This document shows positions 1-64,000 of a DNA stretch of 64,000 bases, piece by piece. The position numbers and the translations under genes are program-made. Positions within the stretch are counted from its first letter, which is position 1. Each line of letters opens with the position of its first letter. The stretch comes from an uncultured delta proteobacterium (GTDB lineage: Bacteria; Desulfobacterota; WTBG01; CAIYCZ01; CAIRTM01), in NCBI GenBank assembly GCA_963804955.1, contig CAWDSQ010000007.1, positions 256,001 to 320,000 of the forward strand. The letters run 5' to 3'. The notes beneath the pieces were generated by a model that ran no database searches, was not told the origin of the DNA, and saw only the letters and a list, made by a program, of their open reading frames with translations.

Positions 1-1374
1 GCCCCCGGTGTTCACCTCCCCGTCACCCGTGCCAAACGGGTCCTTCTGCCAGATGAAATACTCCGTCGGCTTGCGCAGATGCACCGGTACGACAAAGTCG
101 CTCACATCGCCGTAGAGCAGCACCGGCCGCGGCGGATAATAGTCTTTGCCGTGCAGCGGCGAGCTCCAGTCGCGCAGCGGCTTCAGCGACAGTTCCCGCA
201 GGCTGCGGGTTGCCTCATCCAGCCTGGACGCATCACCTGATGCAGCGGCATACAAAAAGTTAAAATGGGTGTTCCTGTGGTTCTGCACATAGCGCCAGAT
301 ATGCTTTTCCATATAGTCCGCAACGGTAGCCCTGCGCCGGCGGTCATTGTCCAAAAGGTGTACGGTAAAGCTCCGGGCGAACCTGAGGTTATAGGAAAAA
401 TAGCCGTCAAGCAGGCTCCTGCGGTTAAACAGCGCTTCGGCATTGCCGTCGTTCAGGCAGAAGGCCCCGGCAAAAGCTCTTTTGTACAGCCGGTCAATGC
501 GCTTGTACTCAGCCCCGCCAACCCCTTCGCGCTGCTCCAGCGCGGCCCGGTACACCGCCAGCAGCTGCACCCGCAGCAGCCCTGACACCAGAATGGCTGT
601 GGTTCCTGTTGTGCCCTCATGGTCTTTGATCACGAACCCGGTCGCCTGGAGCCGCCCCCACACGGCGCGGATCACGGCCTGCAGAATGTCTCTGACCTGC
701 TGCACAGCGGCTGCGGTCTGCGCGCTGTAGCCGGCAGGCTCAAGCTCTGCCAGAGCAACGCCTATACCATACAGAATGCCGGTCAGCTGGTCTCGGGTAG
801 CCCGGGTATAATAGATCATCGCTGGATAGCAGGCCGACGGGTTGCCGATGTCCGGAATATCAGTTGGGCTCTCATATACATAGCCGCGGTCGATCCGGTC
901 CTGCCAGGCCTCGGGATAGCGCCACTGCGCGGCCTGCGCAGCGGGAAACGCACACCGGGCAATCACGCCCGGCGTACCGCTCACATGGGTCAGGATATGC
1001 AGGCCGCGCGCAGCTTCAAACACCGCGTCAAGATCGCGAGCCTCGCCTGTCGTGATGAAGCGGTAGACCGCACCGGCGAGATAAAATCCGGTAAAGATGG
1101 CGCTGTCGCCGCCTGTTCCGTACAGGGATGGCTCTCCATCCGCCTCCTCAGCATACCGGCCCTGCCAGATAATGCCGTTCACACTGTGATGCGCCTGATA
1201 GTTTTCCTCAAGCATGGCTGCCCGCGCATACAGATCCCCGTTGCTGACCGCATCGGGATCAAGATCAAGAAGATAGCTTAAATCCTGCGCATGGGCGGCA
1301 GGGCACAGTATGCCCGCAGTCTGGCTGCCGGCCAGCACCATGAGCGCGAGCAGTTTCAGGCAAAGCTTTTGCAT
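1..1374 (-). CDS. Secreted hypothetical protein, C-terminus outside the window
   Basis: ATG at 1374 with an AGGAG RBS and signal-peptide-like start MQKLCLKLLALMVLAG...AHA. The frame appears open to the window edge, which explains its absence from the ORF track. Confidence 0.7.
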   Translation of the reverse strand, partial: MQKLCLKLLALMVLAGSQTAGILCPAAHAQDLSYLLDLDPDAVSNGDLYARAAMLEENYQAHHSVNGIIWQGRYAEEADGEPSLYGTGGDSAIFTGFYLAGAVYRFITTGEARDLDAVFEAARGLHILTHVSGTPGVIARCAFPAAQAAQWRYPEAWQDRIDRGYVYESPTDIPDIGNPSACYPAMIYYTRATRDQLTGILYGIGVALAELEPAGYSAQTAAAVQQVRDILQAVIRAVWGRLQATGFVIKDHEGTTGTTAILVSGLLRVQLLAVYRAALEQREGVGGAEYKRIDRLYKRAFAGAFCLNDGNAEALFNRRSLLDGYFSYNLRFARSFTVHLLDNDRRRRATVADYMEKHIWRYVQNHRNTHFNFLYAAASGDASRLDEATRSLRELSLKPLRDWSSPLHGKDYYPPRPVLLYGDVSDFVVPVHLRKPTEYFIWQKDPFGTGDGEVNTGG

Positions 1375-1606
1375 GGCATCTCCTGACAGATACAGGCACC
1401 GGCGATTCAAGAAGTACGAAATCCGGCAGCAACTCACTGTGGAATATTCTACATAAGGATATAGTGCGAGGCCGGCTGTGAGTCAAGGGTACTGCCTGAA
1501 GCAAGTGCCCGCAGAGGGCGGTACGTAAAAACTGAAAAAGCAGCACGCTGCGAAGGTACGGCGTGGTTTCCGGCTTTAAGCGGTATGTACCGCACTGTCT
1601 TTCGGT

Positions 1607-1728
1607 GCAGCCGAAACACGGTTCAGTTTGCATCATAGGGGATTGATACTTGATGGAACATGCTGCAGCCGGATAGGTCACTGTGCTTTAGAACACACCG
1701 GGGCGAGATACCGGCGGTGAAAACGTGA
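1607..1728 (+). pseudogene. umuC (Pol V) C-terminal DUF4113 remnant, copy 1
   Basis: Translates RNTVQFAS*GIDT*WNMLQPDRSLCF...GEIPAVKT*; clearly homologous to 5112-5252 and 9242-9397. Confidence 0.7.
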
Positions 1729-1864
1729 GTCGGTCAGGTATCGCAGGCCGGATATTGATTTTATCATGGACGCCACCCGGGGATTCTGATACATACTACC
1801 TGCTCAAGCACCCGCCTGCCGGGGGAGGGCTTTTGCCTGCTGTACGAAGGGAGATTATACCGCT

Positions 1865-2341
1865 ATGCACCGTAAGATATTTAAAGCAATACTGAAAGCA
1901 ATGCCGAAATCCGGCGGCACGGATACCGGCCGCAGCAGCAGTGCAGACAGAGAGCTGCAGATTGCAACCTGCGCGCTTCTTCTTGACATTGCTCATGCTG
2001 ACAATGAGTTTTCACCGGAAGAGGAGCTGAAAATAGAGCAGCTTATGCGCGGTCATTTCGCGCTGTCGGAAGAGGCTTTTCTTGAAATAAAAAAGCTCTC
2101 CGAGCAGAAGCTCAAAGGCAGCATCGACCTGTGGCAGTTTGCCAAAACAATAAAAGAGCAGTATTCCTACCGGCAAAAAGAGAAAATTATCGAGATGCTG
2201 TGGGCTGTTATTTACACTGACGACTCGCTGCATGCCCACGAAGACTATCTTGTGCACAAGCTTGCAACAGTGCTCAACCTTGATCATGGAAAGCTGATTG
2301 ACGCAAAGATGAAAATCCTCGGGCAAAGAAAGGCGGACTGA
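1865..2341 (+). CDS. TerB-family protein
   Basis: ALLLDIAHADNEFSPEE...LWAVIYTDDSLHAHE pattern typical of TerB-like proteins. Confidence 0.85.
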   Translation: MHRKIFKAILKAMPKSGGTDTGRSSSADRELQIATCALLLDIAHADNEFSPEEELKIEQLMRGHFALSEEAFLEIKKLSEQKLKGSIDLWQFAKTIKEQYSYRQKEKIIEMLWAVIYTDDSLHAHEDYLVHKLATVLNLDHGKLIDAKMKILGQRKAD

Positions 2342-2475
2342 AACAGCAGGTATTGAAAGAGTTGCCCGCGAAAAAGCGGGACGTCACCCTGAATAGTTCC
2401 TGCAATACAGTTAATTCAGCAACGTTCCCTGGCTGCCCCTTGAAGTTATTGATATAGTTATGGGACGCACCCTGG

Positions 2476-3081
2476 TCATTCCCTGCCGTCATTCACCCTG
2501 TCTATATTCTGCCGCTGGCGTATTAAAAAATTGCTGCTCGGAGCCCCGGTGGATGGCGCTGGTGATGCATCCCCTGCAGCCCCCGCTTTATTGGGTGTTA
2601 CTACAGCTTTTGTAACAGTGCTGCTATTTTGACCCGGCGGTTTCAGCTGTGGATCTGACCAAACCCCCAGTGAACGTTTTTGGGCCAGGCTTACAGACAA
2701 ATCGTAGGGATGTTTTTTATTTTTCTCCAGTAACGGCCAGGCTAACCCTTTCCGGACAAGCTCCCGGTTAATGGAATCCTGCTTTTTGGAAGAAAAAACT
2801 TCTGCGGTTATGATATTTTCTTGAGAACTGATCATAGTAATTCTGAGCATCTGGTTTAAAGCAAGACTTTCAAGATAGCGCTTTGCCTCAGCCCCGAATT
2901 TTTGTTGAGGCTCCGGAGCAATAATATATGCCAGCTGCACGGTATACTGTTTTCCATTTGCACGTATCAAGAGCGTGTCAGCATCTACCACCGTCTCGCA
3001 GACCGCATTAAAGTTCTCGGCAAAGGCCGGACAGGCCAGGAGCATAATCCCTGCAATAAAGAAAAAATATTTTTTAAGCAT
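2476..3081 (-). CDS. Thermonuclease (SNase-like), secreted
   Basis: Signal peptide, VVDADTL, APEPQQKFGAEAK, INRELVRKGLAW, AQKRSLGVWSDP. Likely start MLKK at 3081 after GGGAG. Confidence 0.8.
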   Translation of the reverse strand: MLKKYFFFIAGIMLLACPAFAENFNAVCETVVDADTLLIRANGKQYTVQLAYIIAPEPQQKFGAEAKRYLESLALNQMLRITMISSQENIITAEVFSSKKQDSINRELVRKGLAWPLLEKNKKHPYDLSVSLAQKRSLGVWSDPQLKPPGQNSSTVTKAVVTPNKAGAAGDASPAPSTGAPSSNFLIRQRQNIDRVNDGRE

Positions 3082-3178
3082 ACTAATCTCTCCCCTGGTA
3101 GTGTTCTTAATGTCGTCAGCACACCAGCGCCACAGGCTATGTTCCCTGAAAAAGGCAGCCAATCAAGCCACCCTCTAT

Positions 3179-3344
3179 GAGATTGTGTCGCAATTAAAAA
3201 AAGATGTCATCTCGACCAAAGGGAGAGATCTTTGCCTGAAGCAAAAGCAAAGCCTTAAGATTGCTGCGCGGTGGCGCAACCTGCGGTCTCACCGCCTGCG
3301 GCGGATTCGAAATGACAGTACAAAACTAATTATGACACAGCCTC
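3179..3344. mobile_element. MITE family A copy 1 (GAG-ended TIRs, 3-bp TSD TAT)
   Basis: Ends GAGATTGTGTCGCAATT / AATTATGACACAGCCTC, TAT on both flanks, internal GTCATCTCGAC...TTCGAAATGAC REP-like pair. Confidence 0.9.
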
Positions 3345-3603
3345 TATGCTGGCGGTTGCTGCCTGCCTCCCCGCCACCGGCTCGAACCATCGCATGTCTC
3401 TTCTTGTTTAATAGGGTCAAAGTCAGGCTGCCGTCAAGGGCTTCATTGATATTTTCGGCATTATTGCAATAAATCTGAATGAGTTTCCGGCCATTGCTGC
3501 TGTGGTTTTGAGTAAAGAAAGGCGGCCTGAAACAGGCATTCATTGACAAAAAAAAACCGGCTGCAACAACCGCCGGCCAAAACACCTGAAAAACAGTGCT
3601 GTG

Positions 3604-3655
3604 GGGGTGTTGAAAAACCCCATTAAGTCATTCTGAGCGCAGCGAAGAATCTCTA
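3604..3655. repeat. Partial MITE end with REP half-site
   Basis: GGGGTGTTGAAAAACCCC followed by GTCATTCTGAGCGCAGCGAAGAATCT; the reverse complement of the latter occurs near 37817-37841. Confidence 0.55.
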
Positions 3656-3970
3656 TCTTTTTGAATTTTCTAAGCCCGAATGGGACCTTCACTTTGCAGA
3701 TGCGCTCCTGAAAACCATGGCTATCCCCTGTTTTCCTGTCCGCAAAAGCCGTCACCACCAAAAAAAATCATGAATAAAATTTTTTGCGTGCTATATAGAA
3801 ATCTTAAGCAGCAATGCACGGGCACAAGATAGTGCGCTAAAGACACTTCAGGGTCAGGAGTCTCGTCTGACCTCCGCCCCGCTGTGGAGCACAGAGTTTG
3901 TTGTAAATTTTTTATCATATCTACAAATAGAGTTAAATGAAGTTAAACGTATAAAGCAGAAGAGGGTTCT

Positions 3971-5002
3971 ATGCAGCTAATAAAATCAATATCCCTGCTG
4001 TCTGTGATCGGCTCTCTGTTTCTGTGCTCATCTGCCTTTGCCTATCAATCGGGGAACTTTACGTACACGGTAACAAACCAAACGGTCACAATCACTGGCT
4101 ATTCCGGTCCCGGCGGAGCAGTTGCAATTCCAGATACCATTACCAGCATGCCGGTAAGCGGCATCGGGGATAGTGCGTTTTATTGTCAAACCCGTATGAC
4201 CGGTGTCACCATCCCGAACAGCGTTACGAGGATTGGAGCACAGGCGTTTCGAAACTGCACCGGTTTGACCAGCGTTAGCATACCGGGAAGCGTTACGAGC
4301 ATTGGGACATATGCGTTTCAATTTTGCAGCGGCCTGACCAGCCTTACCATACAAAATGGCGTTACGAGCATTGGCTACAGTGCGTTTGGAAATTGCACGG
4401 CCTTAATAAGCGTAACCATACCGGGCAGTGTGAGAAGCATTGCTGGTTCTGCGTTTTCATACTGCGACAGTTTGAGCGGTGCATATTTTTACGGAAATGC
4501 GCCGGCGATGGGGCCGAATGTTTTCCTTAACTGCGCAGGCGGTTTTACCGTTTACTATACTGCCGGAGCCACGGGGTTTACCAATCCGTGGTATGGCTAT
4601 CCAACGGAGGAGTCTAACCCGCCTCCGTCAACCAGCACCACTGTGCCGGTAGCGACGACAGTGCCAGCAAGCACAACGACGAAGCCGTCCACGTCAACGA
4701 CGTCCGCATCAACGAGTATAAGCACAACATCATCATCGGCTGCTTCATCAACAACTACTACTCCGCCGAAGTCCACCACAACCTCTGCACCGCCGAAGCC
4801 AACCACCTCCACTACCAGTGCCTGCAACGTATCAGGTGATACCGATGGCGACGGTATGCCCGATACGCTCGATAACTGCCCGAATGGTTTCAATCCCAAT
4901 CAGCTGGATGCGAATGGTAACGACATAGGAGATTGCTGCGACCCGGCACCCGGCTGCGGCGGCGACGGACAGGCAACATGTGATACGGTGTGCGGGCAGT
5001 AG
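3971..5002 (+). CDS. BspA-type LRR surface protein with S/T/P linker and thrombospondin type-3-like repeat
   Basis: Signal peptide, repeated IPxSVTSIGxxAFxxCxGLT, Thr/Ser-rich stalk, DTDGDGMPDTLDNCP...NPNQLDANGNDIGD. Confidence 0.9.
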   Translation: MQLIKSISLLSVIGSLFLCSSAFAYQSGNFTYTVTNQTVTITGYSGPGGAVAIPDTITSMPVSGIGDSAFYCQTRMTGVTIPNSVTRIGAQAFRNCTGLTSVSIPGSVTSIGTYAFQFCSGLTSLTIQNGVTSIGYSAFGNCTALISVTIPGSVRSIAGSAFSYCDSLSGAYFYGNAPAMGPNVFLNCAGGFTVYYTAGATGFTNPWYGYPTEESNPPPSTSTTVPVATTVPASTTTKPSTSTTSASTSISTTSSSAASSTTTTPPKSTTTSAPPKPTTSTTSACNVSGDTDGDGMPDTLDNCPNGFNPNQLDANGNDIGDCCDPAPGCGGDGQATCDTVCGQ

Positions 5003-5043
5003 TCGGAGTATGGGGTAACGGATTAATCCTCTGAAGAATCATC

Positions 5044-5081
5044 AAGGCCCAACTACCAGAGATGGTGGTTGGGCCTTTTTT
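5044..5081 (+). terminator. Rho-independent terminator after the LRR gene
   Basis: AAGGCCCAACTACCA-gaga-TGGTGGTTGGGCCTT hairpin followed by a T run. Confidence 0.8.
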
Positions 5082-5111
5082 GTAAAAGTCCACAGGAGAT
5101 GTCACTACAGT

Positions 5112-5252
5112 GATGCTCTGAGTCAATGCTATGACCGCAGCAAGGTTCAGTTTGCATCATCTGGGATTGCTAAGCGCAGGAAAATGCTGCAGTCGTATAA
5201 ATCCCCGTGCCACACCGCAAGCTGGAGCGGGATACCGGAGGGAAGGCGATAG
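5112..5252 (+). pseudogene. umuC C-terminal DUF4113 remnant, copy 2
   Basis: Translates DALSQCYDRSKVQFASSGIAKRRKMLQSYKSPCHTASWSGIP. Confidence 0.7.
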
Positions 5253-5415
5253 TTAAGGCAGATGGCGCAGGCCGGATAGTGATTTAATCATGGTCTTTAT
5301 ATGCTCTTGAGACCAAGCCGTGCAAGAAGCTATTGTGTTAAACAGCCTCCCTTTTTCTCCCATCCCCTGCAGCCCTGAGGATGAGCCATGAGCAGAGCTG
5401 TGTGCGCCACCTCTG

Positions 5416-5823
5416 CTACAGCACCGCCTGCTGTTTATACAGCGCATTGGGCAGGCACTGCATGGTCGCTTTGATCAGATCTTCCTGCTGGAAAGGTTTG
5501 CTCAGATATCCGTCAAACATGCCGCTTATCCGTTCCGTCACGTCACCGGAGGCATGGCCGGTCATGACCAGCAGCGGAATGTTTTTAACAGCTTTATCAG
5601 TTTTCAAAATGACGACCGCCTCGTAGCCGTTCATCACCGGCATCTGTATGTCCAGCAGAATCAGGTCGGGCGCGCACGCGCGGGCCATATCAACAGCATC
5701 CCGGCCATTAGCTCCCTCGATCAGATCAAAGTCGTACTCATCGTAAAACAATTTGATCAGCTCACGGATATGCGCAGTGTCATCGACAATCAGTATGCGC
5801 GGCTTTCCAGACATTGCAGTCAT
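5416..5823 (-). CDS. Single-domain response regulator (receiver)
   Basis: ILIVDD, PDLILLDIQMPVMNG, YLSKPF. Confidence 0.92.
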   Translation of the reverse strand: MTAMSGKPRILIVDDTAHIRELIKLFYDEYDFDLIEGANGRDAVDMARACAPDLILLDIQMPVMNGYEAVVILKTDKAVKNIPLLVMTGHASGDVTERISGMFDGYLSKPFQQEDLIKATMQCLPNALYKQQAVL

Positions 5824-6091
5824 AGCAGTCCCCTTCTTTCATTGGATTAACTCTACAGAAGTACAACCCTGTCCTTCGTGCAAAAAAACCCCTTCCTGAA
5901 GCTGAAAAAAGGCCGGCTGTGACATACATTTTCACTACCGGCAGTCTCTGATTATTCAGCACCTGTGCTGTCTGCCGTTATGCCCTCATGCGCTCTTTTC
6001 GGTTGTCTGCGACGCTGCGTTTCTCTGCATGTTTTCAATACAGAGAGCACCTCCGGCCATAGAGAACAAAACATGTTTTATTCAATTTTTA

Positions 6092-6109
6092 TTACATATA
6101 CTGTGCCAA
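6092..6109 (-). promoter_or_regulatory. Possible sigma54 -24/-12 promoter upstream of the receiver gene
   Basis: Minus strand TTGGCAC-AGTAT-ATGTA; the -12 box is imperfect. Confidence 0.4.
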
Positions 6110-6506
6110 CAACAATGCCGTCTTTGCTTGCAACTCCATTGACAATAAAAAATTTAAAAATCATTCTAAATTAAATGATTTTTTTTGAAAAATATCTGGA
6201 AGGATTCTTTTTCAGTCCTGAGAAATGATGGCTAAAGCCGGCATCTATTCAAAATGAGTAATAATTGGCAAATAAAATTACTCATAATGAATACGACATG
6301 CTGCTGTAAAAAACCGTATCTCTCTCCATCAAAAAACAACAGTACAAAACAGCCCCCCGAGATGTGAACTGAAAAGCCGGCCACGACAGGTCAGGCCGGA
6401 GGGCAGCCAGAGGCCCGATGGTTTACATACTGTTCCGGCAGGTGCAGGCGGCAACAAGGCAAGACCGGGGAGGGGCAAGGCTGCGAAAATTCCAAACTGC
6501 TAAGCT

Positions 6507-6869
6507 TTACTGGAACGCAAGGGATACTTCCGGATTTCTTTTAACAAGCTGGCGGATCATGATGTCGCTTAATATACTCGTGAACTTTATGCCGCCTGTT
6601 ACCTTATATGGGCTTTCCTTTACCCACATGACTTCGGCCTCAACAGGAATATGCAGGATCGTGTTTGGTATGGAAATTTCCATTACAAGAACAACTCCGC
6701 GCTTAATGCTTTCAGTCTGCGGAAAGTTTACAGTCGCACCGCTTGAGCTCAGATTTATAATCCGGCATTCATACTGCCGCGTGTCCTGTTCCCTGATGGA
6801 GCAGCGCGTTTTGAGGTTAACATCAAAACGAGCCTTGGCGCGCATATGTGCATATGAAGATTTTCCCAT
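6507..6869 (-). CDS. PilZ domain protein
   Basis: RAKARF (RxxxR) and NLSSSG (D/NxSxxG) motifs. Confidence 0.85.
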   Translation of the reverse strand: MGKSSYAHMRAKARFDVNLKTRCSIREQDTRQYECRIINLSSSGATVNFPQTESIKRGVVLVMEISIPNTILHIPVEAEVMWVKESPYKVTGGIKFTSILSDIMIRQLVKRNPEVSLAFQ

Positions 6870-7458
6870 ATTTTAATTGTTCCTGTGCCGATTTTAAATT
6901 GTATGTAATAAAAAGTAAAAATGCAGACTAAAAGAGGTCTGCCCGGACAACATAGCCTGCTCTGTTTTTTATCCGACATCTGCCTGTGGGACGAAGAATA
7001 GAAAAAAACACCCCATAAAGCAATAGCACCAGAGGCTATTATTTAGGCACTAAGGGGCCTGAGGAGCGGGGGCAGAAAAAATATTGCCAATCATGTCTGT
7101 TGCGGGCCTGAACCGGTGCCTGCATTTCGGGCGAGACATTCCCGAACCGGCATTACGAGATTTACAGCCCTTCGAATATTTTGAACAAAACGATAAAAAA
7201 GAGCGGCTGTGCGTGTCGTGCACATCCGCCCTGTATCATCTGACTCTTTTGATGCCGATTTAAAATACCTGCACCCGGTTTTCCACCTGCAAATGCGGCA
7301 CCCGTTTGAACTCCTTTGCATTGCTGGCAACAGGCAACTACCGACTTCTGAAATTTTATGTTTAGCCAGAAAGTCAAGAAACAATCAGCGGCTGTTGTCC
7401 CCCTATTGTTGTTCGCAGGCCTGATAGTAATTTATGTATGAACGTCCCCTGGTCAGCC

Positions 7459-7752
7459 CTATGCGCCAACTGCGGCACGCAGTTCTCCAACTTTTATTTT
7501 CTTCTGCCCGGCATGCCAGAGGTCGAGTTTTGACTGCATATACAACCAGCTTTCCGGCGTGGTGCCTGTTGCAAGGGCGATTTTTACGGCCATGTCCGGT
7601 GTCACAGGACCCCTGCCGTTTAAAATTGCAGACAGTGTTTTACGCGACGTGCGCAAACGTTTTGCGGCTTCCGTTATCGTAAGTCCCAGGGGGACCAAAA
7701 CATCCTCCCGTAAAACTTCTCCGGGATGTGTGGGTTTGCGTTTGTTAATCAT
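7459..7752 (-). CDS. higA: HigA-family antitoxin
   Basis: PTHPGEVLREDVL...SRKTLSAILNGR...PESWLYMQ...DLW. Confidence 0.93.
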   Translation of the reverse strand: MINKRKPTHPGEVLREDVLVPLGLTITEAAKRLRTSRKTLSAILNGRGPVTPDMAVKIALATGTTPESWLYMQSKLDLWHAGQKKIKVGELRAAVGA

Positions 7753-7774
7753 GATGTGTGCTCCTTGAAAATAG

Positions 7775-8053
7775 TCAGTGATAATCCCTGTAATCGACGA
7801 TCACAGCATCTGCCCCTTCAAATTGAAAAGTAACCCGCCAGTTGCCGTTTACCCGGACCGACCAGGAGTCCTTCTCTTTGCCCGGCAGCCGGTGCAGTTT
7901 AAAGCCGGGCAGATTCATGTCCTCGGGGCATGCTGATGCGTCCAGGCGGTCAAGTATGCGGGCCAGCCTGGGGGCATGGTCCGGCATTATTTTACTGCAG
8001 TCATCATGGTGGAAAAACTTTTCCAGCCCTTTATGCCTGAATGATTTAATCAT
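7775..8053 (-). CDS. higB: HigB (RelE-superfamily) toxin
   Basis: MIKSFRHKGLEKFF...WSVRVNGNWRVTFQF...VDYRDYH. Confidence 0.93.
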   Translation of the reverse strand: MIKSFRHKGLEKFFHHDDCSKIMPDHAPRLARILDRLDASACPEDMNLPGFKLHRLPGKEKDSWSVRVNGNWRVTFQFEGADAVIVDYRDYH

Positions 8054-8069
8054 GTCTCCATATATAACA

Positions 8070-8088
8070 TGTAACCTAATGCGTTACA
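8070..8088. promoter_or_regulatory. Putative HigA operator
   Basis: Palindrome TGTAAC-N7-GTTACA just upstream of higB. Confidence 0.6.
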
Positions 8089-8261
8089 AGCAGTTTTAGC
8101 AATTGCCAGTGTATGCTGCTGTTGGCATGCGGATCAGCATGAAAACTGTGCATAGCGCGGATAGTAAAAACAAAGCGTGCTGACACCTGTTCTTGTTTTT
8201 TCGTTCTATGGTTTTCCCGATGGATGTTCCCGGTTGTTTTTTAGACCCACTAAAATACAGG

Positions 8262-8289
8262 TTGCATAATATATAAAAACTTATATAAT
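8262..8289 (+). promoter_or_regulatory. sigma70 promoter with overlapping palindromic operator of relE-higA
   Basis: TTGCAT-N16-TATAAT overlapping TATATAA-N4-TTATATA. Confidence 0.55.
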
Positions 8290-8512
8290 TGAAAATATGA
8301 ATACTGTCGTGAAAGCACTTAAGTTCATTGGGTCGAGTCTGGACGATCTACGGAATTTCCCGGATGAAGCCCGGCGGGCTGCCGGATTTGAGTTTCATGC
8401 GGTTCAAAGCGGTTTTGATCCAAACGACTGGAAGCCCATGCAGGCCATCGGCCCCGGCGTAAAAGAGATTCGTATTCATGTGCTGGGCGAGTGGCGCGTT
8501 ATCTATGTAGCT

Positions 8513-8762
8513 TAGCCAACAACCACCCGCATAGAGCCTGTGTCGCAATTTACTTTGCTGTCATCTCGACCGAAGGGAGAGATCTTTGTAGTAAGTAAAA
8601 TCAAGGGGCTTAAGATTTCTCACCGCCTGCGGCGGATTCGAAATGACATTAATAAATCAATTGTGACACAGCCTCATAGCGGGGGGGGGATTTCGCTAAA
8701 GCGAAATCAAAAAACACATAGTGTTTATGTTGCCTTTTTCAGAAACGCATGTTTCTGAAATC
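8513..8762. mobile_element. Hairpin-rich non-autonomous insertion (IS200/IS605 PATE-like), itself containing MITE A
   Basis: About 105 bp once MITE A is removed; hairpins CCCGC..GCGGG, GATTTCGC-taaa-GCGAAATC and TTTCAGAAAC-gcat-GTTTCTGAAA; no TIR or TSD seen. Confidence 0.6.
8534..8675. mobile_element. MITE family A copy 2 (TSD ATA)
   Basis: GAGCCTGTGTCGCAATT...AATTGTGACACAGCCTC flanked by ATA; nearly identical to 16349-16489. Confidence 0.92.
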
Positions 8763-8876
8763 AGTTCAGCGACGCAGTTTATGTGCTGCACGCATTCAAG
8801 AAAAAAAGTCAAAAAACGAGCCGCCAGGATATCGAACTGGCGCGTCAAAGGTACAACCGCATTGGAGGTTAAAGTA

Positions 8877-9161
8877 ATGAACGATGACATTATTAAATCT
8901 TCCGGCAGCGTTTTTGCTGATCTCGGTTTTCCACCGGATGAAGCCGCTATTCTTCAGATGCGTGCCGACCTTATGGCTGATCTGCGCAAACTCATCAAAG
9001 CGAAAAAATTAACGCAGGCCAAAGCGGCAACAATTTTCGGGGTGACGCAGTCCAGGGTATCAGATCTCATGCGCGGCAAATGGGAGAGATTCAGTCTTGA
9101 AATGCTCATTACGCTTGCAACAAAGGCGGGCATGCATGTCAGCTTGAAAACAGCGGCATAA
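8877..9161 (+). CDS. XRE/HigA2-like HTH antitoxin
   Basis: SSGSVFADLGF...LTQAKAATIFGVTQSRVSDLMRGK...FSLEML; ATG 8877 after GGAGG. Confidence 0.9.
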   Translation: MNDDIIKSSGSVFADLGFPPDEAAILQMRADLMADLRKLIKAKKLTQAKAATIFGVTQSRVSDLMRGKWERFSLEMLITLATKAGMHVSLKTAA

Positions 9162-9241
9162 CGCTGGCTTCAAAACAAAGGGCGCTGACCCCTGTTCTTG
9201 TTTTTGCTGAGCGGAGAGGGAATTTATTAGATCAAAAAGCC

Positions 9242-9397
9242 ATGATGCAGGCAATAGATTCCCTGAATCAACGCTATGGCCGCAACACGGTTCAGTTTGC
9301 ATCATCGGGCATAGATAAGCGCTGGAAAATGCTGCAGTCGCAAAAATCGCCGTGCTTTACCACATGACGGGGCGAGATACCGGCTGTGAAGGCATGA
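9242..9397 (+). pseudogene. umuC C-terminal DUF4113 remnant, copy 3 (best preserved)
   Basis: MMQAIDSLNQRYGRNTVQFASSGIDKRWKMLQSQKSPCFTT*RGEIPAVKA* matches the UmuC tail pattern D..N.R.GR..V.FA..G....W.M.....SP..TT. Confidence 0.82.
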
Positions 9398-9433
9398 GAC
9401 AGACAGGCGGTGCAGGCCAGATAGTGATTTATG

Positions 9434-9536
9434 TATGAACGCCCCGCAGTCCTACTCAAACAATTCAACTAATTCAACAACGTTAAGTTCCTAAAAAATT
9501 TTCTTGAAAAGCATTAAATACAACCGTCCCCTTTTA
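9434..9536 (+). repeat. About 103-bp direct repeat, copy 1 (compound junction motif)
   Basis: TATGAACGCCCCGCAG...CAATTCAACTAATTCAACAACGTT...AACCGTCCCCTTTTA; recurs at 14422-14525 with about 7 substitutions and 1 indel (counted by eye). Confidence 0.9.
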
Positions 9537-9602
9537 GATGTTTACAGCCAATTTCTGCAACCTGGGGGGGGGAGGGCGTTTGTGTACTTTGTAGGATGGC
9601 CC

Positions 9603-10723
9603 CTAAGTGCCGTCATTCTCAACAAGTGAATAGCTTGTGCTTCTGCCTCCTGCGGGATCCTTCTTCAGCAGGTTCTGTTTCACAAGGTCATCAATATCGC
9701 GACCGGCAGTATCCTGAGAACATTTTGTGATTTTTGCCCATTTTGACGACGTGAGTTTTCCTTCGAATCCATCAATCAATAGATTGAGCATATGTCGTTG
9801 GCGATCGTTCAACGGCTGCTGCGCAAGTTTTTTCCAAAGAGTTGCTTTGCGGATGACATTTGCCAATATGGTCTCGGCGCCATCGAACGCTCGATTGAGG
9901 CAGCTCAGGAACCAATCGAGATATTCCGTGATATCAAGATCGCCTTTCTGCATTTCTTCCAGACGAGTCGTAGTATTTTCCCTGTTCTGCCTTTATCTGG
10001 GCAGAGATGCTGTAAAAGCGCTGAGCGCTGCGCTCTGAGCGAGCCAGCATCATGTCAGCGAGCGCGCGACCGATGCGACCGTTTCCATCGTCGAAGGGAT
10101 GAATGGTCTCAAACCAAAGATGCGCTGTGGCGGCTTTAAGAATGGGATCGACATTGGGTTGCTCTGTATTAAACCACTTTATGAACGCACCCATTTCTTT
10201 ATCGATACGCGTTGCGGCAGGCGCTTCGTAGTGAACATGTTCGCGTCCATAGGGGCCGGAAACAACCTGCATGGGCCCGGATTCAGCCGTTCGCCATTTG
10301 CCGACAGTAATCTTCAAAAGGCCGCTGTATCCTGTCGGGAACAATGCTGCGTGCCAACCGAAGAGCCTCTCTTTTGTAATCGGTTTATCGTAGTTCTGTG
10401 TTGCATCGATGATCATTTGAACAACACCATCGACATTTCTGTCTGACGGTGTCAGTGCGCCGATATCGACGCCAAGCCGCCGCGCGAGAGAAGAACGAAC
10501 CTGATCCCGATTGAGCTGCTGCCCTTCAATTTCGCTGGATTTTACGACTTCCTCCGTCAGGGTGTCGCAAAACGGCTTCGTCGCGCAGCTTGATGCCGAA
10601 AGCCTCTATGCGCCCAAAGAGCTGCCCTTGCCGATAACGTACAGCAGCGAGTTTTTGTGCAAGATGGTCGTTATCCCAACGAAAATGGGGCCAATCGGCT
10701 CTTTGATATATGTAGGTAGTCAT
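9603..10723 (-). CDS. Fic-family protein (DUF4172 N-terminus, wHTH C-terminus), frameshifted twice
   Basis: YIYQRADWPHFRWD start, HPFDDGNGRIGR Fic motif, GGRSTSY end; spread over three frames. Confidence 0.88.
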
Positions 10724-10822
10724 AATCTCCGCACCTTTCGCGTAGATTATAGCACTTTTTCTCCGCATAAGCAATCATATTCGCCGCATATATTGCGGAG
10801 AATAAAGCGGCTAATCTCCGCA
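10724..10822. promoter_or_regulatory. Iterated TCTCCGCA/TGCGGAGA boxes upstream of fic
   Basis: Half-sites at about 10726, 10760, 10781, 10794 (inverted) and 10815. Confidence 0.6.
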
Positions 10823-11062
10823 ATTGATTGATCCTTGCTTTGGGCTGGGCAGACTAGAGATGAGGGTTGTTCAATACAAAGTTTGCCGCAGGAAGCACTT
10901 CCTGGGTGGGGGGATTTAGTAAGTGGTTGCCTGCTCTAACTCCCGCACGTTGTGCAAAATATGTATTCAGGAGCTGCGGAAAAGCTAAGTCAACAACGTC
11001 CCCCTAGTTAGACCTTTCTGCTCTATGTTAGTAGATGATAAAACCCTTTTTCAAATACCCCT

Positions 11063-12061
11063 TTACAGCCGGTTGCGACGTCTGGCTGAATGCCGATCCA
11101 TGCGCGAATGTTCGTCATCCTGCTTCCTGCCTGCGGGCTTTGCAAAAGCTGCAAGGTGCAGTATGTGCCCCTGGTGCTCAAAGGCAAACCCGATCACCGA
11201 GTCCGATTCAAGCCGTATGTCTTCACCCTCAGATACGGATTTGCGATGCTCTGCTGTTGCATCTGCCATGCCGGCGATAAACTGCCTTGCTGCGTCACCA
11301 TGAGATCCTTCAAGCTTCAGATCAGGATCATACCAGTCCGTGGCATCAAGGGCGTAGCTCTTCACAAGCTTTGCAAACACCTTCCCGAACGTGTCGGGTC
11401 CGGCAAAGCTGTCAAGGCCTGCAACTTTCCCGTTTATCAGAAATACAGCACCGGCCTGATTTTCGGCCCTGGTAAAGTTTTGCAGGTAGTCTTCAAGGGA
11501 AATTCTGTCCTTTTCGTAAATTTCTGACATGGCCATGCTACCGGATACGGCCTTCCTGCGCCGCGCCTTCTTGTCTATGGAATTCCATATCTCTCCCTGG
11601 TCAGAACAATAGGAGGCATTAATTTTGAGCGAGTGGTTTACGTGAACGGCCTTCTCCGCCCTGATATTCGGACAGAGCAGGCGCTCATGGCTGAAAAACT
11701 TGCCGGAGGCGTAGGACCACCGGCCCTGTTCCACGCAGCTCACCGGGATTATCACCTTTGACATGGCAGCGATGAGAATGGTGGCGTTGACGATACGGTT
11801 CTGCTTGGCCCCTACCAGCTCTTCGCCGTCCAGGATGAGCACCTGCTTGCTTGCCTTATTGATCACCTGCAGCTCAGGCACTGAGCCTCCCGTGCTCACC
11901 TCTCCAACTTCGATGAGCCCGCCCTGCAGCGCCTCGTCAAGAAGCAGGTAGTCGGCCTGTTCCGTACCACTGGTCAAAAGCGGCACCATGCTCAAATTTT
12001 TATAGGCTTGAGCCGGCCCCGTGGTGATGGTTGTGATATAGGTTTTAAGACTTTCGTTCAT
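11063..12061 (-). CDS. ARPP-1/DUF6569-like protein
   Basis: GSVPELQVIN...LILDGEELVGAKQNRIVN...IPVSCVEQGRW...QGEIW pattern. Confidence 0.8.
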   Translation of the reverse strand: MNESLKTYITTITTGPAQAYKNLSMVPLLTSGTEQADYLLLDEALQGGLIEVGEVSTGGSVPELQVINKASKQVLILDGEELVGAKQNRIVNATILIAAMSKVIIPVSCVEQGRWSYASGKFFSHERLLCPNIRAEKAVHVNHSLKINASYCSDQGEIWNSIDKKARRRKAVSGSMAMSEIYEKDRISLEDYLQNFTRAENQAGAVFLINGKVAGLDSFAGPDTFGKVFAKLVKSYALDATDWYDPDLKLEGSHGDAARQFIAGMADATAEHRKSVSEGEDIRLESDSVIGFAFEHQGHILHLAAFAKPAGRKQDDEHSRMDRHSARRRNRL

Positions 12062-12099
12062 GGCCTCTCCTTTGACTTTTCCGGTTAATCTTACCTTTA

Positions 12100-12131
12100 A
12101 GAATAGCAGGGCACTGTGTCAGGGAAGGTCA
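12100..12131 (-). promoter_or_regulatory. Candidate WYL-activated promoter of the ARPP-1 gene
   Basis: Minus strand TGACC-ttccc-TGACAC-N10-TATTCT. Confidence 0.45.
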
Positions 12132-12219
12132 AAACGAATTAAAAAATATTGTTATTTATTGTAAAAAATTGATATATTTTAATTTCATTGTGGTCTTTTT
12201 TTACGTCAGGGAGGATTTT

Positions 12220-13197
12220 ATGCCACGAGGAGATCAGCTGGCGCGTCAGTGGAAAATTATTCAGACCATAGTCTCGTCAAAAAAAGGCAAAACGGCAACC
12301 GAGCTGGCAACCGAACTCGAAGCAAACCCGCGAACCGTCTACCGCGACCTTCAGGCATTGCAGACAGCGGGGTTTCCGATATACACGGAAAGAGTGGGCG
12401 ATAAAAATTGCTGGACACTGCTTGATGCCATTAAAAACCAGATCCCGGTCCCGTTCGCATTTACCGAGCTCATGGCTCTGTATTTTTCAACCGATATGCT
12501 CAAAGCCCTTCACAATACAATTTTTTATGAAAACCTGGACTCACTGGCTAAAAAAATAAAAACCATCCTGCCTCCCGAGTCGCACAGATTCCTTGAAAAC
12601 GCGCGCAAGACTTTTTCTGTTCAGAAGAAGCACTATAAGGACTACGGCGGCTTCAAAGAGATAATCAACAAGGCTTCAGATGCCGCGCTGAAGCAGAAAT
12701 GCGTCACACTTGTCTACTGCTCCATGCCGGAGAAAAAAGAGACCCGGCGCACCGTAGATCCCTACCGCATCTGGTTTTTCAATGAGACCTTTTACCTGAT
12801 CGGCTACTGCCACCTGCGCAAGGAGCTCCGCTCTTTTGTGCTCGACCGGGTCAAATCCCTCACCGTTACTGATGAGGAGTTTGTCATCCCTGAAGATTTT
12901 GATTTTGATGCCCTGATGAAGGGCAGCTTCGGCGTTATCACCGGCCCGACTGAATCCGTGCGGATACAATTTGAGAAAGAAGTGGCCGGCTATATTGAAG
13001 AAAAGGTGTGGCACAGCAGCCAGCGCATTAACCGGGCCTCTGACGGGGCAATTATCTTTGAGGCCGACGTTGCAATAAATGAAGAATTTAAAAACTGGAT
13101 TTTAAACTGGGGATCAAACGCGATGGTTCTGGCGCCCGCATCGCTTGTTGCGGAGATTCAGGCAGAGATCGCCAAAATGGCTAACAGGTATAGCTGA
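12220..13197 (+). CDS. wHTH-WYL-WCX transcriptional regulator (PafC/YafY-like)
   Basis: RTVYRDLQALQTAGFPI HTH, RRTVDPY...FYLIGYCHLRKELRSFVLDRV, WILNWGSNAMVLAP; ATG 12220 after GGAGG. Confidence 0.93.
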   Translation: MPRGDQLARQWKIIQTIVSSKKGKTATELATELEANPRTVYRDLQALQTAGFPIYTERVGDKNCWTLLDAIKNQIPVPFAFTELMALYFSTDMLKALHNTIFYENLDSLAKKIKTILPPESHRFLENARKTFSVQKKHYKDYGGFKEIINKASDAALKQKCVTLVYCSMPEKKETRRTVDPYRIWFFNETFYLIGYCHLRKELRSFVLDRVKSLTVTDEEFVIPEDFDFDALMKGSFGVITGPTESVRIQFEKEVAGYIEEKVWHSSQRINRASDGAIIFEADVAINEEFKNWILNWGSNAMVLAPASLVAEIQAEIAKMANRYS

Positions 13198-13364
13198 TTT
13201 ATGGATGGATGCCCCCAGGATATTTCCTGCAGCACAGATAATTCAACTAATTCAACAACGCCCTTTATGCTCCCAATATGAAGCTAATAAAGAGGGGGAT
13301 GCAGGTAACCCCTATTCCAAGTGGCCACGACTAGGGGGTTTTGGGTGGCCGCCGGGGTTTATTT

Positions 13365-13775
13365 TTAAATAATACTTAAAATCGGCTCAAGACGCGGGTC
13401 AATGGCTTTCAAAAGTTTGGAAAATTTATCCAGGGATGGCTTTACTTTACCCTGTTCATATCTGCTGTAGGCAGCCGGTGAATTTGAACCAAGATTTTTC
13501 GCAACATCACGTACGCTCAAGTGAAGGCTGCTGCGTTGCTGTTTGAGCGCCAGGGCCATAAGCAGGGTGTCATTGCTGGAGCCCACCATGAAAGTATCTG
13601 CCGCCCCCTCTGTAACGGAAACAGTAAAGCCTTTTTCATCAATGATTGATTCAATGGCATCCTTTGCCATAAAATAAGCATCTTTTCGGCTCTTTCCCTG
13701 AGTATAAATCTTCAGCAAGGGTATTTCTACTGCCCACCATTTACCTGACCGGACAAGTTTGCCTTCTATTTTCAT
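13365..13775 (-). CDS. hicB: HicB-like antitoxin with C-terminal HTH
   Basis: WAVEIPLLKIYTQGKSRKDAYFMAKDAI plus XRE-like YSRYEQGKVKPS. Confidence 0.85.
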   Translation of the reverse strand: MKIEGKLVRSGKWWAVEIPLLKIYTQGKSRKDAYFMAKDAIESIIDEKGFTVSVTEGAADTFMVGSSNDTLLMALALKQQRSSLHLSVRDVAKNLGSNSPAAYSRYEQGKVKPSLDKFSKLLKAIDPRLEPILSII

Positions 13776-13972
13776 GTGCTCTCCTTTCTCTTGTTACCCG
13801 GATTGGCCAGCGCTGTTTTTACGATGGCCTCAGCGGTATATTCATTAATCTCTGTGTGCCGGGGCACCGGAATTTTCTGCTCTCCGTTTGTCCATTTCTC
13901 ATGGCTGCCGCCCTCGCCGTATTTCCACCAGCCAAGTTCTTGCAACCGCTTGATGAGAACTTTCTTTTTCAT
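13772..13972 (-). CDS. hicA: HicA toxin
   Basis: LQELGW...GGSHEKW...VPRHTEI; 4-bp overlap with hicB; upstream TGTATA-N8-TATACA palindrome at 13982-14001. Confidence 0.9.
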   Translation of the reverse strand: MKKKVLIKRLQELGWWKYGEGGSHEKWTNGEQKIPVPRHTEINEYTAEAIVKTALANPGNKRKEST

Positions 13973-14135
13973 ATTTTATATTGTATACATATTTATATAC
14001 ATTGCAAGTGTAAATAAACCGCTTCATTTTATTAGTGGCTGTTGTCCCGGATAAATTCCGTGAAGTGTCTGTCAAACAGGGGTAAGTTCAGCTGTCCACG
14101 ATTATTGCCTGAAAAACAAAACACCCTTTAATCCA

Positions 14136-14371
14136 GGATACAGTTTAAGAAAGAAGTGGCCGGCTATATTGAAGAAAAGGTGTGGCACAGCAGCCAGCGC
14201 ATAACCCGGGCACCTGACGGGTCAATTATCTTTGAGGCCGACGTTGCAATAAATGAAGAATTTAAAAACTGGATTTTAAACTGGGGATCAAACGCGATGG
14301 TTCTTGCGCCCGCATCGCTTGTCTCGGAGATTCAGGCTGAGATCGCCAGAATGGCTGGAAGGTACAGCTGA
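14136..14371 (+). pseudogene. Duplicated 3' end of the WYL gene
   Basis: 236-bp direct repeat of 12962-13197 with 16 mismatches by my count, ending at the same stop codon. Confidence 0.93.
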
Positions 14372-14421
14372 GGAGATTTGCTAGAAAACGAAACGGACTG
14401 AGCGATTTCAATTTGCTACAA

Positions 14422-14525
14422 TATGAACGCCTCGCAGACCTACTCAAGCAATTCAACTAATTCAACAACGTTATGCTCCCTAAAAAATTTTCTTGAAAAG
14501 GATTAAATAGAACCGTCCCCTTTTA
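14422..14525 (+). repeat. About 104-bp direct repeat, copy 2
   Basis: Matches 9434-9536 and ends AACCGTCCCCTTTTA. Confidence 0.9.
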
Positions 14526-14612
14526 CTTAAAGGAACTATTGGCGACAAATCCTTCGGCTTCCTGAGCGGCATCAAGCATGTGTTGAAGTCTTATTCTGTC
14601 ATCAGGCCTCAT
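14523..14612 (-). pseudogene. HEPN/DUF86 toxin truncated after 29 codons
   Basis: [29 protein letters not shown] overlaps the MNT stop; its stop codon is supplied by the end of the repeat. Confidence 0.8.
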
Positions 14613-14907
14613 ACTGCACCTCGGCCGTACTCAGAATCTCTTTGCGAAAGTACCGGCTTAATTCCTGCGGGGTGCGAAGGTCGGCCTTGTTGCCGAGCAA
14701 ATCGCTGAGTTCATTTTCCATATGGCAAAGAGAAAAAAAACCCGGCAGCATTTCATCGTAAAATTCAACCAGCAGATCAATATCGCTGTCCGGCCTCATC
14801 GCCCCTTTCAGGGCAGAGCCGAAAAGAGATAACCTTTTAATGCCATTGCGCCGGCAGAATTCAATGAGCCGGTCACGCGAAATTCGCTGATCGATTATGT
14901 TCGACAT
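14602..14907 (-). CDS. Minimal nucleotidyltransferase (MNT) antitoxin
   Basis: LFGSALKG...[10 protein letters not shown] (GSx10DxD). Confidence 0.92.
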
Positions 14908-15060
14908 ACATGCCTCGCCATTAATTTAGAGGGGTCCGGGTATCCACCCCTGGCTAATCAGGGACTCCCTGTTTGCTGTTTATAGACCTCTGCTTTTATT
15001 TCACCGCAAAAATTCCGTTGTTGACACAGTGCACAAACTCCCCCTTTTTGCATGTGTATT

Positions 15061-16014
15061 TTACCCCAACTCCTTATATTCTGTCAGCCTTTTAAATCGC
15101 CACTCCAGCCCGTCCATGCGGGGATAATATTTTTTATCCCTCGGCAGGATGATGGGCTTTTTATCCAGATCGAGCAATTCCTGGTAATCGCGGTTGCGTT
15201 TGTCGAGAAGCTTTGAAACATGCCACTTCAAATCCGGGCCGGGGGAAAGGATGTTTTTGTCCAGCGCCCAGTGAAAGCTGGGGGCAAGGGCAATGCCGTT
15301 GCAGGGATCATTGTCGCGTGATTCGGAGAAGGGGATAATATGCGCGGCTTCAACCATGACCGACCCATCGGGCAGGATCACCCGCCAGCCCGAGGCGGCG
15401 CAGCGGTAGTCATATGCTTCGCGCACCACGCGTGAAAACGCCGCATCGCGGACTTTGTCGTTGTAGGTGCTGCAACATTCAGCCACTTTTTCAGGTTCCT
15501 TCAGGCAGTTTTCATATACTGCTATCTGCTGCTCTTCGGCTACAACGGTGCGGATCTGTTCGCGGCTTGCCGGGAACCACCGGTCTATGAGAGTTTGTCG
15601 CAAAATATCGCGATCCGGGGCAGAGGAGATCAGGCTGAACAGATCATCATCAAGGAATGCATATTCAAAATTTTCCGTTATCTGCGATGGGCCGCGCACG
15701 GTTGACAGCGCTGCGACTACAGCCTCGCGGCCGGGAATCGGCTTGAGATGCCAGAAGGATTCCCCTTTGTATAGATGAAAAAATGGAAAATACGGATTGC
15801 AGGCATCGCCTGGCTGCTGCACTGTCTGGAAAAATGATTTAAAAATATCAAGAAGGTTTTGGTTATAGAGGATTTTATTTTCTTTGAGAAACCCTGCCTC
15901 GGCCAGGGCCAGTACGGCCAGCAGCATGACCGGCTTGTGGGGGCTGACATGCTCCCCTGAACGGTTTACATGCAGCTTCGAGAAGGCGTGTATGTAGTAT
16001 TCAAGATCAGGCAT
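15061..16014 (-). CDS. HNH restriction endonuclease with putative N-terminal sulfur-binding (SBD-like) domain
   Basis: N-terminal PHKPVMLLA and NPYFPFFHL; C-terminal RDAAFSRVVREAYDYRC...EAAHIIP...NGIAL...HWALD. Confidence 0.82.
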   Translation of the reverse strand: MPDLEYYIHAFSKLHVNRSGEHVSPHKPVMLLAVLALAEAGFLKENKILYNQNLLDIFKSFFQTVQQPGDACNPYFPFFHLYKGESFWHLKPIPGREAVVAALSTVRGPSQITENFEYAFLDDDLFSLISSAPDRDILRQTLIDRWFPASREQIRTVVAEEQQIAVYENCLKEPEKVAECCSTYNDKVRDAAFSRVVREAYDYRCAASGWRVILPDGSVMVEAAHIIPFSESRDNDPCNGIALAPSFHWALDKNILSPGPDLKWHVSKLLDKRNRDYQELLDLDKKPIILPRDKKYYPRMDGLEWRFKRLTEYKELG

Positions 16015-16138
16015 GGCAGCTCATGTAATAATGAATATTATTGAACTGTTCTTGTGAAGCAGGAAGAGTATAAAATAGAATAAAAGGCTAAAGCAACTAC
16101 TCTTTTGTTATTTTTAAATAAATCAGTAAAATCTTTGC

Positions 16139-16298
16139 GAGCTGTGAGTTGGGAGTCGTGAGTTGGGAGTTGTGAGTTCGGAGTTCGGAGCGCAGGGGCA
16201 CGGTGCACGTGCCGTAAAGTTCGGAGTTGGGAGTTGGGAGCGTAGGGGCACGGTGCGCGTGCCGTAAAGTTGGGAGTCGTGAGTTCGGAGTTCGGAGT
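16139..16298. repeat. Tandem heptamer repeats (GAGTTGG/GAGTTCG) with two GTAG-type REP hairpins
   Basis: Repeated GAGT(T/C)(G/C)(G/T) units and two copies of G(C/T)AGGGGCACGGTGC(A/G)CGTGCCGTAA. Confidence 0.8.
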
Positions 16299-16348
16299 AA
16301 AAATTCAGCAGCCGGGAGTCAGAAAAAACAGCCACCTCTCCCCCATCA

Positions 16349-16489
16349 GAGACTGTGTCGCAATTAACTTTGCTGTCATCTCGACCGAAGGGAGAGATCT
16401 TTGTAGTAAGTAAAATCAAGGGCTTAAGATTTCTCACCGCCTGCGGCGGATTCGAAATGACATTAATAAATCAATTGTGACACAGCCTC
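16349..16489. mobile_element. MITE family A copy 3 (TSD TCA)
   Basis: GAGACTGTGTCGCAATT...AATTGTGACACAGCCTC flanked by TCA, inserted in the loop of a CTCCCCC..GGGGGAG hairpin. Confidence 0.92.
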
Positions 16490-16560
16490 TCAGTGGCGTA
16501 GGGGGAGAAAACCGGCAAGTTGGAAATTGCTGCACTACGGAGGCAGAAGATTGCTCATTA

Positions 16561-16602
16561 TGGCGGGGACGAATCCCGACTGCAATCGGGACGACCTTCG
16601 GC
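16561..16602 (-). repeat. Degenerate duplicate of the tRNA-Asp 3' half (att-like)
   Basis: TGGCGGGGACGA and CGACCTTCGGC match the tRNA; the T-arm is replaced by the palindrome ATCCCGACTGCAATCGGGA. Confidence 0.7.
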
Positions 16603-16628
16603 CTCAGGTTCTGCTCTTACCCTTAACT

Positions 16629-16662
16629 AAAAAAAGCACTTAACCGATGAGGCTAAGTGCTT
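16629..16662 (-). terminator. Terminator after the tRNA-Val/Asp pair
   Basis: AAGCACTTA..TAAGTGCTT stem with an A run on the plus strand. Confidence 0.7.
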
Positions 16663-16670
16663 GAAAAATG

Positions 16671-16747
16671 TGGCGGGGACGACGGGACTCGAACCCGCGA
16701 CCTTCGGCGTGACAGGCCGACGTACTAACCAACTGTACTACGCCCCC
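16671..16747 (-). tRNA. tRNA-Asp(GTC), CCA encoded
   Basis: Cloverleaf with GGGGGCG/CGTCCCC acceptor, anticodon loop CTGTCAC, GGTTCGAGTCC T-arm. Confidence 0.97.
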
Positions 16748-16774
16748 GCGTATCATATGCTGTTGTCAAATTTA

Positions 16775-16847
16775 TGGGCGATACTGGGTTCGAACCAGTG
16801 ACCCTCGGCTTGTAAGGCCGATGCTCTCCCAGTTGAGCTAATCGCCC
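16775..16847 (-). tRNA. tRNA-Val(TAC), CCA not encoded
   Basis: GGGCGAT/ATCGCCC acceptor, anticodon loop CTTACAA, GGTTCGAACC T-arm. Confidence 0.96.
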
Positions 16848-16925
16848 TAAAAGAGATAACTTATCTCAAATAATTTCAAAAGTCAAACAAGAAAACAAAA
16901 AAAGCACAGCGCCCTGCCCCGTCTT

Positions 16926-19369
16926 TTACTGCTGCACCGGCGGGAGGATAACTTTCTGCGGCGCCTTTTCCGCAAAAAACTGCTTTTCATCGACCGCCTG
17001 CCCGGCAAAGGCCTCGGCTGAGGCCGGCACCAGGGCAAGGCGGATGACCTCATCCATATGATCGACCATGACGATTTTCAGGTCTTTGAGAATCTTCTCC
17101 GGGATATCCTTCAGGTCTTTTTCATTTTCCCGGGGAATAAGCACCGTGGAGATAAGGCCGCGGTTGGCGGCAAAAATTTTCTCTTTCAAGCCGCCGATCG
17201 GGAGCACCCGGCCGCGCAGCGTAATCTCGCCGGTCATGGCAATGTCCTTTTTGACCTCCACGCGGGTCAGGGCCGATATGATGGCGGTTGTGATGGCAAT
17301 GCCGGCCGACGGCCCGTCCTTGGGTATGGCCCCCTCGGGCACATGTATATGCAGGTCGATGAGCTGATAAAAATCCTTTTCAAGGCCGAGCAGCTGCGCC
17401 CGCGAGCGCACATAGCTCATGGCCGCCTGTGCCGACTCCTTCATCACATCTCCCAGCTTGCCCGTGATGATCAGATCGCCCTTGCCGGGCATGACCGCCA
17501 CCTCTATGAACAGCAGCTCGCCGCCGACTTCGGTCCAGGCAAGGCCCGTCGAGATGCCCACCTTGTTCTTTTCTTCAGCAGTGCCGTAGCGGAACCGGGG
17601 AACGCCCAGATACTTCTCCACCGAGGTCTTATCAACTTTCACCTTCCGCTCTCCGGCCTCCTGCGCGCCCTGGCGGACAAGATCGGTTGCCACCTTGCGG
17701 CATATGGATGCCAGTTCCCGCTCAAGGTTGCGCACGCCCGCCTCCCGGGTATAGCGCCGGATGATATGCAGAACCGAATTATCGGAAAAGTCAAGCTGCT
17801 CGGCCTTCAGGCCGTTGGCCTCAAGCTGCTTGGGAACAAGGTACTGCTTGGCAATCGCGAGCTTCTCGCTTTCCATATAGCCGGCAATGCGGATGATCTC
17901 CATGCGGTCCTGCAGCGCCGGGGGTATGCCCTGCAGCGTATTGGCCGTTGTTATGAACATGACCCCGGAAAGATCATAGTCCATATCGATATAGTGATCA
18001 TTGAAGGTGTCGTTCTGCTCGGGGTCCAGCACCTCCAGCAGCGCCGACGACGGGTCGCCGCGGAAGTCGGTGCTCATCTTATCGACCTCATCCAGCAGAA
18101 ACACCGGGTTATCAGTGCCTGCTTTCTTGAGCGACTGCAGAATCTTGCCCGGCAGCGCCCCGATATAGGTGCGGCGATGCCCCCTGATTTCGGCCTCGTC
18201 GCGCACGCCCCCGAGGGACAGGCGCACAAACCGCCGGCCGGTCGCCCGGGCTATGGATTTCCCAAGCGATGTTTTCCCCACGCCCGGCGGCCCCACAAAG
18301 CAGAGTATGGGCCCTTTGAGCTTCTGCACCAGGCTTTCTACGGCCAGGTATTCCAGTATCCGCTCTTTGGGCTCTTTCAGGCCGTAGTGATCGTCGTTTA
18401 ATATCTTTTCGGCAGGGCCTATGTCCATCTTCACCTCGGACTTTTCGCCCCAGGGCAGCGACAGAATCCACTCGATATAGTTGCGCACCACATTCAATCT
18501 CAGCAGACATGGGCGGCATCATCTTCAGCTTTTTGATCTCCTTTTCGACCCGGGTGCGGGCCTCCTCGGAAAGCTGCTTTTTGCTCTGCAGCTTCTCTTC
18601 CAGCTCATCAATTTCCGCCTGCCGGTCATCGGTATCGCCTATTTCCTTCTGAATGGCGCGCATCTGCTCGTTCAGGTAATAGTCCTTCTGGGTTTTCTCC
18701 ATCTGCCGCTTGACGCGGGTCTTGATGCGCTGCTCGGTGCGAATGAGCTCCATGGCGCTTTCCATGATGGCATATACCCGCTCAAGCCGCTCGCACACAT
18801 CGGTCAGCTCAAGAATCTGCTGTTTATCGGAAAGGCTTATGTTGAGCTGCGGCGCGATAAGATCGGCAAGCCGGGAGGGGTCATCAACGGTTGCAGCTGT
18901 TGCCACCAGATCAGAGGGTATGCGCTTGGTGAATTTGGCGAAATTATCAAGAGACTCGAGAATCATGGCATTGAGCGCCTTGACCTCGTTTGCGTCCCGG
19001 CAGGTGTCATCAATTTCTTCGACAAGGGCTGAAAACGATTCATCCTCCACCAGAAATCTGGTGATGCGGCCGCGTTTTTTGCCCTCAACAAGCACCTTTA
19101 TGCTGCCGTCGGGCAGCTTGAGCATCTGAAGAATCGTGGCCAGCACGCCGACCGTATAGACGGTGTCCTGGCTGGGGCTGTCGATGGAGGCATCTTTCTG
19201 CGTCACCAGAAAAATGGTCTTGCCCTGCTCAAGGGCTTTTTCAACAGCGGTGATGGAGCGCTCCCGCCCGACAAACAGCGGCGACACCATATGGGGAAAA
19301 ACAACGATGTCCCGCAGGGGCATCATCATGTAGACAACCGCATGTTCCTTGTTGTGATTTAAAAATCAT
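16926..19369 (-). CDS. lon: Lon protease (apparent frameshifts near 19340 and 18495)
   Basis: [10 protein letters not shown]-domain, GPPGVGKTS Walker A, PKDGPSAG and IGGLKEK catalytic motifs. Confidence 0.95.
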
Positions 19370-19457
19370 GGCCGGACCTTTCAAAAAAAAACTGAGGGCA
19401 GGGAGCCCGTCTGCCGGCAGTCCACAGCCCTCAGCATCCATGCTCCATCGAAAAAAG

Positions 19458-20718
19458 CTACGCTGATTCCTTCTGCTTGCTGTACACCAGCAGAGGCTTT
19501 GTCCCCTTGGTCACCACATCCTCACTGATGAGGCATTCCTCGACATCGGTGCGAGGAGGGCAGATCATACATCACGTCGAGCATGATTTCCTCCAGAATG
19601 GCGCGCAGCCCGCGCGCTCCCGACTTGCGCCGCATGGCAAGGTCGGCAATGGCCCCGAGCACCTCGCCGGTAAAACGCAGGGTGACGTTTTCAAGCTCGA
19701 AGAGCTTTTCATACTGCTTGGTAATGGCATTGCGCGGGCGGGTGAGAATTTCAATAAGCGCTGCCCGGTCCAGATCGTCAAGCGTTGCCAGCACCGGGAG
19801 CCTGCCCACAAATTCCGGTATGAGGCCGTATTTAATGAGATCTTCGGGCTGCACTTCAGAAAGGACCTCGCCGATAGTGCGCTTTATATTCTTTTTCATC
19901 TCGGCGCCGAAGCCGATGGTCTTTTTGCCCGTGCGCTGCTGAATCACCGACTCAAGGCCGTTGAAAGCGCCGCCGCAGATAAATAAAATATTGGAGGTGT
20001 CAACCTGCAGAAAATCCTGCTGCGGGTGCTTGCGGCCGCCCTTGGGAGGCACATTGGCAACGGTGCCCTCGATGATTTTCAGCAGCGCCTGCTGCACGCC
20101 TTCGCCCGACACATCGCGCGTGATGGACGGCGTGTCGGACTTGCGGGATATCTTGTCGATTTCATCGATATAGACGATGCCGCGCGAGGCCTTTTCGATA
20201 TTATAGTCGGCAGCCTGCAGAAGGCTCAGTATGATATTCTCCACGTCCTCGCCCACATAGCCCGCCTCGGTCAGCGACGTGGCATCGGCTATGGTAAAGG
20301 GCACATGCAGCATGCGCGCAAGGGTCTGGGCAAGCAGCGTCTTGCCCGTGCCCGTGGAGCCGATCAGCAGAATATTGCTCTTCTGCAGCTCGACGTCATC
20401 CTTGCCCTTGCGATAGTCGATCCGGCGGTAGTGATTGTACACGGCAACGGAGAGGATCTTTTTGGCCTTGTCCTGCCCGATGACATACTGGTCCAGAAAC
20501 TTCTTGATCTCATAGGGCTTGGGCACCGCTGTCTGGCGCGCCGAAAGCGACTCGCGCTCCTGCTCTTCGGCTATGATGTCATTGCACAGCTCGATGCACT
20601 CGTCGCAGATATACACCGACGGCCCTGCGACCAGCTTTTTGACCTCTTCCTGGCTCTTGCCGCAAAATGAACAGAACAGATGGCTGCCTTTGCCTCCCAG
20701 CGTTTTCTTCGTGGCCAT
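19458..20718 (-). CDS. clpX: ClpX ATPase (frameshift near the C-terminus)
   Basis: CSFCGK zinc finger, [23 protein letters not shown]. Confidence 0.96.
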
Positions 20719-20733
20719 GATCTACCTCAACCC

Positions 20734-21354
20734 TCAGGTGGTGGTTATTTCCCGTTTTTCTATGACCTTATCAACTATACCATATTCGCGCGCCTGCTCG
20801 CCGCTCAGAAAATAGTCGCGGTCGGTATCCTGATGGATTTTCTCCATGGTCTGGCCCGTATGGCGCACAAGAATCTCCTCAAGCTCCTGGCGCGTGCGGA
20901 TGATTTCGCGGGCATGAATGTCGATGTCCGTTGCCTGCCCCTGATAGCCGCCCATGGGCTGGTGCAGCATGATCCGCGAGTGCGGCAGGGCGAAGCGCTT
21001 GCCCTGAGCCCCGGCAGTGAGCAGCACGGCGCCCATGCTTGCCGCCTGGCCGAAGCACAGCGTTGATATGGGCGACCGGAGGTACTGCATGGTGTCATAG
21101 ATTGCCATGCCCGAGGTCACCAAACCGCCCGGCGAATTGATATAGAGATGAATGTCCTTCTCCGGGTCCTCGGACTCCAGAAACAGCATCTGGGCAATGA
21201 TGATATTGGCCACATGATCATCAATGGCGCTGCCGAGGAAAATGATGCGGTCTTTCAGAAGCCGCGAGTAGATGTCATAGGACCGCTCGCCCCGGTTGGT
21301 CTGCTCGACCACGAACGGAATGAGCTGATTGGTCGTTTGCGGTACACCATTCAT
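20734..21354 (-). CDS. clpP: ClpP protease subunit
   Basis: [24 protein letters not shown]. Confidence 0.97.
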
Positions 21355-21397
21355 ATCATGTTCCCTGCTGTGCTGTAGTGTGCAAGATGGCCCCCCG

Positions 21398-22675
21398 TTA
21401 CTTTTCGGTTATTTGTGCTTTTGCTGTAATAAAATCTATCGCTTTTTTTTCAAGAATCTGCGGCCGCAGCACCTCGGGGTCCAGGGCGGCCTTTACCGCT
21501 GCCACATCCTGGCCGTACTGAGCCGCAAGCTCATCGTATTTTTTCTCAATATCGGCATCATCAACCTGTCAGGCCTTCTTTTGCGGCAATGGCTTCAAGA
21601 ATAAGCGCCGCCTTCACCTGCCGCTCCGCCGCGCCCCGGTAGCGCTCAAGCAGCGTGCCCGCATTCTGCCCCAGGCTCTCAAGCTTGATGCCCTGCTGCG
21701 CCAGCATCTGCTGGGTCTCCATTACCATATTGCGCGCCTGCATGTCGATAAGGGCTTTGGGCACATCAAATGCGTTCTTCTCGATGAGCGCATCAAAAAT
21801 CTTTTCTTTAAAGCCATGCTCCGCCTGATTGCGCTTGCGGGTAAGAATCTCCTCGGACATGGCTTTTTTGAGATCATCAAGACAGGAATACTTCTGGCTC
21901 AGGTCCCGGGCGAATTCATCATCAAGCACGGGCAGCACCCGCTCTTTAATGCCCTTCAGCAGGACCTTCACATCCACCTGTTTCCCGGCATACTCCTTAT
22001 TGGCAAAGTCTTCGGGCAGCTGCAGCGAAAAGCTCCGCTCCGTCGCCCGCCTGCATGCCCGCAACCTGTGCGGCAAAGCCGGGCAGATAGGCTGTGTCGG
22101 TGGTTTCCAGAAAAAAGTCCTTCTGGGGGCCGCCGCCATAGGGTTTTCCCTCGCAGCTGGCATCGAGATCGAAAATGCCGAAATCGCCCTGCGCAAGGCT
22201 GCGGCCCTCAACATCTTTCAGTGTAGCATATGTGCTGCGCAATCCTTCAAGTGCGGACGCAAGCTCCTCATCTCCACCTTCGGCGATCTTCTCGCGCTCA
22301 AGCTCAAGGCCTTCATAGCCCTGCGGCACTATGGCGGGCTTCACCTCGAAAACAGCCGTATAGGAAAACTCCTTGTCGCGCTCGATGCCGGCGTTTTCAA
22401 TCTTTGGCTGCGACACAGGGGCTGTTTTTGCTTCATCAATGGCCCGGGGATAGGACTCCTGCAGAATCTTGGATATAACATCCTCTTCAACCTGGGCCTT
22501 GAAATACTTCTCCAAGCAGAGACATGGGCGCCTTGCCGGGCCGGAAGCCCTTCAGGCGCACATTCTTTTTAAGCTCTTTGTATGCCTGCTCAAACTGGCC
22601 TGCTACCGTTTCCTGGGGCACGACGACGGTCAATCTTTTTTCAATGTCACTAACATGGGTTACGTCTACTTTCAT
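21398..22675 (-). CDS. tig: Trigger factor (several frameshifts)
   Basis: GFRPGKAP signature, FKBP-like middle, position upstream of clpP. Confidence 0.92.
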
Positions 22676-22700
22676 TATCTCCTCATTTCATTTCTTTTCA

Positions 22701-22779
22701 TGCGAGAGGGGGGATTTGAACCCCCACGGTTTCCCGCTGGATCCTAATTCCAGTGCGTCTGCCATTCCGCCACTCTCGC
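22701..22779 (-). tRNA. tRNA-Leu(TAG), CCA not encoded
   Basis: GCGAGAG/CTCTCGC acceptor, CTGGA-ATTAGGA-TCCAG anticodon arm, variable arm, GGTTCAAATCC; upstream of tig. Confidence 0.93.
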
Positions 22780-23092
22780 TAGTTCATGGGGTACGCACTA
22801 CGTATGGCAATCCATTTTTGGAAGTATCTTTTAATAGTATTTTTGACCTTTAGTGTCAAGAAGTTTGGTTAAGCACAAAATTAAAAATTATAGAAAAATT
22901 AAAGGGTTTTGCGCGCTTAAGGGAAATAGTGCTCATTCAGTGTTCATTTATAATATTTTTATTCTTTCGCAGATTCAGGCTGCGCAACAAGACCTTTTTC
23001 TGCCGGGCCGGACTTGCCATCAGGGCTGTTCCATGCAATGATTATCATTAATACTGTTCTTCGATTGCTTCCAGCAGGTAAAGGAGCTCCCC

Positions 23093-23584
23093 GTGCCGGA
23101 TCACAAGCTTGTTGCCGACTACCTGAGAAAATGTTTCGTCAGCGTCGACGGCCTCTGGTTTATGAAAATCGAAGAAGATGCCGGCTTTGAAAAAGCTCTG
23201 GAAATCGACATAGCGGTCTGGAAGGTGCTCCCCAAAATCGAGGCACGCACCATACAGGAGCTTCTTACGCTCGGGCAGGGCATCGAGGCGCTGCACAGGG
23301 CGCTTGACTTCAAGCTCAGGGCCGAGCTTTACAGCCATACTTTGTCACCCGTCCGCGCAGAGGCTTTCACCCTTGACGTTCATGACTGCCCCTGGGTAAA
23401 ACATATAAAAAAGGCCGGCAGAGCCCATTTCATTGAGCGCATAGCAGCGTCAATCTGCCCGGCTGAATACGGCGCCTTCACCGCCGAGTTCGGCACAAGC
23501 ATTTCAATAGATCATCAGCACGGCGACTGCGCACAACACGGAATTTGCCGCTTTGCCTTTCACGTGAAAAAACATACTGAATAA
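23093..23584 (+). CDS. DUF6125-like protein
   Basis: VDGLWFMKIEE...ALEIDIAVW...EAR with conserved cysteines. Confidence 0.7.
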   Translation: MPDHKLVADYLRKCFVSVDGLWFMKIEEDAGFEKALEIDIAVWKVLPKIEARTIQELLTLGQGIEALHRALDFKLRAELYSHTLSPVRAEAFTLDVHDCPWVKHIKKAGRAHFIERIAASICPAEYGAFTAEFGTSISIDHQHGDCAQHGICRFAFHVKKHTE

Positions 23585-23605
23585 AAATAAAAGGAGCAAA
23601 AATTT

Positions 23606-24013
23606 ATGAACTGGGATTTTACGGGTGCTCAGGTTGTGAAGGGTGAGGTGGCCTACAGCCTTGAAGAGTTCAGAAAAGATCTGTACGCCGAAGTGAAGGA
23701 AAATTTTTCAGACTACGATAAAGCGGACCTCGACGGAATATATCAGCTTGCCTACGATGTCTGCTACTGCACGGCCACGCAGCGCAAGCTCGGCGAGCTG
23801 CTTGCCCACTGCAAACAGATGGGCATAAAGGCCGACTTGAAGTATCTCATGCTCATACGGGATTCCAATCTCAACAATATCGATATGCTGAAGGCAATAT
23901 TTGCCCGGAAGGTCTCGGAGTTTATGGATGCGGGCGCAAGCGGTGAAGAAGCGCTCAAAAAGCTGGACGAGTATCACCGTCAGGTTCTTGCAGGCGCCGA
24001 TGACGAGGGCTAG
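23606..24013 (+). CDS. Hypothetical protein
   Basis: 135-aa ORF with an AAGGAG RBS. Confidence 0.75.
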   Translation: MNWDFTGAQVVKGEVAYSLEEFRKDLYAEVKENFSDYDKADLDGIYQLAYDVCYCTATQRKLGELLAHCKQMGIKADLKYLMLIRDSNLNNIDMLKAIFARKVSEFMDAGASGEEALKKLDEYHRQVLAGADDEG

Positions 24014-24072
24014 AGCATTTAACAGAATACTATAAACAAGTATTCATGCAGTATCGAGAAACACGCACCCCG

Positions 24073-24139
24073 GTCATTCCGGCTTGTCCGCAATCATTCT
24101 TCCGCGAACCGGAAGGGATTCCCGTCAAGCGGGAATGAC
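24073..24139. repeat. REP-like palindromic element (GTCATT...AATGAC)
   Basis: GTCATTCCGGCTTGTCCG...CGGGAATGAC; related copy at 26043-26108. Confidence 0.75.
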
Positions 24140-24303
24140 AGCAATGAATCACTACCGCTGACATATTCACCCGCGTCAAGCAGTTCATGAATCTCAAGAA
24201 TAATTCATGCAAGCGCAAGCCTCCGGGAACAGCCGTTTCGCGATTATTATGAATAGGCTGCTGGCTGCAGCGGTTTATTTAACCGATCCGCTCATCAATT
24301 CAG

Positions 24304-24622
24304 AATTAGTGGCTGAACGAAAACTCTGTTTTTATATCCATGTCATCTCGACCGAGAGCCTGTGTCGCAATTAACTTTGCTGTCATCTCGACCCCTTCGG
24401 CTTTGCTCAGGGCAGGCTCCGGGAGAGATCTTTGTAGTAAGTAAAATCAAGGGCTTGAGATTTCTCACCGCCTGCGGCGGATTCGAAATGACTTTAATAA
24501 ATCAATTGCGACACAGTCTCCGAAGGGAGAGATCTTTGCATGTGCTTAAGATTTCTCAGTCGCTCCGCTCCTTCGAAATGACAGTTTTCGCTGACAGAGG
24601 GGTTTTCGTTCAGACACTAATT
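24304..24622. mobile_element. Outer MITE with 21-bp inverted ends hosting nested elements
   Basis: AATTAGTGGCTGAACGAAAAC and GTTTTCGTTCAGACACTAATT (1 mismatch). Confidence 0.85.
24356..24520. mobile_element. MITE family A copy 4 (TSD CGA)
   Basis: Splits TGTCATCTCGAC-CGA-AGGGAGAGATCT and duplicates CGA; carries an extra CCCTTCGGCTTTGCTCAGGGCAGGCT insert. Confidence 0.9.
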
Positions 24623-24717
24623 AAATCAATTGGTCATTCTCACCTCATTTGCCGTTTTCAGCAAAACGCGTTATTATGAGAGAATGCCGCCAGAGAAGGC
24701 CGGCACATAAGGGTTTT

Positions 24718-25953
24718 ATGCAGCACGATTTTTTATCCCTTGTTCTTCGGTTTGTCGTTTCATTCGTGACCGTTCAGGCCATTGCCGTTGCAGGCTGTAT
24801 CTTTGCCTTCAAAAAGCACAGAAGCAGCCGGACCTGGCTTGCCGTTCTTGCAGCCATGCTGTACCTGAATTGCGCCTATCTCTTCCTTTTCACTCCTGTC
24901 GAGCTTCGGCAGCAGTTCGGCGCAGCAATCGATTACGCTCTCATCTATCCCTTTTTTGCCTACATGCTTATCTGCATGGCCCTTGCGCCGCTGTTTGTTG
25001 CCGCAGCCGCCGTGTCAGGTATGGGGAAAATTTTTTCCCGCTTTGGCGGCACAATCCCTCCGGCGCAGCCAGCGCCTGATTACAATGGCCAGCGCAGGGA
25101 ATTTTTAAAAATGATGACGGCAGGCATCGCCCTGCCCGTTGCCGCTCCGTCGCTGTACGGCCTGTATGTCGGCAGCGCGCAGATGAAAATTGATGATGTA
25201 TCGATTGCCTTCCCTGACCTGCCAGCCGGGCTCGACGGCTTCACCATCATCCAGATAAGCGACCTGCATGTGGGCCCGTTTATGGACAGCGCGATGCTTC
25301 AGTCGATTGTCAGGGGCATCAATGCCATGGCGCCCGATCTTGTAGCTGTTACCGGCGATATCATCAACTGGGGCTCCGCCTACATTGACGACGCGGCTGA
25401 CGGCCTTGCGGGGTTGCAGGCTGAATACGGTGTCTATGCCGTGCTCGGGAACCATGATTTTTATTGCGATACCGTCAGCCTGTGCAGCAAGCTCGAAAAA
25501 GCAGGTGTGCAGATACTGCGCAACGGGTGGCGGGAGATCAGGCCCGAAGGCGGCGGCCTGCTGCAGCTTGCCGGCATCGACGATCCGGGAGGCCGCTTGA
25601 GACGCGACCCCAATATCGGCAACCTGAAAAAAGCGCTTGATCAGGCGCCTGACGCAGGGTTCAGGATTCTGCTTTCCCACCGGCCCACTGTTTTTGATGC
25701 GGCTGCGGATATGGGCATGCGCCTCACCCTTGCAGGCCATACCCATGCCGGCCAGATGATCTCGCCCTTTGGCAACGGGCGCAACTGGTCATTTGCAAAA
25801 CTTTTTTATGAGCGGGATTATGGCCTGTATGACCGGAACGGCTCCTATCTCTATATCAACAGGGGCCTTGGCGTTGTCGGGCCGCCCCTGCGCATCAACT
25901 GCCCGCGGGAAATTACCAGGATAGTTCTGCGCAGGGGAAACACGCAGGTCTAA
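24718..25953 (+). CDS. Membrane-bound metallophosphoesterase (YkuE-like)
   Basis: SDLH, TGD, LGNHD, LSHRP and GHTH motifs after N-terminal TM helices. Confidence 0.9.
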   Translation: MQHDFLSLVLRFVVSFVTVQAIAVAGCIFAFKKHRSSRTWLAVLAAMLYLNCAYLFLFTPVELRQQFGAAIDYALIYPFFAYMLICMALAPLFVAAAAVSGMGKIFSRFGGTIPPAQPAPDYNGQRREFLKMMTAGIALPVAAPSLYGLYVGSAQMKIDDVSIAFPDLPAGLDGFTIIQISDLHVGPFMDSAMLQSIVRGINAMAPDLVAVTGDIINWGSAYIDDAADGLAGLQAEYGVYAVLGNHDFYCDTVSLCSKLEKAGVQILRNGWREIRPEGGGLLQLAGIDDPGGRLRRDPNIGNLKKALDQAPDAGFRILLSHRPTVFDAAADMGMRLTLAGHTHAGQMISPFGNGRNWSFAKLFYERDYGLYDRNGSYLYINRGLGVVGPPLRINCPREITRIVLRRGNTQV

Positions 25954-26042
25954 AGCAGGGGGGCATCGTTCATCGGCAACGGCAGGTGGTCGCATACGGG
26001 TGCATGTATCTTTTGCCTGTAGCCGGTAGAAAAAGCATCTCA

Positions 26043-26108
26043 GTCATCCCGGCTTGTCCGGTATCATGTTCCGCACACTACAAGAAATCCCCGCCAGGCG
26101 GGAATGAC
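26043..26108. repeat. REP-like palindromic element
   Basis: GTCATCCCGGCTTGTCCG...CGGGAATGAC. Confidence 0.7.
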
Positions 26109-26296
26109 AGGAAATGGAGGCAGGCTGCACAGTCATCCTGCGGCTTTTATTTCTGTTTACAGCATTCAGGTAATTGCTCTGCATGCGCCCCATGCGCTGA
26201 AGTTCGGCTGTGTTGATTATTAGCTCGATGGCCAGGGGAGGAAATCGACATGGCAGAGCCGGACGGACATGATCAGGGCGGCTTTTCCCGCCCGGC

Positions 26297-27223
26297 CTAC
26301 TTGTTATCCCCGTTTGCAAAAACCCCATAGCAGTTGCGCGCGGGAGGGGTGCCTCTTTTTTCAATTGATACGGTAACGCCTCTATCGGGCCTGATTTTTC
26401 GGTTAAGCCCAACCAGGGACCTGACCGCTTTCCATCCGATTTGCTTCATTTCCGCAAGCCCGGTGATTTCCTCGATAGCGGTTCTGTTATCGTAGGGGTC
26501 GGGGCGGTATGACCGGGATGAAATCAGCGCATCGTAGATGTCGCAGACGATGACTATTTCCACCATGATCGGCCTGAGGTGTATGCCGCGGGGTATGCCG
26601 GAGCCGTCTCTTCTTTCGTGATGGTCCCTGGCAACTATCGCAGCCAGATGCCTCGGGTCCCGGTAAAAGCAGCTGAGCAGCACATAGCCTGCTGTCGTGT
26701 GATGATCCAGGCTGCTTCGTTCGGCCCTTGTAAGCGGGGTTTCTTTTTTCAAAAGATACAGGGGCACGCAGATTTTGCCGATATCATGCGTGGGCCCGGT
26801 TGAAACAAATTTCAGCCATTGCCGGTCATCGGGCAGCAATTGCCTGGCTATAAGCGCCGAAAGAGTGAAAACCCTGAGCAGGTGGCAATAGGTGTAATAG
26901 TTGGCGGTCTTGAAATAATCAAGCATCTCCAGCACCTGCGCGGGCAGCTGAAAATTTTCCAGCATGCTGATGACTTCGCGGCATCCCGGCGCCTTGGAGA
27001 AGATCAAATCATAGGGCGGGCGCTTTAGCTGATGCAGGAGATCACGCTTTATCGTTGCATGCTTGAACAAATACCGGTTCTGTCTGCGATGCTGCTTTGT
27101 TTGCAGGGATGAGGTCAGTTAAGTTCCTGGAGGACAGGACGGTTCCTGCCGGCATCTGAAGCCGTTTGTCCGGTGAGCTAACCGGAAACTTGAGCCGCAA
27201 GGAAGCACGGGAAGATTCTTCAT
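26297..27223 (-). CDS. HD-GYP-like phosphodiesterase (N-terminus frameshifted)
   Basis: HDIGK, HHERRDGSGIPRG, CDIYDALISSRSYR. Confidence 0.85.
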
Positions 27224-27558
27224 GAATTCGCACGCACAGTGTCTCCCTTCTTTCGTGGCAGATTATCGACCGCAATAATTTTCGACGTTTACTGCATTGA
27301 CAGAAATGCGCTTCGGCATGGGGCAACTATAGTAGAACGAAAAAAGTGCGTCAAGCAAGAACTGAGCCCCTCGGGCTGCTGAAAAAACCTTTTCCGCATG
27401 AGCTGAACCAATTCACTGGCAGACATACAAAGCTGGGGCATGTCGGCCGCAGCGAGCTCCCGTGCCGATTGGATTTCCGCCGTTGGAGCGGATGCAAAAT
27501 GGCAGGCGGTGCATTCCGGGTCTTTATTGCATGGCAGCTGTTGCTCCGGGCTGCACCA

Positions 27559-28065
27559 TCACTTTTTTTCTATGGTGACGGGAACGCGGCAGCGGCCCCA
27601 GGCAAGGGCGTCGTCGTGGGAATCGTAAAACAGGTCAATGCGGTCGGGGCCTTTGATCGCCGAGCCCCTGTCCTCGACAATCCCTTCACCGTAGCCGGGT
27701 ATGAGCATGATCGTTCCGAAGGGATAGTAGCCGGTGTCGGCTGCAATCGTTCCCGGATGTGGAAACAGCAGCCAGGGGAAAAACACGATGCGAAACGGGA
27801 TGACCCAGGGCCGCTTCAGGCTGTCGACTGAAAAAAGCCCGGGGTAATACTGGCGCGGTGTCGCGCCGCTGGCGGTTTTGCCGTGATAGGGCTTGCCCGC
27901 GTCCGGGCCGCTTGCGTAGTACCGGTTCCAGAAGTTCAGCTTCAGGTATGCCCAGCTGCCGCGCGTCCAGCCGCAGCACTTTTTGCACCCGCAGTAAGCG
28001 GTCGTTTCCATGGTGCGCTCGACATGCGCGCATCCCGCCGCAAGCAGCATGCCGCAGAACAGCAA
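27559..28065 (-). CDS. 3D-domain lipoprotein
   Basis: LAAGC lipobox, TTAY, GKTASG, IAAD, EDRGSAIKG, RIDLF. Confidence 0.85.
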   Translation of the reverse strand: MLFCGMLLAAGCAHVERTMETTAYCGCKKCCGWTRGSWAYLKLNFWNRYYASGPDAGKPYHGKTASGATPRQYYPGLFSVDSLKRPWVIPFRIVFFPWLLFPHPGTIAADTGYYPFGTIMLIPGYGEGIVEDRGSAIKGPDRIDLFYDSHDDALAWGRCRVPVTIEKK

Positions 28066-28185
28066 AACTATTCAGCGCCCGGGCTCATTTTTGCCTGCTC
28101 ATGTATGCCATGCAGTCGTAATGTGCAGGCCGGGCAAAATCCGCCGCGGCGGATGCCCTGCTCGCCGGCTTGTAAAAATCGCCGC

Positions 28186-29046
28186 TCACCCATGAAACAC
28201 CACTGCCGCTAAAACGGCAGCAAAGGCAAGAATGCTTACGCAGCCGTTGGCTGTAAAAAATGCGGCATTCATGCGGGAAAGGTCATCAGGTTTGACGATG
28301 CTGTTTTCATACCAGAGAAAACCGGCGATGACGGCACAGGCCCGCATAGAAAACAGCCCCGAGAGAAAAGAAAAACCCCATAAGGCCGAAAAAAATCACG
28401 GTGAGGCCATGCAGTAGTTTGGTCAGTTGCAGCGCCAGCGGTATGCCGAAGCGAACGGGCACGGAATGGAGCCCTTCCCGTGCATCAAACTCATAATCCT
28501 GACAGCTGTAGAGAATATCAAAACCGGCGGTCCAGAACATGACGCCGATCGACAGCATCCAGATGCCTGCTGTGGGCAGGGTGTTGGTCGCTGCAACCCA
28601 GGAGCCCATGGGCGCAAGACCCAGGCACAGGCCGAGCACGCCGTGGCAGGCCCAGGTGAAGCGCTTGGTGAGCGAGTAGAATGCCATGGGCGCCAGCACA
28701 ACAGGCCAGAGCCTGCGGCACAGGCCGGGCAGAAAAAAAACAGCGATAAAAAAAACCGCAAGAGAACTGCGGCAACAAAAAGCAGAGTTTCCGGAACGCT
28801 CACCAGCCCCGCAGGGAGTGCGCGGCCGGCGGTGCGGGGATTTTTTTTATCGATGGCGATGTCAAAAAGGCGGTTGAGGGCCATGGCAAAGCTGCGGGCG
28901 CCGACCATGGCAAGGGTAATCCAGAAAAAGGTTGAAACCGGCGGCAGGCCCCCTGCCCCCAGTATCATGCCGATATAGGCAAAAGGCAGGGCGAATATCG
29001 TGTGCTCGAACTTTATCATGTCGAGCAGGGTCGCGAGCTTACCCAA
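28186..29046 (-). CDS. UbiA-family prenyltransferase (MqnP-like), frameshifted
   Basis: IKFEHTIFALPFA, NRLFDIAIDKKNPRT, GFDILYSCQD. Confidence 0.88.
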
Positions 29047-30481
29047 GGCCGTAGTCCTTCCAGCGGCGGGTCACCAGCTCGCGCGTTGCCTCATCCATGA
29101 CGATCTCTTCGGGCCAGCTGCGGCTGTGGCCTTCGGCAGGAAGCTTGCGCGTGGCATCGACGCCGGTTTTGGAGCCGAACACCGGCACAGGGGCGGCATG
29201 ATCAAGCACGTCGAGCGGCCCTTTGGTGAAAAACAGATCCCGCTCGGGGTCGACATTGCTGAAGGCTTTCCAGGCAGCCTCGGAGCAGCTCTGCACATCC
29301 ACGTCTGCATCAAAAATCACAATGAGTTTGGTGAACATCATCTGCCCCAGGCCCCACAGGGCCGAGGCGACTTTGCGCGCATGGCCGGGGTACTCTTTTT
29401 TGATCGACACCAGCACGCAGTTGTGAAAAACGCCCTCGCACGGGAAAATTGATATCAACAATCTCCGGCAGCTGCAGCTTTATAAGCGGCAGGAAAATGC
29501 GCTCGGTGGCCTTCCCGAGAAAATAGTCCTCCATGGGCGGCTTGCCCACGATGGTTGCCGGGTACACGGGCGAGCGGCGCCTCGTGATGGCCCGCAGGGT
29601 AAACACCGGGTACTGATCGGCATCGGAATAGAAGCCCGTATGGTCGCCGAAGGGGCCTTCTATGCTGGTCTCTGCGCTCACGGTGCCCTCGAGCACGAAC
29701 TCGGCATGGGCCGGCACCATGAGATCAACGGTTGCGGCCTTCACGGTTTCAACGGGGCTGTTGCGCAGAAATCCGGCAAACATGAGTTCATCAAGGCCCG
29801 GCGGCAGGGGCGCGGTGGCCAGTAGAGCGTTGCCGGATCGCAGCCCAGGGCGATGGCGACTTCGGTATCACGGCCCCGTGCAAGGTTTAAGCGGTGATGG
29901 CCCGCTCCGTCATGATGCAGGTGCCAGTGCATGAAAGCGCGGCGCTCGTCGATTATCTGCATGCGGTACATGCCCATGTTCTGAACGCCCGTTTCGGGAT
30001 GCTTCGTAATGACCAGCGGCAGCGTCACAAAGCGGCCCGCGTCTTTGGGCCAGCACTGCAGCACGGGCAGGCTTTTCAGCAGGGGGCCGTCTTTTTCTAT
30101 GACCTCCTGGCACGGCCCCGAGCGCACGCTTCTGGGCTGAAAATTTTTTATGTCCTTCATGCTCCACAGAAGCTTCATTTTGTCCATGAGCGTGTCGGGC
30201 ATGGCGGTGGGGATAAAGGACATGACCCGCCGGGCAATCTCGTCAAAGCTCTCAACGCCAAAGGCAAAGCAGGCCCGCTCAAGAGTGCCGAACAGGTTTA
30301 TTGCAAGGGGATACGGGCGAATTCTTCACGCGCTCAAACAGCAGCGCCGGGCCGCCGCTCTTTACACAGCGGTCGGCGATTTCGGTTATTTCAAGCACGG
30401 CGTCAACCTCGGCTGTATGCGCTTGAGCTGGCCGGCGGCGTCGAGCTTGTGAAGATAGTCCTGCAGATCAGTAAATGCCAT
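29039..30481 (-). CDS. UbiD-family decarboxylase (menaquinone biosynthesis type), frameshifted
   Basis: NMGMYRMQ, EGPFGDHTGFY, VGKPPMED, IKKEYPGHARK. Confidence 0.9.
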
Positions 30482-30521
30482 AGGTGCTGTCCATTCGGTT
30501 CATTCTGAGGTTATTGTGCGA

Positions 30522-30548
30522 CAGGGGCGGTTCGCGAACCGCCCCTGC
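30522..30548. repeat. GTAG-type REP hairpin
   Basis: CAGGGGCGGTTCGCGAACCGCCCCTG; similar hairpin at 52770-52797. Confidence 0.65.
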
Positions 30549-30597
30549 ACAGCCATTCCAGAAACACCAGTCCCCGTGAGCGGGACGAACCCTGCGG

Positions 30598-31771
30598 CTA
30601 GGCTCAGTTGCCTGCAGTGCTGCAGAAGACCCAGGTTGCTCAAAAACTGCAGCAGGCGGGCAACCAGCCCCGGCACAGGCCGAAGCCAGTTGCGCCGGGC
30701 GTACAGCCTCGACGTTTTTCATTTCTCCCGCTGCAACGGTCACGGTCTCTTCATATTCCGTGGCAACAACCGGAAAGATAAAAGACGCGAAAGCGCGGTT
30801 TCGGCATAGGGCCCCACGCTGGAGCCGCCGGTAAAAAGCGGATAGACGGGTTCCACAAAAAAGCTGTAGGTGCCGGGCGTCAGGTACATTTCAAATGAGC
30901 CGTCGCCCTGCATGCAGTAGTCGGAAACGCTGGAAAACCGGCTCATGAGCTCATCGCCCTCTTTCACCGCAACAATATTGGCGCCCCGGGCCGGCAGGCC
31001 TCTCAGCCAGTGACAGCTCGCCGCTGATGCGGCCGTAGGCAGCCTCCACAATGCTGTCTTCAGCCGGATAGAGCATCGTGAGGGCGGCCTTGTCGTCGGG
31101 GTTGAGGTCCCCAAGCGGCGAATCGTCGTCGGTTGCTGTAGGAAACATGGTCGGGATATAGATATCGTTTTCCGTGACATCGTCATGCACATACTGCAGA
31201 TTGATCTGGCTGTGGTCAAGGCCGATAAAATGGCCGAATTCATGCACAAAGGTCGCCTTGAAAACCGCAGGGGTGAAAACCCCGGTAAAGCGGCCGTTGA
31301 GCAGCGACAGGCCTTCGGTATAGTACCAGCCCTCGACGGAATCATAGTCAGAGGCCGAGCCGGAGAATCCGATAATAATCTCGCTTGCCCCGCTGCCGTA
31401 TAAAGAGTCGATGATGCCGCCGTCGGAGTCGAAAATAACCGGATTGATCCCGTCGGTATCATCGATAAATGCCTCGATATTATCTTGCGTTACATCGGCG
31501 GCAAGAGAGCCAGCGTTCTGAAAGCTGATGCGGCCGTGGGAACTGCCTGCCAGACGCCGAAGCAGTCATCGACTATAGCCGTTGCCTGACTGTTTGAAAA
31601 ATCGCCCAGAAGCGCCCTGGTCGATCGAATAGGGTATGGGCATGGCGCTTGCAGGAAACACGACCGGGGTGCAGTTCCTGTTGGTCAGCAGAGGGCCGCC
31701 GGCATAGGCCGCAGGCGAGACCTGCAGCAGGAGCTATGGCCGAAAGAAGCAGAAAGCGCTGATTTTTTCAT
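30598..31771 (-). CDS. Secreted matrixin-like Zn metallopeptidase, frameshifted; end approximate
   Basis: HEFGHFIGLDH zinc motif and PTMFP Met-turn. Confidence 0.7.
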
Positions 31772-31796
31772 GGCTGCACCTGCCTGCCGGCAACTA

Positions 31797-32338
31797 TCAC
31801 GGCGATAAGATCCATGAGCTCCTGATGCCGCAGGGCGCCGCCGCCCCGTCGAGGCTGCGCTGCCTGATGCCCGGGAAGGTCGCGCCGGGGCAGATTTTTT
31901 CCATGTTCATGCCCTTGAAAAGGCGGCTGTTGCCCCGCTCATTGGCAACCGTTTTTTCTCCGCCGCGCAGCGTTTGCAACCATGAACACCCCCTGCCCGA
32001 AACCGACCGGCGAGCGAGTATCCGCAGATCGCTTTCGGGGTACAGAAACAGCAGCACTTCCTGCCCTTCGACAAACCGGGGGGCGCGGGCATACATGCTT
32101 GCGGCCCTGTGCATGCGCAGGGTCACCGTGTCGGCCGCATCGCCTTTGAGCATACGGTGGGCTGAAAAGGTATAGACAAGGGCGTGCGTCCTGGGTTTCA
32201 ACGCCGGTGCAGACGCCCCAGACAATTTTTCCTGCGCTGCGGCACAGGCCTTCAAGGTTCAGCTCGCGCACAGCTGCGCCGTGGGCATGGCTGCACAGCG
32301 CGCAAAAGCAGTATGCCGGTTATGATGTATCGTTTCAT
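31797..32338 (-). CDS. Exported hypothetical protein, frameshifted
   Basis: ELNLEGLCRSAGKIVWGVC...PRFVEGQEVLLFL...PVGFGQG across frames. Confidence 0.55.
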
Positions 32339-32479
32339 GGCTGGTCCTCTCATGTATTAGTTACCTACATATATACCACGGGATCAGTATAATGGCCACC
32401 GGCCACCTTTTGCTTGACATTACTGCATTTTCAGACAAAAAATAAACATTATTTTTTTACCTGTTCGGAGACCGCTACC

Positions 32480-32965
32480 GTGAGAAGGAAAAATCCTGTT
32501 GTTTGCACTGCTGTGTATCATGGCCGGCGCCGTGCTGCTGCAGGCCTGCACCTCGTTGCCGCAGCAGGAAGGAGATGCAGTCCATGGCCCGGGTTTTTGA
32601 CCGACCCTACGATGAGGTCTGGCTTTCTGTTGAGGACCTGCTGCACCATGATCTCAAATGCATTTTTAAAAAAAATGATAAAAAAGACGGCGTTCTTGAA
32701 ACCGAGTGGGTTCACCGCATGGATACGGAGGGCAAGAAGCGCTGGATGATCCGCGCCACATGTGCGCAACGTGAAAGGCGGCGTCGAAGTGGTTCTGTAC
32801 AAAAAAGTCGAGCTTCAGGACGATGTAAGCAAAAGCATCGATAAATACAGAAACAAAAAAAAGGACAACGCCGCAACGCCCACAAGCGGATGGAAAAAAA
32901 CCGATGTAAATCTGACATCGGTTGATGACCTGTACCGGCAACTGGAGATCAAGCTTGAAAACTGA
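32480..32965 (+). CDS. Putative lipoprotein, frameshifted
   Basis: Joined frames give RVFDRPYDEVW...GVLETEW...VEVVLYKKVE. Confidence 0.55.
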
Positions 32966-32998
32966 CGCGGGCTATTCTGCAGGCTTTCCCTGCGGCGC

Positions 32999-33451
32999 AT
33001 GTTTTTGGCTTTCGTGTGTGCCGCATGGCTGCTTTGCTGCCTGCTGGCACCGGCAAGCTTTGCGCAGGCCGAAAGCCGGCAGCGCAGCCAGTTCAGCCGC
33101 GCGGAGATCAACTGGGCCACAACCTGGATCAACAATGCCCTGCCCAACTTTATGCAAAAGGGCATCATTGTCAAAATCAGCACAAAGGATGACGGCTTTC
33201 AGGTGTTTGCAGGCAAGCCCTGGTATGAGTTGACCTTTACGCAGCAGGGCGAATTTCTGAAAAATCTTGCCCGGTCCCGTGAAATAATCGGCCATCCGCC
33301 GCAGTTTTCGGTTGTTGATGTCGATTCCTCTGCAACCATTGCCCGCGTATCCTGGTCGAACATCGAAATACTCACCCCCACTGAGGGCTTCAAGTACTAT
33401 CAGCCCCCGGCAGATGATGCCGCAACAACCACGACAACCACAGCGTACTGA
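32999..33451 (+). CDS. Exported hypothetical protein
   Basis: Signal peptide ending ASFA, 150 aa. Confidence 0.7.
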   Translation: MFLAFVCAAWLLCCLLAPASFAQAESRQRSQFSRAEINWATTWINNALPNFMQKGIIVKISTKDDGFQVFAGKPWYELTFTQQGEFLKNLARSREIIGHPPQFSVVDVDSSATIARVSWSNIEILTPTEGFKYYQPPADDAATTTTTTAY

Positions 33452-33455
33452 CTTC

Positions 33456-34200
33456 ATGAAAGCATATTTTATAACCGGCACTGACACGGGCGTCGGCAAG
33501 ACCATGGTGACAGGCGCCATTGCCGCTGCTCTGGCAGCCAGGGGGCTTTCTGTGGGCGTACTGAAGCCCTGCGAAAGCGGCTGCGATGAAAAGGACGGCG
33601 AGCTTGTGCCGGCAGACGCGGTTTTTCTGCGGGATATGGCCGGCTGCGCTGACGGGCTTGATGCCGTCTGCCCCTATCGCCTGCGGACTGCGCTGGCGCC
33701 GGGCGTGGCAGCACAGCGTGAAGGCATTGTCATCGATCCGACGCGGATTGAAGCATTTTTTGCCGCTGCCTGCCGCAGGCATGACATCGTGCTGGTGGAG
33801 GGGGCCGGAGGGCTTCTGGTGCCGGTAACTGACACGGCTTCTGACCATAGACCTGGTAAAACTGCTTGCCATGCCTCTCATCATCGTCGGTCGGCTCTCT
33901 CTTGGCGCCATCAACCACATGCTGCTCACGGTGCGCGAAGCGCAGCGGGCAGGGGTGGCGGTTGCCGGCATGATACTCAACCAGACCGCTCAGGAGCAGG
34001 GCCTTGCCGAGCAGACCAATCCTGAAGTCATATGCCGTTTTACCGATGCGCCGCTGCTGGGCATCATGCCGTTTGTGCCGAGCGGCAGACCGCCGGGAAC
34101 AGAAAGGCGCTTGCAGGACCTTGCCGAAAGGCATCTTCTCCTGAGCCTGCTTTGCCTGAAGCGGGCAGCGTCCGAAGCTGGTATTCCGACCCGTAAGCGC
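33456..34200 (+). CDS. bioD: Dethiobiotin synthase, frameshifted; end approximate
   Basis: FITGTDTGVGKT, KPCESG, LVEGAGGLLVP, LGAINH. Confidence 0.9.
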
Positions 34201-34221
34201 CTGCACCGGCTTTGGCCGGAC

Positions 34222-34775
34222 TCACTTCCATGCAGACCCGTTCCACTTCTTATACCGGATAACGCCGGTGCTGATCAAGCCTACGGCGCGGGCCGAGCCT
34301 TTTTTGTTTGTAAAATACACGTATCCGGCATTGCTCAGGCCCATCGGATTAAACGATACCCGCATGCCCTGAAAGGTAACCGGGCTTTCAGGCAGATCTC
34401 CGCCTGATGCTGCAGCGCTTTTCGTCGCCTTACCGAATCCGAACTGCACGCCGCCGGTACCGGCCGCTCAGTGAGCCGTATTCCTTGCCGGGAATGATTG
34501 TTTTGTTCTGTCCGTCCGCATCAAAAACATAATGGCCATCAAACTTTCCACCTGTATCTATGAGTTCAAATTCAATGACAACAGTTCTTTTTTCCTTTAT
34601 GGCCTTCGACCGTGCTCTGCGCAGCAGCGAAGAAAAATCATGGGTTGCCATTGTCAGCCATAGGCTTCAACAGCTTCATTAATATTGGACGACTGAAATG
34701 GCAGACAGTATGCCGAGTATCGTAACCACGACCATCAATTCGACAACGCGTAAAACCTCTTTTCCCCTGCTTCAT
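34222..34775 (-). CDS. GspH/FimT-like prepilin, frameshifted
   Basis: KRGF..VELMVVVTILGILSAI type IV prepilin leader; ARSKAIKE...SFNPMG. Confidence 0.7.
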
Positions 34776-34989
34776 ACCACCCCCAACAATAATAATTAGT
34801 TAGATAATTAAAATATGTAGATAATAATTAGCTTAATTTTTAATTAACTTCAATTAAAAATTTATGCTAGGGCTGTCATATTTATTCCGGGGATACGGCA
34901 TGCAGAGCAGAGAGGATTGAATATATAAAAACCGGATACGGCTTTTTTGAGAATTTTATCACTCCAGGCACAACTTCAATGGCCATACC

Positions 34990-35030
34990 TTGACTTACAT
35001 CAATGATAATTTCTGATGCGTCGCTATAAT
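34990..35030 (+). promoter_or_regulatory. Fnr/HcpR-type box and -10 element upstream of the HPP gene
   Basis: TTGAC-TTAC-ATCAA at 34990-35003, then TATAAT at 35025-35030. Confidence 0.65.
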
Positions 35031-35080
35031 CAATACATAGACTGTCAAACGATTTTTAAAAAAACAGCCGGGGCACAAAC

Positions 35081-35885
35081 ATGGGCGATACCAAAACGAC
35101 TGCTGCGAAAAAAGCCGAAGACCTTTCGGACAGCGATATCTATCAGGCTATGGAAGAAATGTCGGGATATGTGGATATTACGCTGGAGGATTTCAGGGAG
35201 ATATACCGGCATGCCTACCAGCATGCCCACAAAAGTATCCTTGGCACGATCCGCAGATCAAACAGAGGTTGTGCCCGCGGTTCCCTGCGGCAGTGACTAT
35301 CAAAAAACCGTGCCGCCTGCCATGCCGGCAGGCTTGTGCCCGGCTGTAAAAAACTATTTTAAAAAAATGCAGGGCTCGGAGCACAGCCCGCCCCGAGTCG
35401 GGTTAATGGAAATATGCTGGTCATGGAGCGGGGCTTTTTTGGGAATAGCTTTAGTCGCGTACTGCAACTTCACGGTTCTTGACCAATCTGACCTGCTGCT
35501 GCTTATCGGATCGTTTGGCGCTTCGGCGGTCCTGATCTACGGCGCCATTAAAAGCCCGCTGGCTCAGCCCCGGAACCTTATCGGCGGACATATTCTTTCC
35601 GCTGTTATCGGCGTTGCCTGCTACCAGTGCTTTTCTTCCAACCCCTGGCTTGCCTCCGCACTGGCAGTGGCAACGGCCATAGCCGTCATGCATGCAACCA
35701 AAACGCTGCACCCGCCCGGCGGCGCGACCGCCCTCATAGCCGTTATCGGCAGCGAGCAAATCCATAGCCTGGGCTATCTTTACGCGCTTATTCCCGTGGG
35801 CTTCGGAGCTCTTCTGATGCTGGCAGTTGCACTCGTGGTCAACAATATACCTCATTCCCGGAGATATCCGGAATTCTGGATATAA
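35081..35885 (+). CDS. HPP-family membrane protein (N-terminal segment in another frame)
   Basis: GSFGASAVLIYG, SPLAQPRN, TLHPPGGATAL. Confidence 0.88.
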
Positions 35886-36027
35886 GCAGGTACCAGTGAA
35901 AAAATATTTGTCTCAATTATGGCATTAACGGCTGTTGTCCTCATGATCCTTGTGAAGCATAACAGTGAAAATTAAAATTTTGCCTGTTTCAGGATAGGCT
36001 ATGAGTTCTAACACAAAGGAGAAGGTC

Positions 36028-37288
36028 ATGAAAAGACACATCGCTCTACTGACGTATCTTATCGCCGCGATGCTCTGCTGCAGCCTGCCGTGCAGCGCAG
36101 CAGAAGTAAAATTTCCGACCCTCTCCTATGAGGGCGCAGAGCTTGCCGAAGTGAAGGAATGGGAAAAGACCTGGGCCGGCAAGAAGGTAACAACGGAAAA
36201 TGTTGATCAGGTAAAAGAGTTTCTCCATGAAGCTGTGTACAAGGCGATGAAAGATCCATCGATTTTCGGGGCGAAATCCCTCTGGTTTGATATAGTTCCG
36301 TACCGGCCCTATGAGGTATCAAAAGGGCTTATTGAAGCGACGCAGAACTATGCCCCTTCCAGTAAACTCGACGCAAAAGAAGATCTTGTCGGCTACGGAG
36401 ATGTTGCAGGCTACCCCTTCCCGCAGCCGAAAACCGGTATTGAAATGGCATGGAATTTTGATTCCAATACCCGGGGTGACAGCAGCCACCTGTTTCATGG
36501 CGGTACCGTTGTCGACTGCAGAACCGATCATGAGCGTGAAGCAGGTCACCTGCGGTGGGAACTTTCCTGGATAGGACGCTGCGACGTGCCGCCGGTTCCT
36601 AAAATACCAAACAGCGAAAACACGCGCGACATTGCCCGTACATTCTTTGCGCGCCACACAGCGCCAGCCGACTTTGTTGATACCACCATGCTTGAGGTCA
36701 GATATAAGGATAACAGGGAAGAGGATATGTGGGTGTATACGGCGATGTTCAGGCGCATACGGCGCTATGCAACCAGCCAGCGGACGGACACGATCGACGG
36801 CACGGACATGATTTATGACGATCAGGAAGGATGGTACACGCATCCTACCCGCAACACCTACGCTGCCAAAGGCAGGGCCGATCTGCTGGTTGGCAGGCAT
36901 CAGGACCCGAAAAACGTGCAGCGCGAGCATGGCCAGGGATTCTGGAACGGCTTTCAGAGAGAGCGTGCCAACCACTGGGTTGTTGAGGTTATCGACAAGG
37001 ACCCGAGCTATATTTACAGCAGGCAGATATGGTATCTGGACCCGGAAACATGGCAGATGAACTTCAAGGTCATGTACAACCGCCAGGGGAGCTCTGGAAA
37101 ATGTATGAAATAACCTATAACGAAGCTCCGTCGTATGGCGGGGAGAAACAGCAATGCCCAGTTCCGAGCACATTGTCGACTTTATCCGCCGCCATGGAAG
37201 CCCCGGCAACAGGGAGATAAAGGGCGTGGGCATCACTATTCCCCTGAAGCAGTTTACGACCAGAGCGCTGCAGGAAAAATCATATTAA
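36028..37288 (+). CDS. DUF1329-like periplasmic protein, C-terminal frameshift
   Basis: Signal peptide, GYPFPQPKTG.E.AWN, WVY...RRIRR, YSRQIWYLDPET. Confidence 0.8.
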
Positions 37289-37303
37289 CAGGTTGAATAG
37301 CTG

Positions 37304-37657
37304 CTATATTTTCAGATCGTTGCTGAGTTTATACCGTATCTTCAAGGGTTGCGTATAAAATACACAGGCAGACATGCCTGTAAATATAGCAACTACGCCA
37401 AGAATAACCGCGAGTCTTGACCATGGCATTCCAGCGGCTATGCGCTGCGTCACCAGATCATACAACGTTCTGAACCATTCCAGCGATGCTAAGACAAGAC
37501 AAAACTGAACAATGCGAGCTGACCGGCGTTTTGGAATAAAAAGAAGCAGGGGCACGGCCAGGCTGACACCCGCAAGAATAAAAAATCCCGAACGCAGAAA
37601 ATGAGCTGCGATAAGAAGCATACTTATAAAAACCGGGGCGACCCTCAAAAAAATCAT
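37304..37657 (-). CDS. Small membrane protein
   Basis: Four hydrophobic segments, AAHFLR and PWSRLAVILG. Confidence 0.65.
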   Translation of the reverse strand: MIFLRVAPVFISMLLIAAHFLRSGFFILAGVSLAVPLLLFIPKRRSARIVQFCLVLASLEWFRTLYDLVTQRIAAGMPWSRLAVILGVVAIFTGMSACVFYTQPLKIRYKLSNDLKI

Positions 37658-37744
37658 TTCAGCACACCATAATGACTCCCGTTTATTCAACCTGACACAA
37701 ACAAAACACAGCGCAGTTCTTTTTCTCATCTATTTTTTTTCTCA

Positions 37745-37875
37745 GAGCGTGTATGAAAAGTCATGTACTGTCATCCTGAACGAAGTAAAGGATCCATGAA
37801 TTCAGTACAACTACGGGATTCTTCGCTGCGCTCAGAATGACAACACAAAGGTGCTTTGGCTTTTCGTGCACGCTC
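37745..37875. mobile_element. MITE family B (GAG ends, TSD TCA) with internal REP pair
   Basis: GAGCGTGTATGAAAAGTC...GGCTTTTCGTGCACGCTC flanked by TCA; one TCA is the cupin stop codon. Confidence 0.8.
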
Positions 37876-38208
37876 TCAGGACTTTATCATCACGAGCATC
37901 ATTTTCATGCGTGTGAGCGCCTGCAGCGCATGGGGCTTGTTTGCGGGCATGATGATCATGTCGCCGGCTTTGAGGTCATGCGGCACGCCTGCTATTTTTA
38001 TCTGCACCGTGCCGTCAAGCACCTGCACCAGCGCGTCAAACGGAGCGGTATGCTCGCTCAATCCCTGCCCCTGGTCAAAGGCAAAAACCGTGACCGTGCC
38101 CGTATCCTTGCGGATAACCTCGCGGCTGACAATGGAGCCCTGCTGATAGGCAACAATGTCTTCTATAGAAAAAACCTTTCCTGTTTCTTGAGTCATGTTT
38201 TCGGTCAT
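37876..38208 (-). CDS. Cupin-domain protein
   Basis: FAFDQGQGLSEHTAPFDA...MPANKPHAL. Confidence 0.9.
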   Translation of the reverse strand: MTENMTQETGKVFSIEDIVAYQQGSIVSREVIRKDTGTVTVFAFDQGQGLSEHTAPFDALVQVLDGTVQIKIAGVPHDLKAGDMIIMPANKPHALQALTRMKMMLVMIKS

Positions 38209-38321
38209 ACTACCCTCCATACTGTTTTAAAATACCTGTTTTAAATGAAGCCCCTCTTGCCTGTGGCGTTTAGTTTTTTCACCTTTTACCGTTTTTCCGC
38301 GCTGCACGCTCGACTGCTTCC

Positions 38322-39287
38322 TCATTCCGGCTTCTTTTTATCACACAACCCCGGATACAGCTTTTGAGAGCACTCAGGACAAATGCCATGAGAAAAATCA
38401 GCATCTGTTCTTTCGCTGATATAGTGCTCAAAACGCACCCAGGCCTGCTGGTCCCTATAATCTCCATCCTCAACCCTAATCTTTCCGCAGTTGCAGCAGA
38501 CCGGCAAAAGGCCCTCCAGAGTCTTTATTTGCAGCAGCGCATCCTTCAACGCAGCAATGCCCGCAACAAGCTTGCTGCCGGAAAACAAGACAATGAACAA
38601 ACTTATAATCAAAATAAAAATGTGCCCGCCGATAAGCCGCAGCTTCATTTTTTCTATTGCTGCAATAAAAGGAGCATAGGAAAACGATACACTGATCCCC
38701 CCTCTGATATCCCCAACTTTATAGCCCTGTTTTGCATGACAGTTCAGACATGATGCGTCTGTTATCAAAGGCGCCATATACCGGAAGAAGGGGGGGGCGC
38801 CTGATTCATCAAGGATAGAATCCTCTCTTCCGCCCTTTTCAAATCCTTCAAGCACTTTTTGCTCCCAATCAGTTGGCTTATTTACAGGGTTAACTGGTTT
38901 AGCGCTCGTAATGCGCAGCTGAATGCCTTTCTTCCGGCGCAACAACTCGGATATCTGCCGCGTCATAAAGGCTGGATTTATTTTTGTAAGCGGGCCATTT
39001 TCTGTCGTTATGTCACGATCTGGGCTATCAAGATAAGGATTGGGCCGTGTTTCTCCATGTACCGGTGCGTATACGCCGCCATGAAAAGCATTCCATTCCC
39101 GGGCAACAACAATAGTCTCATAAACAGAGCGGGCATTCTGAAGAGCCAACTGCTTATACTCATCTCCAATGTTTTTTATGTTAAAAAAAAGGGAACCCCC
39201 TATCCCGGCAAAAAGGATAAGGCAGACAAAAAGCATAAACCTTCTTGCATCAGAAACAGTCTCAAAAGTCTTTATGCTCGACACCAT
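38322..39287 (-). CDS. Membrane sensor with periplasmic c-type heme domain (DUF3365-like) and Cys-rich cytoplasmic tail
   Basis: TM, HGGVY, NPAFMTRQ, CLNCH, GDIRGGIS, TM, LPVCCNCGKIR...FSHGICPEC. Confidence 0.82.
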   Translation of the reverse strand: MVSSIKTFETVSDARRFMLFVCLILFAGIGGSLFFNIKNIGDEYKQLALQNARSVYETIVVAREWNAFHGGVYAPVHGETRPNPYLDSPDRDITTENGPLTKINPAFMTRQISELLRRKKGIQLRITSAKPVNPVNKPTDWEQKVLEGFEKGGREDSILDESGAPPFFRYMAPLITDASCLNCHAKQGYKVGDIRGGISVSFSYAPFIAAIEKMKLRLIGGHIFILIISLFIVLFSGSKLVAGIAALKDALLQIKTLEGLLPVCCNCGKIRVEDGDYRDQQAWVRFEHYISERTDADFSHGICPECSQKLYPGLCDKKKPE

Positions 39288-39306
39288 GCGGCACGCTCAC
39301 AATAAA

Positions 39307-40501
39307 TTATTTCAGCCTGGCGGCAAAATCTTTCCCGAACTGTACGCAGTCTTCCGTACTTTGAATATCGGGCATCCAGTTTGACCGAATGCCGTCATTC
39401 AACAATTCAAAACCGCTCTCCCGCAGGCTTTCCGTTATAATTTTCACCGACTCGCCGCTCCAGCCATAACAGCCGAAAGCGGCTGCTTTCTTCTTTTTTG
39501 AATGCCAAGGCCCTTTATCATTTCAAGCAGCCCGGCCATGGCAAACAGTATGCCCCGGTTGATGGTGGGCGAGCCGGCAAGTATTGCTTTTGACCTGAAT
39601 ATCTCGGTTATCACGTCGTTCTTGTCCGAGCGGGAGATATTATAGAGCTTCACGGCAACTGCTCCATCGGCCTCGGTAATGCCACTGGCCAGGGCCTCGG
39701 CCATTCTGCGCGTGCCCTCCCACATGCTGTCATAGACTATGGTGATCTGGTTCTCCTGATAGTCGGCGGCCCACTGCTGGTACTTCTGCACAATCTGCAG
39801 GGGGTCTGTGCGCCAGATAACACCGTGGCTGGGGCAGATCATGTCAACCGGCAGACCAAGGGCAAGCACGTCTTTTATTTTTTTATCCACCATCATGTTA
39901 AATGGCGTCAGGATATTTGCATAATACTTGATGCACTCCTGATACAGCTCTGCCTGATCAACAAGATCATTATACATAAGCTCCGAGTTGCATAATGATG
40001 GCCGAAAGCGTCATTGCTGAAAAGCACATTGTCGCGGGTGAGATAGCTGAACATGGTGTCGGGCCAGTGCAGCATGGGCGCTTCGACAAAGATCAGATCC
40101 CGGCTGCCAAGGTTGAGCTTGTCGCCGGTCTTGACGACCTGAAAATTCCAGTCCTTATGATAATATCCCTTAAACGATTTCAGACCGTTTGCCGTGCAGT
40201 AGATCGGCCTGTCAGGTATCTCCTTCATAAGCTCTGGAAGCGCCCCGCTGTGATCGGGCTCGGCATGATTGGCTATGACATAATCAATCTTCTCCAAGGG
40301 CAGCACTGTTTTAAGATTTTCAACAAACTCTTTGCCGAATCTCGCCCATACCGTATCGATGAGTGCTGTCTTTTCATCCTGAACCAGATATGAATTATAT
40401 GTTGAACCCCGGTGCGAGGAATACTCCTCGCCATGAAATTTGCGGATTTCCCAGTCAATCTTGCCGACCCAGGTAATGTTGTCTTTAATTTTAAAGCTCA
40501 T
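39307..40501 (-). CDS. Flavodiiron protein (FprA/ROO type NO/O2 reductase), frameshifted
   Basis: [32 protein letters not shown], flavodoxin YDSMWEGT. Confidence 0.92.
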
Positions 40502-40515
40502 CTGTCATTCCTCCT

Positions 40516-41576
40516 TCACCAATATTTGTTAGTTTTATTTAATTCAGACAAATATTCAGCGCGAAGCTTAGCTGAAAGCTTCTTTGTCAGCGCAAATGCC
40601 TTTTCTACCGTTCTTTCCCGGTCAGCGTTCACCAGACAGCAGGTTGCCGGCGAAAGCATGCTTTGTGATAAAAGAAGATCCCTGTCGATGCCGCTCTTTG
40701 TGAGTTTATTCCCATAAGCTTTTAAGCCGGCTCTCGATGGAGGCAAGGGTTTCTTTTTCAAACGGCTCGATATTTGTCGGTATGCCGCCCCAGACAATAA
40801 TGCCGCCCCGGTCGAGAAAGGCTTTGATTGATGCGGGGTAGGAGGTAAATATTTCTCCGTTGCTGTAGGTATCAAGAGAGAGCACATTCATATCGAGCTG
40901 TCAGCAAAAAATCCCAGTCCGGATTGCCGCAGAGATGGATGCCGACAGGCCGTTCAACAAGAGAAAAAAAAGTCTCCAGATCACGCTTTGCCGCCATGTC
41001 ATTGTAGCCGGACATGCCGCTGAAAACAAACTGCAGCCCCGGCTCATCAATAAACATAAACGCATTGGGGTTAAGCTTTTTTAATTTTTGCAGCTGCACA
41101 TTCACGCGCCGGGCCAGAAACTCAAGCATGAACGGCCGGACAGTATCGTCGAAAATGATGGGCCGTTTATCCTGATCGAGAATATTCATTCCAAGGCTTA
41201 CCGGACCTTCAATCTGCCCCCGAATGGCAGGTCTGTCTGCAAGGTCAAGCGCCAGAAACCGGTGGTATACCGCTGAATAGTTCGTGCTGATATCAAAGTA
41301 TTCCGGCGTCTCAAAATGAGCGGCTGTCTGCTCAATCTCCTGAATAAATTTTTCAAAGGAAAAACTCAGCGTCCGGTCCGTCAGGTTTAACTGTATGCCC
41401 GGAAAATGTTCTGATGCCTGCACATACATATCTTCATAATAGCTGAGCAGGGGAAGCTGCGGCCAGAACGGCACATCAAGAGAAAGCGCTGCTTTCAGCG
41501 CCTGATCGACATCCGTATGCGGCATGACGGCCATTGCTGTTGTGAGAAGATTGCCGGGTATGGTCATGTCAGGCAT
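40516..41576 (-). CDS. Methionine-synthase-like (UROD/MetE fold) hypothetical protein, frameshifted
   Basis: PFWPQLP, FIDEPGL, GIHLCGN, WGGIP, SPATC. Confidence 0.65.
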
Positions 41577-41599
41577 ATCCTTTTCAGTTGCTGTGTATA

Positions 41600-42248
41600 T
41601 CAAAAACCAAGCCAGCGCGTCACCTCGTCAACAGAAGCCCGCACTGCGGGGAAAGTTGTTGAGCGGCGCTTCATCAGCGGGATAGCCAAGCGCAACGCCG
41701 CCCAGCAGCTCTCGGTCAGCAGGAATCCCGAGATGCTTTTTTATATCCCCGGCGCAGATGACCGTTACCGTCAGCCAGCAGGCGCCCAGGCCCCGGGCAT
41801 GGGCTGCGAGCAGAAAATTTTCAAGCGCAGCGGCAGTGCTGAGCTGATACTGGTTATCTGTGCCTTTATAGGAGACAAAATACACCGCAACGGGGGCGTC
41901 GAAAAAGCGGAGGCTTTTTTCAAATATCTCATTGGGGTTGATGCCCTCCTTTTCAGCCGTAGCGATCATCACGTCAAGCACCTCCTGCTGCCGCGACTTC
42001 AGCGGCTCGGGGGGATCTCCAAAGGCATTGCCATCCTGCAAGCGCTTAAAAAAATTCTCCTCAGTAATGGCATTGACAGCCTCAAGCGCGGAGCCGGTCA
42101 GCACAATAAACTCCCAGGGCTGCTGATTGGTGGCGCTGGGAGCCCAGGTGGCAGCCTCCAGGCATTCTGCTATAAGCTCCCGGGGCGGCATGCGCCGGTC
42201 AAATACGCGAATGCTTCGTCGCTGGCGCATAACATCAAGAATATCCAT
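41600..42248 (-). CDS. Nitroreductase-family protein
   Basis: RRSIRVF, APSATNQQPWEF, LAAHARGLGACW, LGYP. Confidence 0.9.
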
Positions 42249-42314
42249 GGCGGCTCCTTTTTTTTCTGTTCAAAACAGAACAGGGGATGAAGCATCATCC
42301 CCTGTTCTGTACAT

Positions 42315-45096
42315 CTATAGCCTACTGGTCACTGGAAAACACAACTTTTTCCAACCGGCTCTGTCGCTGCGGTTGCTGCTGCCGGCACGCAGCGTCTTCA
42401 GCAGGGCAAAAATACCCGGACGGGCGGCAACGGCGTTGTGGAGCGTTGCAGTGCCGTCTGCAGCAATATCCTCAATTTTATAATAATATTTAATGCCGCT
42501 TAGCGCTCCCCTGTCTTCATATACATACGAATCACCCTCACCGCCCGCTACCGGTGGCGGCAATCAGCTCGTCATTTATCTTTTTAAACGTGCCGTTCTT
42601 GCCGACTGCACGATACACATTAAAGCCCGAAATATCATTCTCGCGGGCCGTCGTCCACTTCAGTGTCACCTTGAACAGTCCCGCCTGAGCGGTAAACGCG
42701 GCAAGGCTCACGTCCTTGAAATGATCGATGGCCGCAATGCTGTCGTCAAGCAGGCGCTCCATATAGCCGGGGTTGTGTATGCCGAAGCTGCGGTCATTCA
42801 GAACAAGGCTGAAGTTCAGATAGGCATGCTTGAGAACCTCATCGGTCGACTCCTCGATAAAGGGCAGATTGCTGCCGCGGTGGCAGGTTGCGCATTTGCC
42901 GGGCTGGAACGGCGGCATAAAGCCGCTGTTGGCCGTTTTCAGGCTCTGCTCAAGCTCTTTGAGCTTGGTCTTGAGGCTCGACTGCAGGCCGTTGCGGTCA
43001 AAGGTGTCAAGGCCGGGATGGCACTGCTGGCACACCGTTATATTGAGCATATCATCGGCTGTGCCCGGATCGCCGTCCGGGCCCACATCGCGCATCCGCA
43101 TGCCGTGGCTGCCCACAATGCGAATGCTGTTGTTGTCCGTAGCGGCAATATCCCCGGCCATATGGCACAAAACGCAGCCCTTGGTCATTATGGTGCGGGT
43201 TTTTTTCTTCCTGATACTCGGAGTAATCGCCCCAGTGATAGCCATTACCGATCTCATCGGCTGTGCCGGTATAGGTCGCGTTCTGCCATTTCTTTTCATG
43301 GCAGGTCACGCACAGCTCGGCGCTGGCCTTGCGGGTGCCGGAGGGGTTTTCAGCTGTCTGCACATGGGGATCATGGCATACGTCGCAGCCCACATTGGGC
43401 GTATCAGAGGGCACATCGGTGCTAAGCATGGGATAGCGGAACTTGTCGAAGCTTTTGCGGGAGTTTGCCGCGCCGATGAACCCCTGCGTGTAATGGCATT
43501 TATAGCAGTTGCCCCGAAGGGCGGATGACACTTCGGCATGGCCGAAGGCCAGCGGGTCTGAGTGGCGCGATTTCTGCCACTGGGCAAACTCCTGGTGGCA
43601 GGTGCCGCACAGGCCGGGCCAGTGGGTTATGGAAATGCGCGGCGGGATCGCCCTTATGCAGGCTGCCCGGACCATGGCAGGTTTCGCATCCTACGCCGGC
43701 TCCGGCATGCTTGGTGTCTTTATAGGTTGCGTAGGTGTCGCCGTGGCATTTGGCGCAGGCCTCCGTACCGATGTCCTCTGCAATGTACACGGTGACAGTG
43801 GCCGGCTGGCTCATGTCGCCGGCATCGCCCGTGACGACAAGACTTGCCGTAAACATGTCGCCACTTTTCGCATCGGCAGGAACCATAAACCATGTATTTT
43901 CAGACGACGCATTATCAAGAAGGCCGGTGCGGTCAGTCCCTGCGCTGTCCGCAAGCGTCCAGGCAAAACCGAAATCAGACTGGCTCCAGTCGCCGTTCTT
44001 GTTTCCGTAAACATCAAACAGCGGGCTTGCCGTCTCATGGCTGTAGGCTCTCGGGTTGTAGTCCTCCGGCGACGGCATATTATTGTCTTCGCCCCAGCCC
44101 CGCAGATACACCTTGTCTCCGGGCTTGACAGCCCTCAGGCCCTTTGTCTCGGACAGAACCGTTCCGTTATAAATGAGGGGCAGTTCAGAGGGGCCGGGAA
44201 TGACGGAGGGGAATGCCAGGGGCAGATCATTTACCATGGTAATGGTATCGATCGCCTCGCTCCCCACGCCCTTGCTGTCGATAATCATCATGGCGAAGGT
44301 GTAGTCGCCGGGAAGGGTGGGGATAAAGCTGGTGCTCGATGATTTTATCAGCTCGGCGCCGTCGGGCTTATCAACCAGGGCAACATAAATTGTATTCAAA
44401 TATTTCAGAAGAAGATTGCTTGGATCAAGCCCAACCGAATTGCCATAGAAGTTCTTGGTTGGATTAATCTTGAAGCGCAGGGATGTTCTGCCTTTTTTTA
44501 TGCTGAAATCACGCAGGACAGCGTCGCCTGCGGCAAGAGGCAAGTCTTCTGAGACCTGATAATAGCTATCTGCAACCGCACGTATGCTGTAATCCCCCTC
44601 AGATGCCGACAGCTCGTACTGGCCCAGGCTGTCCGTATGGGTTGCCGCAACAGTTTCCATGGCTCCCAGCCTTTCTTCAACCAGCGCCACCATGGCGCCG
44701 GCAACGGGTGCGCCTTGTATATCGGTTACCGTGCCGCTGACAGAGACCGATTTTTTTATGGGCATGCTGACCTGCGTCGTTGCGCCGGTCTCTACCCAGA
44801 TGAAACCGGTGCGGCCGGTGCCGTATTTGTCTTCGGTATAGCCCGCAGCCGTGACCGTCACGCTGTAGTTGCGGTAGGGAATGATATCGGTGAAAAGCAC
44901 GGTGCCGTTATCATCGGTGACTGCGCTGTAGTTGCCCGGCTGCATGAGCACCGTCGCGCCTGCAACCGGGCTCGGAACTGTAAAAGTCCTTCACCGACAC
45001 CTGCACGCTGCCCGGGGTGTACGCATGGGCTGCGCAGAAGGACATAAGCATCAGCACTGCGGCGCACATCATTTTCATTGTCGTTCTCTTCAGCAT
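42315..45096 (-). CDS. Large secreted multiheme c-type cytochrome with N-terminal carboxypeptidase-regulatory-like beta domains, frameshifted
   Basis: Signal peptide and VSGTVTD..GAPVAGA.V domain; nine CxxCH (CAKCH, CETCH, CGTCH, CYKCH, CDVCH, CVTCH, CVLCH, CQQCH, CATCH). Confidence 0.8.
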
Positions 45097-45252
45097 GACT
45101 CCTCCCTTTGTGTGTTTTTGTATCCCGGTTTGATCTTACTATACTGCATTATCAGTCGCAATGGCTAAACCACACAAGTTTTTGGCCACGGTGAACACAT
45201 TTATATACATTTAACATCGAATGCCTCGTTATGCCCATTACCTGCGTCATAA

Positions 45253-45853
45253 TCAGAAACATCCCGATACCGCCCTGCTCTGTGCCGCTTCAGAAACATC
45301 CCGGCTGACATGTGGCAGGCCGAGGGAGTCGGCAAGGCGGCAAATTCTGGCATAAAACTCCGCAGGAGGCAGGCCGGAAACAATGCTTCCCTGCAGAAGT
45401 GCTGTTTCCGCTCTTGCCGCCTGACCATAATTAATCGCCGCTGCCATATAGGCTGTTACCAGACACAGCGCTTCAAGGTTCTCCTGAAGCCGTGGATCAA
45501 CATGCAGGCGGCACTGCTGCTCCGCACCCCGGCCAGCAGGGAACGGCTCGGCGAACTGATGCGCTTCCAGGCCTTCACGGCTGAACACAAGCTCCGTCGG
45601 GATAGCGCAGGCAGTGCGGATCAGTGAGAAATCTGTGCAGATTTGCCGGATTCAGCCCCTGCCCAAGCGCATGCCGTGCCCGCAATGCCGCGCAGCGTGC
45701 ATGCTCGGCAAGAGCGCTGCTGAATGCAGTCACTGAAGCTAACGTCTGTGTCGGCCACAGCTCTCCCTGTTTAATGGTGGCTGACGAAAACCCTCGCCAT
45801 GATTTCGCTGGGCTATAACTCAATCTCAAAAAAGTGCCGTTTATAACCTACAT
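45253..45853 (-). CDS. Hypothetical protein, frameshifted
   Basis: Joined ORFs 45575-45829 and 45253-45588, co-oriented within the operon. Confidence 0.45.
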
Positions 45854-45872
45854 GCTCTCCCTGCCGGTGCGA

Positions 45873-47310
45873 CTACGGCTTTTTTATCTCCTTTTGAGGC
45901 TCGTGCTTCTTTGCCATAGTTCCGCCCCCTGATGCATTCAACCATTTATGATTATCGGTTTTCAGCAGCTCGCTGATTTTCTGTTGCAGTTTGCCTGCCG
46001 CCTCTTTTTTGACCGGATCATCTGAATGCAGTCCTTTTTCCGCCAGTTCCTCAAGCTCGGGGAGAAACTCCGTATAGAAATTACGACCGACCTCATAGGT
46101 TCCGTGCCAGTGAGTATAATCAGGCGCCATCATGGAAGCTCCGTGCCGCGCCCGGCGGCCTTCATGATGCCAGAGCTCAAACCAGACAAAATCAAGCTTG
46201 CTTGAAAACTGCGGTTTCTTTAACAGCGGCTTGGCAATCTCCATAAGAGCCGCTCCCGGCTTTGCAAATTTATCATGATACAGTTCGATAAGGGAATCAT
46301 ACTGTATATAAAAATTGTCCACCCAGGGCTTGGCATGACAGCTCATGCACACCTCCTGCATGCTGCTTCGCCTTTTCTCCCAGCCGATCTTTGCGGTTTC
46401 AAGCCCCAGCTTTTCATCGGCCGCCTCCGGCCGTATGGACAATACAGGCCTGTTGTTCCAGCTGATACGCAGGCCCACGTCATGGGTGACCGGCTGCTTG
46501 ATCGTTGCGCTCATATGACAGGTTGCGCAGGTCGGCCCGGCGCTGTAATCTTCGCCCGGCACCCACTTGGAGTTTTCCATATTCATCTTGTCGACATTGG
46601 CTCTGAAGGCAATGCCGTGCTTTGATTCATTGTAAATTTCCATCTGAGGGTGATCAGGGCCAAGGTGGCACTTGCCGCAGGTATCCGGAAAGCGGGCCTG
46701 GGCCGCAGAAAACATATGCCGCGAATGGCACGCGGAGCAGGATCCCTCTGAGCCGTCAGGATTAATCCTGCCGATCCCCGTGTTGGGCCAGGTTGCCGGG
46801 TCAAGCTTGCCGTTTTCCAGCACTTTCACCTCGCTTCCATGGCATTGCCAGCAGCCGTTTACTGCGGCTGATGAATTGCCGCCCGGAAAACCCGGCGTTT
46901 TAAAAGCCCTGTTGCCTTCAACGACTTCAGCCAGGGTATTGTCAAGGGAGCCGAGAATCCTGCCTGCCTTTGCATGATGAGACCCGGCAAACTCCTTCAC
47001 TTCCTGCTCATGGCAGCGGCGCGCAGTCGCGCGGGCTCACAATAACCGCTATGATCTGGCCTTCATGCTTCTGCGCATCCTTGTCTCCGGGCTCAGCCTT
47101 GTGACATTCATAGCAGCCCACATTGCCGCGAAAATGCTTGCTTGCGCCCCACTGCTCATAGATGACGGGTGTTTCTTTCTTATGGCACTCAATACATTTT
47201 TTCGATTCAGCCGACAGCTCGGTCAGCGTATAGCCGGCAACCGACGTGCCTGCCGCAACCTGCGCCACAAAAAGCAGTACCGCAACCAGTGTACCGATAT
47301 TTTTTATCAT
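45873..47310 (-). CDS. Octaheme Hao-like cytochrome c (epsilon-Hao type), one frameshift
   Basis: Signal peptide; CIECH, CYECH, CxxCH broken at the frameshift, CWQCH, CSACH, CGKCH, CATCH, CMSCH; GPDHPQ.EIY.ESKHG; HHEGRRARHGASMMAPDYTHWHG. Confidence 0.85.
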
Positions 47311-47336
47311 CGCACCAGCTCTCCCTTTATATAAAG

Positions 47337-48560
47337 TTATCCTGTATGCACCGTATGCTTGAACTCGCCTGACAAAATCGGCACGGCAAGATGGACCATC
47401 CATGAATACAGTAGAAATTCCGAAGGCCCATATGCCGATGCAGATCCATGTTTCATTCCAGGTGGGAAAGTACTCAACAATCTCCCCCAGCGGGGTCGGC
47501 AGAAAACCGGGAACAATCAGCCCCATGCCCTTTTCGATCCAAATCCCCAGAAAAGCCAAAACACAGGCGACATTTAATAAGCTCATCTTTCTGGCCAGGG
47601 GCGGAACAATTAAAATAAAGGCCGCGACTATTTCCGCTGCAATGGCGGACCATATCCACGGAACCAGCGCAACGTGACCGTGCAGGCCGAACAGCAGGTA
47701 GCGGGCAGCGCTGGTATGGACGGAATCAGAATAAAACTCTTTAAACACCTCGCATCCCAGCAAAAAAAGATTTACCAGCAGCGATACGGTTACAACCTGG
47801 CGGAGCATCTGCAGCGCCTCATCACGTATCGTGTACTTTGTGTACCGCCGCACGATCTGAAAGGCCACAATCATGAGGCCCGGCCCTGCGGTAAAGGCGG
47901 ACCCGATAAACCGCGGGGCGACAATAGCGGCATTCCAGAACGGGCGGCCCACCAGGCCTACATACAGGAAAGCCGTTACCGTATGAATGCTGATGGCCCA
48001 TAAAATAGCGATCAGCACAAAGGGCAGATACATCAGCGCTGCCGGCTTTCGCTGCAGGTATTTCATGTACAGCAGATACCCGCAGATGTGCACATTCAAA
48101 AAAAGGTAACCGATTAAAACAACAACATCCCAGGAAAGCATGGATATGGGAAAGTTGAATACGCCGATACCCGGCACCAGATGCCAGAAGCGGTCTACCC
48201 TGCCCAGATCAACGTTAACAAACAGCAGGCACATGATGATGGCGGCAATGGCAAGCAGTTCGCCCAGAATGACGACATCATGGAGATGTTCGTTTTTATA
48301 AATATATGCGGGGATTACCAGCATGACCGCTGCTGCCGCAAGGCCGACAATAAAGGTAAAATTTGCGATATAGACGCCCCAGGACACCTGATCCGTCATC
48401 CCGGTTAAGGCCAGACCGAAAACCGTCTGCCGGGCATAGGCATGAAGGCCGATGAAGCAGAGCACGGTCAGAAAAGGTCATCCAGCAGTAATACCGCGGG
48501 CTGCCGTAGAAAGCTCAGCCGTATCGCCCTCCACAAAAACATCTGGTAACTGCGCATCAT
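47337..48560 (-). CDS. NrfD/DsrP-family membrane quinol-interacting subunit, frameshifted
   Basis: TGMTDQVSWGVYIANFTF, DLGRVDRFWH, SIHTVTAF, WIEKGMGLIVPGF. Confidence 0.9.
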
Positions 48561-48571
48561 GATTGATCCGT

Positions 48572-49545
48572 CTACTTGTCGAAAAAATAATAAAACCGGG
48601 GTATGGTGCCGAGTTCTTCTTTCAAGAATATAGACGCGTTTTTCCCTTAAAATATAATTAACAGGGCTTGCGGGATCGGCCACATTGCCGAACACCCGCG
48701 AGCCTGTGGGGCATACTTCCAGACAGGCAGGATACAGGCCCTGTGCGGACACGCCTGAGGCAAAAGGTGCACTTTTCGATCACGCCCCGCGGTCGTGATG
48801 CGGTTGCCCAGATAGGCCATATCCAGGGTAATGTCCTCCCCGGGCAGAGAGGGCCTGCTGAAGTTGAACCGGCGGGCCCAGTACGGACATGCGGCCTCGC
48901 AGTAGCGGCAGCCGATGCACCAGTTGTAATCAACGACAACAATCCCGTCAGGCTCCTTCCAGGTGGCCTTCACCGGGCACACCTTGGTGCAGGGCGCCTT
49001 TTTACACTGCTGGCACTGAACCGGCATATAGTATTTGTTTTTTTGCGGCACTGTTTCAGGATTGAAGTAATGGTCGGATTTTTCCGGATCAATTGACCCC
49101 TTTTCCATTTCAAGAACCCTGATGTACTGGATCGCCGGATCGCGGGAGGTGTTGTTTTCCTTCATGCAGGCATACACGCATCTCCGGCAGCCGATACACC
49201 GGCCAAGATTCAGCGCATAGGCATATTCCACTCCGCTCAGGGGCTTAGGGTCAGCCACCGTTGCCGTAACGCCGTAATCAGCCTCAATCTCTTTTTCGAT
49301 GCGTCGCAGTATGTTGTTCATCTCATCAGGGGTGAGGCGCTCATAATGGTTTTGCAGAAACTCATCCAGGCTGATCGTGCCGCTGCAGACTCACGAAGGG
49401 GCGACAGCGCCCACCCCAACGCAGCTGCCGCGGCGGTTGCATTGACGCCTATTTTCATAAAGCTTCGCCTGGTGAGGGGGGCGGTGGTTATCTGCTCGAT
49501 TGAGCGGATTCCGGCGCCCTGAGCCTTGCGCACGTTCACGCTCAT
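48572..49545 (-). CDS. NrfC/DsrO-like 4Fe-4S protein with Tat signal, frameshifted
   Basis: TRRSFMK, CIGCRRCVYAC, CQQC..APC..VCP, CIGCRYCEAACP, EKCTFC, PAC..VCP. Confidence 0.88.
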
Positions 49546-50171
49546 TCATGCAGGGCCCCTTTCTTCAGGTGCGGCGAGCCGGCGCTTACCGGTGGCGGCA
49601 TGGGCGCCAAAGCCTTAAAAGCCGGCTGATGCGGATCATGACATTGAATGCAGACAAGCTTTGTTGACGGGCCCTGCCGGATATCCCAAAAGCCGTTCAT
49701 CCTGCCATGAACGCCCTCTTTCCAGTCGCGATATATGGTGCCGTGACATTTTGCGCACAGGAGGACCGGCTTGTCCTGAGGAATCTCGCGCCCCTCGTGA
49801 TCCACGTATGATCCCCGTATGTCCGGGTGATGACAGGCCAGACACCCCAGGTCCTCGCCGTGATTGAGCTTTATATGTGTATGTTCGCCGGCGGGATTGT
49901 TTGATCTAACGGGCGTCTTAAAATCTTTATGGCATTCACTGCACTGGTAGGTAAAGCCGGTGCGATCAAGGCTCAGCGGTTTTGGCAGCCCCCGCACCGG
50001 CGTCGTATCCAGCCAGTTTTGCTGCCCGGCAAAGCTCAGGGGTTTTTCAGATGATGCAGCGATTGAGGGCTGATCTGCTCCCATGACTGGATGGAAGACA
50101 AAAAAATCCTCCAAAAACAGCCAGCATGCTTACATAACAAAAGATATCTTTCAAAACAGATCACCGGGCAT
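49542..50171 (-). CDS. Small tetraheme c-type cytochrome (start uncertain)
   Basis: CSECH, CLACH, CAKCH, CIQCHDPH. Confidence 0.85.
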
Positions 50172-50184
50172 TGTGTTTACCAAA

Positions 50185-51164
50185 CTAAAAGCTACCCCGT
50201 TCAGAATTCAGTTCCGACAAAGAAGCTGCTGTTTTCTCAGCATTACCGGCAAAGGGTGGAACTGCACTATCTGGCATGTCCCCACTGCAATCAGGCAAGG
50301 ACTTCAACGCCGACCTTGCGGACCATTTCATGAAACGATATTTCTTTTTTATCAACAGGATACTGTCGATATATGTCCAAGCGTTTTTCAAGAATATGCA
50401 CAACCCCTCCAGCATCGGTCTGTTGAGCAACGGTCCGGGCAATCCGGGGATGCCGCGACCCCGTGCCGCCGGCGACGACCTTGTAGCCTTTCTCCTTCGT
50501 GAAAATAACTTCTTTTTTACATTCTTTTTCACAGCCTCCGCACAGAACGCACCGCGCATAGTCAATGACGGGGTTGCCGTCCTGAAGCGTTATGGCGCCT
50601 TCAGTGCAATACCTGACGCAGGCCTGACATTGGGTGCAGCCCTCAGCTCTTGACCGCAGGCCGCAACTGGCAGATGATGCCGAAATCGTTAAAATACGGG
50701 GACATGCAGCAGTTGGGGCAGCCGATAATGGCTATGCGAAACACGTGGTGCGACATAAGGGGGGTGCGCGCCTTTTCAATAACAATACGGGTAGCGTTAA
50801 GCTGCCTGAGCTTTTCCCGCAGGGGCACAAGCACGGCAAGCATCATCTCGCGCTTCTCGGCCGTGCAGGCGCCGTACTTTGCCGGACAGAGCTCGATCTT
50901 GAAAAGCTCACCGTCATCATCTTCAAAAAAAGCATCAGGCAGGCCGACATCCTCGCCCCGTCCCATGCGGCGAACCACCTCGGTCGCCTCAGGCCCAAAG
51001 ACGCGCCCATAGCCTTTTTCGGTTGCTTGAGCAATTGCTGCCGTGACCTTAGCCAGCCCCTTCTGCAGCGCCCGGCGCTCTGCATCAAGGCGCACAAACT
51101 GCGCCATCATGGGCGGTACGGCAATATCTGCAAGTATGTCTTCAGCCTCTTTTTCCCATTCCAT
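50185..51164 (-). CDS. Fe-S protein with PCP-reductase-like N-terminus, nitrite/sulfite-reductase-like GCPNCC motif and ferredoxin domain, frameshifted
   Basis: MEWEKEAE...VPPMM..FVR, IAIIGCPNCC..PYFNDFGI, then CxxCxxCxxxC-like segments. Confidence 0.65.
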
Positions 51165-51194
51165 GCTTTCATGCTCCTGCAGCGTGCCGATGTT

Positions 51195-51923
51195 TTATTC
51201 CTGCCGCCGCTCCACAATATCGCCGCCAACACTCACAACAACGGTTTCCAGCGGCACTGATGCGCCTGCCGCCTTCAGGCCCGCCTTGACGATCTGCGGC
51301 ATGCCCTGACAGCACGGAACCTCCATAACGACAACCGTGACGCTCTTTATATCATTCTGTTTGAAAATTTCTGTAAATTTGTCAACGTACAGCTCCCGGT
51401 CGTCAAGTTTCGGACAACCCATAAGCAAAACCCTGCCCTGCAGAAAGTCGCGATGAAATCCCGCATGGGCAAACGCCGTACAGTCCGAGGCGACCAGCAG
51501 GTCGGCGCCCTTGAGAAACGGCGCATGGGGAGGCACAAGGCGCAGCTGAACCGGCCAGGTGGAAAGCGCCGATACGCTCACTGACGGCTCCGCTGCAAGC
51601 CCGGCTTTCGGCTCAATATGCCGCACAGCAGCCGACGGGCATTGACACGAGGGGCCGGGGCTGCCTGAACGAGCGCTGTGAACTTTCAGATGCCGGGCAA
51701 CAGCCTCCTCGTCAAAATCGTCGGCTTCACGCACAACAATTTTCAGCGCGTCCTGCGGGCACTCGCCGATGCAGTTGCCCAGGCCGTCGCAGAAAACATC
51801 GGAAATCACCTGCGCCTTGCCGTCAACAATGGCGATGGCTCCTTCGGCGCAGGCGCTCACGCAATCGCCGCAGCCATTGCAGCGCTCCCGATCAATTTCG
51901 ATGATGTTGCGCTTTACTTTCAT
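51195..51923 (-). CDS. 4Fe-4S binding protein of the type often found beside hcp
   Basis: CNGCGDCVSACAEGAI, CDGLGNCIGECP, WPVQL, ASDC, GCPKLD, MEVPCC. Confidence 0.88.
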   Translation of the reverse strand: MKVKRNIIEIDRERCNGCGDCVSACAEGAIAIVDGKAQVISDVFCDGLGNCIGECPQDALKIVVREADDFDEEAVARHLKVHSARSGSPGPSCQCPSAAVRHIEPKAGLAAEPSVSVSALSTWPVQLRLVPPHAPFLKGADLLVASDCTAFAHAGFHRDFLQGRVLLMGCPKLDDRELYVDKFTEIFKQNDIKSVTVVVMEVPCCQGMPQIVKAGLKAAGASVPLETVVVSVGGDIVERRQE

Positions 51924-51946
51924 CGGGTTCTGCTTTCTGCTGTATC

Positions 51947-52742
51947 TTACATACCGCACATAAAGTTTAGAAAAAAATCTGCTACTGTCTCAAGCCTGCG
52001 AGGAACCTGCAGCTCAAAAACCTCCCTGGCAACACGTTTTCCGGAGGCTGTCAGCATACGCGATTCAATAAGCGCCGCCAGCTTCTCCGGCTCCCGGGGC
52101 TTCTCAATATCGCCCTCCTGAATATTGACGATCAGGTCGGCATCATAGAGGACCTTGAAATTGGATGTCTCAACCGGGCCGCGGATGATGGTGGTGGCCG
52201 ATGATGTCGCACACCTCATCGGTGAGCGCGGGCTCAGCATGCAGCCCCATCAGGATGCCCCGCGCCGTGAGGGGGCCGAGCTCTTCCTGGTATTTTGCGG
52301 CAGTGCTCCCGTAGAGCTTCTCGGCATCCTTGATGCCGATGTCATGGAGATAGGCGGCTGTCAGCACCACGGCCGCGTCGGCCTCCTGCCCCTCGGCTAT
52401 CTTTTCTGCAAAATGAGCCACCTTTTCGGCATGCCTGATGCGGCGCTCGTCGTCGCCGAAAAACGCCCGCATTTCGCAGGCCACGCGCTCGGCAAAAAGA
52501 TGCTTCTGCTTTGCAAGCACTTCAGGCGGCATGTCCTTAAGGCACTGCGCCGCAAACTTGCAGTACGTGGCGCAGCCGAAGTCAAGGTTCGGGTTTGTAA
52601 CCCTGGCCCCGCAGCCCTTGCACCGCCGCACGGCATCGTCCTTGAAAAACTCCACGGTCTTGCCGCATGCGGGGCATGGGGCTTCAAATATGTCTGTCGG
52701 TTTCCAGTACCGTGTGTCCTGACCGGGGCATTTCATTGGCAT
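51947..52742 (-). CDS. Zn-ribbon plus HD-domain phosphohydrolase, frameshifted
   Basis: KCPGQD...CPACG...CKGCG; RRIRHA...YLHDIG...HHH...YDAD. Confidence 0.8.
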
Positions 52743-52846
52743 CTCTCCGTTAATTCAAGATTCAGGATTGCAGGGGCGTATGGCCATACGCCCCTGCGGA
52801 ATATTATAATATCCCTGAAGTCCGCATTCCTCAATCCGCAGTTGTG

Positions 52847-54479
52847 TTATCCCAGTATCGCCTTCAGGTCCGCATCGGGCGTGCTGATAGGCTTGATATC
52901 AAAAGTCTTTACAAGCACATCCAGCACCCCCGGCGTAATGAATGCCGGCAGTGACGGCCCCAGACGAATGTCCTTTATGCCGAGATGCAGCAGGGTCAGC
53001 AGTATGGCCACGGCCTTCTGCTCATACCATGACAGCACCATCGACAGGGGCAGATCATTCACCCCGCAGTTGAAAGCGCCTGCCAGGGCCACGGCAATCT
53101 GCACCGCAGAGTAGGCGTCATTGCACTGGCCGATGTCAAGCAGGCGCGGAATCCCGCCGATATCGCCAAGGTCTTTGTCGAAAAACCTGAACTTGCCGCA
53201 GGCAAGGGTCAGCACCACGCAGTCTTTGGGCACCTTCTCCACAAATTCGGTGTAGTAGTTGCGGCCGGGCTTGGCGCCGTCGCAGCCCGCCACCAGAAAG
53301 AAATGCCTGATGGCCTTGCTCTTTACCGCGTCGATCACCGCTCCTGCCACGCCCATGACAGCATTGCGGGCAAAGCCGACCATGACCGATTTGCCCTCTT
53401 TGTCCTCGGTGAATCCGGGCAGCTCCAGCGCCTTTTTGATAACCGGGGTATAGTCATGCCCCGTGATATGCGCCACACCCGGCCAGCCGACCATGCTGGT
53501 CGTGAAAATATTGCCCTTATAGCTCTCGGCAGGCCGCTGGATGCAGTTGGTGGTCATAAGGATAGCGCCCGGAAATTCCGTAAACTCCTTGAGCTGGTTC
53601 TGCCATGCCGTGCCATAGTGGCCGTAAAAATGGCTGTATTTTTTCAGTGCCGGATAGCCGTGAGCAGGGCAGCATCTCGCCATGCGTATACACAGTAATG
53701 CCCTTCCCCTCGGTCTGCTTCAAAAGCTCCGCAAGGTCCTTCAAGATCATGGCCCGATACAAGAATCGCTTTGCCTTTCTTTACACCCAGGGGCACCTTT
53801 GTGGGCACGGGATGGCCGTAGGCGCCCGTATTGGCCGCATCCAGAAGCTCCATCGCGCGCAGGTTGATCTCGCCGGTTTTTAGAGCAAGGGCCACCCACT
53901 CATTGGCGCCAAGGCTCTGTATTGAAGGGGGCAGCAAGGGCCTCATACAGAAAATTATAGACCTTTTCATCCTCCTGCCCGAGCACCTGTGCATGATCGG
54001 CATAGGCTGCAACGCCCTTGATGCCGAACAGCACGATATGCTGGAGCGACAGCAGGTCGGCCGGAACCGAGGGGTCTGACTTGAGACCAACGGCAGCGCC
54101 CTGCTCGATCAGGCCGTTCAGGTCAGCCGCGGGTTTAAAGGCAGCAGCGGGCTCCGTTATAGTCGGCGCCGGTTTTGGCCTTGAGCTGTTCGCGCAGCTC
54201 CACTGCCTTTTTGATATAGGCCGGAAAACGGTCGGGGTCAAAATTCACGTTTGTGAGGGTGGCAAACAGGGCCTCGGCGGTAAATACGTCCTGGCCGGGA
54301 ATTTTAACGCCCTTCTTGATACCCTCAAGGGCATAAAGCGCAAGGCCCCGCAGGGCATGCACGAGCAGATCCTGAAGTGCCGCCACGTCGGGAGATTTGC
54401 CGCAGACGCCGCCGACGGTGCAGCCTTCGCCTTTTGCGGTCTGTTCACACTGGTAACAAAACATATTTTTCTGTGCCAT
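52847..54479 (-). CDS. hcp: Hybrid cluster protein (hydroxylamine/NO reductase), frameshifted
   Basis: MFCYQCEQT...GVCGK, YTHGEML, MTTNC, GCDG, LACGKF, GQCND, SWYEQKA. Confidence 0.95.
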
Positions 54480-54578
54480 AATTCTAACCTCCTTATATGT
54501 TTGAGTGCATGGTTTTGAGCGGGGATAGTATTTTGTATAGCATAAAAATGACGGCCGCCGCTGTCATATTATGAGTTA

Positions 54579-54620
54579 ACTATAGCCGACCCGGGCCCGA
54601 GAAACCTTGACGCAGGTCAA
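54579..54620 (-). promoter_or_regulatory. HcpR box and -10 element of the hcp operon
   Basis: Perfect TTGAC-GCAG-GTCAA at 54607-54620; TATAGT on the minus strand at 54584-54579. Confidence 0.85.
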
Positions 54621-54741
54621 AAGAAAGTGCTATTTTTCATACCCTGATAAAAATTCGCATCTGCAGTGCTTGCTGGAGAAAAGAAGGTCGAAAATCAGGC
54701 CGATAAACGTCTAAACTCTACTACTTAATAAGCAGCTACCC

Positions 54742-55431
54742 ATGGACATTGCAAAACAGCTCTCCCATATTCCTCTGTTTCAGGGCCTTGAGCCACAATA
54801 CCTGCAAACCCTTGCCCGCATCGCCGTCAAAAAGTTCTTCAAACGGGGTGAAACCGTATTTGCCGAAGGCGACCCCGGCACGGGTTTTCATATCATTACG
54901 ACGGGGCGTGTCAAAGTTTACAAAACCTCGCCCGACGGCAAGGAGCAGATCCTGCACATCATGAGCCAGGGAGAGCCTTTCGGCGAGGTGCCGGTATTCA
55001 CGGGCCAGCGTTTTCCAGCCTATGCCGAAGCTATCGCCGACACCTCTACGCTGTTCATACCCCGCAATGACTTTATCAATCTCATCCGCACCGAACCGTC
55101 GGTGGCGCTCAGCATGCTTTCCGTTCTCTCCCTTCGCCTCAAGCGCTTCACCAGCCTTATAGAAGATTTATCGCTGCGGGAGGTGCCGGGCAGGCTCGCC
55201 GCGTATTTATTATACTTAAGCGAGCGCGACAAGGGGACGGATGACATCAATCTTGAAATTTCCAAAACTCAGCTGGCAAGCATACTGGGCACAATACCCG
55301 AAACCCTCTCCCGCATTCTTGCCCGTATGACCAGGGAAGAAATCATTGAGTCCGACGACAAGCGGCATATCCGCATCTGCAACCGCACTGCCGTTGAAGA
55401 ACTTGCGGCCGGCGAGCGCCGGCTTGCCTGA
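54742..55431 (+). CDS. hcpR: Crp/Fnr-family regulator, HcpR-like
   Basis: cNMP-binding fold (GRVKVYK..DGKEQIL...FGE), HTH LGTIPETLSR; divergent from hcp. Confidence 0.85.
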   Translation: MDIAKQLSHIPLFQGLEPQYLQTLARIAVKKFFKRGETVFAEGDPGTGFHIITTGRVKVYKTSPDGKEQILHIMSQGEPFGEVPVFTGQRFPAYAEAIADTSTLFIPRNDFINLIRTEPSVALSMLSVLSLRLKRFTSLIEDLSLREVPGRLAAYLLYLSERDKGTDDINLEISKTQLASILGTIPETLSRILARMTREEIIESDDKRHIRICNRTAVEELAAGERRLA

Positions 55432-55567
55432 GCGCCCGGCCATGATGCCGTATTGACAGTGTTTGTTCCGTAGACTACAATGGAAAAAATCGCATCCGGC
55501 CCACCGTACATGCTCATGGTCTGTGACGTAGAGAAGCAAAAAAACTTTTTTTACGGGAGGTAGTGGT

Positions 55568-55855
55568 ATGCTGCGCATCATGGCGGTCATCACTCTGGCA
55601 ATCCTTATCGGGGCAAGCTGCTCGGATGAAAAAAACCCCGTTCGGGAATATGGCTCCACGCTCACCGGAGCAGTCAAAAAAGCTGAAAAAACAAAAGTCC
55701 TGGCCGATATGGTTACGATCAGATCTGAGATCATGCAATACAAAGCCGAAAATGGCGCATTCCCCCCAGGCCTGAATGATCTCAGAATGAAGGACATTGA
55801 TCCCGATCTCTACAATTATAATCCCGAAACGGGACAAGTTGCCCTGGCGAAGTAG
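55568..55855 (+). CDS. Small lipoprotein
   Basis: GGAGG RBS, IGASC lipobox. Confidence 0.7.
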   Translation: MLRIMAVITLAILIGASCSDEKNPVREYGSTLTGAVKKAEKTKVLADMVTIRSEIMQYKAENGAFPPGLNDLRMKDIDPDLYNYNPETGQVALAK

Positions 55856-56036
55856 CACTGCCATGTAACAGGCCCGAATGAAAAATGTGCTGTTTTGTGA
55901 AAAATTCAGGCATTCAGGATTTCTCCATCCCTGCGCGCGCTTAAAAGCGATGTACCCGTTACTGACACTTCAAAAACCCTTGCGGTTCCTGCTGTACAAC
56001 CCATAAAAATCTTTATTGAGATTTGCATCTGAATAC

Positions 56037-56199
56037 TTGACTAAAATCCTCTATGCCATGATAATAATGGATAGAATAATTTACTGTTTTACAGCCTGCT
56101 TTCAAAAAGAATATATATAGATATAGTCTTATTCCAACACAACAAAGAGATTACCGCTCCTGTTGTACAGTGAAGGCTGTAGCCGAGAGGGCGAAGCTG
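56037..56199 (+). promoter_or_regulatory. sigma70 promoter and leader motif, copy 1
   Basis: TTGACT-N17-GATAAT (56037-56065); TGTAGCCGAGAGGGCGAAGCTG (56178-56199). Confidence 0.7.
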
Positions 56200-56324
56200 C
56201 AAACACACCAGACAGGCCGGGATCGATCTCAATATAAAAACAACCAGAACAAATCATCGAACAATGCAATTCAACAAAGCGAGCTGTTCTCTGACGCTTA
56301 TATAATTTTTTTGTACTGCGAACT

Positions 56325-57230
56325 ATGTTTATAAAATTTAGAAACCATACTCTTGCGCTGTATAAAGACGAAAATTACAATTCCGCTTTTTCCGAAATGC
56401 TCGAAAGGGGACTCAGTCAAACCCCAAGCATCCTCTACGATGTTTCCATTTTCAATAAATTCAGTCGCATAGTTCATACCTATGCTGAAAGCCTGCCCGA
56501 AACGACGCTGCACATCGGACCGGGCGGCTCACTGGGCTGTGAAGTTCTCCTCTGCCTGAGCGGCATTAAAAAAGCATGGACCCTTGATCCATCCGCCTCT
56601 TTCACATTTAATCTAAGCACATTTTTCGCCGCGCTGCAGAAACTCTATACTGTTACAAACTCTCTTCAAACAATTCACAATTGCTCCGCCGCCCCCTTAA
56701 GCCTGCCTGCGCATTCCATGGAAACTGACGGCTCATACCGCATTGGTTCAAGCCTCATGCAGCATTTCCCGAACAGGACCTTTGAGAATACCGGATTGCA
56801 GAATGAATCCGTGGATTTTCTGTTTTCAAATGCAGTGCTGGAGCATGTGCGGGACCCCCTGCAATGCATCCGGGAAGCGCATCGGGTGCTCACAAAAAAA
56901 GGTCTTACTGCGCACCAGATAGACCTCCGCGATCACCGTGATTTCAGCAATCCGCTGCATTTTCTCCGCTACTCCGACAGTCAATGGCAGACTATAATGA
57001 AGAACTACTGTTCGCGCGATCCGCTACGCTACATGAACCGGTTGAGGGCTCAGGATTTTATCACCATTTTTGAAAGCGCAGGGTTTCGCATACGTGAGTT
57101 CACACCGAACGCGTCTGCATCCGATCAAACAGTCAACGATGCGCAAGCAAGCCTTGCCTCAAGCTTTACAAGGTATTCAGCAGATGAACTGAAAACAACA
57201 TCATGCTTTATAGTCGCTGAAAAACGCTGA
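56325..57230 (+). CDS. Class I SAM-dependent methyltransferase
   Basis: LHIGPG, VDFLFSNAVLEHV.DP, RVLTKKG, IDLRDH. Confidence 0.85.
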   Translation: MFIKFRNHTLALYKDENYNSAFSEMLERGLSQTPSILYDVSIFNKFSRIVHTYAESLPETTLHIGPGGSLGCEVLLCLSGIKKAWTLDPSASFTFNLSTFFAALQKLYTVTNSLQTIHNCSAAPLSLPAHSMETDGSYRIGSSLMQHFPNRTFENTGLQNESVDFLFSNAVLEHVRDPLQCIREAHRVLTKKGLTAHQIDLRDHRDFSNPLHFLRYSDSQWQTIMKNYCSRDPLRYMNRLRAQDFITIFESAGFRIREFTPNASASDQTVNDAQASLASSFTRYSADELKTTSCFIVAEKR

Positions 57231-57238
57231 AAGAGTGC

Positions 57239-57360
57239 TTGCAGGTTAAGCGGCTTCGCGGCATATGCGCTTGTGCCATTTTGGATGCAACCACGTGTGC
57301 GCTTTTCACTGCCCGTGACCGGTTCGGAAAAAAGCATCTTGCTTACATATGCAGAAAGAA
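57239..57360 (+). pseudogene. Asparagine synthase (AsnB-like) glutaminase-domain fragment
   Basis: RLRGICACAILD...LFTARDRFGKKHLAY resembles the AsnB pattern RLRGMFAFAIWD...LFLARDRFG.KPLYY. Confidence 0.6.
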
Positions 57361-57404
57361 CCGGGGTGATAGTATCACAGCCATAGTGTTTAATTGGTCG
57401 CGTT

Positions 57405-59138
57405 ATGGACATGCTGAGAAGGGTTTATAAAAACAATTTAATCAGACTGTTCATGCTCGCCCTTGTCTGTTCAGCATGCATACACGTGCGTGTGCCCGGC
57501 AATTATCCGTTCCTGCATCCTGCAAGAATACAAACCACCGTGCTTTCGCTGTACCTGTTCTTCCTGATCCTGCCCTGTTTATTCTTTTGTTTTAAGACGA
57601 TGTTCGGATCGGGCATTGCCTGGCTGTTTGCAATTTTTTTCATGCTGCTGTCTGTGTTTCCTTACAAATATTTTTACCGTCAGGAAACTGATCTTGCATC
57701 TATTTTCTTTGAACCTGTGCCGGACGCAGTTGGAGGCATAAACGGCTTTTTCTATATTTTCATTCTGTTTCTCGTCGCGGCAGCAGCTTTTCTCTATCGC
57801 AGCCTGCGGCAAACAAAAAAAGCGGTTCTGTGCAATCTGGACGGCAGAACATTCCTGGTGCTGTTTTTTCTTTTTTCCCTTTCGCTCCTGCAAATCATCC
57901 CCCGCCTCGGACAAAACTCACCCAAATGCGTTTTATATAATGCCCACAGGGCTGAACAGCCGTATGCCGTTGCAGGCGTTCCCTGTGAAAAATTTTACGG
58001 CTATCATTATTGCGGCTACGACGCCCTGCAGCATACGGTTCCGAGCGGATTCTTTAAAGGGGTCAGCACTGATGGCTACGGCGCCCTGGTCATCAATCGC
58101 CGCGGCCTCGGGCCGTATCTCTATTCGCACATAGCGCACTACATGAACCCCTACCTGGCTGCCATGGCCATCAACTGTTTTTTTTACTTCCTGATTATTG
58201 CCGGAGGCTTCTTCCTTGCCCGGCATATTACCGCAAGCAGCATAGTTGCCGTCTCTTTTTCCATTCTTCTGTCGGCCAACATGTATATAGTGTTCCAAAC
58301 AGTCGTGCCGTATTTTTACCTGCCCTATTGCGCATTTGTGCTTTTGATTATGTATCTGCTCTTTAAGCAGGATTTTTTTGGAGCGCCCCAGACAACCTCC
58401 GACACCCTCTTGTTTTTCTCCGTTCTTGCCTGCAGCGGATTGACCTATGATCCCTACCCGTTCAGCTCCATGCTGTTCTTCTGGGGGTTGTTTGTTTTTT
58501 GTGGAAAGTACCGTGCCGAGAGGGCAGCCGCAGACAAAGCCCTGCTTAAGGCCGTCATCTTTCCAGCTGTACCGATTTTAAGCCAGTATCTCTGGGAGAA
58601 CCTTTTAAAGTATTATGGGCTGCTCGGCGGCACTGATAACGTCAACGCGCGCAATGACCTTCTGGACAAGCTGCTCTTTCTGCCTGAATATATTTTCAGA
58701 AACTTCTGGGACTTTGCCGCTCTTGTCAATAAAAACGCCTATAGGCTTCTTGTTACAAACCCTGCAAGCAAAGATATTGAATACTGGCCGCTGTTGGGCC
58801 TGTTGGGTGTTGTCTCCCTGTTTGCATTCCTCCCCCGATATGTTGACAGGCGATATCTCAAAGGCCTGTATGCCTGTTATACTGCCAATTTTTCTATTGC
58901 GCTTGTGGCTTCTCTGGCTGCCGCCATACCGCCACAGATAAAATACGGCGATGCTTTTATCTCCGCCCTGAGATCAAACAACGCCTATCCCGTCCTGGTG
59001 CTGGCACAGAGCGCCGGCATCTGCTTGTGCGTCGATCTGTGCTTCGGCAGGCAGAGCGGCCGTTTGAGGAATATCGCAATCATAGGCTTGTCGCTTATTG
59101 TCTATGCATGTTCCTATGTGAAACTGCTTTTTACGTAA
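57405..59138 (+). CDS. Polytopic membrane protein (possible GT-C or polysaccharide modification)
   Basis: 577 aa with many TM segments, located in a polysaccharide locus. Confidence 0.7.
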   Translation: MDMLRRVYKNNLIRLFMLALVCSACIHVRVPGNYPFLHPARIQTTVLSLYLFFLILPCLFFCFKTMFGSGIAWLFAIFFMLLSVFPYKYFYRQETDLASIFFEPVPDAVGGINGFFYIFILFLVAAAAFLYRSLRQTKKAVLCNLDGRTFLVLFFLFSLSLLQIIPRLGQNSPKCVLYNAHRAEQPYAVAGVPCEKFYGYHYCGYDALQHTVPSGFFKGVSTDGYGALVINRRGLGPYLYSHIAHYMNPYLAAMAINCFFYFLIIAGGFFLARHITASSIVAVSFSILLSANMYIVFQTVVPYFYLPYCAFVLLIMYLLFKQDFFGAPQTTSDTLLFFSVLACSGLTYDPYPFSSMLFFWGLFVFCGKYRAERAAADKALLKAVIFPAVPILSQYLWENLLKYYGLLGGTDNVNARNDLLDKLLFLPEYIFRNFWDFAALVNKNAYRLLVTNPASKDIEYWPLLGLLGVVSLFAFLPRYVDRRYLKGLYACYTANFSIALVASLAAAIPPQIKYGDAFISALRSNNAYPVLVLAQSAGICLCVDLCFGRQSGRLRNIAIIGLSLIVYACSYVKLLFT

Positions 59139-59555
59139 TGAGCCTTCCTGCTGCGGAACAGACCGCATGAGCAGTATTAAAAATAAAAAAATCGCGCATT
59201 TTTATGGCTCATGCAGCTTATTGATGCCGCACTTTTCAAAAACTGTTTTATCCTCTACAGGTGTTGACCTGATTTTTGGGGCCGGACCGGTCTGATTTTT
59301 GACACCCGCCCGATCCCTGGATTTCTGCTGCCGATTGCAGAGCCACTGTGCAACCTTGCAGAAAGCATCCCCCTCCTGTCGGGAATTGCCGGATCATTAT
59401 ATTTCTCCGCCCGAATGCCGCTTCTGTAATCCTGTAAAAACTTTGCGCGGTGCCGGCTCGATCTCTATCGCATCAGGCCCTGTTACCAAATCCGTACAAG
59501 TTCGACATACGGGAAAAAGGTGCATGATTCAGCAGCGGGCCTTGAATGTTTTTAC

Positions 59556-59737
59556 TAGAGCATTTAACTATTTGCCGTAGCCATGCGCAGCGGTGAACTT
59601 TTGATTCGTTTGCCCGTGCTAAATTCTCGCATCAGAGCCATGCTATGGTGGAAGGTCAATCGCTCGAACCGCACGGGCTGCTCTCACCAAAAGCTCACCA
59701 CTGTGTTTTCGGCTATACTATTTTGTTAAATGCTCTA
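59556..59737. mobile_element. MITE family C (TA-flanked inverted ends)
   Basis: TAGAGCATTTAAC...GTTAAATGCTCTA perfect 13-bp IR; a solo end also at 24011-24023. Confidence 0.8.
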
Positions 59738-59832
59738 AAGATACAATACTTGGCAGGTCTCGAAAACCGGCGCTTTCAGCGTCATTGCCGAAGGTAGAAC
59801 AAATATGTATTTGTATTTCGTTATTTGAGTGC

Positions 59833-59992
59833 TTGACTAAAATTCACTCTACTATGATAATATTGATATAAAATAGTTTTAAGAAAACTGTATCTTCAGC
59901 AAAGCATGTACATCAGTAGGCTGATGCAGCGTGAACAGGATGCATCCCGATCCCTTTCGTGCCTAAACAGTGTAGCCGAGGGGGCGGAGCTG
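59833..59992 (+). promoter_or_regulatory. sigma70 promoter and leader motif, copy 2
   Basis: TTGACT-N17-GATAAT (59833-59861); TGTAGCCGAGGGGGCGGAGCTG (59971-59992). Confidence 0.7.
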
Positions 59993-60080
59993 TATGTACT
60001 TCTCCCCTGTTGCCCCATGATGCTCTGCAACTGGAACGGAGCGATTCTTTAAATTTAAAGTACTGGTTTAGAGTCCTTGC

Positions 60081-60935
60081 ATGGAAAAAAAGCTGCCGAT
60101 TACTGAATATACAGCGGAATCTAAAAATCAGCCATATGCAGCAATACTCCATTCCATGTGGCGGGATCTGCTTGACTCCCGCGAACTTTCATGGAGACTC
60201 ACCATTAAAGACATCCGCGCCCAGTACAGGCAGTCGCTGCTGGGCATTTTTTGGGCTTTCCTGCCGCCCCTTGTAACGGCTCTGATCTTTATTTTTCTCA
60301 ACAGCCGCAATATTGTCAATTTCGCTGACACGGATATTCCCTATCCGGTATTCGCGGTCTATGGCACTGTCCTGTGGCAGATTTTCGTTTATGGCCTGCA
60401 GGCCCCGTTGCGGGTTGTTGCCGAAGCAAAACCCATGCTTACGAAAATCAATTTCCCCCGGGAAGCTCTTATCTTATCCTGTTTCTGGCAATCGCTCCTC
60501 AATCTGCTTATTAAAACGGCCATTCTGGTGCCGGTGTTGATAATTTTCAATGTCCCACTGACATGGGGGCTGCCCTGTTCCCTGGCGGCAATGGTCGTTT
60601 TGACCCTCCTCGGCATGGCGATAGGGCTTCTCTTGACGCCCATCGGCCTGCTTTACTCTGATATTTCACACGGCTTGACCCTTTTCATAACCATATGGTT
60701 TTTTGCTACCCCCGCTGTCTACCCGCCGCCGGAGGGCCTGCCTTTTTCAATGCTTGCAACACTCAACCCGGTCAGCCCCGTGCTCATAGGCGCCAGGGAT
60801 CTCGCGACCCGCGGGGCGCTGCTCAACCCCGAAGCTTTTTTTATCGTAACCTCGCTGATGATCGCTCTGCTGATTGCGGCATGGATCATCTATCGCCTTG
60901 CCATGCCGATACTGATCGAAAGAATGAATGCATAG
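60081..60935 (+). CDS. wzm: Polysaccharide ABC transporter permease
   Basis: KDIRAQYRQSLLGIFWAFL.P, KINFPRE, FFATPAVYP, LNP. Confidence 0.9.
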   Translation: MEKKLPITEYTAESKNQPYAAILHSMWRDLLDSRELSWRLTIKDIRAQYRQSLLGIFWAFLPPLVTALIFIFLNSRNIVNFADTDIPYPVFAVYGTVLWQIFVYGLQAPLRVVAEAKPMLTKINFPREALILSCFWQSLLNLLIKTAILVPVLIIFNVPLTWGLPCSLAAMVVLTLLGMAIGLLLTPIGLLYSDISHGLTLFITIWFFATPAVYPPPEGLPFSMLATLNPVSPVLIGARDLATRGALLNPEAFFIVTSLMIALLIAAWIIYRLAMPILIERMNA

Positions 60936-60980
60936 CCCCCCTCCCCTGCTTAATAACGGAACATCGACGTACCAGCAGCC

Positions 60981-62180
60981 ATGCAGGAAAATGAGCCTTT
61001 TATAACAGTTGAACACGTAGGCAAAAAATTTTGCCGAAGCCTGAAAAAATCCCTTTGGTACGGCCTTCAGGATATTTATACCGAAGTGAGCGGCAGGCAG
61101 CGTTCGCATGATCTGCGCCCGGACGAGTTCTGGGCTCTTACGGATGTTTCATTCGAATTGCGCAGGGGGGAATGCCTGGGCGTTATAGGTCCGAACGGCT
61201 CAGGCAAGAGCACACTGCTTAAAATCATCAATGGCCTGCTCAGGCCGGACAGGGGCAGGATAATCGTTCGGGGCCGTACAGGCGCCTTAATTGAACTGGG
61301 GACGGGGTTCAACCCGATCCTGACCGGCAGGGAAAACATTTATAATAATGCAGCTGTCCTGGGCATACACAAGGCCGACATAGACAGGAAGCTTGACGAA
61401 ATAATCGATTTTGCCGAAATCAGAGAATTCATCGATACTCCTATTCAAAGCTACAGCTCCGGCATGAAAGTTCGGCTGGGGTTCGCCGTTGCAGCGCACC
61501 TGAAGCCGGACGTGATGCTCATCGATGAAGTGCTGGCGGTGGGCGATGTGGGGTTCCGCGCTAAATGTTATTTAAAGATATCAGAACTCATAGAAAACTG
61601 CGCTGTCATTTTTGTTTCGCACAACATGTCGCAGATAGCAAAGTTATGCAGCAAAGTGCTGGTGCTGGATCGCTGCAGGGGCATTTCACTGTCTGAACCG
61701 CCGCAGGGCATTGAGCGATACAACAGCCTGTTTCCGGACATGCAGACGGTCGTTGCGGGCACCGGCGAGGCAAAAATTGAGCAGCTGACGCTTCTTGACA
61801 GCCACAATCGATCGACAGAAACTTTCGCCTACAATGAGGCGATGCGCATACGGTTCAACCTGGAAGTGGCGGACTGCCATGAGGAATATGTCATATCGAT
61901 AACATTTATGAATGCCGATTCAAACCTCCTGGCGCAATGCCACTCACGCTACAATAATGTGACCTTGACGAACACAAAAAAACCGGGCACGGTTAGCGTC
62001 AGCATACAGAACCTTCCGCTGAACCCGGGAATATATTATATCAACATAATTGTTTTTGACAAAAACAACACGAAGCACCTGCTGTGGCTGTACAGCGCAA
62101 AAAAAATAATCGTTACAGGCGATTTCCATGGCGGAGCGCCAATACAGTTCAGTGCTGCATGGGAACAAACATCACAGTGA
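60981..62180 (+). CDS. wzt: Polysaccharide ABC transporter ATPase with C-terminal Wzt domain
   Basis: GPNGSGKST, YSSGM.VRLGFA, IDEVLAVGD. Confidence 0.92.
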   Translation: MQENEPFITVEHVGKKFCRSLKKSLWYGLQDIYTEVSGRQRSHDLRPDEFWALTDVSFELRRGECLGVIGPNGSGKSTLLKIINGLLRPDRGRIIVRGRTGALIELGTGFNPILTGRENIYNNAAVLGIHKADIDRKLDEIIDFAEIREFIDTPIQSYSSGMKVRLGFAVAAHLKPDVMLIDEVLAVGDVGFRAKCYLKISELIENCAVIFVSHNMSQIAKLCSKVLVLDRCRGISLSEPPQGIERYNSLFPDMQTVVAGTGEAKIEQLTLLDSHNRSTETFAYNEAMRIRFNLEVADCHEEYVISITFMNADSNLLAQCHSRYNNVTLTNTKKPGTVSVSIQNLPLNPGIYYINIIVFDKNNTKHLLWLYSAKKIIVTGDFHGGAPIQFSAAWEQTSQ

Positions 62181-63100
62181 CGACCGAGGCAGCATACTGC
62201 CCCTTCTGCGAGGGCGCATGCCGGTTTGTTTATAACATGCACGAGTATCGCATTTATAAATGTTTACGCTGCGGCACAGGCCGGGTTTCCCCAATGCCGG
62301 AGGCAGGCTTTTTGACCGGATACTATTCCGGTTTTTTGTTTGCAGCCAATAAAGAAAATTACCAGCCGGTGCTGGCCAGCGCAAAAAAGCTCTACCCGCT
62401 GCTGGGATTATCTCCGGGGGGAAACGCCAGCTTGCTTGACATAGGGGGCGGAGGCGGTTTTTACGCAAAAGCTTTTGAGGAACTCGGCTATGGGCGGAGC
62501 ACCTATGTCGATCTTGACAACAGGGCATGCGATTTTGCCAGGAATATCGGCTTAAGCACTGTGCTGCATGAAGATGCAGCCAGCCTGCGTTACAGCGGTA
62601 AAAAATATGACCTTATACTGTGCCGGCATCTTATTGAGCATTTGCCGAATCCTGCTCTCTTTATCATGGAAATCTTAAAGGCTCTTTCAAAAAAAGGCCG
62701 GCTGCTTTTGATGTGTCCAAACGGCAATTCCCTGGAATATCTTGCATATCCCCGCTCCAATATCACACTGCGGATCGATACGATCGGTCAATCAAGCCGC
62801 ATGGCCAAATCAAAGGTGATTCAACGGTTTCTTTGCGGCGATATCCTTCATGGCATAGATCCGCCGCGGCATCTGTGGGCAATCACGCAAAAGGGCATCC
62901 AGAGCCTCATTGATGGGACGCTCTATAAAGCAACTGTCACAACCCATCCCTTAACCGATATGATCTATTCTCCGTACTACAGGCCGGGCTCTTTGGGCGG
63001 CAGGGCTTACGATCTGTGCGGCACTTATTTTTTTGCAAAAATTCACGGGGGCACGCACTTAGTGTCGGTTATTGAAAAAAAACAATGCCCTTCACAATAA
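62177..63100 (+). CDS. Class I SAM-dependent methyltransferase with N-terminal Zn ribbon
   Basis: CPFC..CLRCG, LLDIGGGGG, HLIEHLPNP, PPRHLW; GTG start overlaps the wzt stop. Confidence 0.85.
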   Translation: MTTEAAYCPFCEGACRFVYNMHEYRIYKCLRCGTGRVSPMPEAGFLTGYYSGFLFAANKENYQPVLASAKKLYPLLGLSPGGNASLLDIGGGGGFYAKAFEELGYGRSTYVDLDNRACDFARNIGLSTVLHEDAASLRYSGKKYDLILCRHLIEHLPNPALFIMEILKALSKKGRLLLMCPNGNSLEYLAYPRSNITLRIDTIGQSSRMAKSKVIQRFLCGDILHGIDPPRHLWAITQKGIQSLIDGTLYKATVTTHPLTDMIYSPYYRPGSLGGRAYDLCGTYFFAKIHGGTHLVSVIEKKQCPSQ

Positions 63101-64000
63101 CAGAAATCACAAAAAACAATCTGTGCACCGGCTGCGGATTATGCGCTGCTGCATGCCCGGGAGAGCGCATTGCCATGGCATGGAGCCCCTCCTGCATATG
63201 GTCGCCCGCAATTTCCGCTTCCGGCTGTACGCACTGCGGCACGTGCTATGCATCATGCCCGCAATCGCCTGAGGTCATCGTAGAGTATGCCGCTCAGGCA
63301 GCGGTTGACGGGGAACGATACGGCTTGAAAAACGCCGATCACTTCATAAGTTTTGACCTCGATACAGACAGCCGCGTGAAAAGCTCTTCGGGCGGGGTTG
63401 TCTCACTGCTTCTGACCCGTCTTCTTGAATCACACGATATTGACGGAGTCCTCTGCTCAACCCCTCTGTGCGCCGGCGTCGGGGCGCCCCACTATAAACT
63501 CGATGTTATGACAACAGCCGGACAGATACACGGCTGCCGAAGCTCGCATTATCATCCGCTGACATATCACGAGGCTTTCAAGCACATAAAAAACAGCGGC
63601 GGCGCATATGCAGTGGTTGGCGTGCCCTGCGTGATCCGCGGAATAAAACTTCTTCCCCCTGCGCTGCGAAAAAAAATAAAATACACCATTGCCCTTGCAT
63701 GCAGCCACAATGTGACGGCAGCATTCATCGACCAGCTGGCCCTGCAGCAGGGCATCACGAAGAAAGAAATTTTTTCCGTTAATCTGAGGGAGAAGCTCAA
63801 CATCAGCGATGCCAGTAACTTTAATACTTTTTTCAAGCTTTCCGATCGTGAAATCCGAAAAAACAGGTTTCTTACGTCATTTACTGTGATGTGGAGAAAT
63901 TATTTTTTCGCTCTGGAGAGCTGCCTCTACTGCCCCGATTTTTATGGCGCCGATGGGGACCTCTCCGTAAAAGATGCCTGGGGGCGGCTCAGCAAAGACC
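63085..64000 (+). CDS. FrhB-like (F420 hydrogenase beta subunit family) Fe-S protein, frameshifted, runs off the window
   Basis: CTGCGLCAAACP, CTHCGTCYASCP, SSSGGVVS, AVVGVPC, SCLYCPD...DLSVKDAW. Confidence 0.8.
   Translation, partial: MPFTITEITKNNLCTGCGLCAAACPGERIAMAWSPSCIWSPAISASGCTHCGTCYASCPQSPEVIVEYAAQAAVDGERYGLKNADHFISFDLDTDSRVKSSSGGVVSLLLTRLLESHDIDGVLCSTPLCAGVGAPHYKLDVMTTAGQIHGCRSSHYHPLTYHEAFKHIKNSGGAYAVVGVPCVIRGIKLLPPALRKKIKYTIALACSHNVTAAFIDQLALQQGITKKEIFSVNLREKLNISDASNFNTFFKLSDREIRKNRFLTSFTVMWRNYFFALESCLYCPDFYGADGDLSVKDAWGRLSKD

Follow-up and report, generated by a model that had tools for sequence, protein, structure and literature searches.

Apparent solo terminal inverted repeats of Y1/HUH transposase genes form a polar array among toxin-antitoxin and defence genes of an uncultured delta proteobacterium

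We analysed a window of 64,000 nucleotides on one contig (C7) of an uncultured delta proteobacterium, in which a flexible island beside tRNA-Asp holds toxin-antitoxin (TA) and defence modules along with numerous gene relics, interspersed with short recurrent motifs. Here we report the identity of these units, their co-orientation and their placement at junctions. Their sequence marks them as solo terminal inverted repeats (TIRs), left over from TIRYT/TIRtron elements with their little-studied single-strand DNA transposases; this repeat class is a known one, as outlined in PMC3733652 and PMC6006769, and not the unknown kind of site that was first supposed. The repeats are 20-35 nt long with outer ends of GGGG(A/T)C...(G/A)(T/A)CCCC, and it is probable that solo ends of at least four TIR families (A, B, C and D/E) have piled up in one orientation, with their junctions set by a trans-acting TIRYT.

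Units were detected by nhmmer/HMM profile scans of the whole genome, with a cut-off of E<0.5 in the search for motif B. The five motif types (A to E) of the initial annotation recur, all on the + strand and at most about 10 nt off the places first given, and a single orientation is common to all 14 window units detected by the scans. From C7:270,527 to C7:442,540 (window position 14,527 onward) the scans were empty, in agreement with the earlier observation of no units past 16.6 kb. Motif A is located at 2401-2435 as a diverged copy (73% to the reference copy; nhmmer E=0.00013), at 9458-9488, at 10984-11008, where the 3′ half alone is present (nhmmer E=0.017), at 13237-13269 and at 14446-14476. 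Chance is excluded by the shared orientation and by an exact 21-mer of A, which has 4 occurrences in 4.26 Mb, 3 of them in a 5-kb stretch inside the window. As a caveat, the bare core CGTCCCCT is not over-represented genome-wide (45 occurrences vs 41 expected). Motif B units were found at 1753-1782, a solo right-end TIR following umuC relic 1 after a spacer of the 14 nt class (nhmmer E=0.0011; repeat family D7), at 5267-5300, a degenerate D7 copy that has lost its CCCC end, has 68% identity to the reference copy and was missed by the HMM at E<0.5, at 7425-7456 (nhmmer E=1.9e-05), at 9422-9452 and, weakly, at 13193-13219 (E=0.15). A degenerate B-like unit was read by eye at ~2445-2478, after the diverged A and adjoining the stop of an SNase gene (~2476). 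The C units (9513-9537 and 14502-14527) have in common a 25-nt left extension, starting from 9490 and 14479, and E units lie at 7385-7411 (nhmmer E=0.051) and, at the right end of HicB/HicA, at 14032-14058. The D repeat (family D15) occupies 8167-8200 and 9172-9205 in copies 91% identical, the D unit proper (AAAGGGCGCTGACCCC) being 9172-9192, followed by umuC relic 3. Units also abut: B, A and C form a head-to-tail stack at 9422-9537, of which the B tail, A unit and C unit at 14422-14527 are a duplicate according to repeat analysis and profile scans.

Exactly 2 Y1_Tnp matches were found in this genome, on contigs C20 and C30, and both genes proved to be flanked by the window motifs in inverted arrangement, a constellation that the initial annotation had suggested looking for. 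To the left of the intact 232-aa gene on C30 (C30:145773-146471) stands an inverted copy of motif C (145685-145708, -), with two more copies to the right (146465-146502, +), and the gene on C20 (C20:65070-66133), which is spread over three frames, has motif B inverted twice on its left and again on its right. In other Thermodesulfobacteriota MAGs, inverted pairs of motif A surround Y1 genes of 324-339 aa on 3 contigs (L113/L114, L103, L116), and the motif also flanks a Y1 gene in L043. Since B and C are the TIRs of both genomic Y1 genes and A flanks such genes elsewhere, the HUH/Y1 REP-associated enzyme was the right one of the two candidates originally named, encoded outside C7 as predicted, and the tyrosine-recombinase option is without support. 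The D unit at 9172-9192 is identical at 19/22 positions, in a by-eye comparison, to the TIR of a relative's 223-aa Y1 gene (L032), and D and E both resemble in sequence the TIR of this 223-aa family. B-type TIRs occur in relatives at L044, L045 and L046, and of 25 Y1 genes examined in relatives, 19 have GGGG(A/T)C- or AGGGAC-type inverted repeats (10-nt seed). The Y1 protein has a Y1_Tnp domain and a weak Bac_DnaA_C helix-turn-helix, and its best NCBIfam match is the REP-associated tyrosine transposase (79.9 bits vs a cut-off of 80). An A-type Y1 gene was not found in this 87%-complete assembly, though A is the commonest unit (~21 copies).

TIRYT/TIRtron elements, as described by Di Nocera 2013 (PMC3733652) and treated as subclass 2.1 by Quentin et al. 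2018 (PMC6006769), comprise RAYT-like transposases, a GGGGWSAS motif and moderately abundant TIR families. They are matched here by a RAYT-related Y1/HUH gene in long inverted repeats starting GGGG(A/T)(C/G), by a DnaA-like helix-turn-helix at the C terminus of the 320-340 aa forms and by dispersal of the same repeats in the genome at moderate copy number. The units here differ in that the ends of A, B and C (GGGGACGT or GGGGACGG) carry G in place of the A of the published GGGGWSAS, in that single arrays combine several TIR families, and in that units lie among TA/defence genes and at gene truncation points. Co-orientation of solo units, mixing of families, head-to-tail stacks, CCCC junctions and TA/defence association do not figure in the passages of these two accounts considered here. 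REP/BIME/REPIN sequences with their RAYTs, going by PMC3333891, PMC2817692 and PMC3116915, likewise involve a domesticated-looking Y1 gene flanked by an inverted short repeat that is also dispersed intergenically, and those of Enterobacteria and Pseudomonas are similar in having clustered repeats; the units here end in a C-run and then T, in keeping with the C|T cleavage rule. However, the units described here have no hairpin and no GTAG tag, number 5-21 copies per family rather than hundreds, and belong to Y1 genes of which relatives have up to 15 per genome rather than one. IS200/IS605 elements also use a Y1 HUH enzyme, and their strand-specific single-strand mechanism is expected to give polar insertions, but they are characterised in PMC3333891 by subterminal hairpins without terminal inverted repeats, whereas the ends here are inverted repeats without hairpins.

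Repetition of the motifs in part reflects duplicated composite blocks, not independent sites: the block at 9434-9536 recurs at 14422-14525 (88-96% alike), 3 copies exist of a 184-nt block (umuC 3′ relic and B), and the WYL 3′ end is present twice. The umuC 3′ relics, all on the + strand, were assigned to 1590-1700 (DUF4113 part with in-frame stops; tblastn 64.5% over 31 aa; family D1), 5112-5219 (tblastn 69% over 36 aa) and 9193-9399 (DUF4113 6.7e-18; 81% to the intact umuC of G004), the third beginning directly after the CCCC of D. The junction at 9120-9205 is duplicated at 8120-8200 (+), where an HTH_37 antitoxin 3′ relic, recognised by eye from its upstream similarity and by the 91% D15 repeat, is followed by a D unit and the first 13 nt of the umuC relic. 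The WYL 3′ relic at 14136-14371 (+; family D2; WCX 1e-15) is 93% identical to 12962-13197, and a VapC (PIN) relic with an internal deletion (7239-7373, -) has 92% identity over 97 nt to relative G001, where the PIN gene continues and an intact VapBC counterpart is retained. Genes had been described as ending beside the motifs or being cut at them, and this was confirmed: the stop of higA lies 3 nt after a B unit (7456/7459), and a 29-codon frame on the - strand, read by eye as a HEPN/DUF86 gene start, runs into its stop at the outer end of C (~14528). Comparison of a filled site in this genome (G000; 100 nt and B) with the empty site of G003 placed the right junction at CCCC, homology between G000 and G001 around HicAB stops 11 nt past E in each genome, and all 4 copies of C seen have C|T at their left edge. 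Not all module limits fall at a unit, which counts against a TIRYT origin of the junctions: several, at the left of HicAB in G000, at the 3′ edge of SNase and at the C8 locus, are 50-130 nt away from the closest one.

The modules between the units include a HigA/HigB TA pair (7459-8053, -; HTH_3 1.3e-10, HigB-like_toxin 3.5e-25), a Gp49 (HigB-like) toxin with an HTH_37 antitoxin (8297-9161, +; Gp49 2.6e-09, HTH_37 7.8e-21), the toxin gene being split by a MITE at 8523-8689 that is missing from the allele in metagenome contigs, and a Fic/DOC gene in three frames (9603-10774, -; Fic 8e-18, DUF4172 8.1e-15), in which metagenome contigs omit 1 nt at 9962/9965 and at 10566 and whose frameshifts are probably assembly errors. 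They are followed by an ARPP-1 gene (-) and a WYL/WCX regulator (+) at 11063-13197 (ARPP-1 2.2e-92, WYL 9.4e-19), the HicB/HicA pair at 13359-14058 including its E unit (-; 92% to G001), and genes of an MNT nucleotidyltransferase and an HNH_2 endonuclease (14602-16014, -; NTP_transf_2 1.2e-12, HNH_2 1.4e-07). It is conceivable, if unlikely, that this layout was built by an active HUH cassette system, in which TIRYT would cut two co-oriented unit ends, 'cargo + one unit' would leave as a single-strand circle and be pasted 3′ of another unit, and arrays would grow integron-like, gathering TA and defence modules. The whole of 1.7-14.5 kb parses into blocks of cargo with a 3′ unit, two co-oriented A units (10984-11008 and 13237-13269) exactly frame ARPP-1/WYL, and cargo-less stacks (B-A-C, E-B) exist, but left module limits are frequently 50-100 nt off the upstream unit. 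Relatives lend the cassette system some support, as HicAB+E has equal limits in G000 and in G001 although its neighbours differ on either side, and as at least 3 other genomes have TA modules between such units, with TA pairs between co-oriented A or B units in MAGs L080, L085 and L088 and a VapBC pair between units in L048. Every detected unit of the orthologous G001 array is in one orientation. In G019 and G011 no unit could be recognised next to HicAB, which speaks against the TIRtron reading. Against cassette movement, reads gave no circle junctions, and neither activity nor an exact gain or loss of a cassette bounded by two units was seen, the metagenome contigs being too short to be informative here.

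A total of 45 units were found genome-wide, of which 40 were solo and 14 were in the window. Among solo units in clusters of two or more, 34/36 agree in orientation with their cluster irrespective of family, so that the expected co-orientation was upheld, with several TIR families mixed and units abutting head-to-tail; this co-orientation is partly inherited via block duplication. The C-run strand is the C-rich replication strand in 32/38 units, but in only 9/13 clusters (p~0.13, a rough binomial estimate). The enrichment at TA-module boundaries that was initially anticipated held overall, with a TA/defence neighbour at 10/33 solo sites vs 1/20 random gaps (p=0.037), which favours cassettes; however, the window drives this difference, and the link is weak outside it (5/26 vs 1/20, p=0.21). 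There, 21/26 sites are without a TA/defence domain, most neighbours being surface proteins, enzymes or pseudogenes, and the position of units between modules is partly forced, intergenic gaps being the sole places where a unit can survive; both points count against cassettes.

Considerably less probable is an origin from tandem integrase-type islands at the tRNA-Asp 3′ end that have lost their integrase, with the TIR units as bystanders in a tolerant region. The island boundary is marked by the tRNA-Asp gene together with a partial 3′-end copy (16560-16747, -); the copy (~16560-16602) was read from the sequence and matched in G001, which has two such copies around a 1.5-kb segment (a TA pair by eye) beside tRNA-Asp, and the lower GC content of the island (48.5% vs 53.2%) would also suit this origin. 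However, such repeats are restricted to the last 0.1-1.6 kb beside the tRNA, with no further tRNA-like repeats between the ~11 modules, and uniform polarity across families and C-run gene cuts would be left unexplained. In line with the original remark that no recombinase is in view, C7 gave no Phage_integrase matches, a further point against such islands, and no recombinase or transposase domain occurred among 53 ORFs scanned at 16.9-64 kb. Chromosomal integron arrays are similar in having one-directional short sites between small, often TA-type modules and many promoterless or broken genes, but here there is no adjacent IntI, genes lie on both strands and the sites belong to a Y1 transposase family. 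Despite this cassette-like layout and the only IntI-like gene of the genome, on C32 and broken into two pieces that score 182.7 and 132.3 bits, an integron-like nature of the sites, or one tied to another tyrosine recombinase (attC, dif-like), can be dismissed with near certainty, as the initial annotation did for attC, because a crude scan gave 0 R″/R′ palindromes on either strand of the island, DNA folding z-scores (-1.35 to +2.09) were never better than shuffles and indicate no hairpin, no single piece anywhere reaches the cut-off of the IntI model, C32 is without units, and the units have been traced to the TIRs of Y1 genes.

We return to the probable reading, solo TIRtron ends rearranged by a trans-acting TIRYT. 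The enzyme would bind a unit in single-stranded DNA and, by analogy with the C|T rule of E. coli TnpA-REP, would cut directly 3′ of the C-run, at CCCC|T. According to PMC3333891, TnpA-REP cleaves single strands at C|T, both beside a bound REP and at a distance from it, and performs strand transfer too. The freed 3′ end would join other cut DNA. Upstream of each unit the former neighbour (3′ ends of umuC, WYL and HTH_37) would stay in place, the DNA downstream would be replaced, deleted or newly inserted, and repeated rounds would give a polar stack of 'fragment + unit' blocks. Full TIRtron flanks read AAA|GGGGAC...GTCCCC|TTT and are not 3′ of a GTCCCC-like sequence, and thus a rule of insertion next to a resident end fails for autonomous elements. 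On present evidence, the TA and defence genes reside in the tolerant island that also holds the units, and their role as cargo is putative. The island thus presents a known kind of repeat in an unusual polar arrangement, for which we infer the mechanism outlined above.

A full reading of the region together with a repeat search found the five motif types A to E, short repeats ending in a C-run (CCCC), where the initial annotation had placed them between 1.7 and 14.5 kb of the window and all on the plus strand, so the array in a single orientation is confirmed. Part of the motif pattern is accounted for by block duplication, as shown by the repeat search. A 184-nt block at 1610, 5134 and 9279 carries the 3′ part of umuC and motif B, a 236-nt block at 12962-13197 containing the 3′ end of a WYL/WCX regulator gene recurs at 14136-14371 at 93%, and a stack of head-to-tail B, A and C units at 9434-9536 is found again at 14422-14525, the two stacks being 88-96% alike. 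Within the 184-nt block the last part of umuC (DUF4113, 6.7e-18; Pfam) is followed by motif B 14 nt past the true stop, and all three umuC pieces are relics containing stops. Pfam matches between the motifs comprised TerB, SNase, an LRR protein, a response regulator, PilZ, HigBA and Gp49/HTH_37, as well as Fic, ARPP-1 plus WYL, HicAB, MNT and HNH_2. This island, which holds toxin-antitoxin (TA) and defence genes, ends at tRNA-Asp and tRNA-Val. Housekeeping genes (Lon, ClpX, ClpP and others) fill the remainder of the window, where the 53 ORFs scanned, called by a crude greedy rule, showed neither a recombinase nor a TA domain. No global enrichment of the core was seen, CGTCCCCT occurring 45 times genome-wide where 41.2 were expected and ACGTCCCC 33 times where 19.4 were. 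Tandem runs of 9-nt words (AATTCAACC, AATCAAACT and similar) were seen on other contigs of the same genome (C19:49.5k, C30:181.07k, C20:96.7k, C20:15.3k and C13:84.4k) and at 492.4k of the window's own contig C7, mostly directly 5′ of apparent gene starts; they have the AATTCAAC word in common with motif A, but not its ACGTCCCC end.

The genome carrying the window (G000) has exactly two Y1_Tnp matches and seven Phage_integrase matches, none of the latter on C7. One Y1 gene (C30:145773-146471) is intact, encodes 232 aa, and has an inverted motif C 65 nt upstream and another overlapping its stop. The other (C20:65070-66133) is spread over three frames, with a DnaA-C-like helix-turn-helix in its last part, and motif B stands inverted on both sides. 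Since the whole genome has no more than 5 copies of C and 12 of B, this flanking is not due to chance. The HUH/Y1 REP-associated transposase, which the initial annotation had listed as a candidate enzyme encoded elsewhere, is supported: both Y1 genes, which do lie elsewhere, are framed by inverted copies of C or B.

The same arrangement was observed in other genomes. Y1 genes were present in 20 of 21 genomes, with a maximum of 15 per genome, and inverted repeats starting GGGGAC, GGGGTC or AGGGAC were found at 19 of the 25 Y1 genes in relatives whose flanks were examined; B-type repeats frame 335-aa Y1 genes there. An exact-pattern scan for motif A over the genomes of 185,579 species returned 56 loci; for 35 of them the record title mentions Thermodesulfobacteriota, Desulfobacterales or the like, or a delta/Proteobacteria MAG. 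Inverted A copies surround a 324-339 aa Y1 gene on three contigs, with a fourth case at locus L043. Motif D (AAAGGGCGCTGACCCC), compared by eye, agrees at 19 of 22 positions with the repeat that frames a 223-aa Y1 gene (locus L032), and some E variants (AAAGGGCGCTGTTGTCCCC) look like that same repeat. A, B and C, and probably D and E as well, are therefore the terminal repeats of distinct sub-families within a single transposase family. Judged by eye, the inner sequence present in solo B units, which stand away from any Y1 gene, is that of the right end and not that of the promoter-bearing left end. At locus L048 (G005:C138, 4081-4421), an inverted A pair 340 nt apart encloses no more of a Y1 gene than its C-terminal helix-turn-helix and is therefore a decayed element, and a similar inverted pair of 275 nt was seen at locus L082. 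Miniature inverted-pair forms therefore exist beside solo units.

Y1_Tnp (PF01797) matched the C30 gene at 5.2e-19 and the A-/B-type, 223-aa and 316-aa genes of other genomes at 9.3e-12 to 1.7e-16, and the top NCBIfam match was NF047646 (REP_Tyr_transpos) at 57-80 bits, all slightly below the 80-bit cut-off. Bac_DnaA_C was detected at 4e-05 to 4e-06, under the Pfam cut-off, in the C20 fragment and at loci L113 and L044, and was absent in the 232-aa C30 protein. The accessible text of Di Nocera et al. (2013, PMC3733652) describes RAYT-like genes with long terminal inverted repeats (TIRs) sharing GGGGWSAS, named TIRYTs, or TIRtrons for the framed genes, whose TIR families are moderately abundant and occur as singles, dimers or clusters; that of Quentin et al. 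(2018, PMC6006769) places 20 of 26 TIRYTs in subclass 2.1, with DnaA-C-like or HTH C-termini. Here too, a Y1_Tnp (HUH + Tyr) protein related to RAYT is encoded by a gene framed by long TIRs instead of REP hairpins, copies of the TIRs are dispersed as a repeat family, and the Bac_DnaA_C-like C-terminal domain agrees with subclass 2.1, which has domains like Bac_DnaA_C, HTH_23 or HTH_28. D/E-type and relatives' TIRs (GGGGACAG, GGGGTCAC, GGGGTCAG, GGGGTCAA) fit GGGGWSAS, and A, B and C (GGGGACGT, GGGGACGG) agree with it at 6-7 of 8 positions. We conclude that what recurs here is the TIR repeats of TIRYT elements, which are already known although hardly studied, and not the new kind of site that had been implied at first.

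Other assignments fit less well. REPtron copies usually exceed 100 per genome, compared with 45 units in 4.26 Mb here. In DNA folding, none of units A, B, C, D and E or the stack formed a hairpin better than shuffles (z from -1.35 to +2.09), and no GTAG tag was seen in the unit sequences; because of this lack of folding and of GTAG, the units are not REPs. IS200/IS605 elements have no TIRs and carry unlike left and right subterminal hairpins, whereas the ends here are inverted repeats, and NF033573 (transpos_IS200) gave only 28-31 bits against a 55-bit cut-off. An integron is rejected, with no PF00589 on C7, no IntI by the array (TIGR02249 matched on other contigs only, no single piece reaching above the cut-off) and no attC-like R″(RYYYAAC)...R′(GTTRRRY) palindrome in the island by regular expression, in line with the original statement that these are not attC sites. 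The only IntI-like gene of G000 (C32:99809-101233, minus strand) is in two pieces of 182.7 and 132.3 bits (model cut-off 265) separated by about 670 nt with one TAG; a crude scan near it gave one raw attC-like match per strand and none past the pairing filter.

A profile search (nhmmer) of G000 found about 21 copies of A, 12 of B, 5 of C and 9 of E, those of A being concentrated at few places. The four-profile census of the 4.26-Mb genome came to 45 units, 5 beside the two Y1 genes and 40 solo. Irrespective of family, 34 of 36 clustered solo units were in the majority orientation of their cluster. All units agreed in the window (14/14) and at C5:61-64k (2/2), C5:197-210k (6/6), C7:197-201k (2/2), C7:442-450k (2/2) and C29 (3/3); the proportions were 3/4 on C11 and 2/3 at C30:148-162k. 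The orthologous array of the relative G001 (contig C278, by tRNA-Asp) has HicAB with E, HNH_2, VapC and a B-tail/A/C stack in common with the window, and its module order and extra modules are unlike the window's; every unit again points in one direction. Co-oriented pairs to quartets were also found at loci L006, L080, L085, L087/88, L089, L091, L102 and L129, with L039, L094 and L048 as exceptions. A bias toward one replication strand, shown by 32 of 38 units yet by only 9 of 13 clusters, was not significant.

Several sequence junctions lie at the C-run or directly past it. The third umuC relic starts immediately 3′ of the CCCC of D, and this D|umuC junction recurs in an 80-nt relic at 8120-8200. 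At C24, G000 has 100 nt plus a B unit where the relative G003 has an empty site, and the right junction is at the C-run. Homology between G000 and G001 around HicAB stops 11 nt past E in both genomes, and a VapBC module of G001 begins 8 nt 3′ of an E-like unit. A 29-codon frame, the start of a HEPN gene by eye, ends at the outer end of C (14527), and the left edge of the C unit is C|T in 4 of 4 copies seen. Upstream, units instead adjoin old gene ends without a break; these are the ends of umuC (three cases in G000, one in G002), WYL (two cases) and HTH_37 (two cases in G000, one in G003). Since breaks lie at or after the C-run and old gene ends are kept upstream, the enzyme may cut 3′ of the unit and join the freed end to new DNA. 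Unit polarity fits such cutting by analogy with E. coli TnpA-REP, which, according to the accessible text of PMC3333891, cleaves single-stranded DNA at C|T or CC|T, both beside and distant from the bound REP, and also performs strand transfer. In the literature searched, TIRYTs and TIRtrons are named in two works only (PMC3733652, PMC6006769; one also has a preprint version), and neither describes an activity for them.

Module edges do not always coincide with a unit. Orthologous sites at C29 and C8 told little, their breakpoints being gene ends, and the ORF6N gene targeted by the C30 element was uninformative, as the second ORF6N gene compared with it is likewise truncated. A rule that elements insert 3′ of GTCCCC was rejected, for it fails for full TIRtrons, which are not inserted beside a C-run. 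The umuC 3′ end was also rejected as an attachment site: the intact umuDC operons of G001 and G004 have no downstream B unit, and no full umuC is left of the relics. For these reasons the umuC relic with B is read as one old junction, copied or carried along.

Several other repeats lie in or near the island. At 16560-16602 the tRNA-Asp 3′ end is repeated in part (TGGCGGGGACGA...GGGACGACCTTCGGC), and by the tRNA of G001 (C278, locus L053) two such copies surround a 1.5-kb segment with a TA pair by eye; the copies resemble old att repeats left by an integrase-type island. The tRNA-Asp 3′ end itself contains CGTCCCC, on the strand opposite to the units. A MITE of 170-190 nt with terminal inverted repeats (GGCTGTGTCGCAATT...) has three copies (3168-3358, 8523-8689 and 16338-16503), the second of which interrupts a Gp49/HigB-like toxin gene. 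An allele without this copy is represented by contigs from two metagenome runs, which connect 8508/8512 to 8763/8765. Motif A and hicB are separated by a 44-nt element (13315-13358) whose ends read CCCCTA...TAGGGG. With copies at 93% in G001:C131, G004:C402 and G004:C386, and others at 82-83% in G009, it represents one more small family of repeats. A tandem tract of 7-nt and 50-nt repeats (GAGTTGG/GAGTTCG) at 16133-16317, upstream of HNH_2, is shorter and different in G001.

The G000 assembly is 87% complete and frameshift errors are likely. Housekeeping genes for Lon, UbiD and an AAA_26 protein are in overlapping frames (16929-19329, 29042-29783 and 33318-34404), and around Fic and HTH_37 metagenome contigs drop single bases (8876, 9962/9965 and 10566). 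Indel errors in the assembly are thus probable, and apparent pseudogenes need care, the calls for Fic and the C20 transposase being unsafe.

Of the 33 solo sites, 10 had a TA/defence domain encoded in the two nearest ORFs (Pfam), 5 of 7 within the window and 5 of 26 elsewhere, compared with 1 of 20 random intergenic gaps; the difference is significant for all sites (Fisher, p=0.037) and not without the window (p=0.21). Outside the window, unit neighbors are the flexible genome, mostly surface proteins, enzymes and broken genes. TA pairs do occur between units at other loci (YafQ and HicAB in L080 and L085, YafQ/Phd in L088, VapBC in L048), and HicAB has a unit beside it in G001 and G015 and none in G019 and G011. 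Shares in public runs were small (0.20 or less), and contigs of four metagenome runs over the locus were short, low-depth pieces; two low-depth joints, one from about 1772 to 7272 and one from 7398 to 16165, fall on or close to the ends of units, but their sides are short and the contigs come from other populations. That the units move TA/defence modules is a hypothesis we consider rather unlikely. In its full form, itself a doubtful proposition, TIRYTs would run an integron-like HUH cassette system with the C-run|T end as the sole polar recombination site: "cargo + unit" would be cut out from between co-oriented units in the form of single-strand circles and put back 3′ of others, and arrays at tolerant sites like tRNA-Asp would be growing TA/defence libraries across Thermodesulfobacteriota.

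In the portions of the literature available to us, we found no description of polar, multi-family, head-to-tail stacking amid TA/defence modules with cuts at the C-run end. Should the units be no more than inert relics, they would form an unexceptional family of repeats within a flexible island. If, on the other hand, polar stacks and gene cuts at the C-run end are footprints of TIRYTs, the window locus and its G001 counterpart would offer concrete substrates (units A, B and C), and the C30 gene an intact enzyme, for learning what these widespread RAYT-like proteins do, and the locus would bear on whether a single-strand transposase builds TA/defence cassette arrays without an integrase.
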